Shown: positions 1 through 64,000 of the stretch, in pieces
Numbering within the stretch: position 1 is the first letter of the stretch
Layout of the letters: every line of letters begins with the position of its first letter
Assembly: GCF_024298765.1 (NCBI RefSeq)
Contig: NZ_CP101210.1
Length of the DNA: 64,000 bases
Direction: 5' to 3' (one strand)
Source of the DNA: Escherichia coli
GTDB lineage: Bacteria; Pseudomonadota; Gammaproteobacteria; Enterobacterales; Enterobacteriaceae
The notes under the pieces: model-generated
Told to the model about the DNA's origin: nothing
The model's input: the letters and a program-made list of their open reading frames with translations, nothing else
The model's database searches: none
Position numbers and translations under genes: made by a program

Positions 1-1086
1 GCCACCGATGCGCTTTATACCACAATGCTTACCGGGATGGGGGCGCGACGTCAGCCACTGATGTGGGCCATCACCACCGCCGGGTACAACATTGAGGGGC
101 CGTGCTACGACAAGCGGCGGGAAGTCATCGAGATGCTCAACGGCTCGGTGCCTAACGATGAACTGTTCGGGATCATCTATACCGTTGATGAAGGTGACGA
201 CTGGACCGACCCGCAGGTGCTGGAAAAAGCCAATCCAAATATTGGCGTGTCGGTTTATCGCGAATTTTTGTTAAGTCAGCAGCAGCGTGCGAAAAATAAC
301 GCCCGTCTGGCAAACGTCTTTAAAACGAAACACCTCAATATCTGGGTGTCGGCACGTTCGGCGTATTTCAACCTGGTGAGCTGGCAGAGCTGCGAGGATA
401 AATCACTGACCCTTGAGCAGTTCGAGGGGCAGCCGTGCATTCTGGCCTTTGACCTGGCGCGTAAGCTGGATATGAACAGCATGGCGCGACTTTATACCCG
501 CGAGATTGACGGTAAAACGCATTACTACAGTGTGGCCCCGCGCTTCTGGGTACCGTATGACACGGTGTACAGCGTCGAGAAAAATGAAGATAGACGGACA
601 GCCGAACGCTTTCAGAAATGGGTGGAAATGGGCGTCCTGACCGTTACCGATGGTGCAGAGGTGGATTATCGCTACATCCTCGAAGAGGCCAAAGCGGCGA
701 ACAAAATCAGCCCGGTCAGTGAGTCACCCATCGACCCCTTCGGGGCGACCGGGCTGTCACATGACCTTGCTGATGAAGATCTGAATCCCGTCACTATCGT
801 CCAGAACTTCGCCAATATGTCCGATCCGATGAAAGAGCTGGAAGCAGCGATTGAATCGGGACGCTTTCATCATGACGGCAATCCCATCATGACCTGGTGT
901 ATCGGCAATGTGGTCGGCAAAAACATGCCTGGTAACGATGATTTAGTGAAGCCCGTCAAGGAGCAGGCGGAAAACAAAATCGATGGTGCGGTTGCACTGA
1001 TTATGACGATCGGTCGGGCAATGCTCAAAGAACCTGGCGATTTCCTCTCATCTCTTGATCCGGACGATGATCTCTTAATTCTATGA
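1..1086 (+). CDS. Terminase large subunit, C-terminal part (5' end outside window)
   Basis: Frame of ORF 25..1086 is open back to position 1; sits immediately upstream of portal, protease and capsid genes; stop overlaps next start as ATGA. Confidence 0.75.
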
Positions 1087-1244
1087 AATCACTAATTGCT
1101 GATGTTATCGGGCTGACTGGTTTTGGCCTGCTTACGTGCGGAGTTTACCTGCAGTTTGGTATGGCTCCGGCTCTGATTTTGTCCGGTGCTTTACTGCTGG
1201 TGGGTGCACTGGTTATGGTCAGAAGGGGGACGCGTGCTGCTTGA
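1083..1244 (+). CDS. Small hydrophobic protein, 53 aa (hypothetical)
   Basis: ATG at 1083 overlaps the terminase stop (ATGA); translation [53 protein letters not shown] looks like two membrane helices; below the ORF-track size cutoff. Confidence 0.3.
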
Positions 1245-2460
1245 TGCTCTGTTCAGAAGTAAATCACTGGAGAATCCTTCCACCCCGATAACCGGGGATG
1301 CCGTTGATACTGATGGGCTGTTCCGGGCAGACGTTTATGTCAGTCCTGAAACTGCGATGAAACTGGCTGCGGTGTATTCCTGTATCTATGTCCTGTCTTC
1401 CAGCCTTGCCCAGATGCCGTTGCATGTTATGCGCAGGCACAATGGGAAGGTTGAGCCCGCACGCGATCATCCGGCGTTTTATCTGGTTCATGATGAGCCC
1501 AATACCTGGCAAACCAGTTACAAATGGCGCGAACTGAAGCAACGTCACATCCTTGGCTGGGGGAATGGGTATACCTGGGTGAAACGTAATCGTCGCGGTG
1601 AAGTCATATCTCTGGATTGCTGTATGCCGTGGGAAACGACGCTGATGAATACTGGTGGCCGATACACCTACGGTTTGTACAACGAATATGGGGCGTTTGC
1701 GATCAGCCCCGACGATATGATCCACATCCGAGCGCTGGGTAATAATCAGAAGATGGGGCTGAGTCCGATTATGCAACATGCCGAAACAATAGGCATGGGG
1801 ATGAGCGGTCAGAAGTACACAGAAAGCTTCTTCAGCGGTAATGCCCGTCCGGCGGGGATAGTATCCGTTAAAAGCGGACTCAATAAGGAAAGCTGGGGCT
1901 GGCTTAAAGAACAGTGGCAGAAGGCATCGCAGGCGTTACGCCGCCAGGAAAACAAAACCATGCTGCTGCCAGCCGATCTGGATTACAAGGCACTGACTGT
2001 GTCGCCAGTTGACGCTCAGATCATTGACATGATGAAGCTGAACCGTTCAATGATCGCCGGTATTTTCAATATTCCTGCGCACATGATTAATGACCTCGAA
2101 AAAGCCACCTTCTCCAATATTTCTGCGCAGGCGATTCAGTTTGTCCGCTACACGATGATGCCGTGGGTGACGAACTGGGAGCAGGAGCTTAACCGTCGCT
2201 TGTTTACCCGCGCTGAGTTAGCCGCCGGGTATTACGTCAGGTTCAATCTGACGGGGCTTTTACGCGGAACTCCGCAGGAGCGCGCGCAATTCTATCACTT
2301 CGCTATTACCGATGGATGGATGAGCCGTAATGAGGCCCGCGCATTTGAGGATATGAATCCGGTTGAAGGGCTGGACGAGATGCTGGTAAGCGTGAATGCT
2401 GCTAACCCGGCAGGAGATTTTAAGCCCCCAAAAAACGATGAGGGAAAAACCAATGAATGA
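1186..2460 (+). CDS. Portal protein (HK97-like family)
   Basis: 424 aa ORF between terminase and prohead protease; ORF-track start is GTG at 1186, alternative GTG at 1234 has an AGGGGG Shine-Dalgarno just upstream. Confidence 0.85.
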   Translation: MLYCWWVHWLWSEGGRVLLDALFRSKSLENPSTPITGDAVDTDGLFRADVYVSPETAMKLAAVYSCIYVLSSSLAQMPLHVMRRHNGKVEPARDHPAFYLVHDEPNTWQTSYKWRELKQRHILGWGNGYTWVKRNRRGEVISLDCCMPWETTLMNTGGRYTYGLYNEYGAFAISPDDMIHIRALGNNQKMGLSPIMQHAETIGMGMSGQKYTESFFSGNARPAGIVSVKSGLNKESWGWLKEQWQKASQALRRQENKTMLLPADLDYKALTVSPVDAQIIDMMKLNRSMIAGIFNIPAHMINDLEKATFSNISAQAIQFVRYTMMPWVTNWEQELNRRLFTRAELAAGYYVRFNLTGLLRGTPQERAQFYHFAITDGWMSRNEARAFEDMNPVEGLDEMLVSVNAANPAGDFKPPKNDEGKTNE

Positions 2461-3055
2461 CCGTGAAATCCGTTGTTACAGCGGTGAGGTGCGTGCTGAG
2501 CGGCATGACGATAACCCGGCGCACATTATCGGTTATGGATCGGTGTTTGACTGTCGTTCTGAGCTGATATTCGGTTCATTCCGCGAAATCATCCGGCCCG
2601 GCGCTTTTGACGATGTGCTTGGTGATGATGTACGCGCACTGTTTAACCACGATCCTAATTTTATTCTTGGGCGTAGTGCAGCAGGCACGCTGAATCTTTC
2701 AGTTGATGAGCGCGGATTACGCTATGACATCCAGGCTCCGGAGACACAGACCATTCGTGATCTGGTGCTGGCCCCGATGCAACGTGGAGATATTAACCAG
2801 TCATCTTTCGCTTTCCGTGTCGCCCGTGACGGTGAGGAGTGGTATCAGGATGAGGACGGGGTTGTTATTCGCGAGATAACCCGCTTTTCCCGTCTGCTGG
2901 ATGTCAGTCCTGTGACATATCCTGCCTATCAGGAGGCTGACTCGGCTGTTCGCTCCATGAAAGCATGGCAGGAGGCGCGCAACAGTGGCGCGCTACAGAA
3001 AGCCATTAATCAACGTATGGCGCGTGAACGCGTCCTGACCCTTCTTAACGCGTAA
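2453..3055 (+). CDS. Prohead maturation protease (HK97 family)
   Basis: ATG at 2453 (MNDREIR...) overlapping the portal stop; position between portal and major capsid. Confidence 0.8.
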   Translation: MNDREIRCYSGEVRAERHDDNPAHIIGYGSVFDCRSELIFGSFREIIRPGAFDDVLGDDVRALFNHDPNFILGRSAAGTLNLSVDERGLRYDIQAPETQTIRDLVLAPMQRGDINQSSFAFRVARDGEEWYQDEDGVVIREITRFSRLLDVSPVTYPAYQEADSAVRSMKAWQEARNSGALQKAINQRMARERVLTLLNA

Positions 3056-3065
3056 AGGAAACATC

Positions 3066-4295
3066 ATGAAACTGCATGAACTGAAACAGAAACGTAATAC
3101 TATCGCAACTGACATGCGCGCCCTGAATGAAAAAATTGGTGATAACGCATGGACGGAAGAGCAGCGCACTGAGTGGAACAAAGCAAAATCCGAACTGGAA
3201 GCGCTTGATGAACGAATTGCACGCGAAGAAGAACTGCGTCGTCAGGATCAGGCGTACATTGAAAGCAATGAGGAAGAGCAGCGTCAGAATCTTGATCCGG
3301 AAAACAATCCGCAACAGGATGAGAAACGAGCTCAGGTTTTTGATAAGTGGATGCGTCACGGTGCCAGTGAGCTGACATCAGAAGAACGAAAGGCGTTGCG
3401 TGAACTTCGTGCCCAGGGTGTAGCTCAGGATGAAAAGGGCGGATATACCGTACCAGAAACATTCCTGGCGAAAGTTGTTGAGAAGATGAAATCCTACGGT
3501 GGCATCGCCAGTGTGGCGCAGATTCTGACCACTTCTGACGGTCGCACTATGGAGTGGGCAACAGCTGATGGTACTTCCGAAGTTGGTGTTCTGCTGGGCG
3601 AAAATGAAGAAGCCGGTGAAGAAGACACCGATTTCGGTATGGGAAGTCTTGGGGCGCTCAAAATGACATCGAAAATCATTCGTGTGTCTAATGAGTTGCT
3701 GCAGGACAGCGCGATCGATATGGAAGCTTATCTTGCCCGTCGCATTGCTGAACGTATTGGTCGTGGTGAAGCCCGTTATCTGATTCAGGGAACTGGTGCT
3801 GGTACGCCTAAACAACCCAAAGGGCTGGTCGCATCTGTGACCGGCACAACACAGACTGCCGCGGCAAATACGGTGAAGTGGCAGGAAATTCTGGCTCTGA
3901 AACACAGCATTGATCCTGCATATCGTCGCGGGCCGAAATTCCGCCTGGCGTTTAACGATAATACGCTGAAACTGATCAGTGAGATGGAAGACGGTCAGGG
4001 ACGCCCTTTATGGTTGCCGGATATTGTTGGTGTGGCACCTGCTTCAGTGTTGAATGTACCGTATGTCATTGATCAGGAAATTGATGATATCGGGGCGGGT
4101 AAAAAATTCATGTTCTGTGGTGACTTTGATCGCTTCATTATCCGTCGTGTGCGATACATGATTCTTAAACGTCTGGTTGAGCGTTACGCGGAATATGATC
4201 AGACTGGTTTTCTGGCCTTCCATCGTTTTGACTGTATCCTGGAAGACACCTCTGCCATTAAAGCGCTGGTGGGGAAAGGTAGCGTTGGTGGTTGA
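3066..4295 (+). CDS. Major capsid protein (HK97 fold, with charged N-terminal delta/scaffold domain)
   Basis: 409 aa; N-terminal ~100 residues highly charged and coiled-coil-like (EEQRTEWNKAKSELEALDERIAREEELRRQ), followed by capsid-like body; follows protease. Confidence 0.85.
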   Translation: MKLHELKQKRNTIATDMRALNEKIGDNAWTEEQRTEWNKAKSELEALDERIAREEELRRQDQAYIESNEEEQRQNLDPENNPQQDEKRAQVFDKWMRHGASELTSEERKALRELRAQGVAQDEKGGYTVPETFLAKVVEKMKSYGGIASVAQILTTSDGRTMEWATADGTSEVGVLLGENEEAGEEDTDFGMGSLGALKMTSKIIRVSNELLQDSAIDMEAYLARRIAERIGRGEARYLIQGTGAGTPKQPKGLVASVTGTTQTAAANTVKWQEILALKHSIDPAYRRGPKFRLAFNDNTLKLISEMEDGQGRPLWLPDIVGVAPASVLNVPYVIDQEIDDIGAGKKFMFCGDFDRFIIRRVRYMILKRLVERYAEYDQTGFLAFHRFDCILEDTSAIKALVGKGSVGG

Positions 4296-4320
4296 TTAGT
4301 CTTTTTACGTAATACAGCAC

Positions 4321-4363
4321 GCCGCGTAATGCGGTTTTTTTGTGCCCGCGTTCTGGCGGGCAC
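4321..4363 (+). terminator. Stem-loops with T-run after the capsid gene (putative partial terminator)
   Basis: CCGCGTAATGCGG followed by TTTTTTT, then perfect 8-bp stem GTGCCCGC-loop-GCGGGCAC immediately before the RBS of the next gene. Confidence 0.35.
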
Positions 4364-4373
4364 AGGAGGTTTT

Positions 4374-4697
4374 ATGCTGTTAAAAATGGAAGAGATTAAG
4401 CTTCAGCTCCGTCTGGATGATGATTTCTCTGATGAAGATGAGTTGCTTGAACTGCTTGGTAAGGCCGCTCAGAGTCGTACGGAAAACTTCCTTAACCGTA
4501 AGTTGTATGCAACCGCAGATGACAGGCCTGCGGATGATCCTGATGGGCTTGTGATATCTGATGATGTGAAGCTGGCGCTTCTGCTACTTGTCAGCCATTT
4601 CTACGAAAACCGCTCAACGGTTACAGACGTTGAGAAAATGGAGTTGCCAATGAGTTTTAACTGGTTGGTTGTTCCTTATCGCCTTATACCACTATGA
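4374..4697 (+). CDS. Head-tail connector protein (gp6-like)
   Basis: ATG at 4374 preceded by AGGAGG; small acidic protein in the expected position after capsid. Confidence 0.65.
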   Translation: MLLKMEEIKLQLRLDDDFSDEDELLELLGKAAQSRTENFLNRKLYATADDRPADDPDGLVISDDVKLALLLLVSHFYENRSTVTDVEKMELPMSFNWLVVPYRLIPL

Positions 4698-5104
4698 AAA
4701 TTCGTCAGGCGCAGACCAGCGCAACCTACATTCTGCCGGACCCCGGCGAACTGAATAAACGCGTCCTGATCCGCCAGCGGGTGGATATGCCCGCGGATAA
4801 CTTTGGCGTGGAGCCTCAATACCCGGTTGCGTTCCGGGCATGGGCGAAGGTTATCCAGACCAGTGCCACCACCTGGCAGGAAACCGCGCAGACCGGAGAC
4901 GCCATCACCCATTACATCACCATTCGCTACCGCCGGGGGATCACTGCTGATTATGAGGTGGTCTGTGATGACAGTGTGTACCGGGTGAAACGTCAGCGCG
5001 ATCTGAACGGGGCGCGGCGCTTTCTGCTGCTGGAGTGTACGGAACTGGGCGAATTTACGCAGAGTCACGGAGGCAGCAATGGCGACTCCCTTTTTTCACG
5101 TTGA
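4694..5104 (+). CDS. Head closure / head-tail adaptor protein
   Basis: 136 aa ORF coupled to neighbours by overlapping stop/start; position in head-completion block. Confidence 0.6.
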   Translation: MKIRQAQTSATYILPDPGELNKRVLIRQRVDMPADNFGVEPQYPVAFRAWAKVIQTSATTWQETAQTGDAITHYITIRYRRGITADYEVVCDDSVYRVKRQRDLNGARRFLLLECTELGEFTQSHGGSNGDSLFSR

Positions 5105-5585
5105 TGTTCAGCAGCCCGCGGAGATGCGCTTTAACCGCGCCCGTGTCCGGCGGGCGTTTGTCACGATTGGGCAGCGTCATATGCGTGATGCCCGTCGGCT
5201 GGTGATGCGCCGTGCGCGGTCGGCACCGGGTGAAAACCCCGGTTATCAGACCGGACGCCTGGCTCGTTCGATTGGTTACATGGTGCCGAGAGCCAGTAAA
5301 AAGCGAGCCGGTTTTATGACACGCATTGCCCCTAACCAGCGCAACGGGAAGGGGAACCGGATGATCTCTGGTGACTTCTATCCGGCGTTTCTGTTTTTTG
5401 GTGTCCGGGGAGGAGCAAAACGTCGTCGTAGTCATCATCGTGGTGCATCCGGTGGCAGCGGCTGGCGGCTGGCTCCACGTAATAACTTTATGGTGGAAAC
5501 GCTTGAAAAGAACCGCAGCTGGACACGCTATTTTCTGGCGCGGGAATTGCGTAAATCACTGAAGCCGGAGCGACGACACAGATGA
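5079..5585 (+). CDS. Neck/tail-completion protein (HK97 gp10-like)
   Basis: 168 aa basic protein in the head-tail joining block. Confidence 0.5.
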   Translation: MATPFFHVDVQQPAEMRFNRARVRRAFVTIGQRHMRDARRLVMRRARSAPGENPGYQTGRLARSIGYMVPRASKKRAGFMTRIAPNQRNGKGNRMISGDFYPAFLFFGVRGGAKRRRSHHRGASGGSGWRLAPRNNFMVETLEKNRSWTRYFLARELRKSLKPERRHR

Positions 5586-6142
5586 AACTGACGCCTGTTA
5601 TTGCTGCGCTGCGTGCCCGCTGCCCGTATTTTGAAAACCGGGTGGCAGGCGCGGCACAGTTCAAAAATCTGCCGGAGGTCGGAAAGCTGAGACTCCCGGC
5701 GGCGTATGTGGTACCGGGTGATGACTCTCCGGGAGAAAACAAAAGCCAGACCGACTACTGGCAGGAGCTGAAAGAGGGCTTCTCCGTGGTTGTCATACTG
5801 AGTAACGGGCGTGATGAGCGCGGTCAGTTTGCCTCGTATGATGTGGTGGACGATGTCCGGCAGATGCTCTTTAAGGCTCTGCTGGGCTGGAACCCGGAAG
5901 CGTGCGGTAACCCGATTACCTATGACGGCGGCACGCTGCTGGATCTGAATCGTCATGAGCTGATTTATCAGTTCGATTTTTCGGTCATCAGCGAGCTGAC
6001 CGAAGACGATACCCGCCAGCAGGATGACCTGAACAGTCTGGATGAACTGCGAACGCTGGCGATTGATGTTGATTATCTCGATCCCGGTAACGGGCCTGAC
6101 GGCGATATCGAACATCACACCGAAATAACCCTTCCTTCCTGA
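5582..6142 (+). CDS. Tail-completion/terminator-like protein (Mu gp37-like position)
   Basis: 186 aa ORF overlapping upstream stop; precedes tail sheath gene. Confidence 0.45.
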   Translation: MKLTPVIAALRARCPYFENRVAGAAQFKNLPEVGKLRLPAAYVVPGDDSPGENKSQTDYWQELKEGFSVVVILSNGRDERGQFASYDVVDDVRQMLFKALLGWNPEACGNPITYDGGTLLDLNRHELIYQFDFSVISELTEDDTRQQDDLNSLDELRTLAIDVDYLDPGNGPDGDIEHHTEITLPS

Positions 6143-6150
6143 GAATCTTC

Positions 6151-6321
6151 ATGTTTGTGAAACCTGTTAAAGGGCGGTCAGTTCCTGACCCTGCCCGCGG
6201 TGACCTTTTGCCCGCCGAGGGGCGAAATGTTGATGAGAACAACTACTGGCTGCGCCGTGAAGCAGCGGGTGATATCCGGCGCGTGAATGAAAAGGTGAAT
6301 ACCGATGACGATAAGCTTTAA
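6151..6321 (+). CDS. Small conserved phage protein upstream of tail sheath (56 aa)
   Basis: ATG at 6151, translation MFVKPVKGRSVPDPARGDLLPAEGRNVDENNYWLRREAAGDIRRVNEKVNTDDDKL; overlaps sheath start; not in ORF track (under 60 aa). Confidence 0.4.
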   Translation: MFVKPVKGRSVPDPARGDLLPAEGRNVDENNYWLRREAAGDIRRVNEKVNTDDDKL

Positions 6322-7801
6322 CACCATTCCGTCGAATACGCTGGTTCCGATTTTTTATGCGGAAATGGATAACCAGGCGGCGAATACTGCACAGGACAGC
6401 GGAGCATCGCTGCTGATTGGTCATGCCAATAACGGTGCAGAGATTGTTGCCAACAGTCTGGTGCTGATGCCATCGGCAGACTATGCACGCCAGATTTGTG
6501 GTGCGGGAAGTCAGCTGGCGCGTATGGTCGAGGCTTATCGCCAGACCGACCCGTTTGGTGAACTGTATGTGATTGCCGTTCCTGAATCCACGGGCGCGGC
6601 GGCAACAGTTACGCTGACGGTGACCGGCGCGGCAACCGAAACCGGCACGGTGAATGTTTATGTGGGACGTACCCGCGTGCAGGCTCCGGTGACCAACGGC
6701 GATAACGTCACGACGATTGCCAGCAGTATCCAGGATGCCATCAATGCCGTTCCGGCCCTGCCGTTTACGGCTTCATCTTCGGCAGGCGTGGTCACACTGA
6801 CCGCGCGTCATAAGGGGCTTTGCGGGAATGAAATTCCTGTCAGCCTCAATTACTACGGCTTTGGTGGGGGCGAAGTGCTGCCAGCGGGCGTACAGATTGC
6901 CGTGGCGACGGGGACCGCCGGTACGGGTGCTCCGGTTCTCACCGGCGCGGTGGCTGCAATGGCGGATGAGCCGTTTGATTATATCGGCCTGCCGTTCAAC
7001 GACACGGCCTCCGTTAACACGCTGGTGACCGAGATGAACGATACCAGCGGTCGCTGGAGCTATGCGCGTCAGCTGTATGGTCATGTGTATACGGCAAAGA
7101 TCGGCACGCTGTCAGAACTGGTGACCGCAGGTGACCAGTTTAACCAGCAGCACATTACCCTGGCGGGATACGAAAAAGAGACCCAGACGCCTGCCGACGA
7201 GCTGGCGGCAAGCCGTACCGCCCGCGCAGCGGTGTTTATTCGCAACGATCCGGCACGTCCCACGCAGACCGGTGAGCTGGTGGGTATGCTGCCTGCGCCG
7301 AAGGGGAAACGGTTCACGATGACTGAACAACAGACCCTGCTGTCTCATGGCGTGGCAACGGCGTATGTCGAAAGTGGGGTGCTGCGCATTCAGCGTGATG
7401 TCACCACGTACAGGAAAAACGCTTACGGTGTTGCGGATAACAGCTACCTCGACAGCGAGACGCTGCATACCAGTGCGTATGTACTGCGCAAACTGAAATC
7501 CGTCATTACCAGTAAGTACGGGCGTCACAAGCTTGCCAGCGACGGTACCCGCTTTGGTCCCGGTCAGGCGATTGTCACCCCGGCGGTGATCAAAGGGGAA
7601 CTGCTGGCAACCTACCGTCAGCTTGAGCGTGCGGGGATCGTGGAAAACTACGAACTGTTCAAGCAGTACCTGGTTGTGGAGCGTGATGCCAGCGATCCGA
7701 ACCGCCTGAACACGCTGTTCCCGCCTGACTATGTTAACCAGTTGCGTGTCTTTGCCGTGGTTAACCAGTTCCGTCTTCAGTATTCAGAGGAGTCTGCATA
7801 A
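6305..7801 (+). CDS. Tail sheath protein (contractile tail, Mu-like)
   Basis: 498 aa; followed by tube, chaperone with frameshift, and tape measure in the canonical myovirus order. Confidence 0.85.
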   Translation: MTISFNTIPSNTLVPIFYAEMDNQAANTAQDSGASLLIGHANNGAEIVANSLVLMPSADYARQICGAGSQLARMVEAYRQTDPFGELYVIAVPESTGAAATVTLTVTGAATETGTVNVYVGRTRVQAPVTNGDNVTTIASSIQDAINAVPALPFTASSSAGVVTLTARHKGLCGNEIPVSLNYYGFGGGEVLPAGVQIAVATGTAGTGAPVLTGAVAAMADEPFDYIGLPFNDTASVNTLVTEMNDTSGRWSYARQLYGHVYTAKIGTLSELVTAGDQFNQQHITLAGYEKETQTPADELAASRTARAAVFIRNDPARPTQTGELVGMLPAPKGKRFTMTEQQTLLSHGVATAYVESGVLRIQRDVTTYRKNAYGVADNSYLDSETLHTSAYVLRKLKSVITSKYGRHKLASDGTRFGPGQAIVTPAVIKGELLATYRQLERAGIVENYELFKQYLVVERDASDPNRLNTLFPPDYVNQLRVFAVVNQFRLQYSEESA

Positions 7802-8157
7802 TGGCCCGTATCGGGGGAACCTGTTATTTCAAAATTGACGGTCAGCAGCTATCGCTGACCGGCGGCATTGAGGTGCCCATGAACAGGATGGTTAATGATG
7901 ACATCATCGGCCTGGACGGTTCAGTGGACCGCAAGGAAACTCACCGTGCGCCTTATGTCAAAGGGACCTTCAAGGTGCCGAAGAATTTTCCGGTGGGCAA
8001 AATCACCTCGTCTGATGAGATGACAATCACTGCCGAGCTGGCGAACGGTCAGGTCTATGTACTGTCGTCTGCTTGGCTGCACGGCGAAGCGAACCATAAT
8101 GCCGAAGAAGGCACGGTCGATCTTGAGTTCCACGGTGAAGAAGGGGATTACCAGTAA
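7801..8157 (+). CDS. Tail tube protein
   Basis: 118 aa directly after sheath, start overlapping sheath stop (TAATG). Confidence 0.8.
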   Translation: MARIGGTCYFKIDGQQLSLTGGIEVPMNRMVNDDIIGLDGSVDRKETHRAPYVKGTFKVPKNFPVGKITSSDEMTITAELANGQVYVLSSAWLHGEANHNAEEGTVDLEFHGEEGDYQ

Positions 8158-8426
8158 TGAAAGAGCTTGAGTTAAAGAAACCGATTACCGCTCATGGCGA
8201 GACACTCTCCGTACTGGAGTTTGATGAGCCCACCGGGAAAGATGTCCGCGAGCTGGGGTATCCCTACCAGATGAATCAGGATGAGTCCGTCAGACTTCTG
8301 GCGCATGTGGTATCGAAATATATTGTGCGGCTGGCGAAAGTGCCGCAAAGCTCTGTCGACCAGATGTCTCCGGCAGACCTGAATGCAGCGGCGTGGCTTG
8401 TGGCTGGTTTTTTCCTCCAGGCCTGA
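8157..8426 (+). CDS. Tail assembly chaperone (short form)
   Basis: 89 aa ORF immediately before tape measure; ends just after a T-TTT-TTC slippery heptamer. Confidence 0.7.
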   Translation: MKELELKKPITAHGETLSVLEFDEPTGKDVRELGYPYQMNQDESVRLLAHVVSKYIVRLAKVPQSSVDQMSPADLNAAAWLVAGFFLQA

Positions 8427-8575
8427 CGGCTGAATACCTTACTGATCGCTTCTTTGATTGCGCCAGCTACTGGCGCATTAATCCTTTCGAATTGCTGAAT
8501 ATGCCGATCAGTGAAATTCCCTTGCTGGTCAGTCAGGCAAACAGGATAGAGCAGGAGAAACGCACACATGGCTGA
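8393..8575 (+). CDS. -1 frame extension of tail assembly chaperone (programmed frameshift product, long form 8157..8575)
   Basis: ORF in the -1 frame overlaps the chaperone 3' end; slippery heptamer T_TTT_TTC at 8408..8414; extension ends overlapping the tape measure start. Confidence 0.5.
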   Translation: MACGWFFPPGLTAEYLTDRFFDCASYWRINPFELLNMPISEIPLLVSQANRIEQEKRTHG

Positions 8576-10403
8576 ATTTGAGCTTAAGGCGTTGATCACC
8601 GGTGTCGACAGGCTTTCTCCCGCGCTGTCGAAAATGCAAAAGAAAATACGGGGATTTAAACGCCAGGCGGAAGAAGCGTCACAGGGTGGGCTGGCGCTTT
8701 GTGGCGGACTGGCAGCGGGTCTGACGCTTTCCCTGAAATCTTATGCCGATCAGGAAAACGCCGCCACCGGGCTGAAAGTCGCCATGATGGATGCGAATGG
8801 CGAGGTTGGAAAGCGCTTTCAGGACATCAATAAACTGGCTATTGGCCTGGGTAACCAGCTTCCCGGTACAACGGCTGATTTCCAGAACATGATGCAGATG
8901 CTGGTGCGTCAGGGGATCCCGGCAGAAAACATTCTTGGCGGTGTGGGTAAAGCGACAGCTTATCTTGCGGTACAACTGAAAAAAACACCGGAAGCGGCTG
9001 CTGAGTTTGCTGCAAAGATGCAGGATGCTACCGGAACGGCGTCAGAAGACATGATGGGGCTGTTCGACACTATCCAGAAGGCGTTTTATCTGGGCGTTGA
9101 CGATACCAACATGTTGTCCTTCTTCACTAAAACCAGTTCTGTTCTGAAGATGGTGAACAAGGACGGTCTTCAGGCTGCACAGAGCCTTGCCCCCATCAGC
9201 GTCATGATGGATCAGATGGGGATGAACGGGGAGTCGGCAGGTAATGCCCTGCGAAAAGTTATCCAGTCCGGATTAAGCGTTAAGAAAATCAGGGACGTCA
9301 ATAAAATCATGGCCCGCCAGAAACTCGGGGTACAGCTCGATTTTACTGACGGCAAAGGAAGTTTTGGCGGTCTTGATAACATGTTCAGGCAACTGGCAAA
9401 GCTGCGAAAACTGACCGACGTTAAGCGAACAGGTGTACTTAAGGCAATATTTGGTGATGATGCCGAAACCCTTCAGGTGGTCAATGCACTAATCGATAAA
9501 GGAAAGGATGGCTACGATCAGATCCAGCAGAAGATGAATAAACAGGCCAGCCTGAATAAACGTGTTCAGGCCCAGCTTGGTACGCTGTCCAACCTGTGGG
9601 AGGCAATGACGGGGACCGCAACTAACGGCCTTGCGGCTATTGGCGGCGCATTTTCTGGTGACGCCAAAAATATCACGCAATGGCTGGGGGAGTTGGGGGA
9701 AAAATTCACGAAGTTTGCGGATGAAAATCCCCGGGTTATTCGCGGCGTCGTCGGGCTTGCTGCCGGTCTTGCGATTCTGAAACTGGGATTGATGGGCGTT
9801 GGCAGTGCCATCAGTATTGTCAGCAGGCTCATGTCGATGACGCCGATTGGCATGATTGCGACGGCGATAGCCCTGGCTGCGGGATTAATTATCACTAACT
9901 GGGATGTTGTCGGACCTTATTTTAAGAAACTCTGGGAAACCATTGGTCCTTATTTTGAGACTGGCTGGGAACTCCTTAAGAAAGTTTTTGCCTGGTCGCC
10001 GCTGGGGATGGTGATCAATAACTGGGGGCCGGTTGTTAAGTGGTTTCAGGATATGTGGGACAAGCTGAAGCCAATTATTGAGTGGTTTACCGACAGTTCC
10101 GGTGACACGGTCGATGCCATTAACTCGGCGCAGTGGGGGGCGGGTGCTTATGATGCTTATGGGACGGGAATACCGGCACGGGGATACACACCTTATCCGG
10201 CGGTAGATCCGGCTCAGTCAAACAACGCCTCCGATGCCACAGGCCCGAATCCCTTCATGATTAACAAAGCTTCTGCGCCAAAAGTTGATGGTGAGATCAA
10301 GGTCTCTTTTGTGAATTCGCCTCCGGGTATGCGGGTTATGGAAACGCGATCCAGCGGTTTTGATGTCAGCCATGATGTTGGCTATACGCGCTTTGGCAGG
10401 TAA
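8568..10403 (+). CDS. Tail tape measure protein
   Basis: 611 aa, helix-rich with hydrophobic segment near C-terminus; follows chaperone pair. Confidence 0.85.
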   Translation: MAEFELKALITGVDRLSPALSKMQKKIRGFKRQAEEASQGGLALCGGLAAGLTLSLKSYADQENAATGLKVAMMDANGEVGKRFQDINKLAIGLGNQLPGTTADFQNMMQMLVRQGIPAENILGGVGKATAYLAVQLKKTPEAAAEFAAKMQDATGTASEDMMGLFDTIQKAFYLGVDDTNMLSFFTKTSSVLKMVNKDGLQAAQSLAPISVMMDQMGMNGESAGNALRKVIQSGLSVKKIRDVNKIMARQKLGVQLDFTDGKGSFGGLDNMFRQLAKLRKLTDVKRTGVLKAIFGDDAETLQVVNALIDKGKDGYDQIQQKMNKQASLNKRVQAQLGTLSNLWEAMTGTATNGLAAIGGAFSGDAKNITQWLGELGEKFTKFADENPRVIRGVVGLAAGLAILKLGLMGVGSAISIVSRLMSMTPIGMIATAIALAAGLIITNWDVVGPYFKKLWETIGPYFETGWELLKKVFAWSPLGMVINNWGPVVKWFQDMWDKLKPIIEWFTDSSGDTVDAINSAQWGAGAYDAYGTGIPARGYTPYPAVDPAQSNNASDATGPNPFMINKASAPKVDGEIKVSFVNSPPGMRVMETRSSGFDVSHDVGYTRFGR

Positions 10404-10427
10404 TGAAAAATTAATCTGTTAATGAGT

Positions 10428-10448
10428 CCCACTCCGGTGGGATTTTTT
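10428..10448 (+). terminator. Short hairpin plus T-run between tape measure and baseplate genes (putative attenuating terminator)
   Basis: CCCAC-TCCG-GTGGG followed by ATTTTTTAT. Confidence 0.3.
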
Positions 10449-10463
10449 ATGTACGGAGTTTAT

Positions 10464-11792
10464 ATGACGTGGAAAGACAGACTTCAGGACGCGTCATTTC
10501 GCGGTGTGCCGTTTAAGGTTGAAGAAGAAAGTGCGGGAACCGGTCGTCGTGTGGAAACGCACGAATACCCGAACCGCGACAAACCCTATACCGAAGACCT
10601 GGGGAAAATCACTTTCCGCCCGTCCATCACAGCTTATGTGGTGGGAGATGACTGCTTTGACCAGCGCGATCGCCTGATTGACGCGCTGAATAAACCCGGT
10701 CCCGGCACGCTTGTCCATCCGACTTACGGTGAGCTGAAAGTCTGTGTTGACGGGGAAGTTCGGGTCAGCACATCGAAGAGTGAAGGGCGTATTGTCCGCT
10801 TTGACCTGAAGTTTGTCGAAGCGGGAGAACTCTCTTACCCCACTTCAGGTGCGGCGACGGCGCAGACGCTGATGTCATCCTGTTCTGCACTGGATGACTG
10901 CATCAGTGACAGCTTCAGTGGTTTCAGTATCGATGGCGTGGCAGATTTTGTGCAGAACGACGTCGTCGGTAATGCCGGCACAATGCTGGGGTATGTTTCT
11001 GATGCGATGAAAGTGGTGGATTCTGCCGTATCGGATGCCGCCAGGCTGTTGCAGGGGGATATCTCGGTACTTCTGCCGCCGCCATCGTCAGGCAAAAATT
11101 TCGTTGAGCAGGTGCAGAAAATGTGGCGTACCGGGAAACGCCTTTATGGTAACGCCAGCGACCTGGTCACCATGATCAAAACGCTTTCCGGTGTCAGCCT
11201 CGGCAGCGATCTGCAACCGCGCGGTGTCTGGAAAACGGACAGTAAAACCACCGCCACGGCGACGCAGCAGCGTAACGTGGTTGCCAGCATCCTTCGTACG
11301 ACCGCAATCAGCGAAGCGGCGTATGCCGTCACCCGATTGCCTGCGCCAACAACTTCCGCGGTGATGCAGAATGCCGCAGTGGGGCAGGCAACAACACCCG
11401 CGCAGAGCACTGGCTGGCCTTCCGTCACGCATCCGGCACTGAACAATGCACCGGCGGTGAAAAACACGGTTGACCTGCCGACGTGGGAAGAACTGACTGA
11501 CATTCGCGACACACTGAATACGGCAATTGATAAGGAGTTGTCCCGTACAACCAGTGATGCGCTGTTTCTGGCGCTGCGCCGGGTGAAAGCAGATCTGAAT
11601 GCGGATATCAACACGCGCCTTGAACAGTCTGCACGGATCATTCAGCGCACGCCGGATGAGGTTTTACCCGCGCTGGTGCTGGCGGCGACCTGGTTTGATA
11701 ACGCGGCGCGTGACGCGGACATTATCCGGCGTAATGCCATTACACATCCCGGCTTTGTGCCGGTGATCCCTCTGAAGGTGCCAGTGCAATGA
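10464..11792 (+). CDS. DNA circulation protein (Mu gp43-like)
   Basis: N-terminus MTWKDRLQDASFRGVPFKVEEE resembles the Mu gp43 family; ATG at 10464 chosen over ORF-track start 10422. Confidence 0.7.
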   Translation: MTWKDRLQDASFRGVPFKVEEESAGTGRRVETHEYPNRDKPYTEDLGKITFRPSITAYVVGDDCFDQRDRLIDALNKPGPGTLVHPTYGELKVCVDGEVRVSTSKSEGRIVRFDLKFVEAGELSYPTSGAATAQTLMSSCSALDDCISDSFSGFSIDGVADFVQNDVVGNAGTMLGYVSDAMKVVDSAVSDAARLLQGDISVLLPPPSSGKNFVEQVQKMWRTGKRLYGNASDLVTMIKTLSGVSLGSDLQPRGVWKTDSKTTATATQQRNVVASILRTTAISEAAYAVTRLPAPTTSAVMQNAAVGQATTPAQSTGWPSVTHPALNNAPAVKNTVDLPTWEELTDIRDTLNTAIDKELSRTTSDALFLALRRVKADLNADINTRLEQSARIIQRTPDEVLPALVLAATWFDNAARDADIIRRNAITHPGFVPVIPLKVPVQ

Positions 11793-12868
11793 ACGACAAT
11801 GTCACGCTACGGGTAAATGGCCGGGAGTGGAATGGCTGGACATCGGTGCGCATCGGTGCCGGTATTGAACGGCTGGCGCGGGATTTCAGTGTGGAGATCA
11901 CTCGCCAGTGGCCGGGAGATGAGGGTATCACCACGCTTCAGCCGCGCATTAAAAACGGTTCAAAAGTGGAAGTGCTGATTGGTGATGAGCTGGTGATCAC
12001 CGGCTGGGTGGAGGCGACTCCCGTTCGTTACGATGCCCGTTCGGTCAGCACCGGTATTGCCGGACGTAGTCTGACGGCTGACCTGATTGACTGTGCAGCC
12101 GAACCGACACAGTTTAACGGACGCTCGCTGGTGCAGATTGCGCAGGCGCTTGCTGCGCCTTTCGGCATTGAGGTGGTGAACAGCGGTGCGCCGTCGGGTG
12201 TTATTCCTGATGTTCAGCCTGATCACGGTGAAACGGTGATTGAGGTGATCAACAAAATACTCGGTCAGCAGCAGGCGCTGGCTTACGACGACCCGCACGG
12301 CAGGCTGGTGATTGGCGGTATTGGCTCAACGCGGGCACATACCGCGCTGGTACTTGGGGAAAACATCCTTTCCTGTGATACGGAGAAGAGTATCCGGGAG
12401 CGGTTTTCTGTTTACCAGGTGGCGGGGCAGCGTGCCGGAAACGACGATGATTTCGGTGAGGCCACCACCACCGCGCTGCGGGCACGCACAGAGGACGCAT
12501 TTATTGCCCGTTACCGTCCGATGTATATCAGGCAGACAGGGCAGGCCACGGGGGCAGGTTGTATTGCGCGTGCTGACTTTGAAGCCCGACAACGGGCGGC
12601 GCGGACGGATGAAACCACCTATGTGGTGCAGGGCTGGCGACAGGGTAACGGTACGCTGTGGCAGCCCAACCAGCGGGTGATTGTCTTCGATCCGGTCTGT
12701 GGTTTCGACAATACCGAACTGCTTGTCTCGGAAGTCACGTTTACTCAGGACCAGAACGGCACCCTGACGGAAATCCGTGTCGGCCCACCTGATGCTTATC
12801 TGCCTGAACCCGAAGCCCCCGGCGCGCGGAAAAAGAAAAAAGCCAGAGTACAGGAGGACCCGTTCTGA
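11789..12868 (+). CDS. Baseplate hub protein (Mu gp44 / P-like)
   Basis: 359 aa; order after DNA circulation protein as in Mu-type tails. Confidence 0.7.
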   Translation: MNDNVTLRVNGREWNGWTSVRIGAGIERLARDFSVEITRQWPGDEGITTLQPRIKNGSKVEVLIGDELVITGWVEATPVRYDARSVSTGIAGRSLTADLIDCAAEPTQFNGRSLVQIAQALAAPFGIEVVNSGAPSGVIPDVQPDHGETVIEVINKILGQQQALAYDDPHGRLVIGGIGSTRAHTALVLGENILSCDTEKSIRERFSVYQVAGQRAGNDDDFGEATTTALRARTEDAFIARYRPMYIRQTGQATGAGCIARADFEARQRAARTDETTYVVQGWRQGNGTLWQPNQRVIVFDPVCGFDNTELLVSEVTFTQDQNGTLTEIRVGPPDAYLPEPEAPGARKKKKARVQEDPF

Positions 12869-13416
12869 TGAGGACGATTGAAGCCATGCAGCGACAACTC
12901 CTCGGCCTGATTGGGCGGGCCGTGGTGAAAAGCATCAGTGCCGCCACGAAATGTCAGACCGTGGATGTGTCCCTGATTGCCGGTGAACCCAAAGCCGGGG
13001 TTGAACATCTTGAACCCTACGGTTTTACCGCAAGGGCAAACAGCGGTGCGGAAGCGGTGGTGTTGTTTCCGGATGGCGACCGTTCTCATGCGGTGGTTGT
13101 TACGGTGTCGGACCGGCGCTACCGCCTGAAAGGGCTGCAGACGGGTGAGGTGGCTGTCTATGACGATCAGGGGCAGTCCGTGACGCTGACCCGGGAGGGG
13201 ATCGTGGTGGACGGTGCAGGTAAAACGATCACGTTTCGCAATTCACCTAAAGCACGTTTTGAAATGGACCTGGAAGTGACAGGACAGGTGAAAGACCTGT
13301 GCGACTCCAGCGGCACTACCATGTCAGCGATGCGGCTTGCCTATAACGGGCATCGTCACAGAGAGAACGGTCAGGGCAGTAACACCGACAAACCGGATAA
13401 AGCGATGGAGGCATGA
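12868..13416 (+). CDS. Baseplate spike/assembly protein (gpV / Mu gp45-like)
   Basis: 182 aa; position and coupling within baseplate cluster. Confidence 0.65.
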   Translation: MRTIEAMQRQLLGLIGRAVVKSISAATKCQTVDVSLIAGEPKAGVEHLEPYGFTARANSGAEAVVLFPDGDRSHAVVVTVSDRRYRLKGLQTGEVAVYDDQGQSVTLTREGIVVDGAGKTITFRNSPKARFEMDLEVTGQVKDLCDSSGTTMSAMRLAYNGHRHRENGQGSNTDKPDKAMEA

Positions 13417-13841
13417 TGGAACTGTGGCTGACGGTGAACGGTAAACGCACCTGCGCCAGCGCACCGCTGGATCCGCTGACCCGCGCCGTGGTGATTTCCC
13501 TGTTTACCTGGCGGCGGGCGGAGCCTGATGACAACGCCGACGTCCCGATGGGATGGTGGGGGGATACCTGGCCTGCGGTACAGAATGACCGTTACGGCTC
13601 CCGACTGTGGCTGCTTCAGCGCAGCAAACTGACCAATCAGCTGGTGCAGACAGTAAGGGGGTATATCCGCGAATGCCTGCAATGGATGATTGATGACGGC
13701 GTGGTGTCCCGTATTGATCTGGATATCCGCCGCACCGGGATTAATGAGCTGGGTAACAGTATCACCCTCTGGCGTCGTGACGGACCGGTAATGATTTCTT
13801 TTGATGATCTGTGGAGTGCGATAACGCATGGCGGACAGTGA
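13413..13841 (+). CDS. Baseplate wedge protein (Mu gp46 / gpW-like)
   Basis: 142 aa; position within baseplate cluster. Confidence 0.6.
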   Translation: MMELWLTVNGKRTCASAPLDPLTRAVVISLFTWRRAEPDDNADVPMGWWGDTWPAVQNDRYGSRLWLLQRSKLTNQLVQTVRGYIRECLQWMIDDGVVSRIDLDIRRTGINELGNSITLWRRDGPVMISFDDLWSAITHGGQ

Positions 13842-14886
13842 ATTTCAGCGCCCGACGCTGGCAGAAAATATCAGTATGCTCCGTAACGATTTATTCGCCA
13901 GGCTGGACGTCAGCGACACGCTCCGGCGCATGGATGAAGACGTGCGGGCAAAGGTGTATGCGGCGGCGCTGCATACGGTTTACGGTTACATCGATTATCT
14001 GGCAATGAACATGCTGCCTGATCTGTGCGATGAGTCCTGGCTGGCGCGACATGCTGCGATGAAACGGTGTCCGCGCAAGGGGGCCACGGCTGCCAGCGGG
14101 TATATGCGCTGGGAAGGTGTCAGCGATGGCCTGAAGGTGACCGCCGGGAGTGTTATTCAGCGCGATGACCTGGTTCAGTACACGGCAACTGCCGATGCAA
14201 CCAGCACTGGTGGTGTCCTGCGTGTGCCGATCACTTGCTCAACTACAGGCGCGGTCGGTAACGCTGACGACGGTACGGCATTAATCCTGGTCACACCGGT
14301 GAATGGTCTGCCGTCTTCCGGTGTGGCTGACACCCTGACAGGCGGATTTGATACTGAAGAGCTGGAAACGTGGCGCGCCCGCGTCATTGAGCGGTATTAC
14401 TGGACGCCTCAGGGCGGGGCTGACGGGGACTATGTCGTCTGGGCTAAAGAAGTGCCCGGCATTACCCGCGCATGGACATACCGACACTGGATGGGAACGG
14501 GGACTGTCGGTGTGATGATTGCCAGCAGTGACCTGATTAATCCCATTCCGGAAGAGTCAACGGAAACGGCGGCAAGACAACATATCGAGCCACTGGCCCC
14601 GGTGGCAGGCTCTGATTTGTATGTATTCAGGCCGGTGGCGCATAAAGTGGATTTTCATATCCGCGTGACGCCGGACACACCGGAAATACGGGCTGCCATC
14701 ACCGCCGAGTTGCGTTCGTTCCTGCTGCGTGATGGTTATCCGCAGGGAGAACTGAAGGTGTCACGTATCAGTGAAGCGATTTCCGGTGCGAACGGGGAAT
14801 ACAGCCATCAGTTGCTTGCACCGGCAGACAATATCGCCATTGCAAAAAATGAACTGGCGGTACTGGGGACGATTTCATGGACGTGA
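13828..14886 (+). CDS. Baseplate J-like protein (Mu gp47-like)
   Basis: 352 aa; position within baseplate cluster. Confidence 0.75.
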
Positions 14887-15461
14887 CAAACGATGATTAC
14901 ATCCGTCTGTTGTCGGCACTGTTGCCCCCCGGTCCGGCGTGGTCAGCCAGCGATCCGGCGATTGCCGGTGCGGCACCGTCATTAACCCGCGTTCATCAGC
15001 GTGCGGATGCCCTGATGCGGGAGCTGGATCCGCGCACTACCACTGAACTGATAAACCGCTGGGAGCGTCTGTGCGGTCTGCCGGATGAATGTATTCCCGC
15101 AGGGACACAGACCCTTCGCCAGCGTCAGCAACGGCTGGATGCGAAGGTTAACCTGTCGGGTGGCATCAACGAGGATTTTTATCTTGCACAGCTTGCTGCC
15201 CTGGGCAGACCAGATGCCACCATCACGCGATACGACAAAAGCACGTTCACCTGCTCATCGGCCTGTACTGACGCTGTGAACGCGCCTGAATGGCGGTATT
15301 ACTGGCAGGTCAACATGCCAGCCGCCACCAACACCACCTGGATGACATGTGGCGATCCCTGTGATTCCGCACTGCGTATCTGGGGCGACACCGTTGTCGA
15401 GTGTGTGCTTAACAAACTCTGCCCGTCGCATACCTACGTAATTTTTAAATATCCGGAGTAA
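14877..15461 (+). CDS. Tail protein, Mu gp48 / YmfQ-like
   Basis: 194 aa, same size and position as e14 YmfQ immediately upstream of the tail-fibre genes. Confidence 0.65.
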
Positions 15462-15464
15462 TCC

Positions 15465-16115
15465 ATGCATCGTATAGACACGAAAACCGCGCAGAAGGAT
15501 AAGTTCGGCGCGGGTAAGAACGGTTTTACCCGTGGTAACCCCCAGACCGGCACGCCTGCCACCGATCTGGATGATGACTACTTTGACATGTTGCAGGAGG
15601 AGCTTTGCAGCGTTGTGGAGGCGTCCGGTGCCAGCCTGGAGAAGGGGCGGCACGACCAGCTGCTTACCGCGCTTCGTGCGCTGCTGTTAAGCCGCAAGAA
15701 TCCGTTTGGTGATATCAAATCGGATGGCACGGTGAAAACGGCTCTCGAAAACCTTGGTTTGGGAGAAGCGGCGAAAAGGGATGTGGGCACAGGAGAAAAT
15801 CAGATACCGGATATGTCAGCCTGGAAAAGAAATCCGAGTTCTAATCGCTGGAGAAAATTGCCTGATGGAACCATCATTCAAATGGGAATATCAGCATCAG
15901 GGCCATTAGGCTCACCTGTAAATATCACCCTGCCGATATCTTTCAGCAATACCAATTATTGTGTTGTTGCATCGTACGATAATGCACGGTCAGGTGTGTC
16001 AACAATGGTTAGTTTTGCAGCGTTACCTGTTTCACCATCGCAATTTTCCCTGATGTCATCTGTGACTGAGCAAGGAATAAATCCTTTTGCTTACTGGATT
16101 GCTTTTGGAGATTAA
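15465..16115 (+). CDS. Side tail fibre protein (constant N-terminus fused to currently expressed variable C-terminus)
   Basis: 216 aa; invertase crossover site lies inside the gene at 15742..15767 (codons for LENLGLGE); sequence after the site is noticeably more AT-rich. Confidence 0.75.
15742..15767. repeat. Invertase crossover site (left), gix/pix-like 26-bp site
   Basis: CTCTCGAAAACCTTGGTTTGGGAGAA; its 14-bp arm TTGGTTTGGGAGAA is the exact inverted copy of 17607..17620. Confidence 0.6.
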
Positions 16116-16118
16116 TAA

Positions 16119-16538
16119 ATGGATAGATACTTCTATTCACAAAAAGAAAATGGTTTTTTTACCGATTTAAATAAAGCACCTTCAGATGCTGTTGAGATAA
16201 CCACGGATGAATGGCTGTTACTACTGGATGGTCAGGATAATGGCATGAAAATAGTCAGCAATCAGGAGGGATATCCGGTTTTGACAGAGCAACCACCTTT
16301 ATCAAAAGAAAACCTTATTGCATTGGCGGATTTGAAAAAAAGAAAACTTATTAATGAAGCCAACGAGCACATGAACAGCAGACAATGGCCAGGTAAAGCG
16401 GCGATTGGTCGCCTGAAAGGTGAGGAACTGGCGCAATATAATTTGTGGCTGGATTATCTGGACGCACTGGAACTGGTCGATACTTCCGGTGCGCCAGATA
16501 TTGAATGGCCTACGCCTCCGGCAGTTCAGGCCAGATGA
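16119..16538 (+). CDS. Tail fibre assembly protein (expressed orientation)
   Basis: 139 aa directly after the fibre gene; AT-rich like the expressed fibre C-terminus. Confidence 0.75.
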   Translation: MDRYFYSQKENGFFTDLNKAPSDAVEITTDEWLLLLDGQDNGMKIVSNQEGYPVLTEQPPLSKENLIALADLKKRKLINEANEHMNSRQWPGKAAIGRLKGEELAQYNLWLDYLDALELVDTSGAPDIEWPTPPAVQAR

Positions 16539-17115
16539 CGTCCGGCGCGGTGCTGGTATCTGTTGCCGTCACCGCGTCAATGTAATCCAGCACAGCGTTA
16601 AGTCGGGTGTTTTCTGTCTGCATCAGCTTCCGCCCGGCCTGCAATTTCAGTTGAATCAGACTAATGGAAGCCATTGCAGTATCAATCAGTGACTGACGCT
16701 GTGCTTCTGCCGCGTCTACTGCGGCGCTATGCTGTGCCTCAGTATCGGTCACCCATTTCTCACCATCCCATTTATCGTATGGCGTTAATGGGGCGATAGT
16801 GGTTGTATTTTCAGGGTAATCACCCGGAACTGTGATTTCTTTGGTATCTCCCGTTTCGGTACTATAGACAACTTCACCGCGATGGTCTGGCACATATTCC
16901 CATGAATTTAAATCTACAGAGCGACAGATTGCATAACCAGCTTTATGTGTACCTGGTGCATCCAAACAGGAACATGCCGGGATACCGACGCCGACAGCGA
17001 GATATTCAGTTGATGTAGAAATATATTCCCGCGTTTCACCATCATAATTATAAACGGTAATATCTCCCGCTTTTATGGCAATGAGTTCGCTATTTAATAC
17101 AGCTTTATTCATCAT
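16510..17115 (-). CDS. Tail fibre assembly protein (alternative, expressed after inversion)
   Basis: 201 aa on opposite strand, converging on and overlapping the 3' end of the other assembly gene. Confidence 0.75.
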   Translation of the reverse strand: MMNKAVLNSELIAIKAGDITVYNYDGETREYISTSTEYLAVGVGIPACSCLDAPGTHKAGYAICRSVDLNSWEYVPDHRGEVVYSTETGDTKEITVPGDYPENTTTIAPLTPYDKWDGEKWVTDTEAQHSAAVDAAEAQRQSLIDTAMASISLIQLKLQAGRKLMQTENTRLNAVLDYIDAVTATDTSTAPDVIWPELPEA

Positions 17116-17632
17116 GCGGCCCTCACAATATAATTAAAAGCGATGTTACGAGGACGAGTTTCTGTACCTACATTTTCACTAATTTCACCATAACGTTTAA
17201 CACTACGAGAGCTAATAGCTCGTAGTGAGGAAGGCACCTTAAGACCGGGTTCGTCCGTTTTAACTATTCCCCCGTCACCGTATGTAGCCAGTATTCCTGG
17301 GTTTACTCCTTCCCGTGCACTTCCTGCGGCGAGTCCGTCCCCTGTCCATAATTCCATATAGTGTGCATGGTCCAAAATTGTGTGTGGCTGCCAATTAAGC
17401 AAAGCGCGACCAGTATCAATCCCGCGACCGTCATCCCAGCCACGAATAAATTCACCGCGTAAATCAGGCAATTTATTGGTCGGGTAAGCCTTTGCCAGTT
17501 CCGGGTATTCTTCAGCAGAAAAAGCCGCACCGTTGCATTTCAGCCAGCCTGTTGGCGGAGTGGCGGAAGGCCACGGAACAGGCACACCAACGGGTAATGC
17601 CGAACCTTCTCCCAAACCAACGTTTATGAAAA
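17112..17632 (-). CDS. Alternative tail-fibre variable C-terminal segment (silent in this orientation)
   Basis: Minus-strand ORF 17112..17660 reads through the right crossover site; contains the conserved fibre motif PWPSATPPTGWLKCNGAAF...YPELAKAYP; would fuse to the constant N-terminus on inversion. Confidence 0.65.
17607..17632. repeat. Invertase crossover site (right), gix/pix-like 26-bp site
   Basis: TTCTCCCAAACCAACGTTTATGAAAA, about 55 bp upstream of the invertase start. Confidence 0.6.
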
Positions 17633-17686
17633 TGCAGAAATAACGAGCAAATGGCATCATTCCTGCTTTTGTCAGGGAGATCTACC

Positions 17687-18241
17687 ATGCTTATTGGCTA
17701 TGTACGTGTGTCAACAAATGACCAGAACACAGATCTACAGCGTAATGCGCTGAACTGTGCAGGATGCGAGCTGATTTTTGAAGACAAGATAAGCGGTACA
17801 AAGTCTGAAAGGCCGGGACTGAAAAAACTGCTCAGGACATTATCGGAAGGTGACACTCTGGTTGTCTGGAAGCTGGATCGGCTGGGGCGTAGTATGCGGC
17901 ATCTGGTCATTCTGGTTGAGGAGTTGCGCGAACGTGGCGTTAATTTTCGCAGCCTGACGGATGCTATTGATACCAGCACACCGATGGGGCGTTTTTTCTT
18001 TCATGTGATGGGTGCCCTAGCTGAAATGGAACGAGAACTGATTGTTGAACGAACAAAAGCTGGACTGGAAGCTGCTCGCGCACAGGGACGAATTGGTGGA
18101 CGTCGTCCCAAACTTACACCAGAACAATGGGCGCAGGCTGGGCGATTAATTGCATCAGGCGTTCCTCGCCAGAAGGTGGCGATCATCTATGATGTTGGTA
18201 TATCGACACTGTATAAGAAGTTTTCGGTCGGAGATAAATGA
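17687..18241 (+). CDS. pin: Serine DNA invertase, Pin/Gin/Cin family
   Basis: MLIGYVRVSTNDQ active-site serine motif at N-terminus, C-terminal HTH; very close to e14 PinE as recalled; ATG at 17687 inside ORF-track 17651..18241. Confidence 0.9.
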   Translation: MLIGYVRVSTNDQNTDLQRNALNCAGCELIFEDKISGTKSERPGLKKLLRTLSEGDTLVVWKLDRLGRSMRHLVILVEELRERGVNFRSLTDAIDTSTPMGRFFFHVMGALAEMERELIVERTKAGLEAARAQGRIGGRRPKLTPEQWAQAGRLIASGVPRQKVAIIYDVGISTLYKKFSVGDK

Positions 18242-18298
18242 AACCGTAGCACGTCGTATGCAAGATCGTGCTGCGGTTTATGCTTATCACTTAAAGAC

Positions 18299-19117
<819 letters not shown>

Positions 19118-19478
19118 TCATTGCAAGGGCTCACAACCAGTAGTGTTGAGAAAACCATCGGAGAAATGAGGCTAAGCCTTTGAATTTACATAGTACAAAA
19201 AAGATACTTTTCCTCATAATGTGAGCTAATTTTATGTTTCGTTTGATGATTGGACCGGTCTCGAAAACCGTAGACACATAGTATGCGTTAATTTATGAAC
19301 AAACTACTTGTCTGCTGTTTTTCTGTCATTAGTCGTATATAGAATGATTCTCTATGCCTAACAAAGCATCACCAGTGCTAGATTACGTTGTAGTCACTGT
19401 TTAAATATCCAGATAAAACATTTCCTTCTGGGTTGAATGAGTGATAAAGTTTCACCCATTAGACCCCTTGGAGGAATT

Positions 19479-20912
19479 ATGTCTGAATTTGAAGTGTTGG
19501 CACAGCATCTGCTGAAGGAAGCCGAGGCGGAAGAAAAGCTGCGACAGGAAAATGATAAAAAGCTTATCGAGAAAGTGCTGGAAATCTATGATCAGAAGTA
19601 TGTGGCTGAATTACTGAGAAAAGTCGGAAAAAATGAGTGGAGCCGTGAAACCATTAACCGCTGGATTAATGGCAAGTGTTTACCAAAATCGTTGACTTCA
19701 GTAGAAGAGTCTCTTCTGCGTAAGATGCTACCAGAACCACCTGCAAACCATCCGGAATATGCTTTCCGCTTCATTGACTTATTTGCTGGAATTGGAGGGA
19801 TACGGAAAGGTTTTGAGGCCATTGGAGGCCAGTGTGTTTTTACCAGTGAATGGAATAAAGATGCTGTGCGTACATACAAGGCCAACTGGTTTAACGATGA
19901 ACAGGTGCATAAATTCAATCTCGATATTCGGGAAGTCACGCTGAGTGATAAAACCGATGTATTGGAAACGGATGCTTATGCATATATTGATGAGCATGTG
20001 CCGGATCATGATGTGCTTCTTGCGGGGTTCCCGTGCCAGCCATTTAGCCTTGCTGGTGTTAGTAAGAAAAACTCACTTGGTCGTGCGCATGGTTTTGAAT
20101 GTGAAGCACAAGGAACACTTTTTTTTGACGTGGCACGTATTATACGAGCAAAAAAACCGGCAATTTTTGTGCTGGAAAATGTCAAAAATCTGAAGAGCCA
20201 TGATAAGGGTAAAACTTTCAAAGTCATTATGGAGACCCTTGACGAGCTGGGCTACGAAGTTGCCGATGCTGCAGAAATGGGAAAAAACGATCCAAAGATT
20301 ATCGATGGGAAGCATTTTTTGCCTCAGCATCGTGAACGCATTGTTCTGGTCGGATTTAGACGAGATCTGAATATTCACAAGGGGTTTACCTTGCGTGATA
20401 TCAGTCGTTTTTATCCGGAACACCGCCCATCATTTGGTGAATTGCTGGAGCCTGTAGTCGACAGTAAATATATACTTACGCCAAAACTATGGGAGTACCT
20501 TTATAACTACGCCAAAAAGCATGCAGCCAAGGGGAATGGTTTTGGCTTTGGGTTGGTCAATCCTGAGAATAAGGAAAGCATTGCACGCACACTTTCTGCC
20601 AGATATCACAAAGACGGATCAGAAATTCTTATTGATCGTGGTTGGGATATGGCAACGGGAGAGGCTGACTTTATGAATGAGAGTAATCAGGCTCGTCGAC
20701 CACGCAGGCTGACTCCCCGAGAGTGCGCACGCCTTATGGGATTTGAAAAACCTGGAGGGAAACCATTCCGTATTCCGGTTTCAGATACTCAGTCATATCG
20801 GCAGTTCGGTAACTCAGTTGTGGTGCCAGTATTTGAAGCTGTTGCCAGACTTCTGGAACCCTATATCCTCAAAGCTGTTTCTGCTGATGCTGGTAAGACT
20901 GGGCAGCCTTGA
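19479..20912 (+). CDS. ecoRIIM: DNA cytosine-5 methyltransferase, M.EcoRII/Dcm type (predicted CCWGG)
   Basis: C5-MTase motifs [10 protein letters not shown] (I), [11 protein letters not shown] (IV), ENVKNL (VI), [10 protein letters not shown] (X); N-terminus [12 protein letters not shown] resembles M.EcoRII; 477 aa from ATG at 19479 with GGAGG RBS. Confidence 0.9.
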
Positions 20913-20918
20913 GAACAT

Positions 20919-20941
20919 CTCCCGGCCTTTTAAGCCGGGAG
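20919..20941. terminator. Bidirectional hairpin between convergent methyltransferase and endonuclease genes
   Basis: CTCCCGGC-CTTTTAA-GCCGGGAG, 8-bp stem, located in the 34-bp gap between the two stop codons. Confidence 0.5.
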
Positions 20942-20946
20942 TCAGC

Positions 20947-22161
20947 CTATGATAGTTCAGCGTAAAGCTCTATCAGCTCAGTAATGAATGCTCCGAGCGT
21001 TATTAATTCTTCTCTAACTGCTTCTGGGTATTTTTTATGTAAAGTTGATGGTACAACGAGTCTGACACCCGCATCTTTCATTTCTCGGTATTGTGCTGAA
21101 GAAACACCTTCTTGCAGTGTAAATAAATGTACCTGATGGATTTTATCTGCTTCATTCAGTATCTGACGCCAGCGATCTTTGCAGGTGGTCTTTACTGCCA
21201 GCATACGTAAGTTTTCTACAGGAAATTCAACGTTATGATATGCCTCTGCTGAAGGAAACAGGAAATCTGGTTTTTTATTACCTTCAGTAACTGCCTGAGT
21301 GGAGAAATGCCGTAGTCCGTGCTCGATAAAAAGCTTCTCTAGGTGAAGTTCAAGTGATTTGCCTGCCCTTGATTTACGTCGATTACTGACAGAGTTGGCT
21401 AATGCAATAAACTCATCTACAGAATCGAATCCTTTCTTAATAATATCAAGAACATGTAATTCCTCGACGAGTAGAAAAATATCATACTCGACACGCCGAC
21501 GGTCAATCAGTTGCTCATCTGGATCCTTGGAGTTTTTAGCATAATGGCCAGCAGCATATTGAATAATTTCGTTTCCAGAAGGAAAACGCTTCTTCCAGTC
21601 TTCAGGAATAACATATTTATGATTTACTGGAGTTTGCTGAAGAGACAATCCGCCCAAAATTTGTCCGGCAGGGCCGGAAATTAGGGTTCCAGGTATGATT
21701 TCGCCAATAGCAGACTCGATGATATCCTCTTCATCGGGATTGACGCAGACCCATATATCTACCTCGGAACAGTCAGTGTTCTGTTCGTTTAACCTGAAAG
21801 CAAGAATTGTGAGGGCTCCTGTATTTTCAGGGTTCTGTAATGGACTTCCTCTCCCCCAGCGCGTAATTCTTTTTTCGTTTCGGGTCTTACCAAAATAACG
21901 GTTGTTGTAATAAATTGCGCGTGCTTGGGTATCAGGGCAATCATGGGATGATACATGCGCAGTAAGGAAGACTGAAGGGTTCAGTTCGCGAGTATGATTG
22001 ATAGATGGAAAAAGCTTTTCAACGATATTTGAGGGGATATAAAGTCCGACCTGATGGCCACCTGTTGCGCCTGTGTCGTTTGCAGAAAGGCGTTTGATGT
22101 AGATAAAGTAATTCCCGCTTGCGATATCAAGCAGCCAGTTATGAAAAACCGACATATACAT
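20947..22161 (-). CDS. ecoRIIR: Type IIE restriction endonuclease, EcoRII-like
   Basis: 404 aa, same length as EcoRII; N-terminus MSVFHNWLLDIASGNYFIYIKRLSANDTGATGGHQVGLYIP closely matches EcoRII as recalled; convergent with the methyltransferase. Confidence 0.9.
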   Translation of the reverse strand: MYMSVFHNWLLDIASGNYFIYIKRLSANDTGATGGHQVGLYIPSNIVEKLFPSINHTRELNPSVFLTAHVSSHDCPDTQARAIYYNNRYFGKTRNEKRITRWGRGSPLQNPENTGALTILAFRLNEQNTDCSEVDIWVCVNPDEEDIIESAIGEIIPGTLISGPAGQILGGLSLQQTPVNHKYVIPEDWKKRFPSGNEIIQYAAGHYAKNSKDPDEQLIDRRRVEYDIFLLVEELHVLDIIKKGFDSVDEFIALANSVSNRRKSRAGKSLELHLEKLFIEHGLRHFSTQAVTEGNKKPDFLFPSAEAYHNVEFPVENLRMLAVKTTCKDRWRQILNEADKIHQVHLFTLQEGVSSAQYREMKDAGVRLVVPSTLHKKYPEAVREELITLGAFITELIELYAELS

Positions 22162-22237
22162 CCCTTTGTTAACATACAGTCAGGGTTAACATTTTTCCAT
22201 AGTTATAGATAAGCGGCTAGGAACTTAAGGGAAAAAC

Positions 22238-22263
22238 AAAAAGCCCGCATAAGCGGGCTTTTG
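22238..22263. terminator. Intrinsic terminator hairpin between ssrA and the endonuclease gene
   Basis: AAAAAGCCCGC-ATAA-GCGGGCTTTTTG with A/T runs on both sides. Confidence 0.5.
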
Positions 22264-22389
22264 TGTCACTCGAGAGCCGCGGCTCCTTTGCGTATCCTTT
22301 TTTATCTCCTCACCGTCTGGTCGGTGTCCTGCTGAGACTGCTAACTTCCTGTTTTTGTTGGTGTTGTCCTTACACCGTCCAATCATGAT

Positions 22390-22752
22390 TGGTGGAGCTG
22401 GCGGGAGTTGAACCCGCGTCCGAAATTCCTACATCCTCGGTACTACATGCTTAGTCAGTCTTTACATTCGCTTGCCAGCTGCGGACGGACACGCCACTAA
22501 CAAACTAGCCTGATTAAGTTTTAACGCTTCAACCCCAGGCAGGGCTTCCACGCGATCTCTTTTGGGTTTGACCTCTCTTGATCCCCGTCCTAAGAGCGGA
22601 GGCTAGGGAGAGAGGGCTCTAAGCAGGTTATTAAGCTGCTAAAGCGTAGTTTTCGTCGTTTGCGACTATTTTTTGCGGCTTTTTACGAGGCCAACCGCCC
22701 CTCGGCATGCACCTTGGGTTTCGCAAATCCCGTCGAATCCAGAATCAGCCCC
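22390..22752 (-). ncRNA. ssrA: tmRNA (SsrA), 363 nt
   Basis: Reverse complement matches E. coli tmRNA from GGGGCUGAUUCUGGAUUCGACGGG to CCAGCUCCACCA; tag reading frame encodes ANDENYALAA. Confidence 0.95.
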
Positions 22753-22966
22753 AATGTGTAACGGTAAGTATACCAGATTCATGAGTGCCATGACCAGCCT
22801 CAATGGCGTTATCGTTAAAGATTTAGCACCCATGTAGCCTGATTTTTATTCGATTAAGCAATGGGATGGCAACATTTGGGTCGGATGTGATAGCCAATAA
22901 GATGTGCATTCGCGCCGCCGGAGAGGGAGGCGCGGTGAGGAGCGGATCAATAATTGCAGTGCAGGT

Positions 22967-23449
22967 TTAACGGTGGGCGTTTTTCATGATACGCGCTTTA
23001 TCCACCTGCCATTCGCGTTCTTTGATATCTGAACGTTTATCATGCTGTTTCTTACCTTTGGCGACGCCGATTTTCACTTTGCACCAGGCATTTTTCCAGT
23101 ACAGGGAGAGCGCCACTACGGTATAGCCTTCTCGATTGACGCGACCGTACAATGAGTCCAGTTCGCGCTGGTTGAGAAGTAACTTGCGGGTACGGGTAGG
23201 ATCGCACACCACATGCGTGGAGGCCACAGCCATTGGCGTGATGTTAGCGCCAAACAGAAATGCCTCTCCGTCACGCAGAAGGACGTAGCTGTCGCTGATA
23301 TTGGCTTTTCCTGCACGCAGGGATTTAACCTCCCAGCCTTGCAGGGCAAGTCCCGCCTCGAACTCTTCTTCGATAAAGTATTCGTGCCGGGCGCGCTTGT
23401 TAAGCGCGATGGTCGCTGAACCAGGTTTATGTGCTTTTTTCTTCGTCAT
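22967..23449 (-). CDS. smpB: SsrA-binding protein SmpB
   Basis: 160 aa, matches SmpB; adjacent to ssrA. Confidence 0.95.
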
Positions 23450-23580
23450 AAGCGTCGTGAATCATCGGTAATCTGAAATCGAAAACACCCCATATCAATC
23501 CTGCGGGGGACAAGGCTCTATCTTAGCATGAACCCGATGTTACCCAGCGCCGGGATAGCGTTTTTTTTACAGCAGGATAA

Positions 23581-24057
23581 ATGATATTATTTGTTGGATT
23601 TTTGTTGATGGAAATTGTTATGCCTCAGATTAGCCGGACCGCACTGGTACCCTACAGCGCGGAGCAAATGTATCAGTTAGTGAATGACGTTCAGTCTTAT
23701 CCTCAGTTTTTGCCGGGTTGTACCGGAAGTCGGATTCTGGAGTCCACTCCTGGGCAGATGACTGCGGCGGTAGATGTCTCTAAGGCTGGGATCAGCAAAA
23801 CGTTTACTACCCGCAACCAGTTGACCAGTAACCAAAGTATTCTTATGAATCTGGTGGATGGGCCGTTCAAGAAATTGATCGGTGGATGGAAGTTTACGCC
23901 GCTGAGTCAGGAGGCGTGCCGTATCGAGTTTCATCTCGATTTTGAGTTTACCAATAAGTTGATTGAACTCGCCTTTGGCCGCGTGTTTAAAGAACTGGCG
24001 GCTAATATGGTCCAGGCTTTTACGGTTCGTGCGAAAGAGGTTTACAGTGCCAGGTAA
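23581..24057 (+). CDS. ratA: Ribosome association toxin RatA
   Basis: 158 aa, synteny with smpB/ratB. Confidence 0.9.
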
Positions 24058-24337
24058 AATTGCCGTTGAGGTGGCTTATGCGCTACCTGAGAAGCAGTAC
24101 CTGCAGCGTGTGACGCTGCAGGAGGGTGCGACGGTTGAAGAAGCTATTCGCGCCAGTGGCTTGCTGGAATTGCGTACCGATATCGATTTAACTAAAAACA
24201 AAGTCGGCATTTATAGCCGTCCGGCAAAACTGAGCGATAGTGTGCATGATGGCGATCGGGTGGAGATTTATCGCCCTCTCATTGCCGATCCGAAAGAGCT
24301 GCGCAGGCAACGAGCAGAAAAATCAGCGAATAAATAA
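24047..24337 (+). CDS. ratB: RatB (YfjF), GTG start
   Basis: 96 aa from GTG at 24047 overlapping ratA 3' end; ORF-track 23963..24337 is an N-terminal over-extension. Confidence 0.8.
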
Positions 24338-24398
24338 CAGACAGAAAAAAGGTGCTCATTGAGCACCTTTTTTAACGTCTTTGAGAGCAACTTTATGA

Positions 24399-24740
24399 TT
24401 AGTTACCACTCAGCGCAGGTTTATTATCAATATTGGTCAACACCCCGCTACTATTAAAGGTCAGCGTCAGCGTTTGCTGCGTTACACCTTCATGACCTGG
24501 TTGCTGGCGGAAGACATAGAACCAGGTATTCGTACCAAATGGATCGGACATCAGCGGTGTACCCAATGCGTACGCAACTTGTTGTTGCGTCATGCCAACG
24601 CGTATTTTGGATACGTCGTTAGCGGTCAGATAATTCCCCTGGTTGATGTCAGGACGGTAAACCACTCGCTCCAGAGTGGAACAGCCTGCGGTCAACATCA
24701 ATAGTACTGCTGCTGCAGCAGTCAGCGTTTTACAGCGCAT
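24399..24740 (-). CDS. bamE: Outer membrane assembly lipoprotein BamE
   Basis: 113 aa with lipoprotein signal (LTAGCS). Confidence 0.9.
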
Positions 24741-24888
24741 AGTGATTTGATTCCTTTTCGGGCCCGAGCAGTACGTGGCTCATCTGTAATATGCCGATGA
24801 TAATAGACCTTTCATCACTTTAAAACCTTTTGCTTTCCGGTCTTACGGCGTTTTGCTGTTTACTCTGACCGTGAAGCAGGAAAAAAGT

Positions 24889-26550
24889 TTACGCCGCAAG
24901 CAGTTCTTTCGCATTCGCCAGTGTGTTACGTGTGACTTCACTGCCCCCAAGCAGGCGCGCCAGCTCTTGTAACCGCGCTTTTTTATCCAGGGATTGCATG
25001 TGTGTTTCTGTCATCGCACCATCGGTTTCTTTGCTGACAAAATAGTGTTGATGACCACATCCCGCGACTTGTGGCAGGTGGGTAACACACATCACCTGAG
25101 TTGATTCGCCAAGTTGACGCAGCAGTTTGCCGACAACTGCCGCTGTTGGACCGCTAATCCCTACATCCACTTCATCAAAAATCAGTGCCGGGGTTTCCAT
25201 TTTACGCGCCGTGATGACCTGAATTGCCAATGCGATGCGTGACAATTCACCACCGGATGCGACTTTGGCAATAGGCTGCATTGGCTGACCTGGGTTGGTG
25301 GTTACCCGAAACTCAATACGATCGGCACCGTCAGCGCCCAGGTGATGCTCGTCAAATTTAACATCGATCGTAAACTGCCCATGCGGCATTGAGAGCGCAT
25401 GCATACTGTCGGTGATCAGCAGTGCAAGTTCTTCTGCATACTGCTGGCGTTGCTGGTGTAATGCGCGCGCGGTTTCCAGTGCCTGCTGATGATGTTTCGT
25501 TACCGCCAGCGCGAGCGTTTCTTGTGAGTCGGCCTGATCGTCCAGTTGCTGCTGTTCTTCCAGTAGCGACTGGTAATACTGTGGCAATGCCTCAGGGCTG
25601 ACGTGATGTTTACGTGCCAGCGAAATCTGTTTTGAGATGCGCTGTTCAAGTTCAAACAGTCGGTTGGGATCGAGATCCAGACGATCGCAGTAGTGGCGCA
25701 GTTCATCGCTGGCTTCAGCAATCTGGATGGTAGCTTCTTCCAGCATATCAAGTACGCCGGACAGTTTGCTGTCCATGCCAATCAATTCGCTCACCAGTTG
25801 TTTAGCCGTGTAAAGCTGACTTTGCAGGTTTGCGTCTTCACCGTCGGCCATTACTGCCAATGCATTCTGGCTGGTAGTCAGCAATTGACCGCTGTTCGCC
25901 AGACGTTTGTACTCTTCGTCGATTTGCTCAAACTCTCCGGGCTGCGGATTAAATTCGTTAAGTTCTTTTAATTGGTATTGCAGCAGTTCCGCACGGGCGG
26001 CGCGTTCCTGACTTAACTGTTGATGATGCGCGAGGTCACGGCAGCTTTGATGCCACAACTGATAACGTGCGGTCATTTCCTGGAGCAGAGAGGTTTCATT
26101 GGCATAGCCATCAAGCAGGAATTTTTGGTGCTCGGGTTTGGTGAGTAACTGATGGGCGTGCTGACCATGGATCTGAATCAGCAACTGGCCCAGTTCGCGA
26201 AGTTGTGACAGAGGAACAGCTGTACCGTTGATAAAACCTCGTGAGCGACCATCGCTACTGATTACGCGACGAAGCAAACATTCATGACCGTCTTCAAGCT
26301 GGTTTTCTTCCAGCCAGCGCAGGGCCGCTGGCGTATCTTTCAGAGAAAAACGGGCGCACAGGTCGGCACGAGCAGCGCCGGTACGCACCATGTCGGCTTC
26401 AGCGCGACCACCGAGACAAAGGCCGAGGGCATCTATTGCAATAGATTTACCCGCGCCGGTCTCGCCAGTTATTACGGTCATGCCGCTATGAAAATCAATC
26501 TCAAGCTCACGAACGATAGCAAAGTTGCTGATGGTCAGTTGTGCCAACAT
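24889..26550 (-). CDS. recN: DNA repair protein RecN
   Basis: 553 aa, Walker A GETGAGKS at N-terminus, SMC-like coiled coil. Confidence 0.95.
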
Positions 26551-26635
26551 AGTTGTTTTCCTGTATGAAAAACCATTACTGTTATTGTGTACAGTATAAA
26601 CTGGTTTTATATACAGTAAAGAGGCTGGCGTAAAA

Positions 26636-27514
26636 TTAGAATAATTTTTTTGACCAGCCGAGCTTGGTGCTTAATGTATTGAAATAACTGTAATCTTTCG
26701 GATGAATCAGATTCAGATGGTAATCACAGCGACGAATCAGGACATCTTCACCTTCCTGAATCGGCAGTGCTATCTGGCTGTCGCAACTGATTTCCAGGTC
26801 GTTACGGCGATGCGAAAAACGCAGACGGATCGTGCTGCTGCTGTTTATCACCAGTGGTCGTGCTGACAACGTATGCGGGAACATGGGCACCAGGGTAATC
26901 GCATCCAGAGAGGGGGTCAGAATAGGACCGCCCGCAGAGAGGGAATAGGCGGTGGAGCCTGTTGGCGTCGAAATAATCAGTCCATCGGAACGCTGAGAAA
27001 ACGCAAAGATCTCGTCGATATACACTTCGAACTCAATCATATGCGCCACTTTGCCAGGATGAAGTACCACTTCGTTAATCGCGGTGCTGATGCGTTTCTG
27101 GCAATCTTGCTGACAAACTTGCGCTTCCAGCAAAAAACGTTTCTCGCTGATGTAGTGGCCTTCCAGCACATCGGCTAATTGTTGCTGGGCGTTATCGGGG
27201 TCAAGGTCAGTCAGGAAACCCAGGTTGCCACGGTTGATTCCAATAACTTTAATATCGTAACGGGCGAGTGTGCGCGCCGCGCCCAGCATATTACCGTCGC
27301 CACCAACGACTACCGCGAGATCAGCCAGTTGCCCAATCTCCGCGAGCGTGCCAGTCTTCACATTCTTCAGTTGCAGTTCGTGAGCGATTTGCTGCTCAAC
27401 GATGACCTCGTAACCTTTTGTGCACAGCCAGCGGTAGAGCATTTCATGTGTTGTCAGTGCAGTGGGGTGCCGTGGGTGTCCCACAATGCCAATACACTTG
27501 AAATGATTATTCAT
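26636..27514 (-). CDS. nadK: NAD kinase
   Basis: 292 aa, GGDG motif ([14 protein letters not shown]). Confidence 0.95.
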
Positions 27515-27560
27515 TTTTCCGAGGTCCTTGTTGCGAAGATTGATGACAATGTGAGTGCTT

Positions 27561-27592
27561 CCCTTGAAACCCTGAAACTGATCCCCATAATA
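27561..27592 (+). promoter_or_regulatory. sigma32 heat-shock promoter of grpE
   Basis: CCCTTGAAA (-35) and CCCCATAAT (-10) with 12-13 bp spacing upstream of grpE. Confidence 0.6.
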
Positions 27593-27603
27593 AGCGAAGT
27601 TAG

Positions 27604-28230
<627 letters not shown>

Positions 28231-28284
28231 TTTCTGTTTTCGTAATAATTCACGGCCCTGCATGCGAATGCAGGGCCGTTTTCG

Positions 28285-29547
28285 TTACTCCGCCACACTC
28301 TCGCGCAGCGGTTTTACAGGAAAAACTTTTACCTGCTTAATCATATTGTCCTGTACGTCGAGAATATCGATATCGTACTCGCCAATACGCACGCGGGTGC
28401 CTGCGACAGGGATCTCTTCCAGTGCCTCAAGAATGACGCCATTAACCGTGCGGGCATCATCTTCCGGTAGATGCCAGTTAAAGGCTTTGTTGATTTCTCG
28501 CACGTTGGCGGTGCCATCGATAATCACCGAACCGTCGTTTTGCGGCGTGACCTCTTCGGCAAGTGTTGGCGACATCGAGGTAGTGAAATCGCCGACAATC
28601 TCTTCCAGAATATCTTCAACCGTCACCAGCCCCTGAATGTCTCCATATTCGTTGACGACCAGGCCGACTTTCTTTTTGTTGCGCTGAAACTTGACCAGCT
28701 GTGTGCTGAGCGGCGTACCCTCCGGGACAAAATAGATCTCGTCCGCGGCGCGTAGCATGGTTTCTTTGGTGAACTCTTTTTTCTCCGACATGAGTCGCCA
28801 GGCTTCACGCACACGCAGCATACTGATGGCGTCGTCCAGCGAATCACGGTAGAGCACGATGCGCCCGTGAGGTGAGTGGGAGAGTTGGCGCAGAATCGAT
28901 TTCCAGTCATCGTTGATATCAATACCGATAATTTCACTTCGCGGCACCATGATGTCATCGACGGTCATCTTTTCCAGATCGAGCACCGACAGCAGCATAT
29001 CCTGATTGCGACGGGAAATTTGTGAGCGTGATTCGTGCACGATAGTACGCAACTCTTCTTTGCTCAAAGAGCCGCTAACCACGATATCGGTTTTGATGCC
29101 CATCATGCGCATTAACATGCGGGTAATAGCATTCAGCAACCAGACCAGCGGCATCATCAAAATTTGCAGCGGAGCCAGTAAAAAACTACTCGGATAAGCG
29201 ACTTTTTCCGGGTACAGCGCGGCAATGGTTTTCGGCAATACCTCAGCAAAAACCAGCACGACAAAAGTCAGCACACCAGTCGCAATTGCCACGCCCGCAT
29301 CGCCGTACAAACGCATCCCAACAATAGTGCCGAGCGCGGAGGCAAGAATATTGACCAGGTTATTGCCGATTAACACCAGGCTTATCAGGCGGTCTGGCTT
29401 ACGCAGCAATTTTTCGACGCGTTTGGCCGAGCGATTACCCTGTTTCGCCATATGTCGAAGACGATAGCGGTTGAGAGTCATCATTCCGGTTTCGGACCCG
29501 GAAAAATAGGCTGAAATGACCACCATGATGATCAGAATAATGATCAA
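28285..29547 (-). CDS. yfjD: CNNM/CorC-family inner membrane protein YfjD
   Basis: 420 aa ORF with DUF21 membrane domain, CBS pair and CorC C-terminal domain; true start may lie a few codons upstream at a non-ATG codon. Confidence 0.85.
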   Translation of the reverse strand: MIIILIIMVVISAYFSGSETGMMTLNRYRLRHMAKQGNRSAKRVEKLLRKPDRLISLVLIGNNLVNILASALGTIVGMRLYGDAGVAIATGVLTFVVLVFAEVLPKTIAALYPEKVAYPSSFLLAPLQILMMPLVWLLNAITRMLMRMMGIKTDIVVSGSLSKEELRTIVHESRSQISRRNQDMLLSVLDLEKMTVDDIMVPRSEIIGIDINDDWKSILRQLSHSPHGRIVLYRDSLDDAISMLRVREAWRLMSEKKEFTKETMLRAADEIYFVPEGTPLSTQLVKFQRNKKKVGLVVNEYGDIQGLVTVEDILEEIVGDFTTSMSPTLAEEVTPQNDGSVIIDGTANVREINKAFNWHLPEDDARTVNGVILEALEEIPVAGTRVRIGEYDIDILDVQDNMIKQVKVFPVKPLRESVAE

Positions 29548-29591
29548 CGTAGTAGTAGAAATGTGTTCCAGGGGAAACTCCTTTTCTGGGT

Positions 29592-30383
29592 TTAGCTGAT
29601 TAACTGCTGAAAAATTCGGCTGCCGAAGTAGGCCAGTGTCAGAATGACTGCACCCGCAACGTTAAACCAGACGACGCGGCGTCCACGCCATCCTTCATGA
29701 TAATGTCCCCACAGCAGCACAATATAGACAAACCACGCCACGATAGAGAGCACGGCCTTGTCGATATTTTCCATGCTAAATAAGTTGTGCATGTAGAACA
29801 GGCCAGTGCAAAGAGTGAGCGTTAGCAGCACCACGCCAATCTGCGTGATATGGAACATTTTACGCTCGATACTCATCAATGGCGGCATTTCCTGGTTAAA
29901 TGCCAGCTTCTTGTTCTTCAGTTGGTAATCAATCCACGCCAGTTGCAGCGCGTACAGGGCAGCGATAATTAGCGTGGCATAGGAAAAAAGCGATAAGCCA
30001 ATGTGCACCAGCATCCCCGGCGTTGCTTCCAGATGGGTGATGTATTCATTGGGCATGAAGGTCGCCAGCGCCAGGTTGATAAGCGCAAAGGCATAGACAA
30101 TGGGTAGCAACAACCAGCCACGATTGCGAGAAGCCACAATGGTCATTACCGTACAGATCATCAAACTGACCAATGAACCAACGTTCAGCAGGCTGAGGTT
30201 TTGTCCGCTATCACCGTCGGGCAGGATGCGGGCTTCCAGAGCGATTGCGTGGCAGACCAGCGCAATGACCGCAGAAATAATAGCCATGCGCCGCCAGCCG
30301 CCGTTTTTTTGCAGCAGACCGGGAACAATCAGCGCAAGACTGACGGAGTAGGCGACAAGCGCGAGCAGAGCAAAAACGGGCAT
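29592..30383 (-). CDS. ypjD: Inner membrane protein YpjD (cytochrome c assembly-like)
   Basis: Polytopic membrane protein; start placed at internal ATG to give 263 aa as in K-12. Confidence 0.8.
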   Translation of the reverse strand: MPVFALLALVAYSVSLALIVPGLLQKNGGWRRMAIISAVIALVCHAIALEARILPDGDSGQNLSLLNVGSLVSLMICTVMTIVASRNRGWLLLPIVYAFALINLALATFMPNEYITHLEATPGMLVHIGLSLFSYATLIIAALYALQLAWIDYQLKNKKLAFNQEMPPLMSIERKMFHITQIGVVLLTLTLCTGLFYMHNLFSMENIDKAVLSIVAWFVYIVLLWGHYHEGWRGRRVVWFNVAGAVILTLAYFGSRIFQQLIS

Positions 30384-30549
30384 AGTAATGTCGACAGTTT
30401 GAGCAATAAGAAAGAGAAGCAGTATAGCGTCAGGTGAACGCTGCTCCAACCGTTGCATAACAACAAAGACGCCTTCATGTTATACTGCGGCAAAATACTG
30501 ATGATGTGTCGCGATTGCGGCCAACCGTTTCCACCCCAGGCGAGAGACA

Positions 30550-31911
30550 ATGTTTGATAATTTAACCGATCGTTTGTCGCGCACGCTGCGCAATATCAGT
30601 GGCCGTGGACGCCTCACTGAAGACAACGTAAAAGATACGCTGCGCGAAGTGCGCATGGCGCTGCTGGAGGCGGACGTCGCTCTGCCGGTAGTGCGTGAGT
30701 TTATCAATCGCGTAAAAGAGAAAGCGGTTGGTCATGAAGTTAATAAGAGCCTGACGCCGGGGCAGGAGTTCGTCAAAATCGTCCGTAACGAACTGGTTGC
30801 GGCGATGGGCGAAGAGAACCAGACCCTGAACCTGGCTGCGCAACCGCCTGCGGTCGTGCTGATGGCGGGCCTGCAAGGTGCCGGTAAAACAACCAGCGTT
30901 GGTAAACTCGGTAAGTTCCTGCGCGAGAAGCACAAGAAGAAAGTGCTGGTGGTTTCTGCCGACGTTTATCGCCCGGCGGCAATCAAACAGCTTGAGACGT
31001 TGGCAGAGCAGGTGGGCGTTGATTTCTTCCCTTCTGATGTTGGTCAGAAGCCGGTAGATATCGTTAACGCGGCGCTGAAAGAAGCCAAACTGAAATTCTA
31101 CGACGTGCTGCTGGTGGATACCGCTGGTCGTCTGCACGTTGACGAAGCGATGATGGACGAGATCAAACAAGTCCATGCGTCGATTAACCCGGTTGAAACC
31201 CTATTTGTGGTTGACGCCATGACCGGTCAGGATGCGGCCAATACGGCAAAAGCATTCAATGAAGCGTTACCGCTTACCGGCGTAGTGTTGACCAAAGTGG
31301 ACGGCGATGCCCGCGGCGGTGCGGCGCTCTCTATTCGTCACATCACTGGCAAACCGATCAAGTTCCTCGGTGTTGGCGAGAAAACTGAGGCGCTGGAGCC
31401 GTTCCATCCGGACCGCATCGCGTCGCGTATTCTCGGCATGGGCGACGTACTGTCACTGATCGAAGATATCGAAAGCAAAGTTGACCGCGCGCAGGCAGAG
31501 AAATTAGCCAGCAAGTTAAAAAAAGGCGACGGCTTCGATCTCAACGACTTCCTTGAGCAACTGCGCCAGATGAAAAATATGGGCGGCATGGCCAGCTTGA
31601 TGGGCAAACTGCCGGGCATGGGGCAGATCCCGGATAACGTCAAGTCGCAGATGGACGATAAAGTGCTGGTGCGTATGGAAGCCATCATCAACTCGATGAC
31701 GATGAAAGAGCGCGCTAAGCCAGAAATCATCAAAGGTTCGCGTAAACGCCGTATCGCTGCCGGTTGCGGTATGCAGGTGCAGGACGTTAACCGTCTTCTG
31801 AAACAGTTCGACGACATGCAGCGCATGATGAAGAAAATGAAGAAGGGCGGGATGGCGAAGATGATGAGAAGCATGAAGGGTATGATGCCGCCGGGATTTC
31901 CTGGTCGCTAA
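30550..31911 (+). CDS. ffh: Signal recognition particle protein Ffh
   Basis: 453 aa, GTPase motifs and methionine-rich C-terminal M domain. Confidence 0.95.
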   Translation: MFDNLTDRLSRTLRNISGRGRLTEDNVKDTLREVRMALLEADVALPVVREFINRVKEKAVGHEVNKSLTPGQEFVKIVRNELVAAMGEENQTLNLAAQPPAVVLMAGLQGAGKTTSVGKLGKFLREKHKKKVLVVSADVYRPAAIKQLETLAEQVGVDFFPSDVGQKPVDIVNAALKEAKLKFYDVLLVDTAGRLHVDEAMMDEIKQVHASINPVETLFVVDAMTGQDAANTAKAFNEALPLTGVVLTKVDGDARGGAALSIRHITGKPIKFLGVGEKTEALEPFHPDRIASRILGMGDVLSLIEDIESKVDRAQAEKLASKLKKGDGFDLNDFLEQLRQMKNMGGMASLMGKLPGMGQIPDNVKSQMDDKVLVRMEAIINSMTMKERAKPEIIKGSRKRRIAAGCGMQVQDVNRLLKQFDDMQRMMKKMKKGGMAKMMRSMKGMMPPGFPGR

Positions 31912-32081
31912 TCGGCCTGGCTTGTTTGCCATTTTGGCACCGGGGTGTGCTCGTCATCCTCACGTATTGCGTGTACGCTCCGGTGACTGCGCGCACTCCG
32001 GCACCAAACTGGCTGCACCGCCGACGGCCTTTTACAGCAGAGTTAGCAACTGTTGATTGCAATTTCTGCAAAAATGAGTAA

Positions 32082-32408
<327 letters not shown>

Positions 32409-32426
32409 TCTGTCACGGTGGTCATG

Positions 32427-32975
32427 ATGAGCAAACAACTCACCGCGCAAGCACCTGTTGATCCCATCGTTTTGGGAAAAATGGGTTCGTCTTACGGTAT
32501 TCGTGGGTGGCTCAGAGTGTTTTCTTCCACCGAAGACGCCGAAAGCATTTTTGACTATCAGCCCTGGTTTATCCAGAAGGCGGGTCAGTGGCAGCAAGTC
32601 CAGCTGGAAAGCTGGAAGCACCACAATCAGGACATGATCATCAAGCTGAAAGGCGTTGACGATCGTGATGCGGCGAACCTGCTGACGAATTGTGAAATTG
32701 TCGTGGATTCATCGCAGCTGCCTCAGCTTGAAGAGGGTGACTACTACTGGAAAGACCTGATGGGCTGCCAGGTAGTAACCACTGAAGGCTACGATCTCGG
32801 TAAAGTCGTCGATATGATGGAAACCGGATCTAATGACGTTCTCGTCATTAAGGCAAACCTGAAAGATGCGTTTGGTATCAAGGAACGTCTCGTACCGTTC
32901 CTCGATGGGCAGGTTATCAAGAAAGTCGATCTCACTACTCGTTCAATCGAAGTAGATTGGGATCCTGGTTTTTAA
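32427..32975 (+). CDS. rimM: Ribosome maturation factor RimM
   Basis: 182 aa from [10 protein letters not shown]. Confidence 0.95.
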
Positions 32976-33005
32976 ACCACCGGATAAACGGTAAAAGACG
33001 GCGCT

Positions 33006-33773
33006 ATGTGGATTGGCATAATTAGCCTGTTTCCTGAAATGTTCCGCGCAATTACCGATTACGGGGTAACTGGCCGGGCAGTTAAAAATGGCCTGCTGAG
33101 CATCCAGAGTTGGAGTCCTCGCGACTTCACGCATGACCGGCACCGTACCGTGGACGATCGTCCTTACGGCGGCGGACCGGGGATGTTAATGATGGTGCAA
33201 CCCTTGCGGGACGCCATTCATGCAGCAAAAGCCGCGGCGGGTGAAGGCGCAAAGGTGATTTATCTGTCACCACAGGGACGCAAGCTTGATCAAGCGGGCG
33301 TCAGCGAACTGGCAACGAATCAAAAATTGATTCTGGTGTGCGGTCGCTACGAAGGTATAGATGAGCGCGTGATCCAAACCGAAATTGACGAAGAATGGTC
33401 AATCGGCGATTACGTTCTCAGTGGTGGTGAGTTACCAGCAATGACGCTGATTGACTCCGTTTCCCGGTTTATTCCGGGAGTACTGGGACATGAAGCCTCG
33501 GCAACGGAAGATTCCTTTGCTGAAGGATTGCTGGATTGCCCGCACTATACGCGGCCTGAGGTGTTAGAAGGGATGGAAGTTCCGCCAGTGTTACTGTCGG
33601 GCAACCATGCCGAGATACGTCGCTGGCGTTTGAAACAGTCGCTGGGCCGTACCTGGCTTAGAAGACCTGAACTTCTGGAAAACCTGGCTCTGACTGAAGA
33701 GCAAGCAAGGTTGCTGGCGGAGTTCAAAACGGAACACGCACAACAGCAACATAAACATGATGGGATGGCGTAA
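33006..33773 (+). CDS. trmD: tRNA (guanine37-N1)-methyltransferase TrmD
   Basis: 255 aa, operon position after rimM. Confidence 0.95.
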
Positions 33774-33811
33774 GCCCCCGAGATATCAGTTTACCCAGGA
33801 TAAGAGATTAA

Positions 33812-34162
<351 letters not shown>

Positions 34163-34238
34163 GATTTCGCTTAAGCGACATCCTGTTAAGAAGGGCTGGC
34201 CAATTGGCTGGCCCTTTTTTTGTCTGTTTGCTCGTGTT

Positions 34239-34721
34239 TTAAGGGGTTGTAATCACCACTGCGACGCGGCGGTTCTCGGCGCGGCCCTGGGCGGTCTTGT
34301 TACTGGCTATGGGATATTTTTTTCCTAAACCCTGTGTGGTGAGATTGCTGCGTGGAATTTGTCCACCAATAGCCCATGCATCGGCCACGACATTCGCCCG
34401 TTTCAATGATAAGCCTTCGTTGTAACTGTCTTCACCATAGTTATCGGTGTGTCCATCCATACGGGCATGTGTTAGCCCTGTCGAGGCCAATTTGGCTGCC
34501 ATGGTTTGGATCTGTTGCTGGCTTTCCGGGAGCAATTTGTAGTCATTTTTTGCGAACAGAATGGCATCTGATAAGCCCAGCGACCAGTCGCCGGCGGATT
34601 CAGTAAATCCATAAGATTGCATAGCGGCGACTTGCTCAGGAGTAAACTTTCCCTGAGGGGACTGGCAGCCAGTCAGTATTAGCGAGGTGAAAATCAGGGG
34701 TGCTACCAGGTGCTTTATCAT
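34239..34721 (-). CDS. yfiB: OmpA-family lipoprotein YfiB (YfiBNR c-di-GMP module)
   Basis: 160 aa, lipobox LTGCQ, OmpA-like C-terminus. Confidence 0.9.
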   Translation of the reverse strand: MIKHLVAPLIFTSLILTGCQSPQGKFTPEQVAAMQSYGFTESAGDWSLGLSDAILFAKNDYKLLPESQQQIQTMAAKLASTGLTHARMDGHTDNYGEDSYNEGLSLKRANVVADAWAIGGQIPRSNLTTQGLGKKYPIASNKTAQGRAENRRVAVVITTP

Positions 34722-34736
34722 ATCGATATATCCTTG

Positions 34737-35963
34737 TTATCTCACCAGCTTTTCGGCACGCTGGTGTTTGGCCTGATACATATTGTGATCGGCAAGCTCT
34801 TGTAATTTTTCCGCAGAGGCGTGCTCAATGGTCATCGCGTAACCAATGCTTAATGTCATGGTGGTCTGATGGCCATTATGAAGATCAAACGGGAGATTAA
34901 AGATTTGTGTCAGTGCTGAGCATATCTGCTGCACTTCAGATTCCGACTGTACATCATAGAGCACCATAGCGAATTCATCGCCGCCCAGGCGGTATGCTTT
35001 ATGTCGCAGCCCGCCAAATTCAGCTAACCGTTTTGCGATTTCAATCAAGACTCTATCGCCCGTCGCATGACCCCAGGTATCATTGATATATTTGAAATTA
35101 TCGCCATCAAGAAATAGTAACGCCGACGTTTTTCGGGCGTCGGAACTGCTCATCAATGTGTTGATGCCGCTACGAAACGCTGCGCGGTTAGCCAGCCCGG
35201 TTAATGGGTCATGTAGCGCGGTACGCAGAAGCTGCGCATTTTTGGCCTGTAAACGAAGCTGCCACTCTTCCATTTCATCAAGCAGACTGTTGAAGTCGAG
35301 AGCGAAGCGGTGAAACTCAGCGATACGTTCTTCCGAAACTCGTCGGGAAAAATTGCGGTTGGAACGCACATCATGTACGACATCGGTGATATTTTTCAGT
35401 GCTTCCACCAGGCCATTGTGCAAATGGCGGGTGAGGGTAATTGCGATTCCTGATGCCAGCAGAATACAACCGGTCAGTACGGCGAGCGAAAACCAGATGA
35501 AATGGCTGATTGAACTGTCGCGAGCGGTTAAGCGTACTTCGCCAATGGTTTCGCCATTGTGACGAATCGGCTGAATGATGGGGGCAGGGAAGAGCCAGTG
35601 GCTTATGAAATTGCTGAAAGTATCGCCTGGATCCTTACGGGTGTAATGCCAGGATGCCAGAATATTTTGCTGCTTATCACGTACTTCTGCAGTTGAAAAT
35701 TGCCCTTGCTGGCCCAGCGCTGCCAGTGTTTCAGTTGCTGCAGGGCCATCGGCAAAAACGACCGCTGCTTCCAGACTGTAAGTCATTGTTGCTGCTGTCA
35801 GTGCCAGGTTTTTTTGCGCGTACTGTTTCAGGGTCAGCACCGAGGTCACGGAAAGCAGCAACCAGATCAGCATCATAGTGATAAATATGCTGGTCATACT
35901 GATGTTGCGTAATGCTCTTTTAAACGTGGGGCGCTTATTAAGAGAATTATCGTTATCCATCAT
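34737..35963 (-). CDS. dgcN: Diguanylate cyclase DgcN (YfiN)
   Basis: 408 aa, membrane N-terminus and GGDEF domain (RLGGDEF). Confidence 0.9.
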
Positions 35964-36471
35964 TTTTCTTCCGTGCGAGCATCAAGACATCCGGGTTGAC
36001 CTTTACACCGCTACGCGATAAGGCATCCAGGTTTACGGCAAATCTGACGTCATTATTGTGGATGATCAGACAAAAGGCGCTACCAATAATGCACTCGGTA
36101 TTTTGTTCGGCAATTAATAATAACGCCTTTGACGGATATTGTTCGGTTAATTCCATCTGGAATGTCGGTGACTCATTGCCAAAATAAAAACCATTGCAGC
36201 CTGAAATCATCGCCTCTTGTTGAGTGTGAATGATGACAGGCAGATAAGGCAAAGATGTCGCGGCATTCTCTTGTAGGGCGGTACTAAAACGTGAAGATGA
36301 AAAGATACATAACTTTGGTGGCCCTGATAGCGCAGGCCAGCGGGTGTAACTGACAATACCGGAAACCATCATACGCACGTTTTTCGCAACGTCAGAAGGC
36401 TCCTGAGCGAGTATTGGTGCTCCCGTCAGCAGGAGAATCAGAAGTAAGAACAGTCGGTGAGAAAAACGCAT
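35953..36471 (-). CDS. yfiR: Periplasmic repressor YfiR
   Basis: 172 aa with signal peptide; overlaps dgcN start. Confidence 0.9.
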
Positions 36472-36620
36472 TCAGGGATCCCCACCATCTTCGCTCGAAA
36501 TGCATCGATATTTTTTCAGAATGCTCATTAAAATATCATTTTTTCATGCGATCGTCATCATTGTGAGAAATAAAACATAATGAGTAAAATCTTATGTTTA
36601 ATTTATTTGTGGGGTTTTAA

Positions 36621-36986
36621 TTAATTTAATCGTATTGTGCTGGCATTTTCATCAGCCCCTTTTTGCCATACTTCATGCAGTTGGCTTGTATTTTCAACAT
36701 TGTTGCAGCTGGCAGGAAAGCTTTTACCGGAAAGTCCTCGGGCATAAGTAAAATCGGTCTGGCAAGTTTTCTTTTGTCCTTCGGCATATCCTTTAAGGTA
36801 TAGACCGCGATCCGCCTGTGAATCGCTAAATGCATCGTCATCTTTTATGGTGCTGCCCGATATCGCATCTTCCATACCGCCATCATACCAGTCGGTGCTG
36901 GTCAAGGTTGGCGCGTGAGTATAAGGATCAATCTGACATCCGCTAACCAGTAAAGCCAACAAGGGGGCAATAAACTTTTTCATCAT
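36621..36986 (-). CDS. yfiL: Lipoprotein YfiL
   Basis: Start at internal ATG giving MMKKFIAPLLALLVSGCQ lipoprotein signal. Confidence 0.75.
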   Translation of the reverse strand: MMKKFIAPLLALLVSGCQIDPYTHAPTLTSTDWYDGGMEDAISGSTIKDDDAFSDSQADRGLYLKGYAEGQKKTCQTDFTYARGLSGKSFPASCNNVENTSQLHEVWQKGADENASTIRLN

Positions 36987-37031
36987 TTCTTTCTCCTTTT
37001 TCAAAGCATAGCGGATTGTTTTCAAAGGTGG

Positions 37032-37124
37032 TGTAAATTTATTTATACATAAACAAGGGTTAAAAGCGCGAATAAATTGCTTGTGTAAAGAAAAATGTAC
37101 GAAATATGGATTGAAAACTTTACT
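37032..37124 (+). promoter_or_regulatory. aroF control region with three TyrR-box-like sites
   Basis: TGTAAATTTATTTATACA (37032..37049), TGTAAAGAAAAATGTACG (37084..37101), TGGATTGAAAACTTTACT (37107..37124) fit TGTAAA-N6-TTTACA. Confidence 0.5.
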
Positions 37125-37195
37125 TTATGTGTTATCGTTACGTCATCCTCGCTGAGGATCAACTATCGCAAACGAGCATAAACAGGATCGCCATC

Positions 37196-38266
37196 ATGCA
37201 AAAAGACGCGCTGAATAACGTACATATTACCGACGAACAAGTTTTAATGACTCCGGAACAACTGAAGGCCGCTTTTCCATTAAGCCTGCAACAGGAAGCC
37301 CAGATTGCTGACTCGCGTAAAACCATTTCAGATATTATCGCCGGGCGCGATCCTCGTCTGTTGGTAGTCTGTGGTCCTTGTTCCATTCATGATCCGGAAA
37401 CTGCTCTGGAATATGCTCGTCGATTTAAAGCCCTTGCCGCAGAGGTCAGCGATAGCCTCTATCTGGTAATGCGCGTCTATTTTGAAAAACCCCGTACCAC
37501 TGTCGGTTGGAAAGGGTTGATTAACGATCCCCATATGGATGGCTCTTTTGATGTAGAAGCCGGGCTGCAGATCGCGCGTAAATTGCTGCTTGAGCTGGTG
37601 AATATGGGACTGCCACTGGCGACGGAAGCGTTAGATCCTAATAGCCCGCAATACCTGGGCGATCTGTTTAGCTGGTCAGCAATTGGTGCTCGTACAACGG
37701 AATCGCAAACACACCGTGAAATGGCCTCCGGGCTTTCCATGCCGGTTGGTTTTAAAAACGGCACCGACGGCAGCCTTGCAACGGCTATTAACGCTATGCG
37801 TGCCGCCGCCCAGCCGCACCGTTTTGTTGGCATTAACCAGGCAGGGCAGGTGGCGTTGCTACAAACTCAGGGGAATCCGGACGGGCATGTGATCCTGCGC
37901 GGTGGTAAAGCGCCGAACTATAGCCCTGCGGATGTTGCGCAATGTGAAAAAGAGATGGAACAGGCGGGACTGCGCCCGTCTCTGATGGTAGATTGCAGCC
38001 ACGGTAATTCCAATAAAGATTATCGCCGTCAGCCTGCGGTGGCAGAATCCGTGGTTGCTCAAATCAAAGATGGCAATCGCTCAATTATTGGTCTGATGAT
38101 CGAAAGTAATATCCACGAGGGCAATCAGTCTTCCGAGCAACCGCGCAGTGAAATGAAATACGGTGTATCCGTAACCGATGCCTGCATTAGCTGGGAAATG
38201 ACCGATGCCTTGCTGCGTGAAATTCATCAGGATCTGAACGGGCAGCTGACGGCTCGCGTGGCTTAA
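37196..38266 (+). CDS. aroF: DAHP synthase, Tyr-sensitive (AroF)
   Basis: 356 aa from [15 protein letters not shown]. Confidence 0.95.
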
Positions 38267-38276
38267 GAGGTTTATT

Positions 38277-39398
38277 ATGGTTGCTGAATTGACCGCATTA
38301 CGCGATCAAATTGATGAAGTCGATAAAGCGCTGCTGAATTTATTAGCGAAGCGTCTGGAACTGGTTGCTGAAGTGGGCGAGGTGAAAAGCCGCTTTGGAC
38401 TGCCTATTTATGTTCCGGAGCGCGAGGCATCTATATTGGCCTCGCGTCGTGCAGAGGCGGAAGCTCTGGGTGTACCGCCAGATCTGATTGAGGATGTTTT
38501 GCGTCGGGTGATGCGTGAATCTTACTCCAGTGAAAACGACAAAGGATTTAAAACGCTTTGTCCGTCACTGCGCCCGGTGGTTATCGTCGGCGGTGGCGGT
38601 CAGATGGGACGCCTGTTCGAGAAGATGCTGACACTATCGGGTTATCAGGTGCGGATTCTGGAGCAACATGACTGGGATCGAGCGGCTGAGATAGTTGCCG
38701 ATGCCGGAATGGTGATTGTTAGTGTGCCCATCCACGTTACTGAACAAGTTATTGGCAAATTACCGCCTTTACCGAAAGATTGTATTCTGGTCGATCTGGC
38801 ATCGGTGAAAAATGGACCATTACAGGCCATGCTGGCGGCGCATGATGGTCCGGTGCTGGGGTTACACCCGATGTTCGGCCCGGACAGCGGTAGCCTGGCA
38901 AAACAAGTTGTGGTCTGGTGTGATGGACGTAAGCCGGAAGCATACCAATGGTTTCTGGAGCAAATTCAGGTCTGGGGCGCTCGGCTGCATCGTATTAGCG
39001 CTGTCGAGCACGATCAGAATATGGCGTTTATTCAGGCACTGCGCCACTTTGCTACTTTTGCTTATGGGCTGCACCTGGCAGAAGAAAATGTTCAGCTTGA
39101 GCAACTTCTGGCGCTTTCTTCGCCGATTTACCGCCTTGAGCTGGCGATGGTTGGGCGACTGTTTGCCCAGGATCCGCAACTGTATGCCGACATTATTATG
39201 TCGTCAGAGCGTAATCTGGCGTTAATCAAACGTTACTATAAGCGTTTCGGCGAGGCGATTGAGTTGCTGGAGCAGGGCGATAAGCAGGCGTTTATTGACA
39301 GTTTCCGCAAGGTGGAGCACTGGTTCGGCGATTACGCACAGCGTTTTCAGAGTGAAAGCCGCGTGTTATTGCGTCAGGCGAATGACAACCGTCACTAA
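38277..39398 (+). CDS. tyrA: Chorismate mutase / prephenate dehydrogenase (TyrA)
   Basis: 373 aa. Confidence 0.95.
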
Positions 39399-39440
39399 TA
39401 ATCCAGTGCCGGGTGATTCACATCATCCGGCACCTTTTCA

Positions 39441-40601
39441 TCAGGTTGGATCAACAGGCACTACGTTCTCACTTGGGTAACAGCCCAATACCTTCATCGA
39501 ACGGGTGATGTCCCCTAACTCTTTCAATGCTTTTTGCATTTCCGCTGATTCAAGATTGGCCTGAATATCCAGATAAAACATCTCTTCCCATGGATTACCG
39601 TGAATCGGGCGTGACTCCAGACGGGTCATAATCAGATTGTGGTTGCGCAGTACCAGCAACGCTTCAACCAGCGCACCAGCTTGTTGCCCGGTCGCCATTA
39701 ACAACGTCGTTTTCGCTGGAACCTGGTCAGACACGTTAATGGCTTTACGTGCCAACACTACAAATCGGGTGAAGTTTTGTCGCTGATTCGCTTCAATACG
39801 CTCCAGTACCTGCAAACCGTACAAAGTGCCGCCAGCTTCGCTTCCCAACGCAGCAACATGCGGTGATTTTGCCTGTGCAACCTTTTCCATTGCCGCAGAC
39901 GTACTTTCGGTATATTCAATCTTCCATTGCGGATAACGATTAAGGAATTTGCTGCATTGCTGGAATGGCTGCGGATGGCTGTAGACCGTATTGATGGTGG
40001 ATAAATCAGTAGTGCCGGAGACCAACAAACAATGGTCGATAGTTAACGTCATCTCGCCAACAATCGACAAACTGGTATGTTGCAGCAGATCGTAAACGTC
40101 ATTTATGGCACCGGAGCTGGTATTTTCAATCGGTACGACGGCATAGTCGGCCTGGCCGGTTTCCACCTGATTAAAAATATCGGCAAATTTGGCGCAGCCA
40201 CTTTCAATGAATTGCTCAAAGTGACGGGCAGCATACTGGCGCGCCGCAAGATGGGAATAAGAACCTTTGGGGCCGAGAAAAGCGATGCGTGCTGAGTGCG
40301 GATTAATTTTATTGAGATGTTGCTGGAGCAAAGCCTGCTGAGTTAATACGGAATCTTCAATGATGAGCTGGAACAGGCGAGTAATGTAATGGGCGTCCAG
40401 ATGGTGCGCTTTACCGAGCGTAATTAATCTTTCCAGCAAATCGCGTTCACGATCAATATCACGTACCGGGCGATGCGAGAGCAGTTTGGCTTTTCCCACC
40501 TCGACGGCCAGTTCGCGTCGCTCTGCCAGTAATGCTAATAATTTTTCATCCAGCGCGCTGATTTTCTCTCGCAGCGCCAGTAACGGGTTTTCCGATGTCA
40601 T
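39441..40601 (-). CDS. pheA: Chorismate mutase / prephenate dehydratase (PheA)
   Basis: 386 aa. Confidence 0.95.
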
Positions 40602-40620
40602 AGTGTTGCCTTTTTGTTAT

Positions 40621-40651
40621 CAATAAAAAAGGCCCCCCGATTTGGGAGGCC
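40621..40651 (-). promoter_or_regulatory. pheA attenuator terminator hairpin
   Basis: GGCCTCCCAAATCGGGGGGCC followed by U-run on the minus strand, between pheL and pheA. Confidence 0.6.
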
Positions 40652-40699
40652 TTATTGTTCGTCTTCGCATTCTGTTTCACACGACGAAACGCCTCCCAT

Positions 40700-40747
40700 T
40701 CAGGGGAAGGTAAAAAAGAATGCGAAGAAAAACGGTGTGTGTTTCAT
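40700..40747 (-). CDS. pheL: pheA leader peptide, MKHTPFFFAFFFTFP
   Basis: 15-codon Phe-rich ORF (7 Phe) directly upstream of the attenuator. Confidence 0.8.
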   Translation of the reverse strand: MKHTPFFFAFFFTFP

Positions 40748-40850
40748 GTTTGTTTCCTTAAGTGACTTTAGTACAGTACCCGTACTGTTTTCACGCTGTC
40801 AACAAAAAACGCGCCCGAAGGCGCGTTGGCGATACACTCAATATAAAGGA

Positions 40851-41246
<396 letters not shown>

Positions 41247-41439
41247 TCAAAATGTGTGATGGAAATCTCATAATTTTGTCACTTTTTGTCAACGAATCTT
41301 TTTTGTGAGAAATCGCAGGAAGAGGTGTTTTTTTACTTGAGGAATATCTCAAAGCGAGCCATATTTGATGAGATCGATAGTGACTAAATCGCTTCAGTTT
41401 CACAACTAACAGAATAAAAAAACGGCAGCTCAAGGGCTG

Positions 41440-42866
41440 TAATGCCGATCAGTTAAGCAACTGACTGGCTCTTTTTCGGGGCTGTGGGGTATTTCCAGGG
41501 CCTCTCCTTTACCACTCTCGGGAAGGCCCTTTCCCTTCTTGTCGGTAATTTCACAAGTTGTCCCATACTTGCAAGATCGCGCATCAGCTCCGGTATACGT
41601 CCCGGTGAAGCGCCCTGCAATGTCATCAGCATTCTCATCACCATTCCGCATGATTCTGAGAAACTCAGTTGATTCGGCCAGTAACCTTTCAGATGTTCCG
41701 CCATTTTAATCATCTGATATCTCACCAGATTATAAGCCAGTAAGACACCCCACAGCTCTTGCTCCACAAGCTCCGGCTTTTTACTTCTCAGCGTCAGCCT
41801 GCTCAGTTGCATCGTCTGTTTTATCTCCCTGTATCCCAGTTCGATTTCCCAGCGATGACTGTACAGATCCGCCATTTCTCCTCCGGGGAAGCGCATGGCG
41901 TCCGTCATCGACGTCAGCAGATGGCAGACTTTTCCTTTGCGCGTCACGGTCAGCAGGCGGGCTGTCACTTCATTTCCCAGTCCCGGCCACTTTTTTCGTG
42001 CCTGCGGGCTGGTTTTCAGCTTCACCAGATGATCGCCTTTACCCAGTTTTCTGATCTCTTCATATTGCGCTCCCTTTCTGAGAGGTATCATCCAGTGGCG
42101 GTGTTCTCCCGCCAGGCTCCAGGCATTTAACAGTCCCAGTGAGTAATAACCTTTATCCATTAACGTCAGAGTGTTATCGCCGGTTTGTTCTATAAGTTGC
42201 TCAGCAAGCTCATTTTCGCTGTTCTTCATCGTGCCGAAGGCTGCAGCCGTCAGCAGATGGCTGGTCAGTTCCATCTGGCAGACCATTTTGACCTGCGGGT
42301 AGAGCGCCGGGTTCCCGTCATGTGTCTGGCGGGGGAAGGCTGCATCGTTCTCTGGTGTATCCGGTGTGCGCCAGAACACACCATCGATGGCCAGCAGGGT
42401 CAGGCCGCACCAGTGCGGATGCGGCGTGGCGTTATGCCAGAGCTGCGCTGTTTTCGTGAACACGCGGCGGACAGCCTCACTTCCCAGGCGCTGGCGGGCC
42501 TGAATAACGGCACTGGGGGGCAACGAAGGGGCGATTGCCCGGCAGCATGATGTCCAGGCGATTCACAATCTGGTGAAGAGGTTCTTTACGCTCAAGCGCC
42601 ATGCCAACAATACACCAGACCATCATTTCGAGGGGAAGACGGCGCTTGCGTAGCGTTACAGTACCTGATTCGGCAAGGCAACGAGAGATGAGTTCGGGGT
42701 CGAGGTAATCCCCCAGAGAAGTCAGTGGGTTACGCAGAGAATCGTAACGGGATACCAGATCAAGAGCCTGTCCAATGTGCATAAAAAAATCCGGAAACAA
42801 GTGAGCGTTTCCGGATTCTTACACAGCCACTGGATCGGTCAACTGATCCTTAACTGATCGGCATTA
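41440..42866 (-). mobile_element. IS4 insertion sequence (1427 bp) with perfect 18-bp terminal inverted repeats
   Basis: TAATGCCGATCAGTTAAG at 41440..41457 and its reverse complement at 42849..42866; flanked by direct repeat CAGCTCAAGGGCTG (41426..41439 and 42867..42880). Confidence 0.85.
41453..42800 (-). pseudogene. insG: IS4 transposase, interrupted by a frameshift near 42515..42520
   Basis: Two overlapping ORFs (42477..42800 and 41453..42523) together match IS4 transposase; a six-C run on the coding strand (six G at 42515..42520) puts the N-terminal 107 aa out of frame. Confidence 0.8.
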
Positions 42867-42903
42867 CAGCTCAAGGGCTGCCGTTTTGTGTTTCAGGTTT
42901 CTG

Positions 42904-43641
42904 TTATGTATTGCTGCTGTTTGCGGCGATGATTTTCGCTACTTTTTCAGCTTGCGCATTCAACTGCATCTGACGGTATGCATTTTCCATCAGCGGCAGC
43001 GCATCACGCGTAGCCTGGGTATCCGGGTAGTCGCGCAACATGCCTTCTACGCGGTTAACGACGGCAACCCATGCACCACGTTCTGTATAGTACTCGGCAA
43101 CGGAGTATTCATATTTCGCCAGACGATCTTTCAGGAATACCAGACGTTTGGTGGCATCGGTGGTGTACTGACTGTTCGGATAGCCGCGCACCAGTTTGGA
43201 AAAGTCACTAAACGCAGCTCGTGCATGTTGAGGATCGCGATCGCTACGGTCAACGCCAAAGAACCCTTGCAGCGCACTGTCATCCAGCGCCATATTGGTC
43301 AGGCCACGCATGTACATGACATAATCGATATTCGGATGGGTCGGGTTAAGGCGAATAAAACGATCGATGGCAGCCTGTGCTAACGGCAAATCGGCGTTTT
43401 TATAGTAGGCGTAGATGAGATCCAGCTGCACCTGCTGCGAATACGGACCAAACGGATAGCGATTATCTAACGCTTCCAGTTGCGTTATTGCCTGTCTCCA
43501 GTTACCGTCCTGCAGCTTTTGTTGTGCAGTCGCGTAAATTTCATTTGGCGGATTATCAGGTACTTCTTCCTTTGACCCCGAGCAACCCGCCAAAAACAGG
43601 CTTAGTGTGGCGGCTGCCACCAGATATTTCATGCGCGTCAT
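42904..43641 (-). CDS. bamD: Outer membrane assembly lipoprotein BamD
   Basis: 245 aa, lipobox LAGCS. Confidence 0.95.
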
Positions 43642-43775
43642 GACGTTTTGACTTTCCTCAAAATGTAATACGGGAGATTCTCTGTTCCTGCTCCCGGTTA
43701 AGACCAGCTACAATAGCACACTATATTAAACGGCAAAGCCGTAAAACCCCAACGATAAACGAAGAAGCAGTATAT

Positions 43776-44756
43776 ATGGCACAACGAGTACAGCTCACTG
43801 CAACGGTGTCCGAAAACCAACTCGGTCAACGCTTAGATCAGGCTTTGGCCGAAATGTTCCCGGATTATTCACGTTCGCGAATAAAAGAATGGATCCTCGA
43901 CCAGCGCGTGCTGGTTAACGGCAAAGTTTGTGATAAGCCGAAAGAAAAAGTATTGGGTGGCGAGCAGGTGGCCATCAACGCTGAGATTGAAGAAGAAGCG
44001 CGTTTTGAACCGCAGGATATCCCGCTGGATATCGTCTATGAAGATGAAGATATCATCGTCATTAATAAACCACGCGACCTGGTGGTACATCCTGGCGCGG
44101 GTAACCCGGATGGTACGGTACTGAATGCGTTGCTTCATTATTATCCGCCCATTGCCGATGTACCGCGTGCGGGCATCGTCCATCGTCTGGATAAAGACAC
44201 CACCGGCCTGATGGTTGTGGCAAAAACCGTTCCGGCTCAGACGCGTTTAGTCGAATCTTTGCAACGGCGTGAAATTACTCGTGAGTATGAAGCGGTGGCA
44301 ATTGGTCATATGACCGCTGGCGGTACAGTAGATGAACCAATCAGCCGCCACCCGACCAAACGTACTCACATGGCGGTGCATCCGATGGGTAAACCGGCGG
44401 TCACTCACTATCGCATCATGGAACACTTCCGTGTGCACACGCGTCTGCGGTTGCGTCTGGAAACCGGACGTACGCACCAGATCCGCGTGCATATGGCCCA
44501 TATCACTCATCCGCTGGTGGGCGATCCGGTTTATGGTGGCCGTCCGCGTCCGCCAAAAGGTGCTTCGGAAGCGTTTATCTCCACGCTGCGTAAGTTTGAC
44601 CGCCAGGCGCTTCATGCAACCATGCTGCGTCTTTATCACCCGATCTCCGGTATCGAAATGGAATGGCATGCGCCTATTCCAGAAGATATGGTGGAGCTGA
44701 TTGAGGTGATGCGCGCCGATTTCGAAGAGCATAAGGATGAAGTGGACTGGTTATGA
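43776..44756 (+). CDS. rluD: 23S rRNA pseudouridine synthase RluD
   Basis: 326 aa, S4 domain N-terminus and RluA-family core. Confidence 0.95.
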   Translation: MAQRVQLTATVSENQLGQRLDQALAEMFPDYSRSRIKEWILDQRVLVNGKVCDKPKEKVLGGEQVAINAEIEEEARFEPQDIPLDIVYEDEDIIVINKPRDLVVHPGAGNPDGTVLNALLHYYPPIADVPRAGIVHRLDKDTTGLMVVAKTVPAQTRLVESLQRREITREYEAVAIGHMTAGGTVDEPISRHPTKRTHMAVHPMGKPAVTHYRIMEHFRVHTRLRLRLETGRTHQIRVHMAHITHPLVGDPVYGGRPRPPKGASEAFISTLRKFDRQALHATMLRLYHPISGIEMEWHAPIPEDMVELIEVMRADFEEHKDEVDWL

Positions 44757-45484
44757 GTAAGCTGATTGTCCCGCAGTGGCCGCTGCCAAAAGGTGTTGCG
44801 GCCTGTAGCTCCACTCGTATCGGCGGCGTGAGCTTGCCCCCGTATGATTCGCTCAACCTCGGTGCTCATTGTGGCGATAACCCGGATCACGTTGAAGAGA
44901 ATCGCAAGCGACTTTTTGCTGCGGGCAATTTGCCTTCAAAACCGGTCTGGCTTGAGCAGGTACACGGCAAAGATGTGCTTAAGCTTACTGGCGAACCTTA
45001 TGCCTCAAAACGAGCAGATGCCTCTTATAGCAACACGCCGGGCACGGTTTGCGCAGTGATGACTGCCGACTGCCTCCCCGTGCTGTTTTGCAATCGAGCG
45101 GGAACGGAAATCGCCGCCGCTCATGCTGGCTGGCGTGGACTGTGCTCAGGCGTGCTGGAAGAGACGGTTTCCTGTTTTGCTGATAATCCGGAAAATATTC
45201 TCGCCTGGTTAGGGCCGGCAATTGGTCCACGCGCGTTTGAAGTGGGGGCGGAGGTTCGCGAGGCGTTTATGGCAGTAGACGCCAAAGCGAGTACAGCTTT
45301 CATTCAGCATGGTGATAAGTATCTGGCAGATATTTATCAGCTTGCCCGGCAGCGTCTGGCGAGCGTTGGTGTTGAACAAATTTTCGGCGGCGACCGTTGT
45401 ACATATACGGAAAATGAGACTTTCTTCTCTTATCGTCGCGACAAGACCACCGGTCGTATGGCAAGTTTCATTTGGCTGATATAA
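44753..45484 (+). CDS. yfiH: YfiH (PgeF) purine nucleoside phosphorylase / laccase-domain protein
   Basis: 243 aa, overlaps rluD stop. Confidence 0.9.
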   Translation: MSKLIVPQWPLPKGVAACSSTRIGGVSLPPYDSLNLGAHCGDNPDHVEENRKRLFAAGNLPSKPVWLEQVHGKDVLKLTGEPYASKRADASYSNTPGTVCAVMTADCLPVLFCNRAGTEIAAAHAGWRGLCSGVLEETVSCFADNPENILAWLGPAIGPRAFEVGAEVREAFMAVDAKASTAFIQHGDKYLADIYQLARQRLASVGVEQIFGGDRCTYTENETFFSYRRDKTTGRMASFIWLI

Positions 45485-45546
45485 CCTAAAGAATCAAGAC
45501 GATCCGGTACGCGTGATTTTCTTTTCACATTAATCTGGTCAATAAC

Positions 45547-45576
45547 CTTGAATAATTGAGGGATGACCTCATTTAA
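45547..45576 (+). promoter_or_regulatory. sigma32 heat-shock promoter of clpB
   Basis: CTTGAAT (-35) and CCTCATTTAA (-10-like) upstream of clpB. Confidence 0.5.
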
Positions 45577-45613
45577 TCTCCAGTAGCAACTTTGATCCGT
45601 TATGGGAGGAGTT

Positions 45614-48187
45614 ATGCGTCTGGATCGTCTTACTAATAAATTCCAGCTTGCTCTTGCCGATGCCCAATCACTTGCACTCGGGCACGACAACCAATTCATC
45701 GAACCACTTCATTTAATGAGCGCCCTGCTGAATCAGGAAGGGGGTTCGGTTAGTCCTTTATTAACATCCGCTGGCATTAATGCTGGCCAGTTGCGCACAG
45801 ATATCAATCAGGCATTAAATCGTTTACCGCAGGTTGAAGGTACTGGTGGTGATGTCCAGCCATCACAGGATCTGGTGCGCGTTCTTAATCTTTGCGACAA
45901 GCTGGCGCAAAAACGTGGTGATAACTTTATCTCGTCAGAACTGTTCGTTCTGGCGGCACTTGAGTCTCGCGGCACGCTGGCCGACATCCTGAAAGCAGCA
46001 GGGGCGACCACCGCCAACATTACTCAAGCGATTGAACAAATGCGTGGAGGTGAAAGCGTGAACGATCAAGGTGCTGAAGACCAACGTCAGGCTTTGAAAA
46101 AATATACCATCGACCTTACAGAACGAGCCGAACAGGGCAAACTCGATCCGGTGATTGGTCGTGATGAAGAAATTCGCCGTACCATTCAGGTGCTGCAACG
46201 TCGTACTAAAAATAACCCGGTACTGATTGGTGAACCAGGCGTCGGTAAAACTGCCATCGTTGAAGGTCTGGCGCAGCGTATCATCAACGGCGAAGTGCCG
46301 GAAGGGTTGAAAGGCCGCCGCGTACTGGCGCTGGATATGGGCGCGCTGGTGGCTGGGGCGAAATATCGCGGTGAGTTTGAAGAACGTTTAAAAGGCGTAC
46401 TTAACGATCTTGCTAAACAGGAAGGCAACGTCATCCTGTTTATCGACGAATTACATACCATGGTCGGCGCGGGTAAAGCCGATGGCGCAATGGACGCCGG
46501 AAACATGCTGAAACCGGCGCTGGCGCGTGGTGAATTGCACTGCGTAGGTGCCACGACGCTTGACGAATATCGCCAGTACATCGAAAAAGATGCTGCGCTG
46601 GAACGTCGTTTCCAGAAAGTGTTTGTTGCCGAGCCTTCTGTTGAAGATACCATTGCGATTCTGCGTGGCCTGAAAGAACGTTACGAATTGCACCACCATG
46701 TGCAAATTACTGACCCGGCAATTGTTGCAGCGGCGACGTTGTCTCATCGCTACATTGCTGACCGTCAGCTGCCGGATAAAGCCATCGACCTGATCGATGA
46801 AGCAGCATCCAGCATTCGTATGCAGATTGACTCAAAACCAGAAGAACTCGACCGACTCGATCGCCGTATCATCCAGCTTAAACTGGAACAACAGGCGTTA
46901 ATGAAAGAGTCTGATGAAGCCAGTAAAAAACGCCTGGATATGCTCAACGAAGAACTGAGCGACAAAGAACGTCAGTACTCCGAGTTAGAAGAAGAGTGGA
47001 AAGCAGAGAAAGCATCGCTTTCTGGTACGCAGACCATTAAAGCGGAACTGGAACAAGCGAAAATCGCTATTGAACAGGCTCGCCGTGTGGGGGACCTGGC
47101 GCGGATGTCTGAACTGCAATACGGCAAAATCCCGGAACTGGAAAAGCAACTGGAAGCCGCAACGCAGCTCGAAGGCAAAACTATGCGTCTGTTGCGTAAT
47201 AAAGTGACCGATGCCGAAATTGCTGAAGTGCTGGCGCGTTGGACGGGGATTCCGGTTTCTCGCATGATGGAAAGCGAGCGCGAAAAACTGCTGCGTATGG
47301 AGCAAGAACTGCACCATCGCGTTATTGGTCAGAACGAAGCGGTTGATGCGGTATCTAACGCTATTCGTCGTAGCCGTGCGGGGCTGGCGGATCCAAATCG
47401 CCCGATTGGTTCATTCCTGTTCCTCGGCCCAACCGGTGTGGGGAAAACTGAGCTTTGTAAGGCGCTGGCGAACTTTATGTTTGATAGCGACGAGGCGATG
47501 ATCCGTATCGATATGTCCGAGTTTATGGAGAAACACTCTGTGTCTCGTCTGGTTGGTGCGCCTCCGGGATATGTCGGTTATGAAGAAGGTGGCTACCTGA
47601 CCGAAGCTGTGCGTCGTCGTCCGTATTCCGTCATCCTGCTGGATGAAGTGGAAAAAGCGCATCCGGATGTCTTCAACATTCTGTTGCAGGTACTGGATGA
47701 TGGGCGTCTGACTGACGGGCAGGGGAGAACGGTCGACTTCCGTAATACGGTTGTCATTATGACCTCTAACCTCGGTTCCGATTTGATTCAGGAACGCTTC
47801 GGTGAACTGGATTATGCGCACATGAAAGAGCTGGTGCTCGGTGTGGTAAGCCATAACTTCCGTCCGGAATTCATTAACCGTATCGATGAAGTGGTGGTCT
47901 TCCATCCGCTGGGTGAACAGCACATTGCGTCGATTGCGCAGATTCAGTTGAAACGTCTGTACAAACGTCTGGAAGAACGTGGTTATGAAATCCACATTTC
48001 TGACGAGGCGCTGAAACTGCTGAGCGAGAACGGTTACGATCCGGTCTATGGTGCACGTCCGCTGAAACGTGCTATCCAGCAGCAGATCGAAAACCCGCTG
48101 GCACAGCAAATACTGTCTGGTGAATTGGTTCCGGGTAAAGTTATTCGCCTGGAAGTTAATGAAGACCGGATTGTCGCCGTCCAGTAA
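45614..48187 (+). CDS. clpB: Chaperone disaggregase ClpB
   Basis: 857 aa from [11 protein letters not shown]; two AAA+ modules with Walker A GEPGVGKT and GPTGVGKT. Confidence 0.95.
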
Positions 48188-48301
48188 TGATAAAACGAGC
48201 CCTTCGGGGCTCGTTTTTGTCTATAAATTAGACGGAAAAGGCTATGTTTAAGATGTTTTGCCTGAAAAATGAGCGAACGATAAAGTTTTTATATTTTTTG
48301 C

Positions 48302-48329
48302 TTGTCAGGCCGGAATAACTCCCTATAAT
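48302..48329 (+). promoter_or_regulatory. rRNA operon promoter P1
   Basis: TTGTCA (-35), 16-bp spacer, TATAAT (-10), AT-rich UP-like element upstream. Confidence 0.6.
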
Positions 48330-48420
48330 GCGCCACCACTGACACGGAACAACGGCAAACACGCCGCCGGGTTAGCGGGGTTCTCCTGAGAATTCCGGCA
48401 GAGAAAGCAAAAACAAATGC

Positions 48421-48448
48421 TTGACTCTGTAGCGGGAAAGCGTATTAT
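48421..48448 (+). promoter_or_regulatory. rRNA operon promoter P2
   Basis: TTGACT (-35) and TATTAT (-10). Confidence 0.55.
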
Positions 48449-48629
48449 GCACACCCCGCGCCGCTGAGAAAAAGCGAAGCGGCACTGCTCTTTAACAATT
48501 TATCAGACAATCTGTGTGGGCACTCGAAGATACGGATTCTTAACGTCGCAAGACGAAAAATGAATACCAAGTCTCAAGAGTGAACACGTAATTCATTACG
48601 AAGTTTAATTCTTTGAGCATCAAACTTTT

Positions 48630-50171
<1,542 letters not shown>

Positions 50172-50239
50172 CCTTAAAGAAGCGTTCTTTGCAGTGCTCA
50201 CACAGATTGTCTGATGAAAATGAGCAGTAAAACCTCTAC

Positions 50240-50316
<77 letters not shown>

Positions 50317-50358
50317 AATTTGCACGGCAAATTTGAAGAGGTTTTAACTACATGTTAT

Positions 50359-50434
50359 GGGGCTATAGCTCAGCTGGGAGAGCGCCTGCTTTGCACGCAG
50401 GAGGTCTGCGGTTCGATCCCGCATAGCTCCACCA
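50359..50434 (+). tRNA. tRNA-Ala (anticodon TGC)
   Basis: GGGGCTATAGCTCAGCTGGGAGAGCGCCTGCTTTGCACGCAGGAGGTCTGCGGTTCGATCCCGCATAGCTCCACCA. Confidence 0.95.
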
Positions 50435-50608
50435 TCTCTGTAGTGATTAAATAAAAAATACTTCAGAGTGTACCTGCAAAGGTTCACTGCGAAGTTTTGC
50501 TCTTTAAAAATCTGGATCAAGCTGAAAATTGAAACACTGAACAACGAAAGTTGTTCGTGAGTCTCTCAAATTTTCGCAACTCTGAAGTGAAACATCTTCG
50601 GGTTGTGA

Positions 50609-53514
<2,906 letters not shown>

Positions 53515-53612
53515 ACAACGCCGAAGGTGTTTTGGCGGATAGAGAGAAGATTTTCAGCCTGATACAGATTAAATCGACAGGTCATAACGAGACGTGTTGA
53601 TAAAACAGAATT

Positions 53613-53732
53613 TGCCTGGCGGCCTTAGCGCGGTGGTCCCACCTGACCCCATGCCGAACTCAGAAGTGAAACGCCGTAGCGCCGATGGTAGTGTGGGGTC
53701 TCCCCATGCGAGAGTAGGGAACTGCCAGGCAT
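53613..53732 (+). rRNA. rrf: 5S ribosomal RNA
   Basis: TGCCTGGCGGCC...GGGAACTGCCAGGCAT, 120 nt. Confidence 0.95.
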
Positions 53733-53744
53733 CAAATTAAGCAG

Positions 53745-53772
53745 AAGGCCATCCTGACGGATGGCCTTTTTG
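53745..53772 (+). terminator. rRNA operon terminator hairpin
   Basis: AAGGCCATCC-TGACGG-ATGGCCTT followed by TTTT. Confidence 0.6.
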
Positions 53773-54055
53773 CGCTGGTGCGGAATAAATGCCGGATGTG
53801 ACGCTGGCGCGTCTTATACTCCCACATAAGCTAGATTCAGCAGCGAATACGGCTTCCCCAACTTGCCCACCTCCATACGTGTCCTCCTTACCAGAAATTT
53901 ATCCTTAAGCTCCTCAATAACCATTTTCCTGCTAACTAAATTCGTGGTTAAGGTTGCATAATGATATGCAACAAATGTATAACATTTTCTTTACCAATAG
54001 AAATAAACAAAAGCGACCGACAAAAGCATCGGATTACGGCAGGAGACATAATGGC

Positions 54056-55354
54056 ATGGCTGAAAGTACTGTAATGGCAGACAGCAAACTGACAAGTAGT
54101 GATACTCGTCGCCGCATTTGGGCAATTGTGGGGGCCTCTTTAGGTAATCTGGTCGAGTGGTTCGATTTCTATGTCTACTCGTTCTGTTCACTCTACTTCG
54201 CCCACATTTTCTTCCCTTCCGGGAACACGACGACTCAACTACTACAAACAGCAGGTGTTTTTGCTGCGGGATTCCTGATGCGCCCAATAGGCGGTTGGCT
54301 ATTTGGCCGCATAGCCGATAAACATGGTCGCAAAAAATCGATGCTGTTATCGGTGTGTATGATGTGTTTCGGATCGCTGGTTATCGCCTGCCTCCCAGGT
54401 TATGAAACTATAGGTACGTGGGCTCCGGCATTATTGCTTCTCGCTCGTTTATTTCAGGGATTATCCGTTGGCGGAGAATATGGCACCAGCGCCACCTATA
54501 TGAGTGAAGTTGCCGTTGAAGGGCGCAAAGGTTTTTACGCATCATTTCAGTATGTGACGTTGATCGGCGGACAACTGCTAGCCCTACTGGTTGTCGTGGT
54601 TTTACAACATACCATGGAAGACGCTGCACTCAGAGAGTGGGGATGGCGTATTCCTTTCGCGTTAGGAGCTGTGTTAGCTGTTGTGGCGTTGTGGTTACGT
54701 CGTCAGTTAGATGAAACTTCGCAACAAGAAACGCGCGCTTTAAAAGAAGCTGGATCTCTGAAAGGATTATGGCGCAATCGCCGTGCATTCATCATGGTTC
54801 TCGGTTTTACCGCTGCGGGCTCCCTTTGTTTCTATACCTTCACCACTTATATGCAGAAGTATCTGGTAAATACTGCGGGAATGCATGCCAACGTGGCGAG
54901 TGGCATTATGACTGCCGCATTGTTTGTATTCATGCTTATTCAACCACTCATTGGCGCGCTGTCGGATAAGATTGGTCGCCGTACCTCAATGTTATGTTTC
55001 GGTTCGCTGGCAGCCATTTTTACCGTTCCTATTCTCTCAGCATTACAAAACGTTTCCTCGCCTTATGCCGCTTTTGGTCTGGTGATGTGTGCCCTGCTGA
55101 TCGTGAGTTTTTATACTTCAATCAGTGGAATACTGAAGGCTGAGATGTTCCCGGCACAGGTTCGTGCATTAGGTGTTGGTCTGTCATATGCGGTCGCCAA
55201 TGCTATATTTGGTGGTTCGGCGGAGTACGTAGCGTTGTCGCTGAAATCAATAGGAATGGAAACAGCCTTCTTCTGGTATGTGACCTTGATGGCCGTGGTG
55301 GCGTTTCTGGTTTCTTTGATGCTACATCGCAAAGGGAAGGGGATGCGTCTTTAG
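54056..55354 (+). CDS. kgtP: Alpha-ketoglutarate permease KgtP (MFS)
   Basis: 432 aa from [20 protein letters not shown]; ORF-track start 53954 is an over-extension. Confidence 0.95.
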
Positions 55355-55674
55355 TGACGGGTCAGTTGCCAGACGGTATAGCCAGTAGTTGCACCGGCGA
55401 CATCCCAGGTAAAATCTTTCCAGCTCCAGCCGCTCCCCTCGGGGCGGCTATCCCAAAGTTCTTTTGACGCGCCCAGCCCAACAGAGAACATCAGCCCGAA
55501 AGTGGCACTGCGATCGCGACTCATCCCCTGATGCTGTGCATATTCATTTCCGGCGGCGGAAAGCATCGCCGAGGCGATAAAGTGTTGAGCTTTATCCTGC
55601 CCGCTCCAGCTATCGTTAGCCATATGGCTGCATCCAGAAAGTAACAATAGCGAACAGACAAAAAGAATACGCAA
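55351..55674 (-). CDS. yfiM: Lipoprotein YfiM
   Basis: 107 aa, lipobox LLSGCS. Confidence 0.9.
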
Positions 55675-55717
55675 AACGTGGCCTCCAAAACAAACCCCGT
55701 ACAGGACGGGGTTGTGA

Positions 55718-57073
55718 TTACAGGATGCGGCTAATTAATCGGTCGATGCGGATACGGCGCAAACGACGGATGAGTTTACGAACCTTCACCGGATAATCGG
55801 CAATACTTTGCAGATCGCGATAGTGCTTAACGATGGTGGTATGCTCGCGGATCAGCTCCAGTTCTTTCTCTCGCTGTGGCGCAAGCTCCAGTTGCGGATC
55901 GTGGATCAAAATGGCGTTTTCCAGATCCAGACGCCAGGCGCGCGGGTTCAGGTTATTACCGGTGATCAACATCCACTTATCATCAACCCACATCCCTTTT
56001 AGGTGATAGGTGTTGTCGTCATCTTTCCATAACCGAACCACTAGCTGGTCAGTATTGACGTAATACTGCAAACGGCTCAGGAAACGACGCAGATTGATCT
56101 CATAGAGATAAGGCAATGCGCCAATTATCTTGAAAGGTTCATCTTCCGGAATGTAGAAGTCGTTCGCGGTTTTATCACCAACAATAATTTCGACCTTTTT
56201 CCCTTCGCGCAGCAACTGGATAATATTGCGCACAAGGATTGCTGGCAGGTTGAAGTATGGCGTACAGATGGTTAGTTTCTGCTCGGCACAAGGCATAAGA
56301 TGGAAAATGGTCTTGTTCAACAGACTCGATTTCCCCAGCCCCACTAGCGGCGTTACGGAAAGCTGATCGTTGTCGGCATCGCCCTGGAAATGATAAGCGG
56401 CATCACGCAGCTCCTGGCGGAACAGGCGAATGTCGTTCTTGATTTCCGGGCTTTTTGGCCGATTAACATCATCCAGACGATTAACGCCGCGGCCATTCAT
56501 AATATTCTGTGTAACCCATTCAAACATAATGTCTGACATCTTACGGTTACGGATCAGATGATAACGGTCGTAGCGATATTTATCGTGCTGATGCAGGTAA
56601 ACATCGTTCAGGCTGGCACCGCTATAAAGTACGCTATCGTCGATGATAAAGCCTTTAAAGTGCAGAACACCAAGGGCTTCACGGGTATTGATTGGAACGC
56701 CATAAACCGGAACATCTACGCCCGGATTTTCCTGCGCCATGCGGCAGTACCAGTCAGCGTTAGTGTTAGATGCCGCAGCGCCAATGCGTCCACGTTGTGC
56801 ACGATGCCAGTCGACCAGCACCCGCACATCCAGTTCCGGACGCTGCCTTTTAGCCTCATACAACGCGTTCAGAATGCCTTTGCCACCGTCATCCTGTTCG
56901 AGATACAGGGCAACAATGCAAATGCGCTGCTTCGCGCTGGCTATTTTTTCCAGCAACGTCTCCCGGAAGTCGGCGGGAGCGTAAAAGAAATCGACATCAT
57001 CAACTGATTGAGAAATCTTGGGTAGTTGGGCAAGGTGTTGTTGATGTTTATTACGCTTAAATTTTGACAACAT
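55718..57073 (-). CDS. pssA: Phosphatidylserine synthase PssA
   Basis: 451 aa from [19 protein letters not shown]. Confidence 0.95.
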
Positions 57074-57186
57074 CACAGTGCATTTCTTCTCTGTTCATTG
57101 AAGGGTCCTCTGTGCAATGCAGACGACATAAGCGGGCAATAATAACACCAGTCCCGATTAAGTGGTCAACATTTCCAGTACCTTAC

Positions 57187-59847
57187 TCATGATTCCTCGC
57201 GCTGGGCAAGATTTAGCGTAAGCCCAACGATCCCCTCTTCGAGCTGGATATCAACGTTAAACCCGAGCTTGCGGGCCAGCGCCACCATGCCACGATTGTT
57301 TGGCATCGTAATACCATTCAGACGTTGTAGTCCGTGATCTCGCGTATAGGTAATCAACTTTTCCATTAAGCGTCGACCTAAGCCTAACCCTTTGAGATCC
57401 GAGCGAACCAGCACGGCAAATTCGGCATCGATGTTATCAGGGTCGGAGATCGCACGCGTGACGCCGAGGATCTCTTCTGTTTGATCAATACGTCGTACCG
57501 CCACAAAAGCCATTTCCCGATCGTAGTCGATCTGCGTCATGTTGGCTAAATCTTCATGGGTAAATTCGTTGATCTCGCTAAAGTAGCGGTAATAAAGATC
57601 TTCTTTGGTGACTCGCGAAATGAATTGCTGAAGCTGTGGCTCATCTTCTGGCAAAATCGGGCGGAACAAGCAGCGTTCACCGTTTTTCAATTCTACCCAT
57701 TCTTCCAGCTGATGCGGATAAGGGCGCACTGCCAGCCGACTCTCGTTATCGCCTTCAAACGGCGCGATATCCAGCGTGACATCCAGCGCGGTAAATTCAC
57801 TGCCAGAAGCCAGCAAAGGATGAATATCCAGACGCTGAATTTCCGGGCAATCGACAATCAAGTTAGAAACCTGCACCAGAAGCTGGCTCAAGCCTGCAAC
57901 ATCTAATGGGCGTAGCGCACTGCGCGCACGAATCTTTTTACTTTTGATCCCCTGAATAACCAGATAGCGGGCCAGGTTCATGTTCAGCGGCGGTAGTGCG
58001 ACGACGGCTTGATCTTCAGGACGCCACTCCACACCGCCTTCGCCCAGCATGATCAACGGCCCGAAAACCGGATCGTGCTCAACCACAACCCGCAACTCCT
58101 GAGCGCCAGCACGGTTAGCCATACTTTGCACCAACAGGCCGTGGATCCGCGCCTGCGGCCAGGCCATTTTTACGCGATCGAAAATAGCGTTTGCCGCTTG
58201 CTGGACTTCATTAGCTGTACGCAGGTAGAGCATTACGCCCTGAACTTCCGATTTATGTGGAATATCCGGCGAACGCAATTTCAGCGCCACCGGATAACCA
58301 ATCTGTTCGGCAATATGCACCGCTTCGGTGCTATCGCTGGCAATCCAGGTGGGGAGCGTGTTCATGCCATACGCTTGCAGGATGGGCTGAACTTCATGGG
58401 TATCGAGCGACGTAGCCCCTTCGGCAATCGCCTGTTGCAACAGAAGATGCGCTTCTGCGGTATTAGAGGTCAGATTGCTGGGCAACGCCGGCGTTTCGCG
58501 TAGTTGCTTCTGATTACGTCGGTACTCCACCATATGCATAAAAGCAGTGATGGTTCCTTCCGGCGTGCGATAGGTCGGCAGCCCGGCTTCACTGAATAAT
58601 CGTCGTGCCTCTTGCGAGGAGTGCTCGCCGCACCAGTTCGTCAGCAGAGAAACATACTTGCTGCGGGGATGATGCTTTACCGCTTCAATTAATGCTTGCG
58701 CACTTTCTGTTGCGGGAGCAGCGGCGCTGGGCGAATGAATAACCATCAGCGCGTCAAAATCCTGGCTGTGGAGCAGAATATCCAGCGTTTTAATATAGTG
58801 CTCACTGCTGGCGTCATCGCGTAGATCGAGCGGGTTAGAGATTGCCACATGTTCTGGCAGTGCATCGCGCAGTTTCTGGCAGGTTTCTTCGCTTAGCGTT
58901 GCCAGCTTGCCATTGCGTGACCATAAGGCATCCAGCGCCAGCGCGGCAGGCGCAGCACCGTTGCTGATAATCATCAGCCGGTCGCCACGCAGCGGGCGCA
59001 TATGGCTGAGGGTTTCCACCGCCGAAAACAGCTCGTGAGTATCCTGTACCCGCAACAAACCGGCACGCTGAATAGCCGCATCCCACGCCGGATCCATTCC
59101 TGCCGTGGTGTTCAACAGACGTTGAGCCGCCGGGCTACGTCCGCTTTTAATCACCAGAATCGGTTTGTTGCGAGAGGCACTACGGGCCGCCGAAACAAAG
59201 CGTCGTGCGTCGCTTAACTGTTCGAGATAGAGCAGGATGGCGCTGGTTTTACTGTCGCGGGCCAGATAGTCGAGCAATTCATCAACGTCGATATCCAGGC
59301 TGTCGCCGAGCGCAATAAAGTAGGAAAAGCCCATCTCACGCTGTTGCGCCCAGTCGAGGATGGTATTGGAGACGGCAGCCGATTGCGAAATAAACGCCAG
59401 CTTGCCGCGTTTAATCGGCACAGGCGAAAAGCTGGCATTCAGACCTTGCCAGGGAGCCAGTAACCCCAGACTGTTTGGTCCTAGCAGGCGCATGTTATGG
59501 CGCAGGGCGCAGGCGCGGAGATCTTCATGTTGCGATGCCGGGGCGGAAAGAATAATGCAGGTTTTACAGCCTTTCTCGCCGAGCTCTTCCAGAAGAGCAA
59601 GATTACGGCTGGCATTGGTACATAAAACCGCAAGGTCGGGTGTAAAGGGCAAGCTGGCAATATCCGGCCAGGCCAACACACCCAACACCGCTTTCCAGGC
59701 TGGCGTCACCGGGAGTACCGGTCCGTTAAAGCCTCCCGCCAGCAGGTTACGCATCATCAGGTAACCTGCTCGATTGGATTTCATCGATGCGCCAATTACC
59801 GCAATCGATTTTGGTCGCAGTAGTGCTTCCAGTCCTCGCTGACTCAT
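57187..59847 (-). CDS. patZ: Protein lysine acetyltransferase PatZ (Pka/YfiQ)
   Basis: 886 aa, CoA-ligase-like N-terminal region and C-terminal GNAT domain. Confidence 0.95.
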   Translation of the reverse strand: MSQRGLEALLRPKSIAVIGASMKSNRAGYLMMRNLLAGGFNGPVLPVTPAWKAVLGVLAWPDIASLPFTPDLAVLCTNASRNLALLEELGEKGCKTCIILSAPASQHEDLRACALRHNMRLLGPNSLGLLAPWQGLNASFSPVPIKRGKLAFISQSAAVSNTILDWAQQREMGFSYFIALGDSLDIDVDELLDYLARDSKTSAILLYLEQLSDARRFVSAARSASRNKPILVIKSGRSPAAQRLLNTTAGMDPAWDAAIQRAGLLRVQDTHELFSAVETLSHMRPLRGDRLMIISNGAAPAALALDALWSRNGKLATLSEETCQKLRDALPEHVAISNPLDLRDDASSEHYIKTLDILLHSQDFDALMVIHSPSAAAPATESAQALIEAVKHHPRSKYVSLLTNWCGEHSSQEARRLFSEAGLPTYRTPEGTITAFMHMVEYRRNQKQLRETPALPSNLTSNTAEAHLLLQQAIAEGATSLDTHEVQPILQAYGMNTLPTWIASDSTEAVHIAEQIGYPVALKLRSPDIPHKSEVQGVMLYLRTANEVQQAANAIFDRVKMAWPQARIHGLLVQSMANRAGAQELRVVVEHDPVFGPLIMLGEGGVEWRPEDQAVVALPPLNMNLARYLVIQGIKSKKIRARSALRPLDVAGLSQLLVQVSNLIVDCPEIQRLDIHPLLASGSEFTALDVTLDIAPFEGDNESRLAVRPYPHQLEEWVELKNGERCLFRPILPEDEPQLQQFISRVTKEDLYYRYFSEINEFTHEDLANMTQIDYDREMAFVAVRRIDQTEEILGVTRAISDPDNIDAEFAVLVRSDLKGLGLGRRLMEKLITYTRDHGLQRLNGITMPNNRGMVALARKLGFNVDIQLEEGIVGLTLNLAQREES

Positions 59848-59878
59848 ACCGGTCTCCCGCAGAAGTGACCGAATGATT

Positions 59879-60577
59879 TTAAACGCTTTCTAACTGTTCT
59901 GCTGTGATGCTACCCAGATGTTGCGTTTTTCCTGCCAGATAGCGCGTTTTAAAACGAGTGAAATGCTCGCCTAAGCCCGTTGCGGCTTCGGTATCGCCGG
60001 CCATATCTAACAGTGCGATGGCTACCTCGGCAGTACAATATTGGCCTTCAGCCTGGGCTTCACGCAGGCGATAGGCAGAAAGCCGGGAAAGATCGACGGA
60101 AATGACGGGAAGATTATCCAGATACGGACTTTTACGAAACATCTTGCGAGCTTCAGGCCAGGTACCATCGAGCATGATAAATAGCGGAGGCTTACCGGCA
60201 GGTGGTGTGAAGATCACTTCCCGTTGCTCATCAGCATACGAGGCGGGAAAGACCACCATTGGCTGATAGTCCGGGTTTTGTACCAGATCCAGCAAATCTA
60301 GCGAGGGTTCGGTACGCGACCATTGAAACGCAACGGTATCAGGCAAAATATCAGCAATCAGACGCCCGGTATTACTGGGCTTCATTGGCTCGGTGTCGAA
60401 CATCAGCAAACAGAAGCGACTTTTTGCTTGTGCTGGGGTAATTGTCGAACAGAGACATAATGTCTCTGGCAAAAGACAGCGTTGGCAGCGACGAACGCGA
60501 TTACCGCGGGCAAGAAAAGGACGTGTTGCGCGCGCAATACGCTCGGCGCGTAACTGGAGAACAGCGTTTTCGGTCAT
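59879..60577 (-). CDS. tapT: tRNA-uridine aminocarboxypropyltransferase TapT (YfiP), DTW domain
   Basis: Start at internal ATG (MTENAVLQLRAERIARATRPF) giving 232 aa; DTW motif (MLDGTWPEARKMF). Confidence 0.85.
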   Translation of the reverse strand: MTENAVLQLRAERIARATRPFLARGNRVRRCQRCLLPETLCLCSTITPAQAKSRFCLLMFDTEPMKPSNTGRLIADILPDTVAFQWSRTEPSLDLLDLVQNPDYQPMVVFPASYADEQREVIFTPPAGKPPLFIMLDGTWPEARKMFRKSPYLDNLPVISVDLSRLSAYRLREAQAEGQYCTAEVAIALLDMAGDTEAATGLGEHFTRFKTRYLAGKTQHLGSITAEQLESV

Positions 60578-60645
60578 AAGAGAGCGTCGAAAAAACGCCA
60601 TTGTCGCAGAGGAGAAAACGGGGCACAAGATGCGCCCCGGTAAGA

Positions 60646-61065
60646 TTAAAGAGATTCGTTCAGCCAGCTATCAAACGGCGCTTTCGGTACTGCGCCATTA
60701 AGCATGTCGACAACCTGACCGTTTTTGAAAATCATGATCGTCGGTATACTACGAATTCCAAAGTGACTGCTCAATTCACGTTCAGCTTCGGTATTCACTT
60801 TCACAAAGCGCACTTTACCGCTACGCTCTTGCGCGACATCTTCAAAAATTGGTGCGAAATTACGGCAGGGGCCGCACCACGGTGCCCAGAAGTCGATCAC
60901 CACAGGTAGATCATCTTTCAGCAATTTGTCGAGCGTTTCACCGGTCGCATTAATCACCTCTCCGTCAAACAAGTCGTGACCGCAGCGTCCGCATTTTGCC
61001 GCATCTTCGATCCGATCGTCGGGAATGCGATTGATGGCCTGACAATGGGTACAAACGGTATTCAT
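60646..61065 (-). CDS. trxC: Thioredoxin 2
   Basis: 139 aa, N-terminal zinc-finger cysteines and WCGPC active site. Confidence 0.95.
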
Positions 61066-61271
61066 AACTAACCTCGGGATGAGTAAGGAGACTTATCGGC
61101 AACGACGCCGGTATGTTTCTAATATGTTACATATTATCGGGGACATTGTTCCAGACAACAATCTGTTTTATTCAATAGGTATGATAGTCGCAGGCTTTGG
61201 TACGAAATCATGGCGAACCGCGCGGACTTCGGGTAATCTGCGCGCTTCGCGCAGCGCTGGTGGAGAAAAGC

Positions 61272-62309
61272 ATGAACGATGAAATGAAAGGTAAAAGCGG
61301 CAAGGTCAAAGTGATGTATGTCCGCAGTGATGATGATTCTGATAAACGTACCCACAACCCGCGTACCGGGAAAGGGGGCGGGCGTCCAGGAAAATCTCGT
61401 GCTGACGGTGGCCGTCGCCCCGCCCGCGATGACAAACAGAGTCAGCCCCGTGACCGCAAGTGGGAAGAGTCGCCGTGGCGCACAGTTTCCCGCGCGCCGG
61501 GTGATGAGACGCCGGAAAAGGCCGATCACGGTGGCATCAGTGGTAAAAGTTTTATTGATCCGGAAGTGTTGCGTCGTCAGCGTGCGGAAGAAACCCGCGT
61601 CTACGGCGAAAATGCCTGTCAGGCACTGTTCCAGAGCCGTCCGGAAGCGATTGTTCGCGCCTGGTTTATCCAGAGTGTAACGCCGCGTTTTAAAGAAGCC
61701 TTGCGCTGGATGGCAGCAAACCGCAAAGCGTACCATGTGGTAGATGAAGCGGAACTGACAAAAGCGTCAGGCACGGAACATCACGGCGGCGTTTGCTTCC
61801 TGATCAAAAAGCGTAACGGTACAACCGTGCAGCAGTGGGTAAGCCAGGCAGGCGCGCAGGATTGTGTACTGGCGCTGGAAAACGAATCTAACCCGCATAA
61901 CCTGGGTGGCATGATGCGCAGCTGCGCGCACTTCGGCGTGAAAGGCGTTGTGGTGCAGGATGCGGCACTGCTGGAGTCGGGGGCGGCTATCCGTACCGCA
62001 GAAGGCGGCGCAGAGCACGTTCAGCCGATTACTGGCGACAACATTGTTAACGTGCTGGATGATTTCCGTCAGGCAGGTTACACCGTAGTGACCACTTCCA
62101 GCGAGCAGGGGAAACCGCTGTTCAAAACCAGTCTGCCAGCGAAAATGGTACTGGTGCTGGGTCAGGAATATGAAGGGTTACCGGATGCCGCACGCGATCC
62201 GAACGATTTGCGCGTGAAGATTGATGGTACTGGCAACGTTGCCGGGCTAAATATCTCTGTTGCAACCGGCGTTTTGCTTGGTGAATGGTGGCGTCAGAAT
62301 AAAGCCTGA
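61272..62309 (+). CDS. yfiF: SpoU-family RNA methyltransferase YfiF
   Basis: 345 aa from [14 protein letters not shown]; basic low-complexity N-terminus then SpoU-like domain. Confidence 0.9.
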
Positions 62310-62356
62310 TAAATCAGCCGGGTGGCAACGCTGCCATCCGGCGTTTTCCTGCAAAT

Positions 62357-63046
62357 TTACTCACTTTCTGCCGGTAATACTGGCATCCAGTCAATCGGTT
62401 TCTCGCCACGTTGTTCCAGCCACTGATTTGCCAGCACAAAATGGTTGCAGCCAAAGAACCCACGATGCGCAGAAAGCGGTGATGGATGCGGCGCTTTCAG
62501 TATGTGATGGCGTTGCTTATCAATAATCGCCCCTTTCTTTTGCGCATGTGAGCCCCACAACAAAAACACCACGCCTTCGCGGTGCTGGTTAATCAGGCTG
62601 ATTACTTTATCGGTGAAGGTCTCCCAGCCGAGGCTGGCGTGGGAATGTGCCTGACCTGCGCGAACCGTCAACACAGTATTGAGTAGCAGAACGCCCTGAC
62701 GCGCCCAGCTTTCAAGATAACCATGATTAGGGCGGGTGAAACCGGGAATAGTATTTTCCAGCTCTTTATACATATTCAGCAGTGACGGCGGTGTCGCAAT
62801 GCCGGGGCGAACGGAAAATGCCAGACCATGCGCCTGTCCCGGTCCGTGATAAGGATCCTGGCCGAGAATCACCACTTTAACGTCACCCAACTCTGTAAAG
62901 CGGAACGCGTTAAAGACATCTTTTTGTGGCGGATAGATAGTGACGCCGGACTGCCGCTCGCTGGCGACGGTCTGTAGGGTATTAAGAAAATAGGGTTGCT
63001 GCTTCTCTTCAGCCAGCACATCATGCCAGGTTAATTCGTTTGCCAT
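62357..63046 (-). CDS. ung: Uracil-DNA glycosylase
   Basis: 229 aa [30 protein letters not shown] motif. Confidence 0.95.
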
Positions 63047-63350
63047 CTCGCTCTCCCGCGAATCTTCAATCCGCCTAGCTTAACTGCTTCTTTCTACAGA
63101 ACAAAATCATGCTCATTTTTTAGACTTAAACGAGTGCAAAAAAATGTAAATTGGTAAAATTTCACACCTGCATAAGTTGATGTAAAACAATAAAATCCAT
63201 TTGCAACCATACTTGATGTGTGGTTTTTATTGATTTAAATCAAAGATTCAAGGGTGTTTGAGGAGTATATATACACTCAAGCAACAATGGTTTTACCAAT
63301 TGGCCGCGACAGGCTGAACAAATCAAATAATTTTGCCGGGGAGGCATCAC

Positions 63351-63734
63351 ATGATTACAGGTATCCAGATTACTAAAGCCGCTAACGACGATCTGCTGAA
63401 CTCTTTCTGGCTGCTGGACAGCGAAAAAGGCGAAGCGCGTTGCATCGTTGCGAAAGCAGGTTTTGCAGAAGACGAAGTGGTTGCAGTAAGCAAACTGGGT
63501 GACATTGAGTACCGTGAAGTTCCAGTAGAAGTGAAACCAGAAGTTCGCGTTGAAGGTGGTCAACACCTGAACGTAAACGTTCTGCGTCGTGAAACTCTGG
63601 AAGATGCAGTTAAGCATCCGGAAAAATATCCGCAGCTGACCATCCGTGTATCCGGTTATGCAGTTCGCTTTAACTCTCTGACTCCGGAACAGCAGCGCGA
63701 CGTTATCGCTCGTACCTTTACTGAAAGCCTGTAA
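63351..63734 (+). CDS. grcA: Autonomous glycyl radical cofactor GrcA (YfiD)
   Basis: 127 aa from [13 protein letters not shown]; glycyl radical motif RVSGYAV. Confidence 0.95.
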
Positions 63735-63788
63735 GGCTTAAGTAGCAAGTTACTAAGCGGAAGAGGGCGACCTCTTCCGCTTTTTTCA

Positions 63789-64000
63789 TTAATAGAAAAT
63801 GCGTACCGCGCAATAGACCAGCAGCAGCGCGAGCACGATATTTAACTGGCGACCATACTGGCGAAACAATCGCTGAAACAGGTGCCCCGCCAGCGCCCAG
63901 CACACATTGCCAAACGTCCCAATCACCGCCAGCAAAACGCTGACGCCAATTATCCAGCTTAGCGCCTGCGTTTGCGGCAGGACAAACGTCGACAGTGCTG
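63789..64000 (-). CDS. eamB: Cysteine/O-acetylserine exporter EamB (YfiK), C-terminal part (5' end outside window)
   Basis: Minus-strand frame ends ...GRQLNIVLALLLVYCAVRIFY-stop, matching the EamB C-terminus as recalled; open to the window edge. Confidence 0.7.
   Translation of the reverse strand, partial: ALSTFVLPQTQALSWIIGVSVLLAVIGTFGNVCWALAGHLFQRLFRQYGRQLNIVLALLLVYCAVRIFY

What the first reader, a model, noticed from the sequence alone, without database searches (positions are those of the whole stretch)
1083..1244. Unannotated 53-codon membrane-like ORF wedged between terminase and portal
An ATG at 1083 overlaps the terminase stop as ATGA (classic translational coupling) and opens a 53-codon frame encoding a strongly hydrophobic peptide with two predicted helices. 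It ends at 1244, overlapping the likely portal start (GTG 1186 or 1234). Small membrane peptides here are unusual in HK97-type head modules; it could be a moron or an artefact of the overlap.
Basis: seen in the sequence. Interest (0 to 1): 0.35.

Follow-up and report, generated by a model that had tools for sequence, protein, structure and literature searches.

The report
Conserved small membrane protein beside portal
The 53-codon frame is a real, conserved phage gene for a tiny two-helix membrane protein that sits between the DNA-packaging enzyme gene and the portal gene; databases already list it as a hypothetical protein and nobody has tested its function.

Summary
The ORF at 1083-1244 is exactly as described. 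Its ATG overlaps the terminase (TerL) stop as ATGA. It has 53 codons and a GRAVY of 1.29. AlphaFold2 predicts two helices, and the ORF ends 11 nt inside the portal gene. The portal starts at GTG 1234, not 1186.

It is not an artefact. Of 168 head modules chosen by portal similarity alone, 166 carry an intact homologue in the same slot. dN/dS is 0.22-0.26 in this frame, against 0.95 and 2.7 in the other two frames. G13, G20 and G35 are invariant across gamma- and betaproteobacterial phages.

It is not a moron. It has no promoter, terminator or Shine-Dalgarno of its own, its GC matches its neighbours, and it is not patchily distributed.

It is not unannotated. RefSeq calls it WP_015364398.1, a hypothetical protein, and it matches PHROG 7105 (unknown function) over its full length.

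HK97 itself and one close relative lack it, so it is an accessory of this SfV-like lineage. It is inherited with the portal more than with TerL, and it occurs with different tail types.

My best inference, which is untested, is a late-made inner-membrane hairpin that assists portal or packaging function. The interest is modest.

The parts
1..1086 (+). 3' part of the terminase large subunit gene (TerL). The window starts inside the gene. Stop codon TGA is at 1084-1086.
   Evidence: PHROG 9 at E=8.8e-116 and Pfam TerL_nuclease at 5.3e-35. RefSeq annotation of the identical junction.
1083..1244 (+). Small ORF of 53 codons plus a stop, a member of PHROG 7105. Predicted two-helix inner-membrane hairpin with both termini in the cytoplasm.
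   Evidence: the ORF itself. (PHROG 7105, 1-52/52, E=1.4e-21). (WP_015364398.1). (intact in 166/168 relatives). (dN/dS 0.22-0.26). (helices). (charge distribution).
1083..1086 (+). ATGA: the start codon of the small ORF overlaps the TerL stop. This is a termination-reinitiation geometry, and there is no SD upstream.
   Evidence: ATGA or GTGA is conserved in 85/85 close relatives. The median anti-SD duplex energy upstream of the small ORF is -1.2 kcal/mol, against -10.8 for the portal.
1086..1157 (+). Helix 1 (residues 2-25). It is glycine-rich and only moderately hydrophobic. Conserved residues are D7, G10, G13, G20, Y22 and L23.
1161..1235 (+). Helix 2 (residues 27-51), the more hydrophobic of the two. 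Conserved residues are L31, G35, L38, L39 and A42, followed by a basic C-terminal tail (RRGTR).
1221..1230 (+). Shine-Dalgarno of the portal gene (AGAAGGGGGA). It lies inside codons 47-49 (R-R-G) of the small ORF, so the same bases serve two purposes.
   Evidence: The Ralstonia phage shows the same arrangement.
1234..2460 (+). Portal gene with a GTG start. Its first 11 nt overlap the end of the small ORF.
   Evidence: PHROG 12 at 5.3e-134 and Pfam Phage_portal at 1.5e-98. Start resolved. RefSeq CDS at 1234..2460.

Best explanation
The ORF is a genuine late gene of an SfV-like E. coli prophage. This prophage has an HK97-type head module with an HNH endonuclease, a P27-type small terminase, TerL, portal, an S78 protease and an HK97-fold capsid protein.

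**Shown**
- The ORF encodes a 53-residue protein of a conserved family (PHROG 7105).
- The family is found only in the slot between TerL and portal, in phages of gamma- and betaproteobacteria.
- The protein sequence is under purifying selection.

**Inferred from sequence**
- The protein is a helical hairpin in the inner membrane with both termini in the cytoplasm. K or R sits at position 2 and about 2.5 K/R sit in the C-terminal tail.
- The two helices pack through a conserved face of small residues (G10/G13/G20 on helix 1; S34/G35/A42 on helix 2).
- A conserved acidic residue, D7, lies at the cytoplasmic end of helix 1.

**Inferred from gene geometry**
- The ORF has no promoter or ribosome-binding site of its own. 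It is therefore translated only when ribosomes finish TerL and restart at the ATGA, which means late in lytic growth and at or below TerL level.
- Its last codons carry the portal's strong Shine-Dalgarno.

**Inferred function (the weakest step)**
- The ORF travels with the head module whatever the tail type, and it is co-inherited with the portal more than with TerL. It is dispensable in HK97 and in one natural deletion.
- I therefore think it is most likely an accessory factor of the portal or packaging step that acts at the inner membrane. For example, it could tether or nucleate the portal ring or procapsid there, by analogy with the gp40-dependent, membrane-bound portal initiator of phage T4.

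My confidence that it is a real protein-coding gene is about 0.95. That it is a membrane hairpin, about 0.8. That its job concerns portal or packaging, about 0.35-0.45.
For: **Existence and annotation.**

**Family.**
- PHROG 7105 matches over the full length at E=1.4e-21, and all 36 diverse members hit it.
- The 50%-identity library holds 41 representatives, and a profile search finds 78 clusters. Named sources include Escherichia, Citrobacter, Klebsiella, Salmonella, Morganella, Providencia, Proteus, Xenorhabdus, Arsenophonus, Neptuniibacter and Achromobacter.
- Ralstonia and Halomonas phages also carry it.

**Position.**
- All seven distant members whose genomic context I looked up lie between TerL and the portal or the gene in the portal position.
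- 166 of 168 loci picked only by portal similarity have it.

**Selection.**
- dN/dS is 0.22-0.26 in frame, against 0.95 and 2.7 in the shifted frames.
- The +1 frame has stops in 85/85 relatives and the +2 frame in 72/85.
- Variable sites by codon position are 28, 19 and 42.
- G13, G20 and G35 are invariant; D7 and G26 are conserved in at least 90% of sequences.

**Membrane hairpin.**
- GRAVY is 1.29.
- AlphaFold2 gives helices 2-25 and 27-51 at pLDDT 83.
- K/R per sequence: N-terminus 1.09, loop 0.33, C-terminus 2.51.

**Coupling.**
- ATGA or GTGA is found in 85/85 close relatives.
- The small ORF has no SD, while the portal SD is strong in 99% of junctions.
- There is no promoter-like site on the + strand.

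**Link to the head module and portal.**
- The same ORF occurs with a contractile Mu-like tail and with a siphovirus tail.
- Small-protein identity regresses as 0.04 + 0.16 x TerL C-terminus + 0.65 x portal N-terminus.
- Partial correlations are 0.72 (portal) and 0.30 (TerL).
- In 105 pairs with portal above 95% but TerL C-terminus below 80% identity, the small protein is still 86% identical.

**Precedent.** T4 has a membrane-bound portal initiator that needs a viral chaperone, gp40 (PMC9958956).
Against: - There is no experimental evidence of translation, membrane location or phenotype. No paper in the held library mentions this protein.
- HK97 assembles heads without it. One relative with a 59%-identical, intact portal has lost it cleanly. 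It therefore cannot be a core assembly component.
- Co-inheritance with the portal may simply reflect the 11-nt overlap and the shared SD, or a recombination hotspot at the 3' end of TerL.
- The Morganella prophage L007 is a counter-example: its portal is 81% identical but its small protein only 36%.
- The T4 gp40 analogy rests on function only. I did not test or find any homology.
- Helix 1 is only weakly hydrophobic, so the topology is a prediction.
- Part of the C-terminal basic cluster may be conserved for the portal's SD rather than for the protein.
Confidence: 0.45

Rival explanations
1. It is a late-acting membrane effector that has nothing to do with head assembly. It could be a lysis-timing modulator or pinholin-like protein, a late superinfection or DNA-re-entry block, or a host membrane takeover factor. 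On this view it sits in this slot only because the slot tolerates a small coupled gene.
For: - The architecture resembles small class II holins or pinholins: two helices, a glycine-rich and weakly hydrophobic first helix, and a short basic cytoplasmic tail (the resemblance is from my own knowledge of phage 21 S68).
- There is a weak match to PHROG 502, 'membrane protein', which PHROGs files under moron/host takeover (E=3e-5; 20 of 36 family members hit it).
- The gene is dispensable in HK97 and in L106.
- HK97 gp15 is a precedent for a small inner-membrane exclusion protein encoded inside a morphogenesis operon (PMC3594210).
Against: - The prophage already has a complete lysis cassette upstream: a lambda-family holin, a GH24 endolysin and Rz/Rz1-like genes. 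Relatives do too.
- The ORF is never next to an endolysin gene. It was between TerL and portal in every context I examined, across portals as divergent as 27% identity.
- It has no SD or promoter of its own, so it cannot be expressed from the repressed prophage as gp15-type exclusion genes are.
- It has no Pfam, NCBIfam or PADLOC match.
Confidence: 0.25
2. The ORF works mainly in cis. Translating it passes ribosomes from TerL to the portal start, or brings the mRNA to the membrane, and the peptide itself is incidental.
For: - The geometry is perfectly conserved: ATGA with TerL in 85/85 close relatives, and the portal SD and start lie inside the 3' end of the ORF.
- The small ORF lacks its own SD.
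Against: - A pure spacer would not keep its amino acids. dN/dS is 0.22, and glycines and D7 are invariant from E. coli to Ralstonia at 54% identity, despite host GC of 52% against 66%.
- The portal has its own strong SD, so it does not need coupling.
- HK97 and L106 join TerL directly to the portal.
- Lambda fills the same slot, with the same 4-nt overlaps, with a real protein, gpW.
Confidence: 0.1
3. It is a moron: an independently transcribed gene expressed from the prophage for the benefit of the lysogen.
For: It is a small membrane protein in a structural operon, like HK97 gp15. PHROG 502 is filed in the moron/host takeover category.
Against: - There is no sigma-70-like promoter on the + strand in 600-1600. 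The only terminator-like hit is at the chance level and lies inside the ORF.
- The ORF has no SD.
- Its GC is 0.47-0.52, like its neighbours.
- It is present in 166/168 related modules rather than patchily.
- All homologues I looked at are in phage head modules, and none is a free-standing bacterial gene.
Confidence: 0.04
4. It is not a gene at all, only a chance open frame in the TerL-portal spacer.
For: A 53-codon open frame has roughly an 8% chance of arising at this GC (my estimate). Hydrophobic peptides arise easily from T-rich sequence (AT skew -0.4).
Against: The ORF is conserved, the selection is frame-specific, and residues are invariant across two proteobacterial classes.
Confidence: 0.03

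Closest known systems
PHROG 7105 (phage protein family, unknown function); RefSeq WP_015364398.1 'hypothetical protein'
   Same: This is the same family, and the RefSeq entry is annotated at the same junction coordinates in a strain whose junction matches at 100% over 501 bases. The HMM match covers the full length (1-52/52, E=1.4e-21). Length and position between TerL and portal are the same.
   Different: Nothing differs. The family simply has no assigned function and no literature.
PHROG 502 'membrane protein' (filed under moron/auxiliary/host takeover)
   Same: There is a weak profile match (E=3e-5 for the window protein; 20 of 36 family members hit it). The size is similar (a 58-position profile) and both are hydrophobic.
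   Different: The match is much weaker than to PHROG 7105. I could not inspect PHROG 502 members or their genomic positions. Low-complexity hydrophobic similarity may inflate the match.
Phage lambda gpW (gene W, between A and B)
   Same: The slot and geometry are identical. It is a small gene between TerL (A) and portal (B), with 4-nt overlaps on both sides.
   Different: gpW is a soluble 68-residue head completion protein, annotated as a head-tail adaptor. There is no sequence similarity (E=2.1). The window protein is strongly hydrophobic.
Phage T4 gp40 (viral chaperone for the membrane-bound gp20 portal initiator)
   Same: It is a possible functional analogue: a phage-encoded accessory protein that acts where the portal meets the inner membrane, and it is not a virion component (PMC9958956).
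   Different: No homology was tested or found. T4 gene 40 is not adjacent to the portal gene (my own knowledge). HK97-type heads are not known to assemble on the membrane.
HK97 gp15 (YebO-like superinfection exclusion moron)
   Same: It is a small inner-membrane protein encoded inside a morphogenesis operon of an HK97-type phage (PMC3594210).
   Different: gp15 is an independent transcription unit expressed from the prophage. It lies in the tail operon and has bacterial homologues. The window ORF has no promoter or SD, lies in the head operon, and I saw homologues only in phage head modules. It has no Pfam hit of any kind.
Class II holins / pinholins (for example phage 21 S68)
   Same: Both have two transmembrane helices, a glycine-rich and weakly hydrophobic first helix, a short basic cytoplasmic C-terminus, and late expression.
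   Different: The window ORF is not adjacent to an endolysin gene. The prophage already has a lambda-family holin. There is no holin family match. I saw no dual-start motif.

Membership tests
PHROG 7105 | Full-length match to the family profile | tested here: met
   E=1.4e-21, residues 1-52 against profile positions 1-52 of 52. All 36 diverse homologues also match.
PHROG 7105 (as characterised here) | Gene lies between TerL and portal of an HK97-type head module | tested here: met
   Window. All seven distant homologue contexts. 166/168 portal-selected loci.
PHROG 502 'membrane protein' | Significant match to the family profile as the best family | tested here: inconclusive
   E=3e-5 at 24 bits, far below the PHROG 7105 score of 77 bits. 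20 of 36 family members hit it.
Moron | Own promoter and terminator (an independent transcription unit) | tested here: not met
   No promoter-like site on the + strand in 600-1600. One weak terminator-like site inside the ORF, at the chance level of 1.0 expected. No SD. The consensus scan is crude.
Moron | Base composition differs from neighbours, and distribution among related phages is patchy | tested here: not met
   GC is 0.47-0.52 against 0.50-0.55 for the flanks. The ORF is present in 166/168 relatives.
Moron | Expressed from the repressed prophage | not testable with these tools
   This needs RNA-seq, Ribo-seq or a tagged protein in an uninduced lysogen.
Holin / pinholin | Small protein with one or more transmembrane helices and a charged C-terminal tail | tested here: met
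   Two predicted helices and an RRGTR tail. This feature is not specific to holins.
Holin / pinholin | Encoded in the lysis cassette next to the endolysin, or matching a holin family | tested here: not met
   The lysis cassette (lambda-family holin, GH24 endolysin, Rz/Rz1-like genes) lies about 4 kb upstream. No Pfam or PHROG holin match.
Holin / pinholin | Forms lethal membrane lesions at a programmed time | not testable with these tools
   This needs expression and membrane-potential assays.
Lambda gpW-like head completion protein | Sequence or fold similarity to gpW; a soluble protein | tested here: not met
   BLASTP E=2.1. GRAVY 1.29. Only the gene slot is shared.
T4 gp40-like portal assembly chaperone | Required for assembly of a membrane-bound portal initiator | not testable with these tools
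   This is a functional analogy only. It needs genetics and fractionation.
T4 gp40-like portal assembly chaperone | Homology to gp40 | not tested
   I did not fetch the gp40 sequence. No Pfam or PDB match of any kind was found for the window protein.
Known anti-phage defence proteins (PADLOC) | Match to a defence-system model | tested here: not met
   0 families at E<=1.

The most novel reading that the evidence does not exclude
A large lineage of HK97-type phages of proteobacteria carries a dedicated two-helix inner-membrane microprotein. It is made only by ribosomes that have just finished TerL. It would recruit or nucleate the portal, or the packaging complex, or the portal mRNA itself through co-translational insertion, at the cytoplasmic membrane. 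If so, membrane-associated head initiation, so far a T4 peculiarity (gp20/gp40), would be widespread among temperate phages that are assumed to assemble heads free in the cytoplasm.
Probability: 0.2. Interest if true: 0.6.

Novelty: already known. Interest (0 to 1): 0.3.

Why it matters
If the protein does act with the portal or terminase at the membrane, it would give a simple handle on where and how HK97-type heads are initiated: a 53-residue protein that can be knocked out in an inducible E. coli or Shigella prophage. It would also assign a function to a family found in about 5% of complete E. coli genomes (255 of 5,426 carry this junction at high identity) and in many other proteobacteria.

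For annotation, two practical points follow.
- Older reference records such as SfV NC_003444 miss this gene and start the portal 48 nt too early.
- The PHROG 502 label 'moron/host takeover' should not be transferred to this family.

As it stands, this is a well-supported but uncharacterised hypothetical gene, not a new kind of system.

Tried and rejected
- **Structure and sequence searches.** Foldseek of the AlphaFold2 model against BFVD and PDB gave nothing with E<=0.001, as expected for a 53-residue hairpin. A profile search of PDB sequences gave nothing.
- **Family libraries.** Pfam, NCBIfam and PADLOC gave no meaningful hit.
- **RNA families.** Rfam on 800-1500 returned only a chance miRNA hit far below its gathering score. 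This speaks against a known RNA element there.
- **Literature.** Searches by accession, by peptide strings, by 'between the terminase ... portal ... transmembrane', by PHROG id, by SfV and by QHHSV-1 found nothing on this protein.
- **Survey of a distant portal clade.** Scanning viral contigs with the very divergent L011 portal gave no confirmed loci, so I could not survey that clade.
- **Portal start at GTG 1186.** Rejected, because it is not conserved.
- **Homology to lambda gpW.** Rejected.
- **A fused-chain AlphaFold run of small protein plus portal.** Considered but not run, because the tool returns no interface metrics.
- **Identity to strain EC1515.** The window is not identical to EC1515 over its whole length: there are indels in the tail-fibre and cargo region and an IS4 insertion. 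I therefore used its annotation only for the junction, which matches at 100% over the 501 bases compared.
Full report
**1. The observation**

- The window begins inside a terminase large subunit gene (TerL) that ends with TGA at 1084-1086.
- An ATG at 1083-1085 overlaps that stop as ATGA and opens a 53-codon frame ending with TGA at 1242-1244.
- The product is [53 protein letters not shown].
- Its GRAVY is 1.29, and it has two hydrophobic stretches, the second stronger than the first.
- AlphaFold2 on a 51-sequence alignment predicts helices 2-25 and 27-51 with a break at G26 (mean pLDDT 83).

**2. The neighbours and the portal start**

- The flanking genes are TerL (PHROG 9; Pfam TerL_nuclease) and a portal (PHROG 12; Pfam Phage_portal).
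- Among 85 close relatives, the position equivalent to 1234 is always a start codon: GTG in 47 and ATG in 38. It is always preceded by a strong Shine-Dalgarno such as AGAAGGGGGA or ATGAGGGGGAA.
- The position equivalent to 1186 is GTG in only 16 of 85. In 41 of 85 the upstream extension of the portal frame contains a stop.
- The portal therefore starts at 1234.
- It follows that the small ORF overlaps TerL by 4 nt and the portal by 11 nt, and has 147 nt to itself. It is not a by-product of two overlapping genes.

**3. What the window is**

- The junction (window 900-1400) is 100% identical to chromosomal prophages in several E. coli strains. 255 of 5,426 complete E. coli genomes carry it over at least 80% of its length.
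- The annotated neighbourhood in strain EC1515 is an SfV-like prophage. In order it carries a lambda-family holin, a GH24 endolysin, Rz/Rz1-like genes, an HNH endonuclease, a P27-family small terminase, TerL, the small ORF, the portal, an HK97-family protease, the major capsid protein and connector proteins. A Mu-like contractile tail follows, and the prophage ends next to ssrA.
- Phage SfV itself has the same junction.

**4. It is already annotated**

- RefSeq/PGAP annotates a CDS at exactly these relative coordinates as 'hypothetical protein' WP_015364398.1, and the portal at 1234-2460.
- Every full-length E. coli hit listed shows a 'hypothetical protein' under the match.
- Edwardsiella phage EPP-1, Klebsiella phage vB_VIPKPNMC05 and Escherichia phage vB_EcoS-716R3 annotate a 162-nt CDS with the same overlaps.
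- The original SfV record omits it and starts the portal at the 1186-equivalent GTG.
- The protein matches PHROG 7105 (unknown function) over its full length at E=1.4e-21. It matches PHROG 502 ('membrane protein') weakly at 3e-5.
- It has no Pfam, NCBIfam, PADLOC, PDB-sequence or Rfam match.

**5. It is a real, conserved gene**

*Unbiased survey.*
- I fetched head modules by portal similarity only. One set of 80 loci has portals 84-100% identical to the window portal. A second set of 80 has portals 57-100% identical to a Ralstonia phage portal.
- Adding the loci already in hand gave 168 loci with enough upstream sequence.
- 166 of the 168 have an ORF in the junction that matches an HMM of the family. 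In the close set the ORF is always exactly 53 codons and intact.
- The two exceptions are HK97 itself, where TerL (542-2056) abuts the portal (2056-), and L106.
- In L106 the TerL stop is followed three bases later by the portal ATG. Its portal is intact and 59% identical to the window's.

*Selection.*
- Pairwise Nei-Gojobori dN/dS over 51 unique sequences is 0.26 for the whole ORF. It is 0.22 for codons 3-45, which overlap nothing.
- The same bases read in the +1 and +2 frames give 0.95 and 2.7.
- For comparison, the last 53 TerL codons give 0.31 and portal codons 5-57 give 0.10.
- The other frames contain stops in 85/85 and 72/85 relatives.
- Variable sites by codon position are 28, 19 and 42.

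*Depth.*
- A full HMMER scan of 1.84 billion representative proteins finds 41 family representatives at E<=0.001. A profile search finds 78 clusters. They come from Enterobacterales, Oceanospirillales and Burkholderiales.
- Ralstonia and Halomonas phages also carry it.
- The E. coli and Ralstonia proteins are 54% identical although the host GC is 52% against 66%.
- Across 129 unique sequences, G20 and G35 are invariant, G13 and G26 are at 99%, D7 at 93%, L31 at 92% and G10 at 90%.

*Position.*
- All seven distant members whose contigs I looked up lie between a TerL (PF03354/PF20441) and either a Pfam-confirmed portal (PF04860, five contexts) or the gene in the portal position on short contigs without Pfam data.
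- This includes L011, whose portal is only 27% identical to the window's while its small protein is 46% identical.

**6. Anatomy of the protein**

- Charges follow the positive-inside rule for a hairpin with both ends in the cytoplasm. K/R per sequence is 1.09 at the N-terminus (K or R at position 2 in 97%), 0.33 in the loop and 2.51 in the C-terminal tail.
- The conserved small residues fall on one face of each helix. On helix 1 these are D7, G10, G13/F14, L17 and G20. On helix 2 they are L31, G35, L38 and A42.
- I read that pattern as tight helix-helix packing, either within the hairpin or between subunits. This is an inference.
- Helix 1 is glycine-rich and only moderately hydrophobic (19-residue Kyte-Doolittle means are 1.3-1.7, against up to 2.4 for helix 2).

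**7. How it is expressed (inferred from geometry)**

- In 90 unique junctions the 18 nt upstream of the small ORF pair poorly with the anti-Shine-Dalgarno. The median is -1.2 kcal/mol, and only 10% reach -6 or lower.
- The portal's upstream region pairs strongly. The median is -10.8, and 99% reach -6 or lower.
- With ATGA or GTGA in 85/85 close relatives, or a 2-nt gap in the Ralstonia phage, the small ORF should be translated by termination-reinitiation after TerL. That means only in lytic growth, and at or below TerL level.
- No sigma-70-like promoter is found on the + strand in 600-1600. The single terminator-like hit is at the chance level.
- GC is like the neighbours.
- The codons for the C-terminal R/K-G residues are the portal's Shine-Dalgarno, both in E. 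coli (AGAAGGGGGA) and in Ralstonia (CGCAAGGGGG). Conservation of that tail therefore cannot be credited to the protein alone.

**8. What it travels with**

- The same ORF occurs with a contractile Mu-like tail in the window and SfV and with a siphovirus tail in vB_EcoS-716R3. It therefore belongs to the head and packaging module, not to the tail or to injection.
- I compared 128 unique triples of TerL (last 150 aa), small protein and portal (first 150 aa).
- Small-protein identity follows the portal. The regression is S = 0.04 + 0.16T + 0.65P.
- The partial correlations are 0.72 with the portal and 0.30 with TerL.
- When the portal N-terminus is at least 85% identical, the small protein is 75-86% identical, whatever the TerL bin.
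- There are exceptions. In the Morganella prophage L007 the full-length portal is 81% identical but the small protein only 36%.
- Physical overlap could also explain the bias.

**9. Mechanism**

*Shown.* The ORF is a conserved, selected, slot-specific small protein gene.

*Inferred.* It is an inner-membrane hairpin made late through coupling to TerL.

*Best guess, at about 0.35-0.45.*
- It is an accessory factor for the portal or packaging step at the membrane.
- The precedent is T4. There the gp20 portal initiator is membrane-bound and depends on the viral chaperone gp40 (PMC9958956).
- It cannot be a core component, because HK97 and L106 do without it.

*Rivals.*
- A late membrane effector for lysis timing, exclusion or takeover (about 0.25). 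The pinholin-like architecture and the weak PHROG 502 match favour this. A complete lysis cassette elsewhere and the strict slot conservation count against it.
- A cis-acting coupler whose peptide is incidental (about 0.1). The amino-acid conservation and the portal's own strong SD contradict this.
- A moron (about 0.04). It fails the promoter, terminator, composition and patchiness tests, as these are defined in PMC3594210.
- A chance ORF (about 0.03).

**10. Comparison with known things**

- Lambda uses the same slot with the same 4-nt overlaps for gene W. gpW is soluble and unrelated.
- HK97 gp15 is a small inner-membrane exclusion protein in a morphogenesis operon, but it is an independent transcription unit expressed from the prophage.
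- No paper in the library mentions this protein.

**11. Verdict**

- The gene is already catalogued (RefSeq hypothetical protein; PHROG 7105), and it is neither a moron nor an artefact.
- Its function is unknown and untested.
- The strict conservation of a membrane microprotein between TerL and the portal is mildly intriguing and easy to test.
- I rate the novelty as already known (catalogued but uncharacterised) and the interest at about 0.3.

Noticed in passing
window 18299-22161: Cargo between the Pin-type invertase gene (17651-18241) and ssrA. It comprises a C-5 cytosine DNA methylase (19437-20912 +; Pfam DNA_methylase 4.7e-78), a convergent EcoRII-type restriction endonuclease (20947-22161 -; EcoRII-N 3.9e-61 and EcoRII-C 2.4e-71), and a LEM-3-like GIY-YIG protein (18299-19072 -). 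This roughly 4-kb stretch is absent from the otherwise similar prophage of strain EC1515.
   Followed up: partly
window ~41440-42870: A roughly 1.4-kb insertion relative to strain EC1515, between raiA and bamD. It is an IS4-type element whose transposase is split into two ORFs on the minus strand: 42477-42800 (Nterm_IS4) and 41453-42523 (DDE_Tnp_1). It is apparently frameshifted.
   Followed up: partly
window 22390-22752 (minus strand): The tmRNA gene ssrA (tag ANDENYALAA) lies just beyond the prophage end and the cargo, consistent with integration at ssrA. The rRNA operon further on carries tRNA-Ile and tRNA-Ala in its spacer (50240-50434), whereas EC1515 has tRNA-Glu there.
   Followed up: no
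window 1221-1236; L006 2643-2658: The portal's Shine-Dalgarno is encoded by the R/K-G codons of the small protein's basic C-terminal tail, both in E. coli and in a 66%-GC Ralstonia phage. The same bases serve the topology signal of one protein and the ribosome binding of the next gene.
   Followed up: partly
L106 2985-3030 (IMGVR_UViG_2895086148_000001): A natural loss of the small ORF. The TerL stop is followed three bases later by the portal ATG, and the portal N-terminus reads MKFIDSLLGR. It looks as if the small ORF's first two codons (MK) were fused in frame to the portal's second codon. The portal is otherwise intact.
   Followed up: partly
L002 (SfV NC_003444) 2289-2450: The SfV reference record does not annotate the small ORF. 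It starts the portal at the non-conserved upstream GTG (2392), 48 nt before the conserved start.
   Followed up: yes
window 900-1008: About 960 further E. coli genomes, including K-12 derivatives (DH1, MG1655p, HB101), match only the first ~109 bases of the 501-base query (window 900-1400), within an annotated terminase large subunit at 90-95% identity. Similarity ends well before the small ORF. This suggests a mosaic boundary, or a different or degraded head module, in those prophages.
   Followed up: no

Follow-up and report, generated by a model that had tools for sequence, protein, structure and literature searches.

The contractile-tailed myoviruses SfV, SfI, and SfIV can be induced (PMC3636060, PMC3851460); SfV integrates at thrW (PMC3636060). 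The SfV type, a known kind of E. coli/Shigella prophage, combines an HK97-like head with a Mu-like contractile tail and switchable tail fibres. This mosaic is old, was published for SfV in 2002–2003, is not strain-specific, and is in itself ordinary; that the SfV structural genes come from two phage families is stated by the title of a 2003 paper cited in PMC3636060.

The DNA analysed here (the window) is a 64,000-nt stretch of E. coli contig NZ_CP101210.1. Its positions 1–18241 are the particle-building half of a prophage of the SfV type, with intact structural genes. Positions 1 to 22.4 kb are very probably the right arm of a temperate, SfV-like myovirus that is inserted as a prophage at the 3′ end of ssrA in an E. 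coli-type chromosome, 1–18241 being its late operon, transcribed left to right. An earlier sequence-only reading had placed genes where they were indeed found, far beyond what chance ORFs would give, but it erred at both ends: the window opens with a truncated terminase gene rather than with the portal, and 18241 is not the end of the prophage. The right end, at about 22.4 kb, is the ssrA gene at 22390 (tmRNA gene 22390–22752 by ARAGORN), with the attR core (22389..22419, − strand) corresponding to the ssrA 3′ end. This 31-nt core occurs once within the window; in M37H it is found again at the opposite end of the 41-kb prophage. The cargo at this end of the prophage (18299..22161, mixed strands, assigned by Pfam) consists of a PD-T4-3 GIY-YIG defence gene (18299–19072, −; PADLOC PD-T4-3, E 5e-140), an EcoRII-type methylase (19437–20912, +; Pfam), and an EcoRII endonuclease (20947–22161, −; PDB 1na6 EcoRII, E 3e-243).

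The closest comparison is with SfV itself (U82619 / NC_003444). Over window positions 1–15815 the two have 97.8% nucleotide identity with no indels and a constant offset of 1206, and colinearity runs from terL into the fibre gene, through its N-terminal half. All 20 of the 20 genes compared are full length; 18 of the 20 proteins have the annotated SfV length, while orf7 and orf15 differ solely by choice of start codon. Most proteins are 98–100% identical, with lower values for orf7 (90%) and orf8 (92%). Substitutions comprise 250 synonymous and 76 non-synonymous changes (dN/dS 0.09). Because there are no indels relative to SfV and dN/dS is this low, the structural genes are intact, as had been proposed, and under purifying selection. 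The two phages also share the terminator after the capsid gene, the chaperone frameshift site, and the left pix-like sequence. SfV differs in having neither an invertase nor an alternative fibre cassette, and in carrying gtrA/B/V O-antigen genes in place of the PD-T4-3 gene and the EcoRII restriction-modification genes.

The head genes (all on the + strand) follow the order found in HK97: terminase, portal, S78 protease, a capsid gene without a separate scaffold gene, a terminator hairpin, a gp6-type adaptor, and a gp7-type closure protein. Across HK97 gp2–gp7, identity is 26–29% for terL, portal, protease, and adaptor, which bears out the HK97-type head of the earlier reading. The window begins inside terL (25..1086, the C-terminal 353 of 577 aa), which is 99.7% identical to residues 225–577 of SfV orf2 and 27% identical to HK97 gp2, and has a nuclease domain (Pfam TerL_nuclease, E 5e-35). 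The portal gene (1186..2460, from the SfV GTG start at 1186; RefSeq relatives start at 1234) encodes a PF04860 protein (E 2e-98) with 99.1% identity to SfV orf3 and 26% to HK97 gp3 (E 5e-42). Next is a prohead serine protease of the HK97 gp4 family (2453..3055; Peptidase_S78, E 4e-41), 100% identical to SfV orf4 and 29% to HK97 gp4. The gap of 10 nt between this gene and that for the major capsid protein (3066..4295) holds no scaffold ORF. Unlike the genes before it, the capsid gene is beyond BLAST range of HK97: its product has no direct BLAST match to gp5, and is tied to the family by PF05065 (residues 125–402) and by solved HK97-family capsids, the best being 6tb9/6tba, with alignment beginning at residue 120. 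No lysine in it obviously aligns with the HK97 cross-link lysine. The delta domain that had been assigned to this protein holds good as a charged N-terminal extension of ~120 aa, whose delta/scaffold role is putative.

Downstream of the capsid gene is a hairpin with a T-run (4336..4369, +, 14-bp stem), a putative attenuating terminator in the position of the annotated SfV terminator (5547–5584). The connector genes follow: a head-tail adaptor of HK97 gp6 type (4374..4697; PF05135; phrog_40, shared with HK97 gp6), a head closure/completion protein of gp7 type (4694..5104; PF05521; phrog_25, shared with HK97 gp7), and the neck/tail completion protein orf8 (5079..5585; phrog_879, “tail completion or Neck1”, E 3e-95), which has no Pfam match and whose PHROG is neither that of HK97 gp10 nor that of Mu G. 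Of the gp6/gp9/gp10-like connectors proposed earlier, the first stands; the second is of gp7 type, and “gp9/gp10-like” was too loose. The genes are tightly coupled, as had been noted, with spacings of −26 to +10 nt except for three wider gaps, which follow terL (147 nt), the capsid gene (78 nt), and the tape measure gene (45 nt).

The tail of HK97 is of the non-contractile lambda type, and from this point the likeness is to Mu, in the Mu order: DUF2635 protein, sheath, tube, chaperone, tape measure, N, P, gp45–48, and fibre. Nine proteins are 27–43% identical to those of Mu, and the invertase 78%; the transposable biology of Mu, by contrast, is not shared, and the head, packaging, and lambdoid site-specific-integration lifestyle found here are unrelated to it. 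The tail terminator gene orf9 (5582..6142, +; PF23840, E 2e-26) has a sub-threshold match to Mu Gp37. Direct Mu similarity begins with the following DUF2635 gene (6151..6321, +; PF10948; 42% to Mu gp38), in agreement with a Mu-type tail starting at 6.1 kb. The sheath (6305..7801, +) is 36% identical to Mu L (E 8e-89), and also matches 9khy (E 1e-79), a solved sheath that at 495 aa is as long as Mu L. For the tube (7801..8157, +; PF10618, E 6e-33), the chaperone (8157..8575, +; Phage_TAC_7), the tape measure protein (8568..10403, +; PF10145; 98.9% to SfV orf14), and the fibres there is no direct BLAST similarity to Mu, the link being shared Pfam families or position only. The chaperone has a short form (8157–8426) and a long form read to 8575 after a −1 slip at T_TTT_TTC (8408–8414). 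SfV has exactly this slip site and 55-aa extension, and the phiP27 chaperone keeps the signal as T_TTT_TTT with a 54-aa extension; the conservation matches the frameshifted chaperone read earlier, and the sequence suggests that the slip is used.

The DNA circulation protein of Mu N type (10422..11792, +; PF07157, DNA_circ_N, E 7e-34) is 43% identical to the N-terminus of Mu N. The baseplate block (11789..15461, +) contains homologues of Mu P/gp44–gp48 in Mu order, supported by Pfam: the GpP/gp44 hub (11789–12868; 35% to the Mu protein, and E 2e-50 to the solved Mu gp44 1wru), gp45 (12868–13416; 27%; Mu Gp45), gp46 (13413–13841; 41%; GP46), gp47 (13828–14886; 30%; Baseplate_J), and gp48 (14877–15461; 30%; Mu Gp48), all on the + strand.

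The fibre genes form an invertible cassette laid out like the Mu G-segment (S/U/U′/S′, Gin), with an assembly protein, an inverted assembly protein and fibre, and then the invertase. The fibre gene in its current orientation (15465..16115, +; tail fibre PHROGs; PF21882, gp53-like) has a constant N-terminal part (15465–15768) and a variable part (15769–16115), and its identity to SfV falls past about 15815. The left recombination site, of pix/gix type, lies within it (15749..15768, +, inverted repeat I1), and its 20-nt inverted partner is at 17606..17625 (−). Their core, AAACC-TT-GGTTT, resembles Mu gix (AAACC-NN-GGTTT) and is the same sequence as e14 pix. The 1.8 kb between these repeats (15769–17605) includes the current fibre assembly gene (16119..16538, +; Caudo_TAP, E 3e-25) and an alternative, TfaE-type one (16510..17115, −; Caudo_TAP, E 3e-30; 90.5% to e14 TfaE). 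The alternative fibre C-terminal cassette (17112..17660, −; Collar domain PF07484) has no promoter until flipped. Simulated inversion gives an in-frame fibre of 265 aa, and both fusion frames are open. The invertible fibres of the earlier reading also have a natural counterpart: in the O103:H2 CEC12044 prophage, 99.6% identical and also at ssrA, the cassette is flipped exactly at the repeats. The adjacent gene (17687..18241, +) encodes the 184-aa serine invertase Pin (Resolvase and HTH_7 domains), closer to e14 PinE (94% identity) than to Mu Gin (78%); its N-terminus is MLIGYVRVSTNDQ, the ORF from 17651 being an over-extension.

The K-12 prophage e14 belongs to the same lineage, as had been suggested together with SfV, although the integration site differs among the three (ssrA here, icd for e14, thrW for SfV). 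Its aaaE terminase fragment (96%), jayE (gp47; 96%), and ymfQ (gp48; 98%) are close matches, and in its pix sites and stf/tfa inversion layout it does not differ from the present prophage. As the earlier description of e14 as a degenerate relic implied, only fragments are retained: matches are confined to window positions 1–1025, 14099–15776, 16371–17164, and 17403–18242, with nothing corresponding to 1026–14098. Its portal fragment beeE is of another type (30% identical), and it carries mcrA instead of PD-T4-3/EcoRII. Phage genome records with the same module as that described here are SfV, SKA5, and vB_EcoM-689R6/720R4. SKA5 (OR670062) matches window positions 1087–17625 at 97.8%, invertible fibres and invertase included, but has another integrase region and no EcoRII cargo. 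The Stx phage phiP27 has the same head-to-tail layout, but is far more diverged (about 74–78% identity; about 74% for nucleotides) and carries stx.

Reasoning from gene families, particle assembly may be sketched as follows. The terminase would package DNA through the HK97-family portal. The capsid would assemble with its own N-terminal extension as scaffold, and the S78 protease would then remove that extension, a proteolytic loss of the capsid N-terminal domain predicted from the sequence. The head would be closed by the gp6/gp7-type connectors and the neck protein, and joined to a Mu-type contractile tail (sheath, tube, tape measure, gp44–48-type baseplate) capped by the terminator protein, with two chaperone forms made by the −1 slip. 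Pin flips the 1.8-kb segment between the two gix-like sites, joining the constant 101-codon fibre N-terminus to either of two C-terminal receptor-binding cassettes, each preceding its own assembly chaperone, and so probably switches host range.

We infer that the present copy is inducible and in that sense functional, its left arm lying outside the window. The main competing explanation, an unlikely one, is a cryptic, non-inducible remnant whose structural genes look intact owing to very recent inactivation elsewhere, for example through an IS or a deletion in the left arm, on the pattern of e14. The position of that arm beyond the window and the heavy deletion of e14 in the same lineage are compatible with this; moreover, an IS3 interrupts a left-arm DUF968 gene of the CEC12044 relative, so that decay does occur in the lineage, and the early region of M37H has a small frameshifted ORF. 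Against it, every structural gene is full length, with the low dN/dS measured relative to an inducible phage; near-identical copies show both fibre orientations; and the left arms of near-identical relatives are complete. The M37H and CEC12044 prophages carry terS, HNH, lysis genes, Q, replication genes, and cI, and an integrase was seen in M37H only, the relative whose left-arm region was covered. The arm outside the window comprises the integrase, repressor, Q, lysis genes, terS, and the first 224 terL codons, where lesions are possible.

A domesticated tail-only particle (tailocin or R-type bacteriocin) would equally have a contractile sheath, tube, baseplate, and switchable fibres, but is scarcely credible here, with the genes for terminase, portal, protease, capsid, and connectors intact directly upstream in the same operon and under purifying selection, and, in relatives, att repeats flanking the whole element together with an integrase. 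Recent, strain-specific recombination at the HK97-type/Mu-type junction, giving a newly formed hybrid phage, is suggested by the different model phages in which the nearest distant relatives of the head and tail genes lie, but is refuted by the base-for-base identical junction in SfV (its record, U82619.2, notes similarities to Mu, and its two-family origin was already in the 2003 title listed in PMC3636060), by its presence in SKA5 and, with at least 80% coverage, in 249 of the 5,426 complete E. coli genomes, and by the identical head-tail order in phiP27.

The SfV-type prophage described here has no identical relative among those 5,426 genomes, the best being 99.3–99.7% identical. Relatives have exchanged a head cassette that ends near 4.58 kb (our alignments and PMC3636060 Table 1), a different point from the onset of direct Mu homology at 6151.

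The best megablast match to the left end of the window among phage records is SfV (U82619.2), with 97.8% nucleotide identity over window positions 1-15815 in a single piece. The offset between the two is constant at 1206 over all 15.8 kb, so there are no indels between them, and the proteins have their annotated SfV lengths in 18 of the 20 genes compared; orf7 and orf15 (SfV gene names are used here for the window counterparts) differ solely by the start codon chosen. Protein identities are mostly 98-100% (range 90-100%), the exceptions being orf7 (90%) and orf8 (92%). By the Nei-Gojobori method there are 250 synonymous and 76 non-synonymous differences, for a dN/dS of 0.09, a pattern that would be expected if both lineages had remained working phages after diverging. 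The sequence-only reading had likened positions 1-18241 to the SfV/e14 lineage, with all genes apparently intact, and direct comparison with both SfV and e14 bears this out. Its description of e14, the cryptic K-12 prophage, as a degenerate relic is also apt: what K-12 still has of it is fragmentary, with matches to window 1-1025, 14099-15776, 16371-17164, and 17403-18242.

The two less conserved proteins are encoded in a diverged patch (4.7-5.6 kb; orf7 and orf8), which has about 92% nucleotide identity to SfV, vs. about 98% elsewhere, and a dN/dS of 0.24-0.51. A short tract acquired by recombination from another relative is the probable explanation.

The module is present at 80% or greater coverage in 249 of 5,426 complete E. 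coli genomes, with a 99.7% identical copy in strain M37H. None of these genomes has an identical copy, the best being 99.3-99.7%. A recent hybrid peculiar to this strain can be rejected, as SfV and these 249 genomes share the same structural module. The relationship to SfV extends to gene order, the module being colinear with SfV orf2-orf21, as expected of SfV-like temperate myoviruses. The gtr serotype-conversion genes and integration at thrW, found only in the serotype-converting Shigella subgroup, are absent here, and the chromosomal junction is at ssrA; this makes the element SfV-like without being a serotype-converting phage.

ORF listing and family scans give a plus-strand operon running without interruption from 25 to 16538; beyond it are two genes on the minus strand and then an invertase gene, again on the plus strand, ending at 18241. 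Most genes overlap or are no more than 10 nt apart. The head-then-tail layout proposed earlier for this stretch is thus recovered, with a small correction at the very beginning, where a large terminase gene truncated by the window start comes first (ORF 25-1086, corresponding to SfV orf2 residues 225-577). It is followed by genes for the portal (1186/1234-2460), an S78 prohead protease (2453-3055), and the major capsid protein (3066-4295; PF05065). Beyond a strong terminator-like hairpin (4336-4369) are those for a gp6-type adaptor (4374-4697), a gp7-type head closure protein (4694-5104), a Neck1/tail-completion protein (orf8, 5079-5585; phrog_879), a tail terminator (orf9, 5582-6142; phrog_209), and a DUF2635 protein (orf10, 6151-6321). 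The tail genes proper begin with those for the sheath (6305-7801) and tube (7801-8157). After them come the genes for the tail chaperone (8157-8426, or to 8575 when extended in the -1 frame), the tape measure (8568-10403), the DNA circulation protein (10422-11792), a baseplate set at 11789-15461 (Mu gp44, 45, 46, 47, and 48 families), the fibre (15465-16115), and its assembly protein (16119-16538). The minus-strand pair encodes an alternative assembly protein of TfaE type (16510-17115) and an alternative fibre C-terminus with a Collar domain (17112-17660), and the invertase is Pin (17687-18241). A tailocin was considered and is rejected here: terminase, portal, protease, capsid, and connector genes are all intact in the same operon.

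The head is of HK97 type, as previously proposed. The terminase, portal, protease, and adaptor match HK97 gp2, gp3, gp4, and gp6 directly (26-29% identity), the portal being of HK97 type, and the adaptor and closure proteins belong to the same PHROG families as gp6 and gp7. Residues 125-402 of the capsid protein fall in PF05065 (E 3e-65), and its best solved relatives, 6tb9/6tba, are named as "HK97 family" (E 7e-14, aligned from residue 120). Against HK97 gp5 itself, BLASTP gives nothing at E 0.01, and phmmer at maximum sensitivity gives one local alignment (5.7 bits, 90 residues), too weak to be reliable, in which K169 lies opposite a non-lysine. The residues of the HK97 Lys-Asn isopeptide cross-link are K169, N356, and E363. 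The protease gene immediately precedes that of the capsid, and the 10-nt gap between them contains no ORF for a separate scaffold. In the capsid protein, the capsid domain is preceded by an N-terminal extension of about 120 residues, highly charged, which fits a delta domain, presumably cleaved by the protease. By family membership, head assembly and maturation would be scaffold-free, in the style of HK97.

Direct similarity to Mu first appears at orf10 (position 6151), 42% identical to gp38, in agreement with the earlier estimate of about 6.1 kb for the start of the tail, and the Mu order is kept downstream. Identities are 36% for the sheath (Mu L), 43% for the N-terminus of the DNA circulation protein (Mu N), and 35% for the hub (Mu P/gp44); the gp45, gp46, gp47, and gp48 homologues have 27, 41, 30, and 30%, respectively, and the Pin invertase has 78% to Mu Gin. 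The tail homologues as a group (gp38, L, N, P, and gp45-48; 27-43% identity, E 1e-12 to 8e-89) belong to Pfam families named for Mu, and there are strong sequence matches to the solved structures of Mu gp44 (1wru/9ki1) and a 495-aa sheath (9khy), which together confirm the proposed Mu scheme. For the tube, chaperone, and tape measure, Pfam family membership and position are the sole links to Mu. A contractile tail of the Mu/P2 style would be expected from these families.

By distant homology, the joint between head and tail can only be bracketed, to 5.1-6.15 kb, because orf8 (phrog_879) and orf9 (phrog_209) share no PHROG with HK97 gp10/gp11 or with Mu G/gp37; the sole link of orf9 to a model phage is a sub-threshold match to Pfam Gp37. 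The unit exchanged among living relatives is a different one. Window positions ~1005-4587 are replaced by another HK97-type head cassette, with the neck and tail the same, in SfI, SfII, and SfIV, in e14, and in many prophages of E. coli (see also PMC3636060, Table 1; PMC3851460). The recombination junctions recur, at window ~1005-1025 and ~4572-4587, with the terminase and neck/tail in common and the portal-protease-capsid cassette swapped between them. The beeE gene of e14 is a fragment of the other portal type (30% identity).

A frameshifted chaperone had also been proposed, and its signals are found in the chaperone gene, which separates the tube gene from that of the tape measure. The zero frame ends in GGT TTT TTC CTC CAG GCC TGA, which includes a canonical -1 slippery heptamer in frame (T_TTT_TTC, 8408-8414); the -1 frame then continues for 55 codons without a stop and ends at 8575, overlapping the start of the tape measure gene by 8 nt. 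SfV has an identical slip site and extension. Phage phiP27, about 74% identical in nucleotide sequence here, has T_TTT_TTT and a 54-codon extension ending just inside its tape measure gene, and the window and phiP27 extensions have a W-[RK]-x-N-P-x-E-L motif in common. In Mu gp41, no slip site was found when the annotated frame was scanned for a simple X_XXY_YYZ pattern, so the comparison rests on SfV and phiP27. Conservation of both slip site and extension supports a programmed -1 frameshift, by which the chaperone would be made in two forms, as its family suggests.

In the fibre region, a 20-nt inverted repeat (15749-15768 and 17606-17625, 95% complementary) encloses 1,837 nt. Its core, AAACC-TT-GGTTT, has the dyad of the Mu gix site (AAACC-TC-GGTTT), and there is no difference from the sites of e14. 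As in known invertible switches, a serine invertase adjoins the segment, and the sites are inverted, of the 26-bp type with an AAACC-NN-GGTTT core, and one of them is inside the fibre gene. Both crossover sites have the same phase relative to the codons. When the inversion is simulated, the 101 constant N-terminal codons are fused to an open Collar C-terminus of 164 codons, giving a 265-aa fibre with the frame preserved, and the TfaE-type assembly gene comes next. The segment is flipped in the prophage of the O103:H2 strain CEC12044 (99.6% identical, at the same chromosomal site), with breakpoints at exactly 15749-15768 and 17606-17625. The proposal of invertible fibres is thereby upheld by comparison, and the opposite orientation in CEC12044 implies that the switch operates in nature. 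Judging from the families involved, Pin-mediated inversion of the fibres would switch host range.

SfV has a left crossover site identical to that of the window (16955 in its own coordinates), but lacks the second site, the invertase, and the alternative fibre cassette. This lone site without an invertase suggests that SfV descends from an ancestor with an invertible segment. The silent alternative cassette (window 16792-17605; 29165-29427 in M37H coordinates) varies among prophages that are otherwise 99% identical: the diverged stretch in M37H is 30 nt longer, and the cassette in CEC12044 is another one entirely, which indicates that cassettes are shuffled at the receptor-binding end.

The prophage does not end at 18241. 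Three more genes follow, for a PD-T4-3 single-gene GIY-YIG defence protein (18299-19072; PADLOC E 5e-140), an EcoRII-type C5 methylase (19437-20912), and EcoRII endonuclease (20947-22161; PDB 1na6, E 3e-243), and then ssrA, the tmRNA gene (22390-22752; tag ANDENYALAA). The att core is the last 31 nt of ssrA (TTGGTGGAGCTGGCGGGAGTTGAACCCGCGT, starting at ~22389), and the same 31 nt are found in M37H 41 kb away, beyond the integrase. An e14-like location at icd is rejected, since the junction abuts the ssrA 3′ end; the prophage site is ssrA, vs. icd for e14 and thrW for SfV. The flanking chromosome is 98.3-99.6% identical to that of E. coli strains. In M37H the distal att repeat adjoins the integrase and three small genes, with a second integrase island beyond.

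The stretch between invertase and att site differs in content among these phages: SfV has gtrA/B/V here, e14 has mcrA, and the window has a defence island of two systems, PD-T4-3 and a complete EcoRII restriction-modification system. One could read the fibre/invertase-to-attR end of SfV/e14-type prophages as a slot for swap-in cargo, and the element as a distinct, still inducible ssrA-integrating phage of SfV type that spreads EcoRII and PD-T4-3 among E. coli, with Pin switching its host range; we would give this broader picture even chances.

The stretch itself is very probably the virion-building late arm of a temperate myovirus of SfV type. Its genes are intact and under purifying selection, its fibre segment is inverted at the population level, and it is nearly identical to the phage genomes SfV, SKA5, and vB_EcoM-689R6/720R4, all of which argues for a phage that is functional or was so very recently. 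The published induction of SfV-group phages as contractile-tailed particles (PMC3636060, PMC3851460) points the same way as the intactness. This particular copy seems reasonably likely to be inducible, and no more than that because its left arm lies outside the window. In the M37H and CEC12044 prophages (99.3-99.7% identical), the left arm is complete and lambdoid, comprising cI and cro, replication genes, Q, the holin/lysin lysis genes, an HNH gene, and terS of P27 type; an integrase is seen in M37H, and CEC12044 has an IS3 within the left-arm DUF968 gene. M37H also has a Kiwa pair, KwaA/KwaB, between Q and the lysis genes (6455-7866 in its own coordinates, outside the window), where CEC12044 has different genes.

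An HK97 head joined to a Mu tail is a textbook case of phage modular evolution, and was reportedly described for SfV more than 20 years ago; as stated, the finding is already known and has no novelty. The SfV GenBank record is already annotated with Mu similarities, and the SfV/SfI/e14 relationship has been described (PMC3636060, PMC3851460). Mild novelty is limited to the integration site (ssrA), the pairing of a Pin switch with a tail of SfV type, and the presence of PD-T4-3 and EcoRII where SfV has gtr genes and e14 has mcrA, all of them variations of known kinds. The result carries little weight beyond correct annotation: the region can be labelled as the right arm, to all appearances intact, of a prophage at ssrA, with a fibre switch that is active at the population level. 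The prophage-borne PD-T4-3 and EcoRII could alter how susceptible the host strain is to phages and how it takes up DNA.

In the chromosomal part of the window, a stretch of about 126 nt downstream of ffh (31912-32038) is not one that M37H or CEC12044 shares. At ~50.3 kb, genes for tRNA-Ile(GAT) and tRNA-Ala(TGC) (50240-50434) mark the spacer of an rRNA operon.

What the first reader, a model, noticed from the sequence alone, without database searches (positions are those of the whole stretch)
6151..6321. Small conserved ORF immediately upstream of the tail sheath gene
A 56-aa ORF missed by the size cutoff fills the gap between 6142 and the sheath start and overlaps the sheath start codon. I recall similar short proteins upstream of the sheath in Mu-type tail clusters, but function is unknown.
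Basis: partly seen in the sequence, partly recalled or inferred. Interest (0 to 1): 0.2.

Follow-up and report, generated by a model that had tools for sequence, protein, structure and literature searches.

The report
Mu gp38-like small tail gene (DUF2635)
This is a real but already annotated 56-codon phage gene, the counterpart of phage Mu gp38 (family DUF2635), lying between the tail-terminator and tail-sheath genes of an SfV-like prophage; its protein is made and co-purifies with contractile tail particles, but its exact job is still not known.

Summary
The ORF at 6151-6321 (+) exists exactly as described: 56 codons, starting 8 nt after the tail-terminator stop and overlapping the sheath start by 17 nt. 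It is SfV orf10, a homologue of Mu gp38. It matches Pfam DUF2635 (61.7 bits, cut-off 26.6) and PHROG 208. PGAP annotates it routinely, and the region occurs in about 20% of complete E. coli genomes. The frame is under purifying selection (dN/dS about 0.1-0.3). In loci picked by terminator homology, 57 of 63 Mu-type tail modules carry it just upstream of the sheath gene. Headless Pseudomonas Rp4 tailocins keep it, and published proteomics of two tailocin preparations found it at 88-93% sequence coverage. It has a 43-residue alpha/beta core (AlphaFold pLDDT above 95) and a variable flexible tail. About 7% of relatives extend the tail with fn3, PKD or larger domains and sit next to fibre or lectin genes. 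My best guess (about 0.45) is a small accessory subunit that docks on the contractile tail, probably at the head-proximal end. The main rival (about 0.3) is a transient sheath or terminator assembly factor. Mu cryo-EM did not resolve gp38. Verdict: ordinary, already known, function still open.

The parts
6151..6321 (+). Protein-coding gene for a 56-aa DUF2635 protein (SfV orf10 / Mu gp38 homologue), stop codon included
   Evidence: ORF and translation. Pfam DUF2635 at 61.7 bits against a cut-off of 26.6. PHROG 208. Annotated in SfV and in E. coli RefSeq genomes. dN/dS about 0.1-0.3.
6151..6279 (+). Conserved core, residues 1-43: a small alpha/beta domain (strand 2-5, short strands, helix 31-39, strand 42-45). 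W33 is invariant; P5, G8, D13, P14, G24, V27, R35 and R36 are at least 90% conserved.
   Evidence: 120-sequence alignment A1. AlphaFold2 model: mean pLDDT 88, core blocks 95-97.
6280..6318 (+). Variable, charged C-terminal tail (residues 44-56), predicted flexible. In relatives this position carries Lys/Glu/Pro/Ala-rich tails or added fn3/PKD/larger domains.
   Evidence: pLDDT falls to 81 and then 52 over the last two blocks. The alignment shows no conservation after column 43. Long forms.
6143..6150 (+). 8-nt spacer between the terminator stop (TGA 6140-6142) and the ORF start. Only a weak Shine-Dalgarno-like GAG lies upstream, so translation is probably coupled to the terminator gene (inferred).
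   Evidence: Sequence. No promoter- or terminator-like site in between.
6292..6321 (+). 3' end of the ORF. It holds the sheath gene's Shine-Dalgarno-like AAGGTG (6292-6297) and start codon (6305); the two genes overlap over 6305-6321.
   Evidence: The same tight junction recurs in relatives: a 4-nt overlap in Mu, and the DUF2635 stop lies next to or overlaps the sheath start in related loci.
5582..6142 (+). Tail terminator gene (SfV orf9, counterpart of Mu K/gp37), the upstream neighbour and one candidate docking partner
   Evidence: Pfam PF23840, E 2e-26. Alignment with Mu gp37 and 14 others.
6305..7801 (+). Tail sheath gene (SfV orf11, counterpart of Mu L/gp39), the downstream neighbour and the other candidate partner
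   Evidence: Pfam Phage_sheath_1, Phage_sheath_1C and Phage_sheath_domII.

Best explanation
Shown: the ORF is the DUF2635 gene of an SfV-like myovirus prophage (SfV orf10, Mu gp38). It is a genuine, translated late gene belonging to the contractile-tail module. Inferred mechanism: it is read from the tail operon directly after the terminator gene and hands ribosomes on to the sheath gene. Its 43-residue alpha/beta core would act as a docking domain that binds the assembled tail. The most likely site is the head-proximal end, around the terminator hexamer and the last sheath ring, with a short charged tail left exposed. In relatives the same core carries Ig-like (fn3, PKD) or larger domains, so the short form looks like the bare anchor of a modular tail or neck accessory protein. 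It would be a small, probably low-copy and loosely ordered accessory subunit. It works on the tail itself, not in head joining or DNA packaging. The confidence given (0.45) is for the inferred mechanism; the identity of the gene is near certain.
For: Identity: Pfam and PHROG hits, 42% identity to Mu gp38, public annotation. Real protein: purifying selection and a confident fold. Tail-intrinsic role: the head-less tailocin cluster of P. fluorescens Q8r1-96 keeps terminator, DUF2635 and sheath, and all 12 strains listed with Rp4 (SfV-like) tailocin genes in Carim et al. 2021 keep the orthogroup. The functional R-syringacin lacks all head genes but retains the SfV-like tail genes. Physical association: in material precipitated at 30% ammonium sulfate, the homologue had 93.3% coverage and NSAF 0.026 in Pse04, against 0.0177 for the terminator. 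In Pse05 it had 88.3% coverage, second highest in that sample, and NSAF 0.0106 against 0.0059 for the terminator. Anchor idea: the core is conserved and the tail variable. Eleven of the 150 best representatives are long forms, including DUF2635-fn3 and DUF2635-PKD. Long forms sit beside discoidin, LamG, Gly-rich or fibre-region genes. In L004 the long form replaces the short one: there the terminator abuts the sheath. Neck- and fibre-like genes are inserted just upstream of DUF2635 in L097 and L131. Synteny: 57 of 63 terminator-selected modules have it directly upstream of the sheath.
Against: No experiment places the protein in a particle at a defined site. The 3.3-3.5 A Mu virion maps did not resolve gp38 (PMC11915804). 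The divergent homologue gp125 of Agrobacterium phage 7-7-1 was not among the 24 virion proteins found by MS, although its neighbours gp124, gp126 and gp127 were. The tailocin preparations were crude, and in Pse04 the gpE-like assembly chaperone was also abundant, so co-purification does not prove incorporation. Six of 63 Mu-type modules have no DUF2635 at all, and their terminators show no compensating difference. The docking partner is a guess. The one terminator-DUF2635 'fusion' (L011) is only a TGA-to-GGA point change.
Confidence: 0.45

Rival explanations
1. A transient assembly factor. The small protein is made just before the sheath subunit. It binds sheath monomers or the terminator to control polymerisation or capping (for example, preventing polysheath or helping the terminator seat), and it is not retained, or only loosely, in the finished tail.
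For: The gene junction with the sheath is invariably tight; when 3-4 kb is inserted, DUF2635 stays with the sheath and not with the terminator (L097, L131). Gp38 is absent from the Mu cryo-EM models. Gp125 was not detected in 7-7-1 virions. It is retained in tailocins. Its presence in crude tailocin precipitate alongside a known type of chaperone fits either reading.
Against: Long forms carry fn3 or PKD domains and sit with fibre or lectin genes away from the sheath. Ig-like domains are typical of virion-exposed proteins (general knowledge), not of chaperones. A free, soluble 6-7 kDa protein would not be expected to be among the best-covered proteins after a 30% ammonium sulfate cut.
Confidence: 0.3
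2. A stoichiometric sheath decoration: one copy per sheath subunit along the whole tail.
For: Translation is coupled to the most abundant tail protein. NSAF in tailocin samples is within 2-5 fold of the sheath.
Against: The Mu sheath was modelled at about 3.5 A with only gp39 and gp40 in the helical part. An abundant decoration should have been detected in the 7-7-1 virion MS, which picked up 3-4 kDa proteins. NSAF is unreliable here: the tube scores 6-10 fold below the sheath.
Confidence: 0.07
3. A gpFI/YqbF-like DNA-packaging or head-binding chaperone, as the fold resemblance suggests.
Confidence: 0.05
4. Mainly a cis-acting translational coupling ORF. What matters is that ribosomes traverse it and reach the sheath start; the peptide itself is unimportant.
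For: The 17-nt overlap, with the sheath Shine-Dalgarno site inside the ORF. The ORF's own Shine-Dalgarno site is weak.
Against: The amino-acid sequence is conserved across Proteobacteria with dN/dS of 0.1-0.3. The fold prediction is confident. The peptide is detected at about 90% coverage. Homologues exist that are not adjacent to a sheath gene.
Confidence: 0.03
5. A 'sheath terminator' in the T4 gp15 sense, as the curated Mu GenBank record tentatively names Mu_38.
For: The label 'putative sheath terminator protein' in AF083977. The position next to the terminator and sheath genes.
Against: In the Mu structure the gp37 hexamer itself caps both tube and sheath through its C-terminal hairpin, and gp38 is not seen. 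There is no sequence or fold similarity to any solved terminator. A 43-residue domain is far smaller than known sheath terminators.
Confidence: 0.05

Closest known systems
Phage Mu gp38 (Mup38; Pfam PF10948 DUF2635; PHROG 208)
   Same: Same family by HMM and 42% identity. Same size class (56 vs 67 aa). Same position between terminator (K/gp37) and sheath (L/gp39), with start/stop overlap. Function unknown in both.
   Different: The C-terminal tail is shorter and more acidic than Mu's Lys-rich tail. The head module of the host phage is HK97/SfV-type, not Mu-type.
SfV orf10 and its counterparts in SfI, SfII, SfIV, ST64B, phiP27
   Same: 98% identical protein in the SfV group, 77-85% in ST64B and phiP27. 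Identical gene order.
   Different: None of substance; this is the same gene in a related prophage. Some records (SfIV, phiP27) simply failed to annotate it.
Orthogroup OG0000019 of Pseudomonas Rp4 (SfV-like) R-tailocins (e.g. PFL_1215; EU982300 Orf10)
   Same: Homologous 60-aa protein (60% identity over the core) between terminator and sheath. The only members with protein-level evidence.
   Different: Encoded in a head-less bacteriocin cluster. The N-terminus is 4 residues longer and the tail is basic.
Lambda gpFI C-terminal domain / B. subtilis prophage YqbF N-terminal domain
   Different: No detectable sequence relationship. Different gene position. GpFI acts on heads and packaging (my own knowledge of Popovic et al. 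2012, J Biol Chem; the paper was not readable here), whereas this gene persists in head-less tailocins.
Ig-domain virion decoration or accessory proteins (Hoc-like logic)
   Same: Long DUF2635 relatives pair a small anchor with fn3 or PKD domains. This is the architecture of displayed accessory proteins.
   Different: The window protein has no Ig-like domain, only a 13-residue tail. Attachment to a virion is not demonstrated for any DUF2635 protein.

Membership tests
Pfam DUF2635 (PF10948) / PHROG 208 | HMM score above the curated gathering threshold, covering the whole model | tested here: met
   61.7 bits against a cut-off of 26.6, residues 3-47 on model positions 1-45 of 46. PHROG 208: E 3.8e-26, positions 4-59 of 64.
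Pfam DUF2635 (PF10948) / PHROG 208 | Conserved core motif (P5, G8, D13-P14, G24, V27, W33, R35-R36) | tested here: met
   All nine positions are present in the window protein and are invariant or at least 90% conserved in the 120-sequence alignment.
Mu gp38 orthologue (Mu-type tail module) | Detectable similarity to Mu gp38 | tested here: met
   tblastn gives 42.3% identity over residues 3-54, E 1e-6, to Mu, D108 and SfMu.
Mu gp38 orthologue (Mu-type tail module) | Location between the tail terminator (K-like) and sheath (L-like) genes, abutting the sheath start | tested here: met
   Window. Mu. 57 of 63 terminator-selected loci.
Virion/tailocin structural protein | Detected in purified particles | tested here: inconclusive
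   For: 88-93% coverage in two partially purified Rp4 tailocin samples. Against: not resolved in Mu virion maps; the distant homologue gp125 is absent from the 7-7-1 virion MS list. There are no data for this prophage.
Sheath terminator (T4 gp15-type; label in the Mu record AF083977) | Sequence or fold homology to known terminator or cap proteins | tested here: not met
Sheath terminator (T4 gp15-type; label in the Mu record AF083977) | Forms the ring that caps the last sheath layer | not testable with these tools
   In Mu that role is filled by the gp37 C-terminal hairpin (PMC11915804). No multimer modelling or coordinates were available here.
gpFI / YqbF-like packaging chaperone | Sequence or profile similarity to Packaging_FI (PF14000) or YqbF | tested here: not met
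   None of the 120 family members hits these Pfam families at E<=1. hhalign of A1 against a gpFI alignment gives probability 0.05% (the gpFI profile was shallow).
gpFI / YqbF-like packaging chaperone | Shared fold | tested here: inconclusive
gpFI / YqbF-like packaging chaperone | Gene next to the major capsid gene; function tied to heads | tested here: not met
   The gene lies about 1.9 kb downstream of the capsid gene, after four neck genes. It is retained in head-less tailocins.
Tail assembly chaperone (gpG/GT, P2 E/E+E', Mu gp41) | Located between the tube and tape-measure genes, with a programmed frameshift; Phage_TAC Pfam hit | tested here: not met
   That role belongs to the gene at 8157-8426 (Phage_TAC_7, E 2e-16), which has a T_TTT_TTC slippery site. 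The ORF studied here has no TAC hit.

The most novel reading that the evidence does not exclude
DUF2635 is a portable virion-docking module, possibly a remote structural relative of the gpFI-C / YqbF-N domain. Tailed phages would use it to attach accessory domains (fn3, PKD, lectin- or fibre-like) to the neck or tail. The 56-aa SfV/Mu form would be the bare plug of that system, still bound to the top of the contractile tail and still kept by tailocins. If so, the unexplained small genes next to sheath genes would mark a general attachment site that could be used to display cargo on phage tails and tailocins.
Probability: 0.25. Interest if true: 0.45.

Novelty: already known. Interest (0 to 1): 0.2.

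Why it matters
Very little hangs on it as a finding: the gene has been annotated since the SfV genome was published, and it occurs in about one in five complete E. coli genomes. It is still one of the few genes of the well-studied Mu-type contractile tail without an assigned role, alongside Mu gp35 and gp41 in the recent virion structure. It is also retained in minimal tailocin clusters that are being engineered as precision antibacterials. Knowing whether it is a structural plug, an attachment point for accessory domains or an assembly factor would complete the parts list of this tail type.

Tried and rejected
1. PDB sequence and profile searches found no homologous chain, so no solved structure contains this protein.
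2. Literature searches for 'DUF2635', 'Mup38' and 'Mu gp38' returned nothing.
3. The search for related loci with the family alignments failed for lack of a conserved 7-10-residue stretch. A consensus peptide and a terminator alignment worked instead.
4. The terminator-DUF2635 single ORF in L011 looked like a Rosetta-stone fusion, but it is a single TGA-to-GGA change relative to L012, and the intergenic hairpin and Shine-Dalgarno site are intact. I rejected it as evidence.
5. The gpFI link: I spent one homologue search on lambda FI, which returned only relatives at least 86% identical. The profile comparison was negative.
6. I compared terminators of modules with and without DUF2635, looking for a lost docking site, and found no systematic difference.
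7. I considered an AlphaFold run of a linker-fused terminator-DUF2635 or DUF2635-sheath chain. I did not run it because the tool returns no PAE or coordinates, so an interface could not be judged.
8. The antisense and overlapping ORFs in the interval (5988-6242, 6167-6424 and 6178-6327, all on the minus strand) were not pursued. The plus-strand frame explains the conservation.
9. There is no Rfam family, promoter-like or terminator-like site in the interval.

Full report
THE OBSERVATION

The window carries an ATG-initiated ORF at 6151-6321 on the plus strand (56 aa). It starts 8 nt after the TGA of the upstream gene (5582-6142) and ends 17 nt inside the downstream gene (6305-7801). Pfam identifies the neighbours as a tail terminator (PF23840, E 2e-26) and a tail sheath with three sheath domains; a tail tube gene follows.

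WHAT THE REGION IS

Window 5000-8200 is 96-98% identical at the DNA level to Shigella/E. coli phages SfV, SfI, SfII, SfIV and SKA5. In the RefSeq SfV record the ORF is orf10 (NP_599042), annotated 'DUF2635 domain-containing protein; similar to phage Mu GP38'. The same stretch occurs in 1097 of 5426 complete E. coli genomes, where PGAP annotates it as DUF2635. One 100%-identical example, strain M37H, shows a complete SfV/e14-like myovirus prophage next to ssrA. The gene is therefore already known and routinely called.

IS IT A REAL GENE?

- Family membership. Pfam DUF2635 scores 61.7 bits against a cut-off of 26.6 and covers the whole model. PHROG 208 gives E 4e-26.
- Breadth. An exhaustive phmmer search finds 252 cluster representatives at E<=1e-3. 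tblastn finds the protein in 50 phage records, including Mu, D108 and SfMu at 42% identity.
- Selection. Against 17 homologues the conserved 43 codons show pN 0.20-0.46 and pS 0.58-0.81. Where dS is not saturated, dN/dS is 0.08-0.29.
- Protein-level evidence. Carim et al. 2021 (PMC8319346) ran MudPIT on Pseudomonas tailocins. In sample Pse04 the orthologue (orthogroup OG0000019) had 93.3% sequence coverage and 69 spectra. In Pse05 it had 88.3% coverage and 38 spectra, the second-best coverage in that sample.

The coding status of the family is beyond doubt.

ANATOMY OF THE PROTEIN

A 120-sequence alignment shows a conserved core, residues 1-43, with consensus MxVKPxxGRxVPDPxxGxxLPxxGRxVxxxxYWxRRLxDGDV. 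W33 is invariant, and P5, G8, D13, P14, G24, V27, R35 and R36 are at least 90% conserved. The core is followed by an unconserved hydrophilic tail of variable length.

AlphaFold2 with this alignment gives a confident model: mean pLDDT 88, with the first four 10-residue blocks at 95-97. The fold is a small alpha/beta domain (strand 2-5, short strands, helix 31-39, strand 42-45) with a low-confidence tail.

No PDB chain is related by sequence, whether searched with the single sequence or the profile. Fold searches give only weak matches:
- In BFVD, small phage proteins annotated 'Rho termination factor N-terminal' and 'LEM-like' match at probability 0.87-0.97, with E-values of 0.27-0.37. From my own knowledge these resemble the YqbF architecture, but I did not check that with the tools. 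The 68-aa gp125 of Agrobacterium phage 7-7-1 matches at probability 0.98.

Sequence and profile tests for a gpFI/YqbF relationship were negative.

GENOMIC BEHAVIOUR

Among 30 distinct loci found with a DUF2635 consensus peptide, the short forms always lie in the order terminator, DUF2635, sheath, tube.

In an independent sample chosen by terminator homology, 57 of 63 non-redundant loci have DUF2635 immediately upstream of the sheath gene. This count includes L096, where my naive ORF caller over-extended the start. Six loci have no DUF2635 within +/-7 kb, even at E<=10, and their terminators do not differ systematically from the others.

In two loci, 3.3-4.2 kb of extra genes is inserted between the terminator and DUF2635, never between DUF2635 and the sheath:
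- L131 carries a 971-aa protein matching PHROG 'neck protein'.
- L097 carries a Gly_rich_2 protein and a match to the 'podophage fiber-tail adaptor gp77' family.

One apparent terminator-DUF2635 fusion (L011) is only a stop-codon point change and is not informative.

TAILOCINS

The P. fluorescens Q8r1-96 'prophage 01' record (EU982300) has no head, portal or neck genes. Its structural block nevertheless opens with the terminator homologue (Orf9), the DUF2635 homologue (Orf10) and the sheath.

In Carim et al., all 12 strains listed with Rp4 (SfV-like) tailocin genes have the orthogroup, placed directly after the terminator homologue; in the cluster I read (Pse01) that pair follows the holin gene directly. 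Hockett et al. 2015 show that the functional R-syringacin has lost all head and replication genes while keeping the SfV/Mu-like tail genes.

The protein's role is therefore intrinsic to the tail. This argues strongly against a head-joining or DNA-packaging function for the short forms.

LONG FORMS

Eleven of the 150 best representatives exceed 110 aa. They include DUF2635-fn3 (402 aa), DUF2635-PKD (175 aa), a 737-aa protein, and several with Pro/Ala/Glu-rich extensions. Their genes are not next to the sheath.
- L003: after a gp6-like adaptor gene and before the head-closure gene.
- L004: likewise upstream of the head-closure gene and followed by a discoidin-domain protein. In this phage the terminator abuts the sheath with no short form present.
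- L091: followed by a LamG protein.
- L092: in the fibre region downstream of a Mu gp48-like baseplate gene.
- L005: preceded by a Gly_rich_2 protein.

A small conserved N-terminal domain followed by a linker and Ig-like or lectin-type domains is the usual build of displayed virion accessory proteins (general knowledge). The replacement of the short form by a long form in L004 suggests that the two are functional equivalents.

EVIDENCE ON INCORPORATION INTO PARTICLES

This evidence is mixed.

For incorporation: the tailocin samples were made by a 30% ammonium sulfate cut, which should enrich large assemblies. In them the protein's length-normalised spectral abundance exceeded that of the terminator (0.026 vs 0.018 in Pse04; 0.0106 vs 0.0059 in Pse05).

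Against incorporation:
- The samples contained hundreds of cellular proteins, and in Pse04 the gpE-like chaperone was also abundant.
- The near-atomic Mu virion study lists gp38 as 'probably structural' but could not resolve it. It shows that the gp37 hexamer caps both tube and sheath (PMC11915804).
- In phage 7-7-1 the divergent homologue gp125 lies between the genes for 'structural protein' gp124 and sheath gp126. It was not among the 24 virion proteins detected, although 3-4 kDa proteins were.

These data argue against a one-per-sheath-subunit decoration. They are compatible with a low-copy, poorly ordered subunit or with a factor that leaves the finished particle.

MOST LIKELY MECHANISM

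What is shown is the identity of the gene, its expression, its conservation, its membership of the tail module, its independence of heads and its modular architecture. The rest is inferred.

My best reading is that the 43-residue core docks on the assembled tail and the tail end or added domains project outwards. I favour the head-proximal end, near the terminator and last sheath ring, because of the gene's position and the neck- and fibre-like genes inserted beside it. The SfV/Mu form would be the bare anchor.

I give this about 0.45. The transient sheath or terminator assembly factor gets about 0.3. Sheath decoration, gpFI-like chaperone, T4-type 'sheath terminator' and pure translational-coupling ORF share the remainder.

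COMPARISON WITH KNOWN FAMILIES, AND NOVELTY

The ORF is a full member of DUF2635 / PHROG 208 and the positional and sequence orthologue of Mu gp38. It does not meet the tested criteria for a sheath terminator, a gpFI/YqbF packaging chaperone or a tail assembly chaperone; the last of these is the gene at 8157-8426.

The finding is already known and ordinary.

Interest score: 0.2.

Noticed in passing
window 8157-8575: The tail assembly chaperone gene (8157-8426, Phage_TAC_7) is followed by a 141-nt apparent gap before the tape-measure start (8568). A T_TTT_TTC slippery heptamer at 8408-8414 and an overlapping -1 frame open to 8575 suggest a programmed -1 frameshift extension, as in P2 E/E+E' and lambda G/GT. 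Mu gp41 uses -2 according to its GenBank note.
   Followed up: partly
window 15465-18241: An invertible tail-fibre segment. 20-nt inverted repeats at 15749-15768 and 17606-17625 (95% complementary) flank alternative fibre C-termini (15465-16115 +, Gp53-like_C; 17112-17660 -, Collar domain) and two tail-fibre assembly genes. A Pin-like serine recombinase lies next to them (17651-18241, Resolvase + HTH_7).
   Followed up: partly
window 18299-22161: Defence or cargo genes at the prophage end: a LEM-3-like GIY-YIG nuclease (18299-19072, -), and an EcoRII-type restriction-modification pair consisting of a C5 cytosine methyltransferase (19437-20912, +) and an EcoRII endonuclease (20947-22161, -). 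In the matching genome M37H the same prophage also carries Kiwa (KwaA/KwaB) upstream of the part covered by the window.
   Followed up: partly
window 22390-23449: The prophage abuts the tmRNA gene ssrA (22390-22752, -; tag peptide ANDENYALAA), followed by smpB (22967-23449, -). This is a classic integration site, so the prophage's right end lies near 22.2-22.4 kb.
   Followed up: no
window 40623-53730: Ordinary host features: the Phe leader (40623-40748, -), RyfD sRNA (45495-45633, +), and a complete rrn operon (16S 48630-50171, tRNA-Ile and tRNA-Ala, 23S 50609-53514, 5S 53615-53730).
   Followed up: no
L012 3240-3304 (and L011 2436-2500): In one environmental lineage, the terminator and DUF2635 genes are separated by a GC-rich hairpin plus a T-run (CCCGCCCCGGCGGGTTTTTT) and then a strong AAGGAG Shine-Dalgarno site. 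This looks like an intrinsic terminator or attenuator inside the tail operon, unlike the 8-nt junction in the window.
   Followed up: no
L097 6434-10419; L131 4881-7796: The junction between the terminator gene and DUF2635 is a recurrent insertion point for neck- or fibre-like cargo. L131 has a 971-aa protein matching a PHROG 'neck protein' family. L097 has a Gly_rich_2 protein and a match to the podophage fibre-tail adaptor gp77 family.
   Followed up: partly
L171 4733-4939 (Agrobacterium phage 7-7-1 gp125): This 68-aa 'hypothetical protein' between gp124 and the sheath gp126 is a divergent DUF2635-like protein. Pfam misses it, but my family HMM gives E 0.017, Foldseek gives probability 0.98, and the synteny matches. 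The family is therefore broader than the Pfam model detects.
   Followed up: partly

What the first reader, a model, noticed from the sequence alone, without database searches (positions are those of the whole stretch)
8393..8575. Programmed -1 frameshift signal in the tail assembly chaperone gene
The 89-aa chaperone ORF ends just after a T_TTT_TTC slippery heptamer (8408..8414); a -1 frame ORF overlaps it and runs to 8575, overlapping the tape measure start. This is the conserved G/GT-type arrangement of tailed phages and predicts a 139-aa fusion product, supporting a functional tail module.
Basis: partly seen in the sequence, partly recalled or inferred. Interest (0 to 1): 0.35.

Follow-up and report, generated by a model that had tools for sequence, protein, structure and literature searches.

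The report
Tail chaperone -1 frameshift site (SfV-type prophage)
This is a real but ordinary feature: the small tail-assembly chaperone gene of an SfV-like E. coli prophage carries the classic slippery sequence that makes a few ribosomes slip back one base and produce a longer second protein, as in phages P2 and lambda, although no database record examined marks it.

Summary
The window is an SfV/SfI/SfII-type prophage with a Mu-like contractile tail, and its late genes are intact.

The frameshift interpretation is strongly supported by comparison:
- Substitutions switch from frame-0 wobble to frame -1 wobble exactly at the heptamer (p = 7e-8 to 7e-4).
- All 12 related phage loci analysed in full, from seven host genera and down to about 30% protein identity, keep NNT_TTT_TTN in phase, followed by a -1 ORF ending at the tape-measure start.
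- GC-rich relatives keep the T-run against their codon bias (joint P about 1e-7).
- Nine of the 12 have no start codon in the -1 frame.
- The fusion is homologous end to end to P2 E+E' (hhalign 95%), whose proven site GGT_TTT_TTG aligns with this one.

No significant downstream stimulatory RNA structure exists. Efficiency cannot be predicted, and transcriptional slippage on the T6 run cannot be excluded computationally. This is a new, unannotated member of a well-known kind, of low interest except for annotation.

The parts
8157..8426 (+). Tail assembly chaperone gene, frame-0 product of 89 aa (equivalent to SfV orf13 and P2 gpE). Its ATG overlaps the tube gene stop (TAATG).
   Evidence: Pfam PF10109 Phage_TAC_7 E=1.9e-16. 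phrog_166 'tail protein' E=7e-24. 98.9% identical to SfV orf13.
8408..8414 (+). Slippery heptamer T_TTT_TTC in X_XXY_YYZ phase: P-site codon TTT 8409-8411, A-site codon TTC 8412-8414. Proposed site of tandem -1 slippage of two tRNA-Phe.
   Evidence: NNT_TTT_TTN is conserved in phase in 12/12 related loci and in 78/80 near-identical IMG/VR loci. It aligns with the P2 site GGT_TTT_TTG. It is kept against codon bias in GC-rich relatives.
8414..8575 (+). The part of the fusion read in the -1 frame: 53 codons (PPGLTAEY...EKRTHG) plus stop TGA 8573-8575. Equivalent to P2 E'.
   Evidence: phrog_32181 E=4e-40. tblastn finds it in the -1 frame of 23 phage records. Wobble-phase switch, chi-square p=7e-8, 7e-4 and 7e-6. 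hhalign to P2 E+E' covers it.
8157..8575 (+). Span encoding the predicted 139-aa frameshift fusion (8157..8414 in frame 0, joined to 8414..8572 in frame -1).
   Evidence: The AlphaFold2 model of the fusion has pLDDT 92.5 and pTM 0.83. The best BFVD matches are tape-measure or tail assembly chaperones of 137-147 aa.
8568..10403 (+). Tape measure protein gene (611 aa). Its ATG overlaps the stop of the -1 ORF by 8 nt (ATGGCTGA), and it has its own AGGAG at 8553-8557.
   Evidence: Pfam PF10145 E=6.8e-27. Full length, 98.9% identical to SfV orf14. P2 has the same 8-nt overlap, as do most relatives.
7801..8157 (+). Tail tube protein gene (118 aa), immediately upstream. It is the presumed binding partner of the -1-encoded extension, by analogy with lambda gpGT and gpV.
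   Evidence: Pfam PF10618 E=6e-33. The partner role is inferred from PMC5009743 and was not tested.
6305..7801 (+). Tail sheath gene (498 aa). It shows that the module is a contractile, Mu/SfV-type tail.
   Evidence: Pfam PF04984, PF17482 and PF17481.
8420..8431 (+). Marginal 4-bp hairpin GGCC-UGAC-GGCU, 5 nt 3' of the heptamer, with the frame-0 stop in its loop. At most a weak candidate stimulator.
   Evidence: z = -1.4, and 19 of 200 shuffles fold as well. One pair is broken in phage AH07. There is no covariation.
8459..8477 (+). Invariant 8-bp hairpin UGCGCCAG-YUA-CUGGCGCA, 44 nt 3' of the heptamer and inside the extension coding region (peptide CASYWR). Its role, if any, is unknown.
   Evidence: All 4 stem wobble sites are invariant in three diverged lineages, while the loop and both flanking wobble sites vary (hypergeometric P=0.024, post hoc). 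It is absent from the other subgroups.

Best explanation
This is a programmed -1 ribosomal frameshift of the P2 E/E+E' type. Most ribosomes translating the chaperone gene read GGT TTT TTC CTC CAG GCC TGA and release the 89-aa chaperone. A minority slip back one base while the two tRNA-Phe occupy TTT (P site) and TTC (A site). The tRNAs re-pair with TTT TTT (8408-8413), and translation continues in the -1 frame through CCT CCA GGC... to the TGA at 8573-8575. The result is a 139-aa protein with the same 86 N-terminal residues and a 53-residue, mainly helical C-terminal extension.

By analogy with lambda gpG/gpGT, and by homology with P2 gpE/gpE+E', both products would bind the tape measure protein through the shared part. 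The extension would recruit the tail tube protein, so that tube and sheath polymerise around the tape measure. Neither product is expected to stay in the virion.

What is shown here: the anatomy, the protein-level selection on the -1 extension, the nucleotide-level selection on the slip site, and the homology to P2 E+E'. What is inferred: that slippage actually happens, its frequency, and the binding roles.
For: (1) Anatomy is exact.
(2) ORF1 belongs to Pfam PF10109, 'tail assembly chaperone E, or 41 or 14', and lies between the tube and tape measure genes.
(3) Between the window, Edwardsiella phage EPP-1 and Pantoea phage AH07, 61-66% of substitutions upstream of the heptamer fall at the frame-0 wobble position. 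After the frame-0 stop, 41-64% fall at the frame -1 wobble position (chi-square p=7e-8, 7e-4, 7e-6). The other two frames are full of stops.
(4) tblastn finds the fusion as two pieces in two frames in 23 phage records, down to 39% identity.
(5) All 12 loci analysed in full, from hosts in Escherichia/Shigella, Edwardsiella, Pantoea, Salmonella, Burkholderia, Pseudomonas/Stutzerimonas and Bordetella, have NNT_TTT_TT[C/T/G] in phase at the homologous protein position. In each, the -1 ORF ends within a few nt of the tape measure start. The preceding residue varies (G, N, R, S, P, D) but its wobble base is always T.
(6) In the four GC-rich relatives wobble-T is 8-15% and TTT is the minority Phe codon, yet all four keep NNT TTT, a joint P of about 9e-8.
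(7) Nine of the 12 loci have no ATG, GTG or TTG in the -1 frame before the site. The window's GTG 8393 has no Shine-Dalgarno sequence.
(8) A profile of the fusions matches P2 E+E' over 122 columns spanning both parts (95% probability, E=3.5e-8), with ...VAGFF aligned to ...VVGFL. P2 has GGT_TTT_TTG, 91- and 142-aa products, and the same 8-nt overlap with its tape measure gene. The P2 shift is an established -1 frameshift and is annotated in RefSeq.
(9) U_UU.U_UU.Y is in the most efficient -1 motif class in E. coli and is used by IS elements (PMC4066793).
(10) The fusion gives a confident single-chain model (pLDDT 92.5). Its best viral structural matches are annotated tape-measure or tail assembly chaperones.
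Against: There is no experimental evidence for this site. No significant stimulatory RNA structure follows the heptamer: z=+0.12 for the first 60 nt, only a marginal 4-bp hairpin at the canonical spacing, no covariation, and no Rfam match. No conserved upstream SD-like element exists either. In an E. coli reporter the bare U_UUU_UUC motif shifted only 0.12% without stimulators (PMC4066793 Table S3), so the yield could be very low. Against that, lambda's own motif gave only 0.28% in the same reporter, while its native product ratio is about 30:1. The window's extension does not reach Pfam PF06528 (P2 GpE/E') by single-sequence HMM. One relative, Paraburkholderia phage IPK (an UNVERIFIED record), encodes Gly-Phe-Phe as GGC TTC TTC with no T-run and must use another site or contain errors.
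Confidence: 0.88

Rival explanations
1. Transcriptional slippage. RNA polymerase stutters on the T6 run and adds one extra U to a fraction of the mRNAs. Ribosomes reading those mRNAs normally would make the same 139-aa fusion.
For: The site is a homopolymer (T6, or T7 in the F1055/SfIV/ST64B/phiP27 group). An added U gives exactly the same protein. PMC4066793 notes that U7 and A7 runs are depleted in all three phases in E. coli genes, possibly because of transcriptional slippage. Sequence comparison cannot separate the two mechanisms, because both select for the T-run.
Against: From my own knowledge of the field, not tested here: productive slippage by bacterial RNA polymerase is generally reported for runs of about 8-9 or more A or T, and six is short. 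The run is always in the X_XXY_YYZ phase (NNT TTT TTN), never NNV TTT TTT, in 12/12 loci, although the lineages are few and related. The homologous P2 site is described as a translational frameshift.
Confidence: 0.07
2. The -1 ORF (8393..8575) is an independent small gene translated from its own GTG start. One phage record annotates it this way, and PHROGs lists it as a family of unknown function.
For: GTG at 8393 gives a 60-aa ORF. vB_EcoM-689R6 annotates it as a hypothetical protein. phrog_32181 exists as a stand-alone family.
Against: The 20 nt before GTG 8393 contain no Shine-Dalgarno sequence. Nine of the 12 relatives have no ATG, GTG or TTG at all in the -1 frame between the upstream stop and the slip site, yet they conserve the extension. 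Conservation of the extension begins exactly at the heptamer. In AH07 and phiP27 the -1 frame opens only 7-8 codons before the heptamer.
Confidence: 0.02
3. It is a chance open frame, or a decayed gene whose frameshift is a fixed mutation or a sequencing error in what was a single 139-aa gene.
For: One IMG/VR contig (L017) carries an extra G just before the T-run, which puts both parts in one frame. This shows that a single-frame version can occur, or can be mis-sequenced.
Against: The two-frame arrangement is present in 78/80 near-identical contigs, in about 1,085 complete E. coli genomes at 90-100% identity, and in all 12 diverged phage loci, several of them viable isolated phages. The short form's stop and the slip site are both conserved, and the wobble-phase switch shows both frames are translated.
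Confidence: 0.01

Closest known systems
Bacteriophage P2 gpE / gpE+E' (-1 frameshift at T_TTT_TTG in the FETUD tail operon; Christie et al. 2002, as summarised in PMC3091744 and annotated in NC_001895)
   Same: Same Pfam family for the frame-0 part (PF10109). The profile of the fusions matches P2 E+E' over both parts at 95% probability. The slip site is at the homologous position (GGT_TTT_TTG against GGT_TTT_TTC). Product sizes are nearly identical (91 and 142 aa against 89 and 139). The -1 stop overlaps the tape measure ATG by the same 8 nt. Neither has a downstream hairpin (for P2; here). Both are contractile tails.
   Different: The last base of the heptamer differs: C here, so the A-site tRNA is Phe, against G in P2, where it is Leu. 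Sequence identity is low (about 21% in the hhalign alignment; pairwise BLAST E=0.56). The extension does not reach Pfam PF06528 and sits in its own PHROG, phrog_32181. The surrounding tail module is Mu-like (DNA circularisation protein, gp44-48 baseplate), not P2-like. The frame-0 stop is 9 nt after the heptamer here and 18 nt in P2.
Bacteriophage lambda gpG / gpGT (-1 frameshift at G_GGA_AAG; Levin et al. 1993; Xu et al. 2004, 2013, 2014, as reviewed in PMC5009743)
   Same: Same gene position (between the major tail or tube gene and the tape measure gene). Same logic of a short chaperone plus a C-terminally extended fusion made by -1 slippage near the end of the short ORF. Both are expected to yield a low fraction of fusion. 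Neither has a known strong RNA stimulator.
   Different: There is no detectable sequence homology: the Pfam and PHROG families differ. The heptamer differs. Lambda has a non-contractile tail. The functional roles (G part binds the tape measure, T part binds the tail tube) are demonstrated for lambda only and are inferred here.
Bacteriophage Mu gp41 (tail assembly chaperone, reported -2 frameshift; Xu et al. 2004 via PMC5009743 and PMC2628397)
   Same: Same Pfam family name (PF10109 covers 'E, or 41 or 14'). The flanking genes are the same (sheath L, tube M, tape measure gp42, DNA circularisation N, baseplate P, gp45-48).
   Different: In Mu the extension lies in the other alternative frame (+1, equivalent to -2), following GGGGGCG. 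The short form is 145 aa. The window uses -1 at a T-run, as P2 does.

Membership tests
Tail assembly chaperone pair made by programmed frameshift (lambda G/GT - P2 E/E+E' class, Xu et al. 2004) | Gene located between the major tail/tube gene and the tape measure gene | tested here: met
   Tube 7801-8157 (PF10618), chaperone 8157-8426, tape measure 8568-10403 (PF10145).
Tail assembly chaperone pair made by programmed frameshift (lambda G/GT - P2 E/E+E' class, Xu et al. 2004) | Two overlapping ORFs, the second lacking its own start signals and extending to about the tape measure start | tested here: met
   The -1 ORF is open 8285-8575 and overlaps the tape measure ATG by 8 nt. GTG 8393 has no SD. 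Nine of the 12 relatives have no start codon at all.
Tail assembly chaperone pair made by programmed frameshift (lambda G/GT - P2 E/E+E' class, Xu et al. 2004) | A slippery sequence in the correct phase within the overlap, conserved among relatives | tested here: met
   T_TTT_TTC at 8408-8414. NNT_TTT_TTN in 12/12 loci, kept against codon bias. The motif class is shift-prone in E. coli (PMC4066793).
Tail assembly chaperone pair made by programmed frameshift (lambda G/GT - P2 E/E+E' class, Xu et al. 2004) | The extension is a real protein-coding sequence in the shifted frame | tested here: met
   Wobble-phase switch p=7e-8 to 7e-4. tblastn conservation down to 39% identity. phrog_32181 E=4e-40.
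Tail assembly chaperone pair made by programmed frameshift (lambda G/GT - P2 E/E+E' class, Xu et al. 2004) | Both products are made in vivo, at a fixed ratio, and both are needed for tail assembly | not testable with these tools
   Needs a reporter assay, western blot, mass spectrometry and genetics.
Pfam PF10109 Phage_TAC_7 (P2 gpE / Mu gp41) | Score above the curated gathering threshold (25 bits) | tested here: met
   60.3 bits, E=1.9e-16, residues 4-86 against profile positions 2-78 of 79.
Pfam PF06528 Phage_P2_GpE (the E' extension of P2) | Score above the gathering threshold (23 bits) for the -1 extension | tested here: not met
   No hit for the window extension even at E<=10. P2 E' scores 78.7 bits. 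The Bordetella relative PBb002 scores 15.8 bits, E=0.01. Homology is supported only at profile level (hhalign 95%). The extension is therefore a diverged sister of PF06528, not a member by Pfam's criterion.
-1 PRF cassette with a 3' stimulatory structure (IS3/IS911/dnaX type) | Stable hairpin or pseudoknot 5-9 nt downstream, or an SD-like element 6-17 nt upstream | tested here: not met
   z=+0.12 (60 nt) and -1.15 (90 nt). Only a 4-bp hairpin at 5-nt spacing, z=-1.4. No covariation, no Rfam match, no conserved SD-like element.

The most novel reading that the evidence does not exclude
The SfV subgroup may use an unconventional cis element. The invariant 8-bp hairpin at 8459-8477 lies 44 nt downstream of the slip site. 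Its stem wobble positions are frozen across three diverged lineages, while its loop and flanks vary. It could be a long-range modulator of frameshifting, or of translation and mRNA stability just upstream of the tape measure gene. That would help explain how a bare U_UUU_UUC, which shifts about 0.1% in reporters, reaches a useful level. More generally, this family could serve as a model for stimulator-independent -1 frameshifting in E. coli.
Probability: 0.08. Interest if true: 0.45.

Novelty: new member of a known kind. Interest (0 to 1): 0.15.

Why it matters
The main value is for annotation. The site is present in SfV, SfI, SfII and related serotype-converting Shigella phages, and in prophages of about one in five complete E. 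coli genomes (1,085 of 5,426). None of the 14 annotated records examined marks the frameshift. They either leave about 141 nt unannotated between the chaperone and tape measure genes or call the -1 ORF a separate hypothetical protein, and PHROGs lists the extension as 'unknown function'. Recognising it gives the correct 139-aa product and assigns a function to phrog_32181. It also adds a case of a Mu-like tail module using the P2-type -1 T-run site rather than Mu's -2 site. It does not change any concept.

Tried and rejected
- **Downstream stimulator.** I folded 41, 60 and 90 nt after the heptamer in the window and 60 nt in nine relatives. Only Burkholderia phage BgVeeders33 folds significantly (z=-3.55), and nothing is conserved. 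RNAalifold on the SfV subgroup showed no covariation, and Rfam had no relevant match.
- **Upstream SD-like stimulator.** None is conserved.
- **NCBIfam.** No model hits the chaperone, the extension or the fusion.
- **Solved structures.** No homologue by sequence profile or by Foldseek with a confident model (best E=1).
- **Wider sampling.** The IMG/VR scan returned only the 80 best loci, all 97-100% identical. That was useful for polymorphism but not for diversity.
- **Literature.** Xu et al. 2004, Christie et al. 2002 and the SfV genome paper (Allison et al. 2002) are not held. I therefore could not check whether SfV was already listed in the 2004 survey. Full-text searches for TTTTTTC with phage tail frameshift, and for SfV with frameshift, found no description of this site. 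The genome-wide E. coli heptamer screen of Sharma et al. lists only lambda-type chaperone clusters among prophage genes.
- **Ribosome collision or stop-codon effects.** I considered these as stimulators and rejected them. The spacing from heptamer to stop is not conserved (9, 18, 30, 48 or 63 nt in different lineages). A ribosome terminating at 8424-8426 would place a trailing ribosome upstream of the heptamer (inference).

Full report
**1. Observation**

The sequence at 8157-8600 was read and translated directly.
- ORF1 runs 8157..8426 and encodes 89 aa, ending ...AAAWLVAGFFLQA*.
- The frame-0 codons around the site are GGT (8406-08), TTT (8409-11), TTC (8412-14), CTC, CAG, GCC, TGA. TTTTTTC at 8408..8414 is therefore a heptamer in the canonical X_XXY_YYZ phase, 9 nt before the stop.
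- The -1 frame is open from 8285 to the TGA at 8573-8575. The mechanically listed ORF starts at GTG 8393.
- The tape measure ATG is at 8568, so the -1 stop and that start overlap by 8 nt (ATGGCTGA).
- Slipping at the heptamer gives 86 + 53 = 139 aa with the junction AGFF|PPGLTAEY.

Every number in the finding is correct. For the window alone, chance would give about 0.2 in-phase heptamers of any kind in the 47-codon overlap. The probability that 53 codons remain open in the -1 frame of neighbouring genes is about 0.03.

**2. Context**

- Pfam identifies the tail sheath (6305-7801), tail tube (7801-8157), ORF1 as Phage_TAC_7 (PF10109, 'tail assembly chaperone E, or 41 or 14', E=1.9e-16), the tape measure protein (8568-10403), a Mu N-like DNA circularisation protein and a Mu P-like baseplate hub.
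- The first 15.8 kb of the window is collinear with Shigella phage SfV at 97.8% identity.
- Every SfV late gene from portal to gp48 has a full-length, single-piece counterpart at 90-100% identity. Only the fibre genes differ.
- A tmRNA gene at 22,390-22,752, followed by chromosomal genes, probably marks the end of the prophage (inference).
- The same 900-bp stretch occurs in 1,085 of 5,426 complete E. coli genomes and in phages SfI, SfII, SfV, SKA5 and vB_EcoM-689R6.

**3. The -1 extension is a translated protein**

- The extension matches phrog_32181 (E=4e-40), a family labelled 'unknown function'.
- tblastn with the 139-aa fusion finds it as two pieces in two frames in 23 phage records, down to 39% identity.
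- The window, Edwardsiella phage EPP-1 and Pantoea phage AH07 align without gaps over all 419 nt. Upstream of the heptamer, 61-66% of differences fall at codon position 3 of frame 0. After the frame-0 stop, 41-64% fall at position 3 of the -1 frame (chi-square p=7e-8, 7e-4, 7e-6). The two other frames of that stretch contain stops in all three phages.
- Polymorphisms among 79 near-identical IMG/VR contigs behave the same way: 21 of 25 upstream sites are at the frame-0 wobble position, and 6 of 11 downstream sites are at the frame -1 wobble position.

**4. The slip site is conserved as nucleotides, not just as amino acids**

- In 12 of the 12 loci analysed in full, the chaperone ORF has NNT_TTT_TT[C/T/G] in phase at the homologous position of the protein alignment. 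A -1 ORF follows that ends at or within a few nt of the tape measure start, mostly with the same 8-nt overlap. The loci are the window, SfV, EPP-1, AH07, F1055, SfIV, ST64B, phiP27, Burkholderia BgVeeders33, Pseudomonas DVM-2008, Stutzerimonas PG1 and Bordetella PBb002.
- The residue before the site varies (G, N, R, S, P, D), but its wobble base is always T.
- In the four GC-rich relatives wobble-T is only 8-15% and TTT is the minority Phe codon (1/10, 2/15, 2/15, 5/12), yet all keep NNT TTT. The joint chance is about 9e-8.
- Paraburkholderia phage IPK (an UNVERIFIED, unannotated record) shows that the amino acids do not force the T-run. It encodes Gly-Phe-Phe as GGC TTC TTC, and its -1 frame opens only 7 nt before the stop. 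It must shift elsewhere or contain errors.

**5. Rivals**

- **Independent initiation is rejected.** There is no Shine-Dalgarno sequence before GTG 8393. Nine of the 12 relatives have no start codon in the -1 frame before the site. In AH07 and phiP27 the -1 frame opens only 7-8 codons upstream.
- **A fixed mutation or sequencing error is rejected** by the breadth of conservation. One contig (L017) does carry an extra G that fuses the frames, and one (L039) has G_TTT_TTC.
- **Transcriptional slippage on the T6 or T7 run** would give the same protein and cannot be separated from ribosomal slippage by sequence analysis. I rate it unlikely (0.07) for three reasons: the run is short, the phase is always X_XXY_YYZ, and the homologous P2 event is described as translational.

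**6. Stimulators**

- The first 60 nt give -11.7 kcal/mol, z=+0.12. Ninety nt give z=-1.15.
- A 4-bp hairpin (8420-8431) sits at the canonical 5-nt spacing with the stop codon in its loop. It is not significant (z=-1.4) and loses a pair in AH07.
- Among nine relatives only BgVeeders33 has a significant structure.
- Rfam has no relevant match, and there is no conserved upstream SD-like element.
- This matches what is reported for P2 and its Burkholderia relatives, which also lack a hairpin (PMC3091744).
- In the E. coli reporter study of Sharma et al., U_UUU_UUC gave 0.12% shifting without a stimulator, 0.89% with the IS911 elements and 7.6% with the IS3 pseudoknot. It belongs to the efficient H_HH.U_UU.Y class (PMC4066793).
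- Lambda's G_GGA_AAG gave 0.28% without a stimulator in the same system, whereas the native G:GT ratio is about 30:1 (PMC5009743). Bare-motif values therefore appear to underestimate native phage sites. The efficiency here cannot be predicted.
- One unexplained feature is an invariant 8-bp hairpin at 8459-8477, 44 nt downstream. Its four stem wobble positions are frozen in three lineages while the loop and flanks vary (P=0.024, post hoc).

**7. Comparison with known systems**

- **P2.** P2 has GGT_TTT_TTG at the position that aligns with GGT_TTT_TTC here, products of 91 and 142 aa (89 and 139 here), and the same 8-nt overlap of the -1 stop with the tape measure ATG. A profile of ten fusions matches P2 E+E' over 122 columns covering both parts (95% probability, E=3.5e-8).
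- **PF06528.** The extension does not reach Pfam PF06528, the P2 E' family, by single-sequence search. The Bordetella relative does so only weakly (E=0.01). It is therefore a diverged sister of that family.
- **Mu.** Mu has the same flanking genes, but its extension is in the other alternative frame, after GGGGGCG. It is reported to use a -2 shift (PMC5009743, PMC2628397).
- **Lambda G/GT.** This is a functional analogue without detectable homology.
- **Structure.** An AlphaFold2 model of the fusion is confident (pLDDT 92.5, pTM 0.83). It has no counterpart among solved structures. Its best matches among predicted viral structures are annotated tape-measure or tail assembly chaperones of similar length.

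**8. Novelty and verdict**

The kind is textbook and the protein family is the one in which the P2 frameshift was established, so this is a new member of a known kind.
- None of the 14 annotated records examined marks the frameshift.
- The full-text library holds no description of it.
- I could not read Xu et al. 2004 to see whether SfV-type phages were in its survey.

Interest is low (0.15). The practical value is correct annotation of a product present in about a fifth of complete E. coli genomes, and a function for phrog_32181.

Noticed in passing
window 8459-8477: Invariant 8-bp hairpin (UGCGCCAG-YUA-CUGGCGCA) inside the -1 extension, 44 nt after the slip site. It is conserved in the window, SfV, EPP-1 and AH07. 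All four stem wobble sites are frozen, while the loop and both flanking wobble sites vary (P=0.024, post hoc). It is absent from the other subgroups, and its function is unknown.
   Followed up: partly
L017 (IMGVR_UViG_2585427730_000011), equivalent to window 8405-8408: One near-identical viral contig has an extra G just before the T-run (GGCTGG-G-TTTTTTCC). This fuses chaperone and extension into one frame, so only the long form would be made. It is either a homopolymer sequencing error or a natural mutant.
   Followed up: partly
L039 (IMGVR_UViG_2585427748_000014), equivalent to window 8408: One contig has T->G at the first base of the heptamer (G_TTT_TTC, a T5 run). This should weaken P-site re-pairing.
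   Followed up: no
window 8573 (9 of 79 IMG/VR loci): A T->G polymorphism removes the -1 stop TGA. The fusion then gains two residues and stops at 8579-8581. The change is synonymous in codon 2 of the tape measure gene.
   Followed up: partly
L011 (Paraburkholderia phage IPK, PV588664.1) 830-900: This relative keeps Gly-Phe-Phe but encodes it as GGC TTC TTC, without a T-run. Its -1 frame opens only 7 nt before the chaperone stop (GAG GGC GCG TAA), so the slip site is unclear or the record contains errors; it is marked UNVERIFIED.
   Followed up: partly
L001 (E. coli UTAK-10, NZ_CP168987.1) 2268-3899: This genome is 100% identical to the window over 7801-8700, but its tape measure gene is annotated as a frameshifted pseudogene (1837 nt against 1836). 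The window's copy is intact at 611 aa.
   Followed up: no
window 22390-22752 (- strand): A tmRNA (ssrA) gene lies between the prophage-like part of the window and chromosomal genes (recN, nadK, ffh, clpB, an rRNA operon with tRNA-Ile and tRNA-Ala at 50240-50434). It is probably the prophage attachment site. The window starts inside the prophage, at about SfV coordinate 1207.
   Followed up: partly
window 15465-16520: The tail fibre and fibre-assembly genes are only 64% and 32% identical to those of SfV, whereas the rest of the late region is 90-100% identical. This is the usual host-range mosaic.
   Followed up: no
L016 (phage Mu, NC_000929) 2950-3135: In Mu the extension downstream of gp41 is open in the +1 (equivalent to -2) frame after GGGGGCG and ends near the gp42 start. 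This is consistent with the reported -2 shift and contrasts with the -1 T-run used by this otherwise Mu-like tail module.
   Followed up: partly

What the first reader, a model, noticed from the sequence alone, without database searches (positions are those of the whole stretch)
10428..10448. Terminator-like hairpin inside the tail operon between tape measure and baseplate genes
A short GC stem (CCCAC/GTGGG) followed by a T-run lies in the 60-bp gap after the tape measure stop. A partial terminator here could reduce baseplate gene expression relative to sheath and tube. The stem is short, so the effect may be weak.
Basis: seen in the sequence. Interest (0 to 1): 0.2.

Follow-up and report, generated by a model that had tools for sequence, protein, structure and literature searches.

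The report
Terminator hairpin closing a prophage cargo slot
The hairpin is a real, conserved transcription-terminator-type signal between the tape measure and baseplate genes of a common E. coli/Shigella prophage; it marks the edge of a slot where related phages carry extra "moron" genes, it is already annotated in phage SfII, and it is ordinary rather than surprising.

Summary
CCCAC/UCCG/GUGGG plus six T lies at 10428-10448, in the 60-nt gap between the tape measure stop (10403) and the start of the DNA-circulation gene N (ATG 10464). The stem extends to 9 pairs (-13.5 kcal/mol). By a terminator score it ranks 9th of 1081 T-run sites in the window.

The window is an SfI/SfII/SfV-type lambdoid prophage with a Mu-like tail. 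The identical site is already annotated "putative rho-independent terminator" in the SfII GenBank record.

Across about 110 related loci, a + strand hairpin plus T-run sits 12-13 nt before N's ribosome-binding site in two kinds of allele: every empty-gap allele of 51-63 nt, and every allele with a + strand inserted gene. The inserted genes belong to at least 7 low-GC families. Two stem pairs covary. The hairpin is absent where the cargo is inverted, in SfIV and in Mu, so tail expression does not need it.

Relatives carry a Q antiterminator upstream of one co-directional late operon. I therefore read the hairpin as the resident terminator that closes an accessory-gene slot, empty in this prophage. 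It would act on unmodified RNA polymerase and be read through during lytic growth. Interest is low.

The parts
8568..10403 (+). Tail tape measure protein gene (611 aa), stop TAA 10401-10403 followed by in-frame TGA
   Evidence: ORF list. Pfam PhageMin_Tail, E = 6.8e-27. Annotated as tape measure in the SfI, SfII and E. coli records.
10404..10463 (+). 60-nt intergenic gap: the empty form of a variable accessory-gene (moron) slot
   Evidence: In relatives the same junction holds 421-1391 nt with low-GC cargo genes. The gap folds at -18.7 kcal/mol, z = -3.5.
10424..10445 (+). Hairpin: core stem 10427-10432 / 10437-10442 (UCCCAC/GUGGGA), extendable by three G-U/A-U pairs (10424-10426 with 10443-10445)
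   Evidence: -13.5 kcal/mol extended; -10.1 kcal/mol for the 6-bp core. Covariation at two stem pairs in 16 alleles.
10433..10436 (+). Tetraloop UCCG (UNCG class); UUCG, CUCG, UGCG and UUAG in relatives
   Evidence: Sequence; alignment A2.
10443..10448 (+). T-run of 6 (U-tract) directly after the stem
   Evidence: T columns 21-25 are invariant in all 16 aligned alleles.
10455..10458 (+). Shine-Dalgarno GGAG of gene N, 5 nt before the ATG
   Evidence: Sequence. GGAG is present in 15 of the 16 A2 alleles; L218 has GAAG.
10464..11792 (+). DNA circulation protein gene (Mu gp43/N homologue, 442 aa), first gene of the baseplate module; overlaps the GpP-like hub gene 11789-12868
   Evidence: Pfam DNA_circ_N, E = 6.9e-34, starting 6 aa after this ATG. 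PGAP uses this start. GpP domains in the next ORF.

Best explanation
The element is a Rho-independent (intrinsic) terminator of the short GC stem + UNCG tetraloop + U6 design. It belongs to the backbone of SfV-like phages, which are lambdoid phages with Mu-like tails. It sits 12-13 nt upstream of the ribosome-binding site of gene N and forms the right-hand border of a hypervariable slot between the tape measure gene and N.

In relatives the slot holds horizontally acquired low-GC accessory genes (morons), most of them with signal-peptide-like or hydrophobic N-termini. In this prophage the slot is empty, so the terminator is an orphan.

**Inferred mechanism.**
- In the lysogen, RNA polymerase that started upstream without Q modification forms the hairpin at the U-tract and releases before entering the baseplate genes. 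Such polymerase would start at a cargo promoter in relatives, or at spurious promoters here.
- After induction, Q-modified polymerase from the late promoter reads through, so the baseplate genes are expressed.

**Shown:** the sequence, its stability, its positional conservation, the covariation, its association with the cargo slot, and its dispensability in some relatives.

**Inferred:** actual termination, read-through by Q-modified polymerase, and whether the empty allele is a deletion derivative or the ancestral state.
For: **Hairpin and U-tract.**. It ranks 9th of 1081 candidate sites in the window, among obvious host gene-end terminators.

**Prior annotation.** The identical 116-nt upstream region is present in SfII. 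There GenBank annotates 11928..11966 as a putative rho-independent terminator.

**Census of about 110 loci.**
- A + strand hairpin with T6-7 is present in all empty alleles with 51-63 nt gaps. These fall in three backbones: the window type (n = 39), L230/L233 and L218.
- It is present in all alleles with + strand cargo of 83-189 aa and GC 0.31-0.47, against 0.52 for the tail genes.
- In one clade the same hairpin, AACCCGC-UUCG-GCGGG-U7, follows at least 5 different cargo genes. It therefore lies on the backbone side of the swap boundary.

**Covariation.** One pair is G-C in 10 alleles and A-U in 6, never broken. The basal pair is A-U in 10, G-C in 3 and U-A in 2. Overall 84.7% of cells are paired, against 34-53% in the slid controls.

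**Other alleles.** Some alleles use unrelated hairpins at the same place: GCCACCU/AGGUGGC, CCCGCCA.../UGGCGGG and CCGCG/CGCGG.

**Generic design.** The near-identical 21-mer CCCACTTCGGTGGGCTTTTTT occurs in more than 120 unrelated viral contigs. Of the 80 examined, 79% are intergenic, against 19% of random positions, typically about 20 nt after a co-oriented stop codon. This hairpin design is therefore used generally as a gene-end signal.

**Cargo identity.** Two cargo families fall in the PHROG 'moron' category, one of them Sie-like superinfection exclusion.

**Q antiterminator.** A Q gene lies upstream of a single co-directional late operon in SfII and in an E. coli O157:H7 prophage whose 401-nt junction is 100% identical to the window.

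**Literature.**
- Morons carry their own promoter and terminator.
- The first moron described lies in a tail operon next to the tape measure gene (PMC3594210).
- Lambdoid late operons are switched on by Q antitermination (PMC2629481, PMC3851460).
Against: - There are no transcript data for this site, so termination and read-through are both inferred.
- The window does not include the Q gene or the late promoter. It starts inside the terminase gene.
- With no cargo gene and no promoter-like site just upstream, there is no obvious transcript for the terminator to stop. It may be functionally idle.
- The basal pair next to the U-tract is U-A rather than the G-C seen in the commonest version, so it may be a weak terminator.
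- Consensus promoter scans of the cargo cassettes were not enriched. There was one 9/12 match in L024 and none in L005 or L047. The 'independent transcription unit' part of the moron model is therefore only weakly supported.
- Persistence of the hairpin in three independent empty alleles could instead mean it has a function of its own in the late transcript.
Confidence: 0.6

Rival explanations
1. The hairpin is a partial terminator (attenuator) that works during lytic growth. It lowers transcription of the baseplate and fibre genes relative to the sheath, tube and tape measure genes upstream, helping to set virion protein stoichiometry.
For: - It is a genuine terminator-type hairpin inside a long co-directional operon.
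- It is retained in three independent empty-slot alleles, where there is no cargo gene to terminate.
- A second terminator-like hairpin pair follows the high-copy major capsid gene at 4321-4369. Intra-operon hairpins after structural genes may therefore be a theme in this phage.
- The weak basal U-A pair would suit a leaky terminator.
Against: - A Q antiterminator is present in complete relatives. Q-modified polymerase reads through intrinsic terminators (PMC3851460, PMC2629481).
- There is no + strand terminator at this junction in the inverted-cargo alleles, SfIV or Mu, which have homologous tail genes.
- The site follows the low-copy tape measure gene, not the tube gene.
- In most relatives it follows a foreign inserted gene.
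Confidence: 0.15
2. The hairpin acts post-transcriptionally rather than as a terminator. It could be a 3' protective stem-loop that stabilises the upstream sheath-tube-tape measure mRNA segment after processing. Alternatively it could be a 5' structure plus U-rich enhancer that sets the translation efficiency or stability of the N message.
For: - The distance between the hairpin plus U-run and the SD of N is fixed at 12-13 nt in all alleles, including those with unrelated hairpin sequences.
- U-rich tracts upstream of an SD can enhance initiation (general knowledge, not tested here).
- The minimum-free-energy fold of the gap pairs UCUGU (10415-10419) with ACGGA (10453-10457), which overlaps the SD.
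Against: - The invariant U-tract directly abutting a GC stem is the signature of an intrinsic terminator.
- The candidate SD-sequestering helix has no conserved partner. The sequences upstream of the hairpin are unrelated between alleles, and the 3' partner varies: GTACG, ATCCG or GCCCG.
- Inverted-cargo alleles, SfIV and Mu translate N without any such element.
- The fixed spacing is explained just as well by shared descent of the right flank.
Confidence: 0.1
3. The hairpin is a chance feature or a misread piece of coding sequence. Gene N would start at ATG 10422, as annotated in the SfII and SfV-era records, and the stem would simply be codons.
For: - ORF listing gives 10422 as the first ATG of the ORF.
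- The SfII record annotates that start.
- The stretch is in frame and of equal length in EPP-1.
Against: - There is no SD before 10422, but a GGAG lies 5 nt before ATG 10464.
- PGAP starts N at the equivalent of 10464.
- EPP-1 and the SKA5-type alleles have no ATG upstream.
- The Pfam domain starts 6 aa after 10464.
- Compensatory stem changes and unrelated hairpins at the same site are not what coding constraint would produce.
- z-scores are -3.5 to -3.9.
Confidence: 0.03

Closest known systems
Putative rho-independent terminator annotated in Shigella phage SfII (GenBank KC736978, 11928..11966)
   Same: It is the same site. The 116 nt upstream of N are identical to the window, and the feature covers the hairpin and T-run between SfII_16 (tape measure) and SfII_17.
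   Different: It is a software prediction only and was not tested. The SfIV paper from the same group names a terminator-finding program for its own genome (PMC3851460); the SfII announcement does not say how the SfII terminators were predicted. The SfII record also starts SfII_17 at the upstream ATG, so the terminator overlaps its CDS. That start is probably wrong.
Moron elements of lambdoid phages, e.g. HK97 gene 15 in the tail operon next to the tape measure gene (Juhala et al. 2000; Cumby et al. 2012; PMC3594210)
   Same: Relatives carry an extra gene of deviant GC content inside a tail operon, adjacent to the tape measure gene and ended by its own terminator. The cargo proteins mostly have signal-peptide-like or hydrophobic N-termini, and one family is Sie-like.
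   Different: The window itself has no extra gene, only the terminator. The slot lies after the tape measure gene, not before it. Cargo promoters are not convincingly predicted. Expression from the prophage was not tested.
'ant moron' variable region in the late operon of P22-like phages (PMC2629481)
   Same: It is a single position in an otherwise syntenic late operon with many alternative gene sets. There were ten types in sixteen genomes there; here there are at least 7 cargo families plus empty alleles in about 110 loci.
   Different: The position differs (before the tailspike gene there), as do the cargo genes and the phage morphotype.
Lambda-type Q antitermination of the late operon (tR' and downstream terminators)
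   Same: A Q gene lies upstream of one long co-directional late operon in complete relatives. An intrinsic terminator inside such an operon is expected to be bypassed.
   Different: The Q proteins of SfII, SfIV and the O157 prophage differ from one another and from lambda Q (PMC3851460, PMC3772137). Their read-through of this terminator has not been measured. Q lies outside the window.
Phage Mu tail operon (Mup42-Mup43 junction)
   Same: The genes are homologous and in the same order: sheath, tube, chaperone, tape measure, N, P.
   Different: Mu has a 4-nt gap and no hairpin. Its late genes are activated by C-dependent promoters, not by Q (general knowledge).

Membership tests
Rho-independent (intrinsic) transcription terminator | GC-rich stem-loop of about 5-14 bp with a short loop | tested here: met
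   Six Watson-Crick pairs (5 G-C), extendable to 9, with a 4-nt UNCG loop. The energy is -10.1 kcal/mol for the core and -13.5 kcal/mol extended.
Rho-independent (intrinsic) transcription terminator | U-tract immediately 3' of the stem | tested here: met
   TTTTTT at 10443-10448, directly after A10442. The T columns are invariant in 16 alleles.
Rho-independent (intrinsic) transcription terminator | Non-coding position, co-oriented with and downstream of a gene end | tested here: met
   The core stem (from 10427) begins 23 nt after the tape measure stop codon, on the same strand. The true N start is at 10464. The minus strand has no T-run.
Rho-independent (intrinsic) transcription terminator | Structure rather than sequence conserved among relatives | tested here: met
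   Two pairs carry compensatory changes, and 84.7% of cells are paired against 34-53% in slid controls. Unrelated hairpins occupy the same site in other alleles. The changes probably reflect few independent events.
Rho-independent (intrinsic) transcription terminator | RNA 3' ends or polymerase release at the U-tract in vivo or in vitro | not testable with these tools
   No transcriptome or termination assay was available.
Moron (independently transcribed accessory cassette in a phage operon) | Extra gene absent from close relatives at the same position | tested here: not met
   The window's gap holds no ORF; it is the empty allele. Relatives do carry extra genes here.
Moron (independently transcribed accessory cassette in a phage operon) | Base composition different from the flanking phage genes | tested here: met
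   This holds for relatives only. Cargo GC is 0.31-0.47, against about 0.52 for the tape measure and N genes.
Moron (independently transcribed accessory cassette in a phage operon) | Own promoter upstream of the cargo gene | tested here: inconclusive
   The scan found one 9/12 match with an extended -10 in L024 and none in L005 or L047. Counts were not above the shuffles. By eye, TTGGCA-15 nt-TATAAT lies upstream of the bPH cargo in L047, with TTGGCA-15 nt-TATAAC in EPP-1.
Moron (independently transcribed accessory cassette in a phage operon) | Terminator at the 3' end of the cassette | tested here: met
   Every + strand cargo allele ends in a hairpin plus T-run. Inverted cargo (L054) has its hairpin at the opposite end, next to the tape measure stop.
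Q-antiterminated lambdoid late operon | Q-family antiterminator gene upstream of the lysis, head and tail genes, all on one strand | tested here: met
   This is seen in complete relatives: SfII_48 'antiterminator protein Q' and 'antitermination protein' in E. coli O157:H7 NE 1092-2, whose junction is 100% identical. It cannot be checked in the window, which begins inside the terminase gene.
Q-antiterminated lambdoid late operon | Read-through of internal terminators by Q-modified RNA polymerase | not testable with these tools
   This is inferred from the literature on lambdoid phages (PMC2629481, PMC3851460).
Known structured RNA family (riboswitch, leader, sRNA) | Match to a curated covariance model | tested here: not met
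   An Rfam gathering-threshold scan of 1-23000 found only tmRNA, at 22390-22752.

The most novel reading that the evidence does not exclude
The hairpin may be more than a passive gene-end signal. It could be a conserved backbone 'dock' that defines where accessory genes are swapped in SfV-like phages. The same short, generic terminator sequences recur in many unrelated phages (the CCCAC-UUCG-GUGGGC-U6 21-mer is in more than 120 viral contigs). They could serve as micro-homology anchors for cassette exchange. The retained terminator in empty alleles could insulate the baseplate genes in the lysogen, or slightly tune them in lytic growth despite Q.
Probability: 0.12. Interest if true: 0.4.

Novelty: already known. 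Interest (0 to 1): 0.15.

Why it matters
As a terminator prediction it adds little. The same site is already flagged in the SfII GenBank record, and intrinsic terminators inside Q-controlled late operons are textbook.

The useful by-products are practical:
- **A cargo slot.** The tape measure-N junction of this very common prophage family is an accessory-gene slot. The junction is present in 1091 of 5426 complete E. coli genomes. It holds at least 7 mostly uncharacterised families of cargo proteins, most with signal-peptide-like or hydrophobic N-termini, and one resembles superinfection-exclusion proteins. That makes it a good place to look for new prophage-encoded host-protection genes.
- **A start-codon correction.** The start codon of gene N in the older SfII-type annotations is probably 42 nt too far upstream.
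- **An unresolved small question.** If the terminator proved to act during lytic growth, it would be a small example of dosage control that escapes Q. Nothing here points that way.

Tried and rejected
1. **Hairpin inside the N coding sequence (start at ATG 10422).** Rejected on the SD position, the PGAP start, the Pfam domain start and the lack of an upstream ATG in relatives.

2. **Known RNA family.** The Rfam scan found nothing at the site.

3. **Repeated element (REP, IS end).** The sequence is unique in the window even with 3 mismatches allowed.

4. **Hairpin identity as proof that the window's element is the leftover terminator of the bPH-domain moron of L047 and EPP-1.** Weakened, because the same 21-mer is found in more than 120 unrelated viral contigs. 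It is a convergent design. Recombinant allele A' (L039) and the shared right flank still suggest relatedness, but the direction (deletion or insertion) cannot be resolved.

5. **SD-sequestering outer helix (10415-10419 with 10453-10457) from the minimum-free-energy fold.** It is not conserved, because the upstream partners are unrelated between alleles.

6. **Consensus promoter scans of the cargo cassettes.** Not enriched over shuffles.

7. **PADLOC search of eight cargo proteins.** No hits. Pfam named only bPH_1 and tRNA_anti-like among the six cargo proteins scanned, and IS200 TnpA for the insertion in L080.

8. **Ancestral Mu feature.** Rejected, because Mu has a 4-nt junction.

9. **The generic terminator pattern scan alone.** It is not discriminating: 21 hits against 15.1 ± 3.6 expected in 16 kb. 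A graded score was therefore used.

10. **Published comment on this terminator.** The SfII and SfIV papers do not discuss it.

Full report
**1. What is in the sequence**

- CCCAC at 10428-10432
- loop TCCG at 10433-10436
- GTGGG at 10437-10441
- A at 10442
- TTTTTT at 10443-10448

The stem is in fact longer than reported. T10427 pairs with A10442, and GAG at 10424-10426 can pair with the first three T of the run. That gives the 9-pair stem found by the pattern scan and by folding.

| Segment folded | Energy (kcal/mol) | z-score | Shuffles as stable |
|---|---|---|---|
| 25-nt hairpin | -13.5 | -3.9 | 0 of 200 |
| 6-pair core | -10.1 | -2.87 | 5 of 200 |
| whole 60-nt gap | -18.7 | -3.5 | 0 of 200 |

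The loop, UCCG closed by C-G, belongs to the very stable UNCG tetraloop class (general knowledge). On the opposite strand the hairpin is weaker (-8.8 kcal/mol) and no T-run follows it. The signal is therefore unidirectional and points the same way as the operon. The sequence is unique in the window even with three mismatches allowed, and no Rfam family matches it.

**2. Gene context**

Pfam assignments for the surrounding ORFs:

| ORF | Assignment |
|---|---|
| 6305-7801 | tail sheath |
| 7801-8157 | tail tube |
| 8568-10403 | tape measure protein (PhageMin_Tail) |
| ORF listed from 10422 | DNA_circ_N (Mu gp43/N) |
| 11789-12868 | Mu GpP-type baseplate hub |

The ORF list starts N at ATG 10422, which would put the hairpin inside the gene, and the SfII GenBank record uses that start. 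I reject it for four reasons:
- There is no Shine-Dalgarno sequence before 10422, whereas GGAG at 10455-10458 lies 5 nt before ATG 10464.
- NCBI's pipeline starts the protein at the equivalent of 10464 in E. coli genomes.
- The Pfam domain begins six residues after that ATG.
- Relatives such as EPP-1 and SKA5 have no ATG upstream.

**3. Is it more than chance?**

The built-in terminator pattern is too permissive to decide this. It gave 21 hits against 15.1 ± 3.6 expected in 16 kb. I therefore scored every T-run site on both strands of the 64-kb window with a d'Aubenton-Carafa-style function combining hairpin energy per length and a U-tract score.

The site ranks 9th of 1081. The eight above it are strong hairpins of the kind found at host gene ends (positions 34215, 22242, 40630, 63781 and others). 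It is the best-scoring site in the phage late region.

**4. What the window is, and prior knowledge**

The junction region is close to several serotype-converting Shigella phages, which combine lambdoid regulation with a Mu-like contractile tail:

| Phage | Identity to the junction region |
|---|---|
| SfI | 99% |
| SfII | 98% |
| SfV | 97% |

The 401-nt junction is present in 1091 of 5426 complete E. coli genomes, at 100% identity in several of them. The SfII GenBank record already annotates a "putative rho-independent terminator" at 11928..11966. That is exactly this site, and the 116 nt upstream of N are identical to the window. The SfIV paper from the same laboratory states that terminators were predicted with a terminator-finding program, and it does not discuss this one. 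The SfII announcement does not mention terminators.

**5. Comparative anatomy of the junction**

This was the informative part. I collected three sets of loci:
- 80 viral-contig loci whose N protein is at least 98% identical to the window's
- 39 loci related to the Edwardsiella phage EPP-1 N protein, at 63-95% identity
- several isolated phages

Although the tape measure and N genes are conserved, the stretch between them is hypervariable.

*Empty alleles.* These have gaps of 51-63 nt and occur in three backbones: the window type (39 loci), L230/L233 and L218.

*Cargo alleles.* These carry 421-1391 nt with an extra gene of 83-189 aa. The cargo GC content is 0.31-0.47, against about 0.52 for the tail genes. 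Clustering gives at least seven cargo protein families:
- a 176-aa protein with a hydrophobic N-terminal segment
- three different families with signal-peptide-like N-termini
- a membrane-flanked PH-domain-like protein
- a cytoplasmic bPH_1 protein
- an OB-fold protein on the opposite strand

PHROGs places two of these in its "moron" category, one as "superinfection exclusion Sie-like". PADLOC has no match. One allele also holds an IS200 copy.

This is the classic picture of a moron hotspot. It resembles HK97 gene 15, which sits next to the tape measure gene (PMC3594210), and the variable "ant moron" of P22-like late operons (PMC2629481).

**6. Where the hairpin stands in that picture**

Presence of a + strand GC hairpin followed by 6-7 T, 12-13 nt before the GGAG of N:

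| Allele type | + strand hairpin and T-run |
|---|---|
| Empty, 51-63 nt gap | present in every one |
| + strand cargo | present in every one |
| Inverted cargo (L054 type, L235) | absent |
| SfIV (24-nt gap) | absent |
| Mu (4-nt gap) | absent |

In L054, the inverted-cargo allele examined in detail, a hairpin lies at the other end of the cargo, next to the tape measure stop.

In the EPP-1-related clade the same hairpin, AACCCGC-UUCG-GCGGG-U7, follows at least five different cargo genes. The sequences diverge exactly at the 5' base of the stem. The hairpin therefore lies on the conserved (backbone) side of the exchange boundary. An empty allele (L230) and a cargo allele (L242) share the tape measure end, about 11 nt before the hairpin, the hairpin itself and the right flank.

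In the E. coli clade, some cargo types bring a different hairpin to the same spot: GCCACCU/AGGUGGC, CCCGCCA.../UGGCGGG and CCGCG/CGCGG.

In an alignment of 16 distinct alleles that share the register of the window's hairpin:
- One stem pair is G-C in ten alleles and A-U in six, and is never broken.
- The basal pair is A-U in ten, G-C in three and U-A in two, with one mismatch.
- 84.7% of cells are paired, against 34-53% when the partner is slid.
- RNAalifold independently predicts the same helix.

The number of independent substitution events is small, so the covariation is supportive rather than overwhelming. The recurrence of unrelated hairpins at the same position is the stronger argument that structure plus U-tract is what is selected.

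**7. A caution about homology**

The bPH-cargo alleles (L047 and EPP-1) end in GCCCAC-UUCG-GUGGGC-U6, almost the window's hairpin. A recombinant-looking allele (L039) has the window's left arm and the L047 right arm. It was tempting to call the window's hairpin the leftover terminator of a lost bPH moron.

A scan of viral contigs argues against leaning on that. The exact 21-mer CCCACTTCGGTGGGCTTTTTT occurs in more than 120 unrelated contigs. Of the 80 examined, 79% lie outside ORFs, against 19% of random positions, usually about 20 nt after a co-oriented stop codon.

This has two consequences:
- This hairpin design is a widely and convergently used gene-end signal, which supports its reading as a terminator.
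- Hairpin identity alone cannot establish common descent.

Whether the empty allele arose by deletion of cargo or is ancestral remains open.

**8. How it most likely works**

Complete relatives have a Q-family antiterminator gene upstream of a single co-directional block of lysis, head and tail genes. This is seen in SfII and in an O157:H7 prophage with an identical junction. Lambdoid late operons are switched on by Q, which lets RNA polymerase pass terminators (PMC2629481, PMC3851460).

No promoter-like site lies between the hairpin and the N start codon 16 nt downstream, and the next + strand match is at about 14.3 kb. SfI, SfII and SfV have been isolated as phages (records; titles). Polymerase must therefore pass this site efficiently during lytic growth.

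The best-supported model is that the hairpin terminates only unmodified polymerase. In relatives that means transcripts of the cargo gene expressed from the prophage. In this empty allele it means, at most, stray transcription. It is ignored by Q-modified polymerase. All of this is inference; no transcript data were available.

**9.

A dosage-setting attenuator is not excluded but is disfavoured, for four reasons:
- Q antitermination should override it.
- The element is dispensable in the inverted-cargo alleles, SfIV and Mu.
- It sits after the tape measure gene, itself a low-copy protein, rather than after the tube gene.
- It is systematically associated with foreign cargo genes.

In its favour, the hairpin persists in three independent empty alleles. 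A second pair of terminator-like hairpins follows the major capsid gene at 4321-4369.

A post-transcriptional role (3' stabiliser, or a translation element for N) is a further minor rival. The one candidate helix that would mask the SD is not conserved.

**10. Verdict**

This is a real intrinsic-terminator-type hairpin. It is conserved in position and structure, and it is already annotated in SfII. It is best understood as the resident terminator that closes an accessory-gene slot which happens to be empty in this prophage. It is ordinary biology of low interest. The slot and its uncharacterised cargo proteins are the more useful lead.

Noticed in passing
window 10404-10463 and the equivalent junction in L003-L005, L007-L086, L210-L248: The tape measure-N junction is a hypervariable accessory-gene slot. 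It holds at least 7 unrelated low-GC cargo protein families of 83-189 aa, most with signal-peptide-like or hydrophobic N-termini. One is a PHROG 'Sie-like superinfection exclusion' family and two are bacterial PH-domain types. Empty alleles and one IS200 insertion also occur. None of the cargo proteins matches PADLOC.
   Followed up: partly
window 4321-4369 (+): Two tandem terminator-like hairpins fill the gap after the major capsid gene (3066-4295): GCCGCG..GCGGT+T7, then GUGCCCGC..GCGGGCAC. They lie immediately before the AGGAGG/ATG of the head-tail connector gene. Together they fold at -30.3 kcal/mol, z = -4.4. This is a second intra-operon terminator or stabiliser candidate, not annotated in SfII.
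   Followed up: partly
window 10422 vs 10464; SfII KC736978 CDS SfII_17: The SfII record starts the DNA circulation protein 42 nt upstream (456 aa), overlapping its own annotated terminator. The SD position, the PGAP start and the domain start all indicate ATG 10464 (442 aa).
   Followed up: yes
Viral-contig loci L087-L166: The exact 21-mer CCCACTTCGGTGGGCTTTTTT, usually preceded by G and often by an A-run, recurs in more than 120 unrelated viral contigs. Of the 80 examined, 79% are intergenic, typically about 20 nt after a stop codon. It is a convergent 'off-the-shelf' UUCG-tetraloop terminator.
   Followed up: partly
L003 (Edwardsiella phage EPP-1) 2500-2580: Downstream of EPP-1's own tape measure stop lies a non-coding remnant resembling the 3' end of the E. 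coli-type tape measure gene (…AATCACGATGCAGAGCATACCAGTATTGGCAGATAA…). It includes TTGGCA-15 nt-TATAAC, matching TTGGCA-15 nt-TATAAT upstream of the same bPH cargo gene in L047. This suggests the cassette moved together with a flank that doubles as its promoter.
   Followed up: no
window 18299-22161: The prophage end carries three defence-type genes: a LEM-3-like GIY-YIG nuclease gene (18299-19072, -), a C5 cytosine methyltransferase (19437-20912, +) and an EcoRII-type restriction endonuclease (20947-22161, -). Together they form a complete EcoRII-like R-M system next to the phage tail-fibre region.
   Followed up: partly
window 22390-22752 (-): The tmRNA gene ssrA (Rfam, 295.8 bits) lies just beyond the R-M genes. 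The prophage or island probably sits at the ssrA attachment site.
   Followed up: no
window 16119-18241: A Pin/Resolvase-family invertase (17651-18241, +) lies next to oppositely oriented ORFs at 16510-17660 (-). From the annotation of a relative these look like alternative tail-fibre and assembly genes, suggesting an invertible host-range segment as in Mu G or e14 P.
   Followed up: no
L080 2267-2990: An IS200-family Y1 transposase copy is inserted between the 176-aa cargo gene and N. Its terminal hairpin (CCTCCGGC/GCCGGAGG) now occupies the place of the terminator, just before the SD of N.
   Followed up: no
L002 (SfIV) 2917-3000; L004 (vB_EcoM-720R4) 2932-3000: A second type of N 5' end exists. 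It has a 16-17-residue serine-rich N-terminal extension (MDLSSFPTRPSLLSSSSGW…) and is linked to a different tape measure gene. The mosaic breakpoint falls at about window 10476, just inside N.
   Followed up: no
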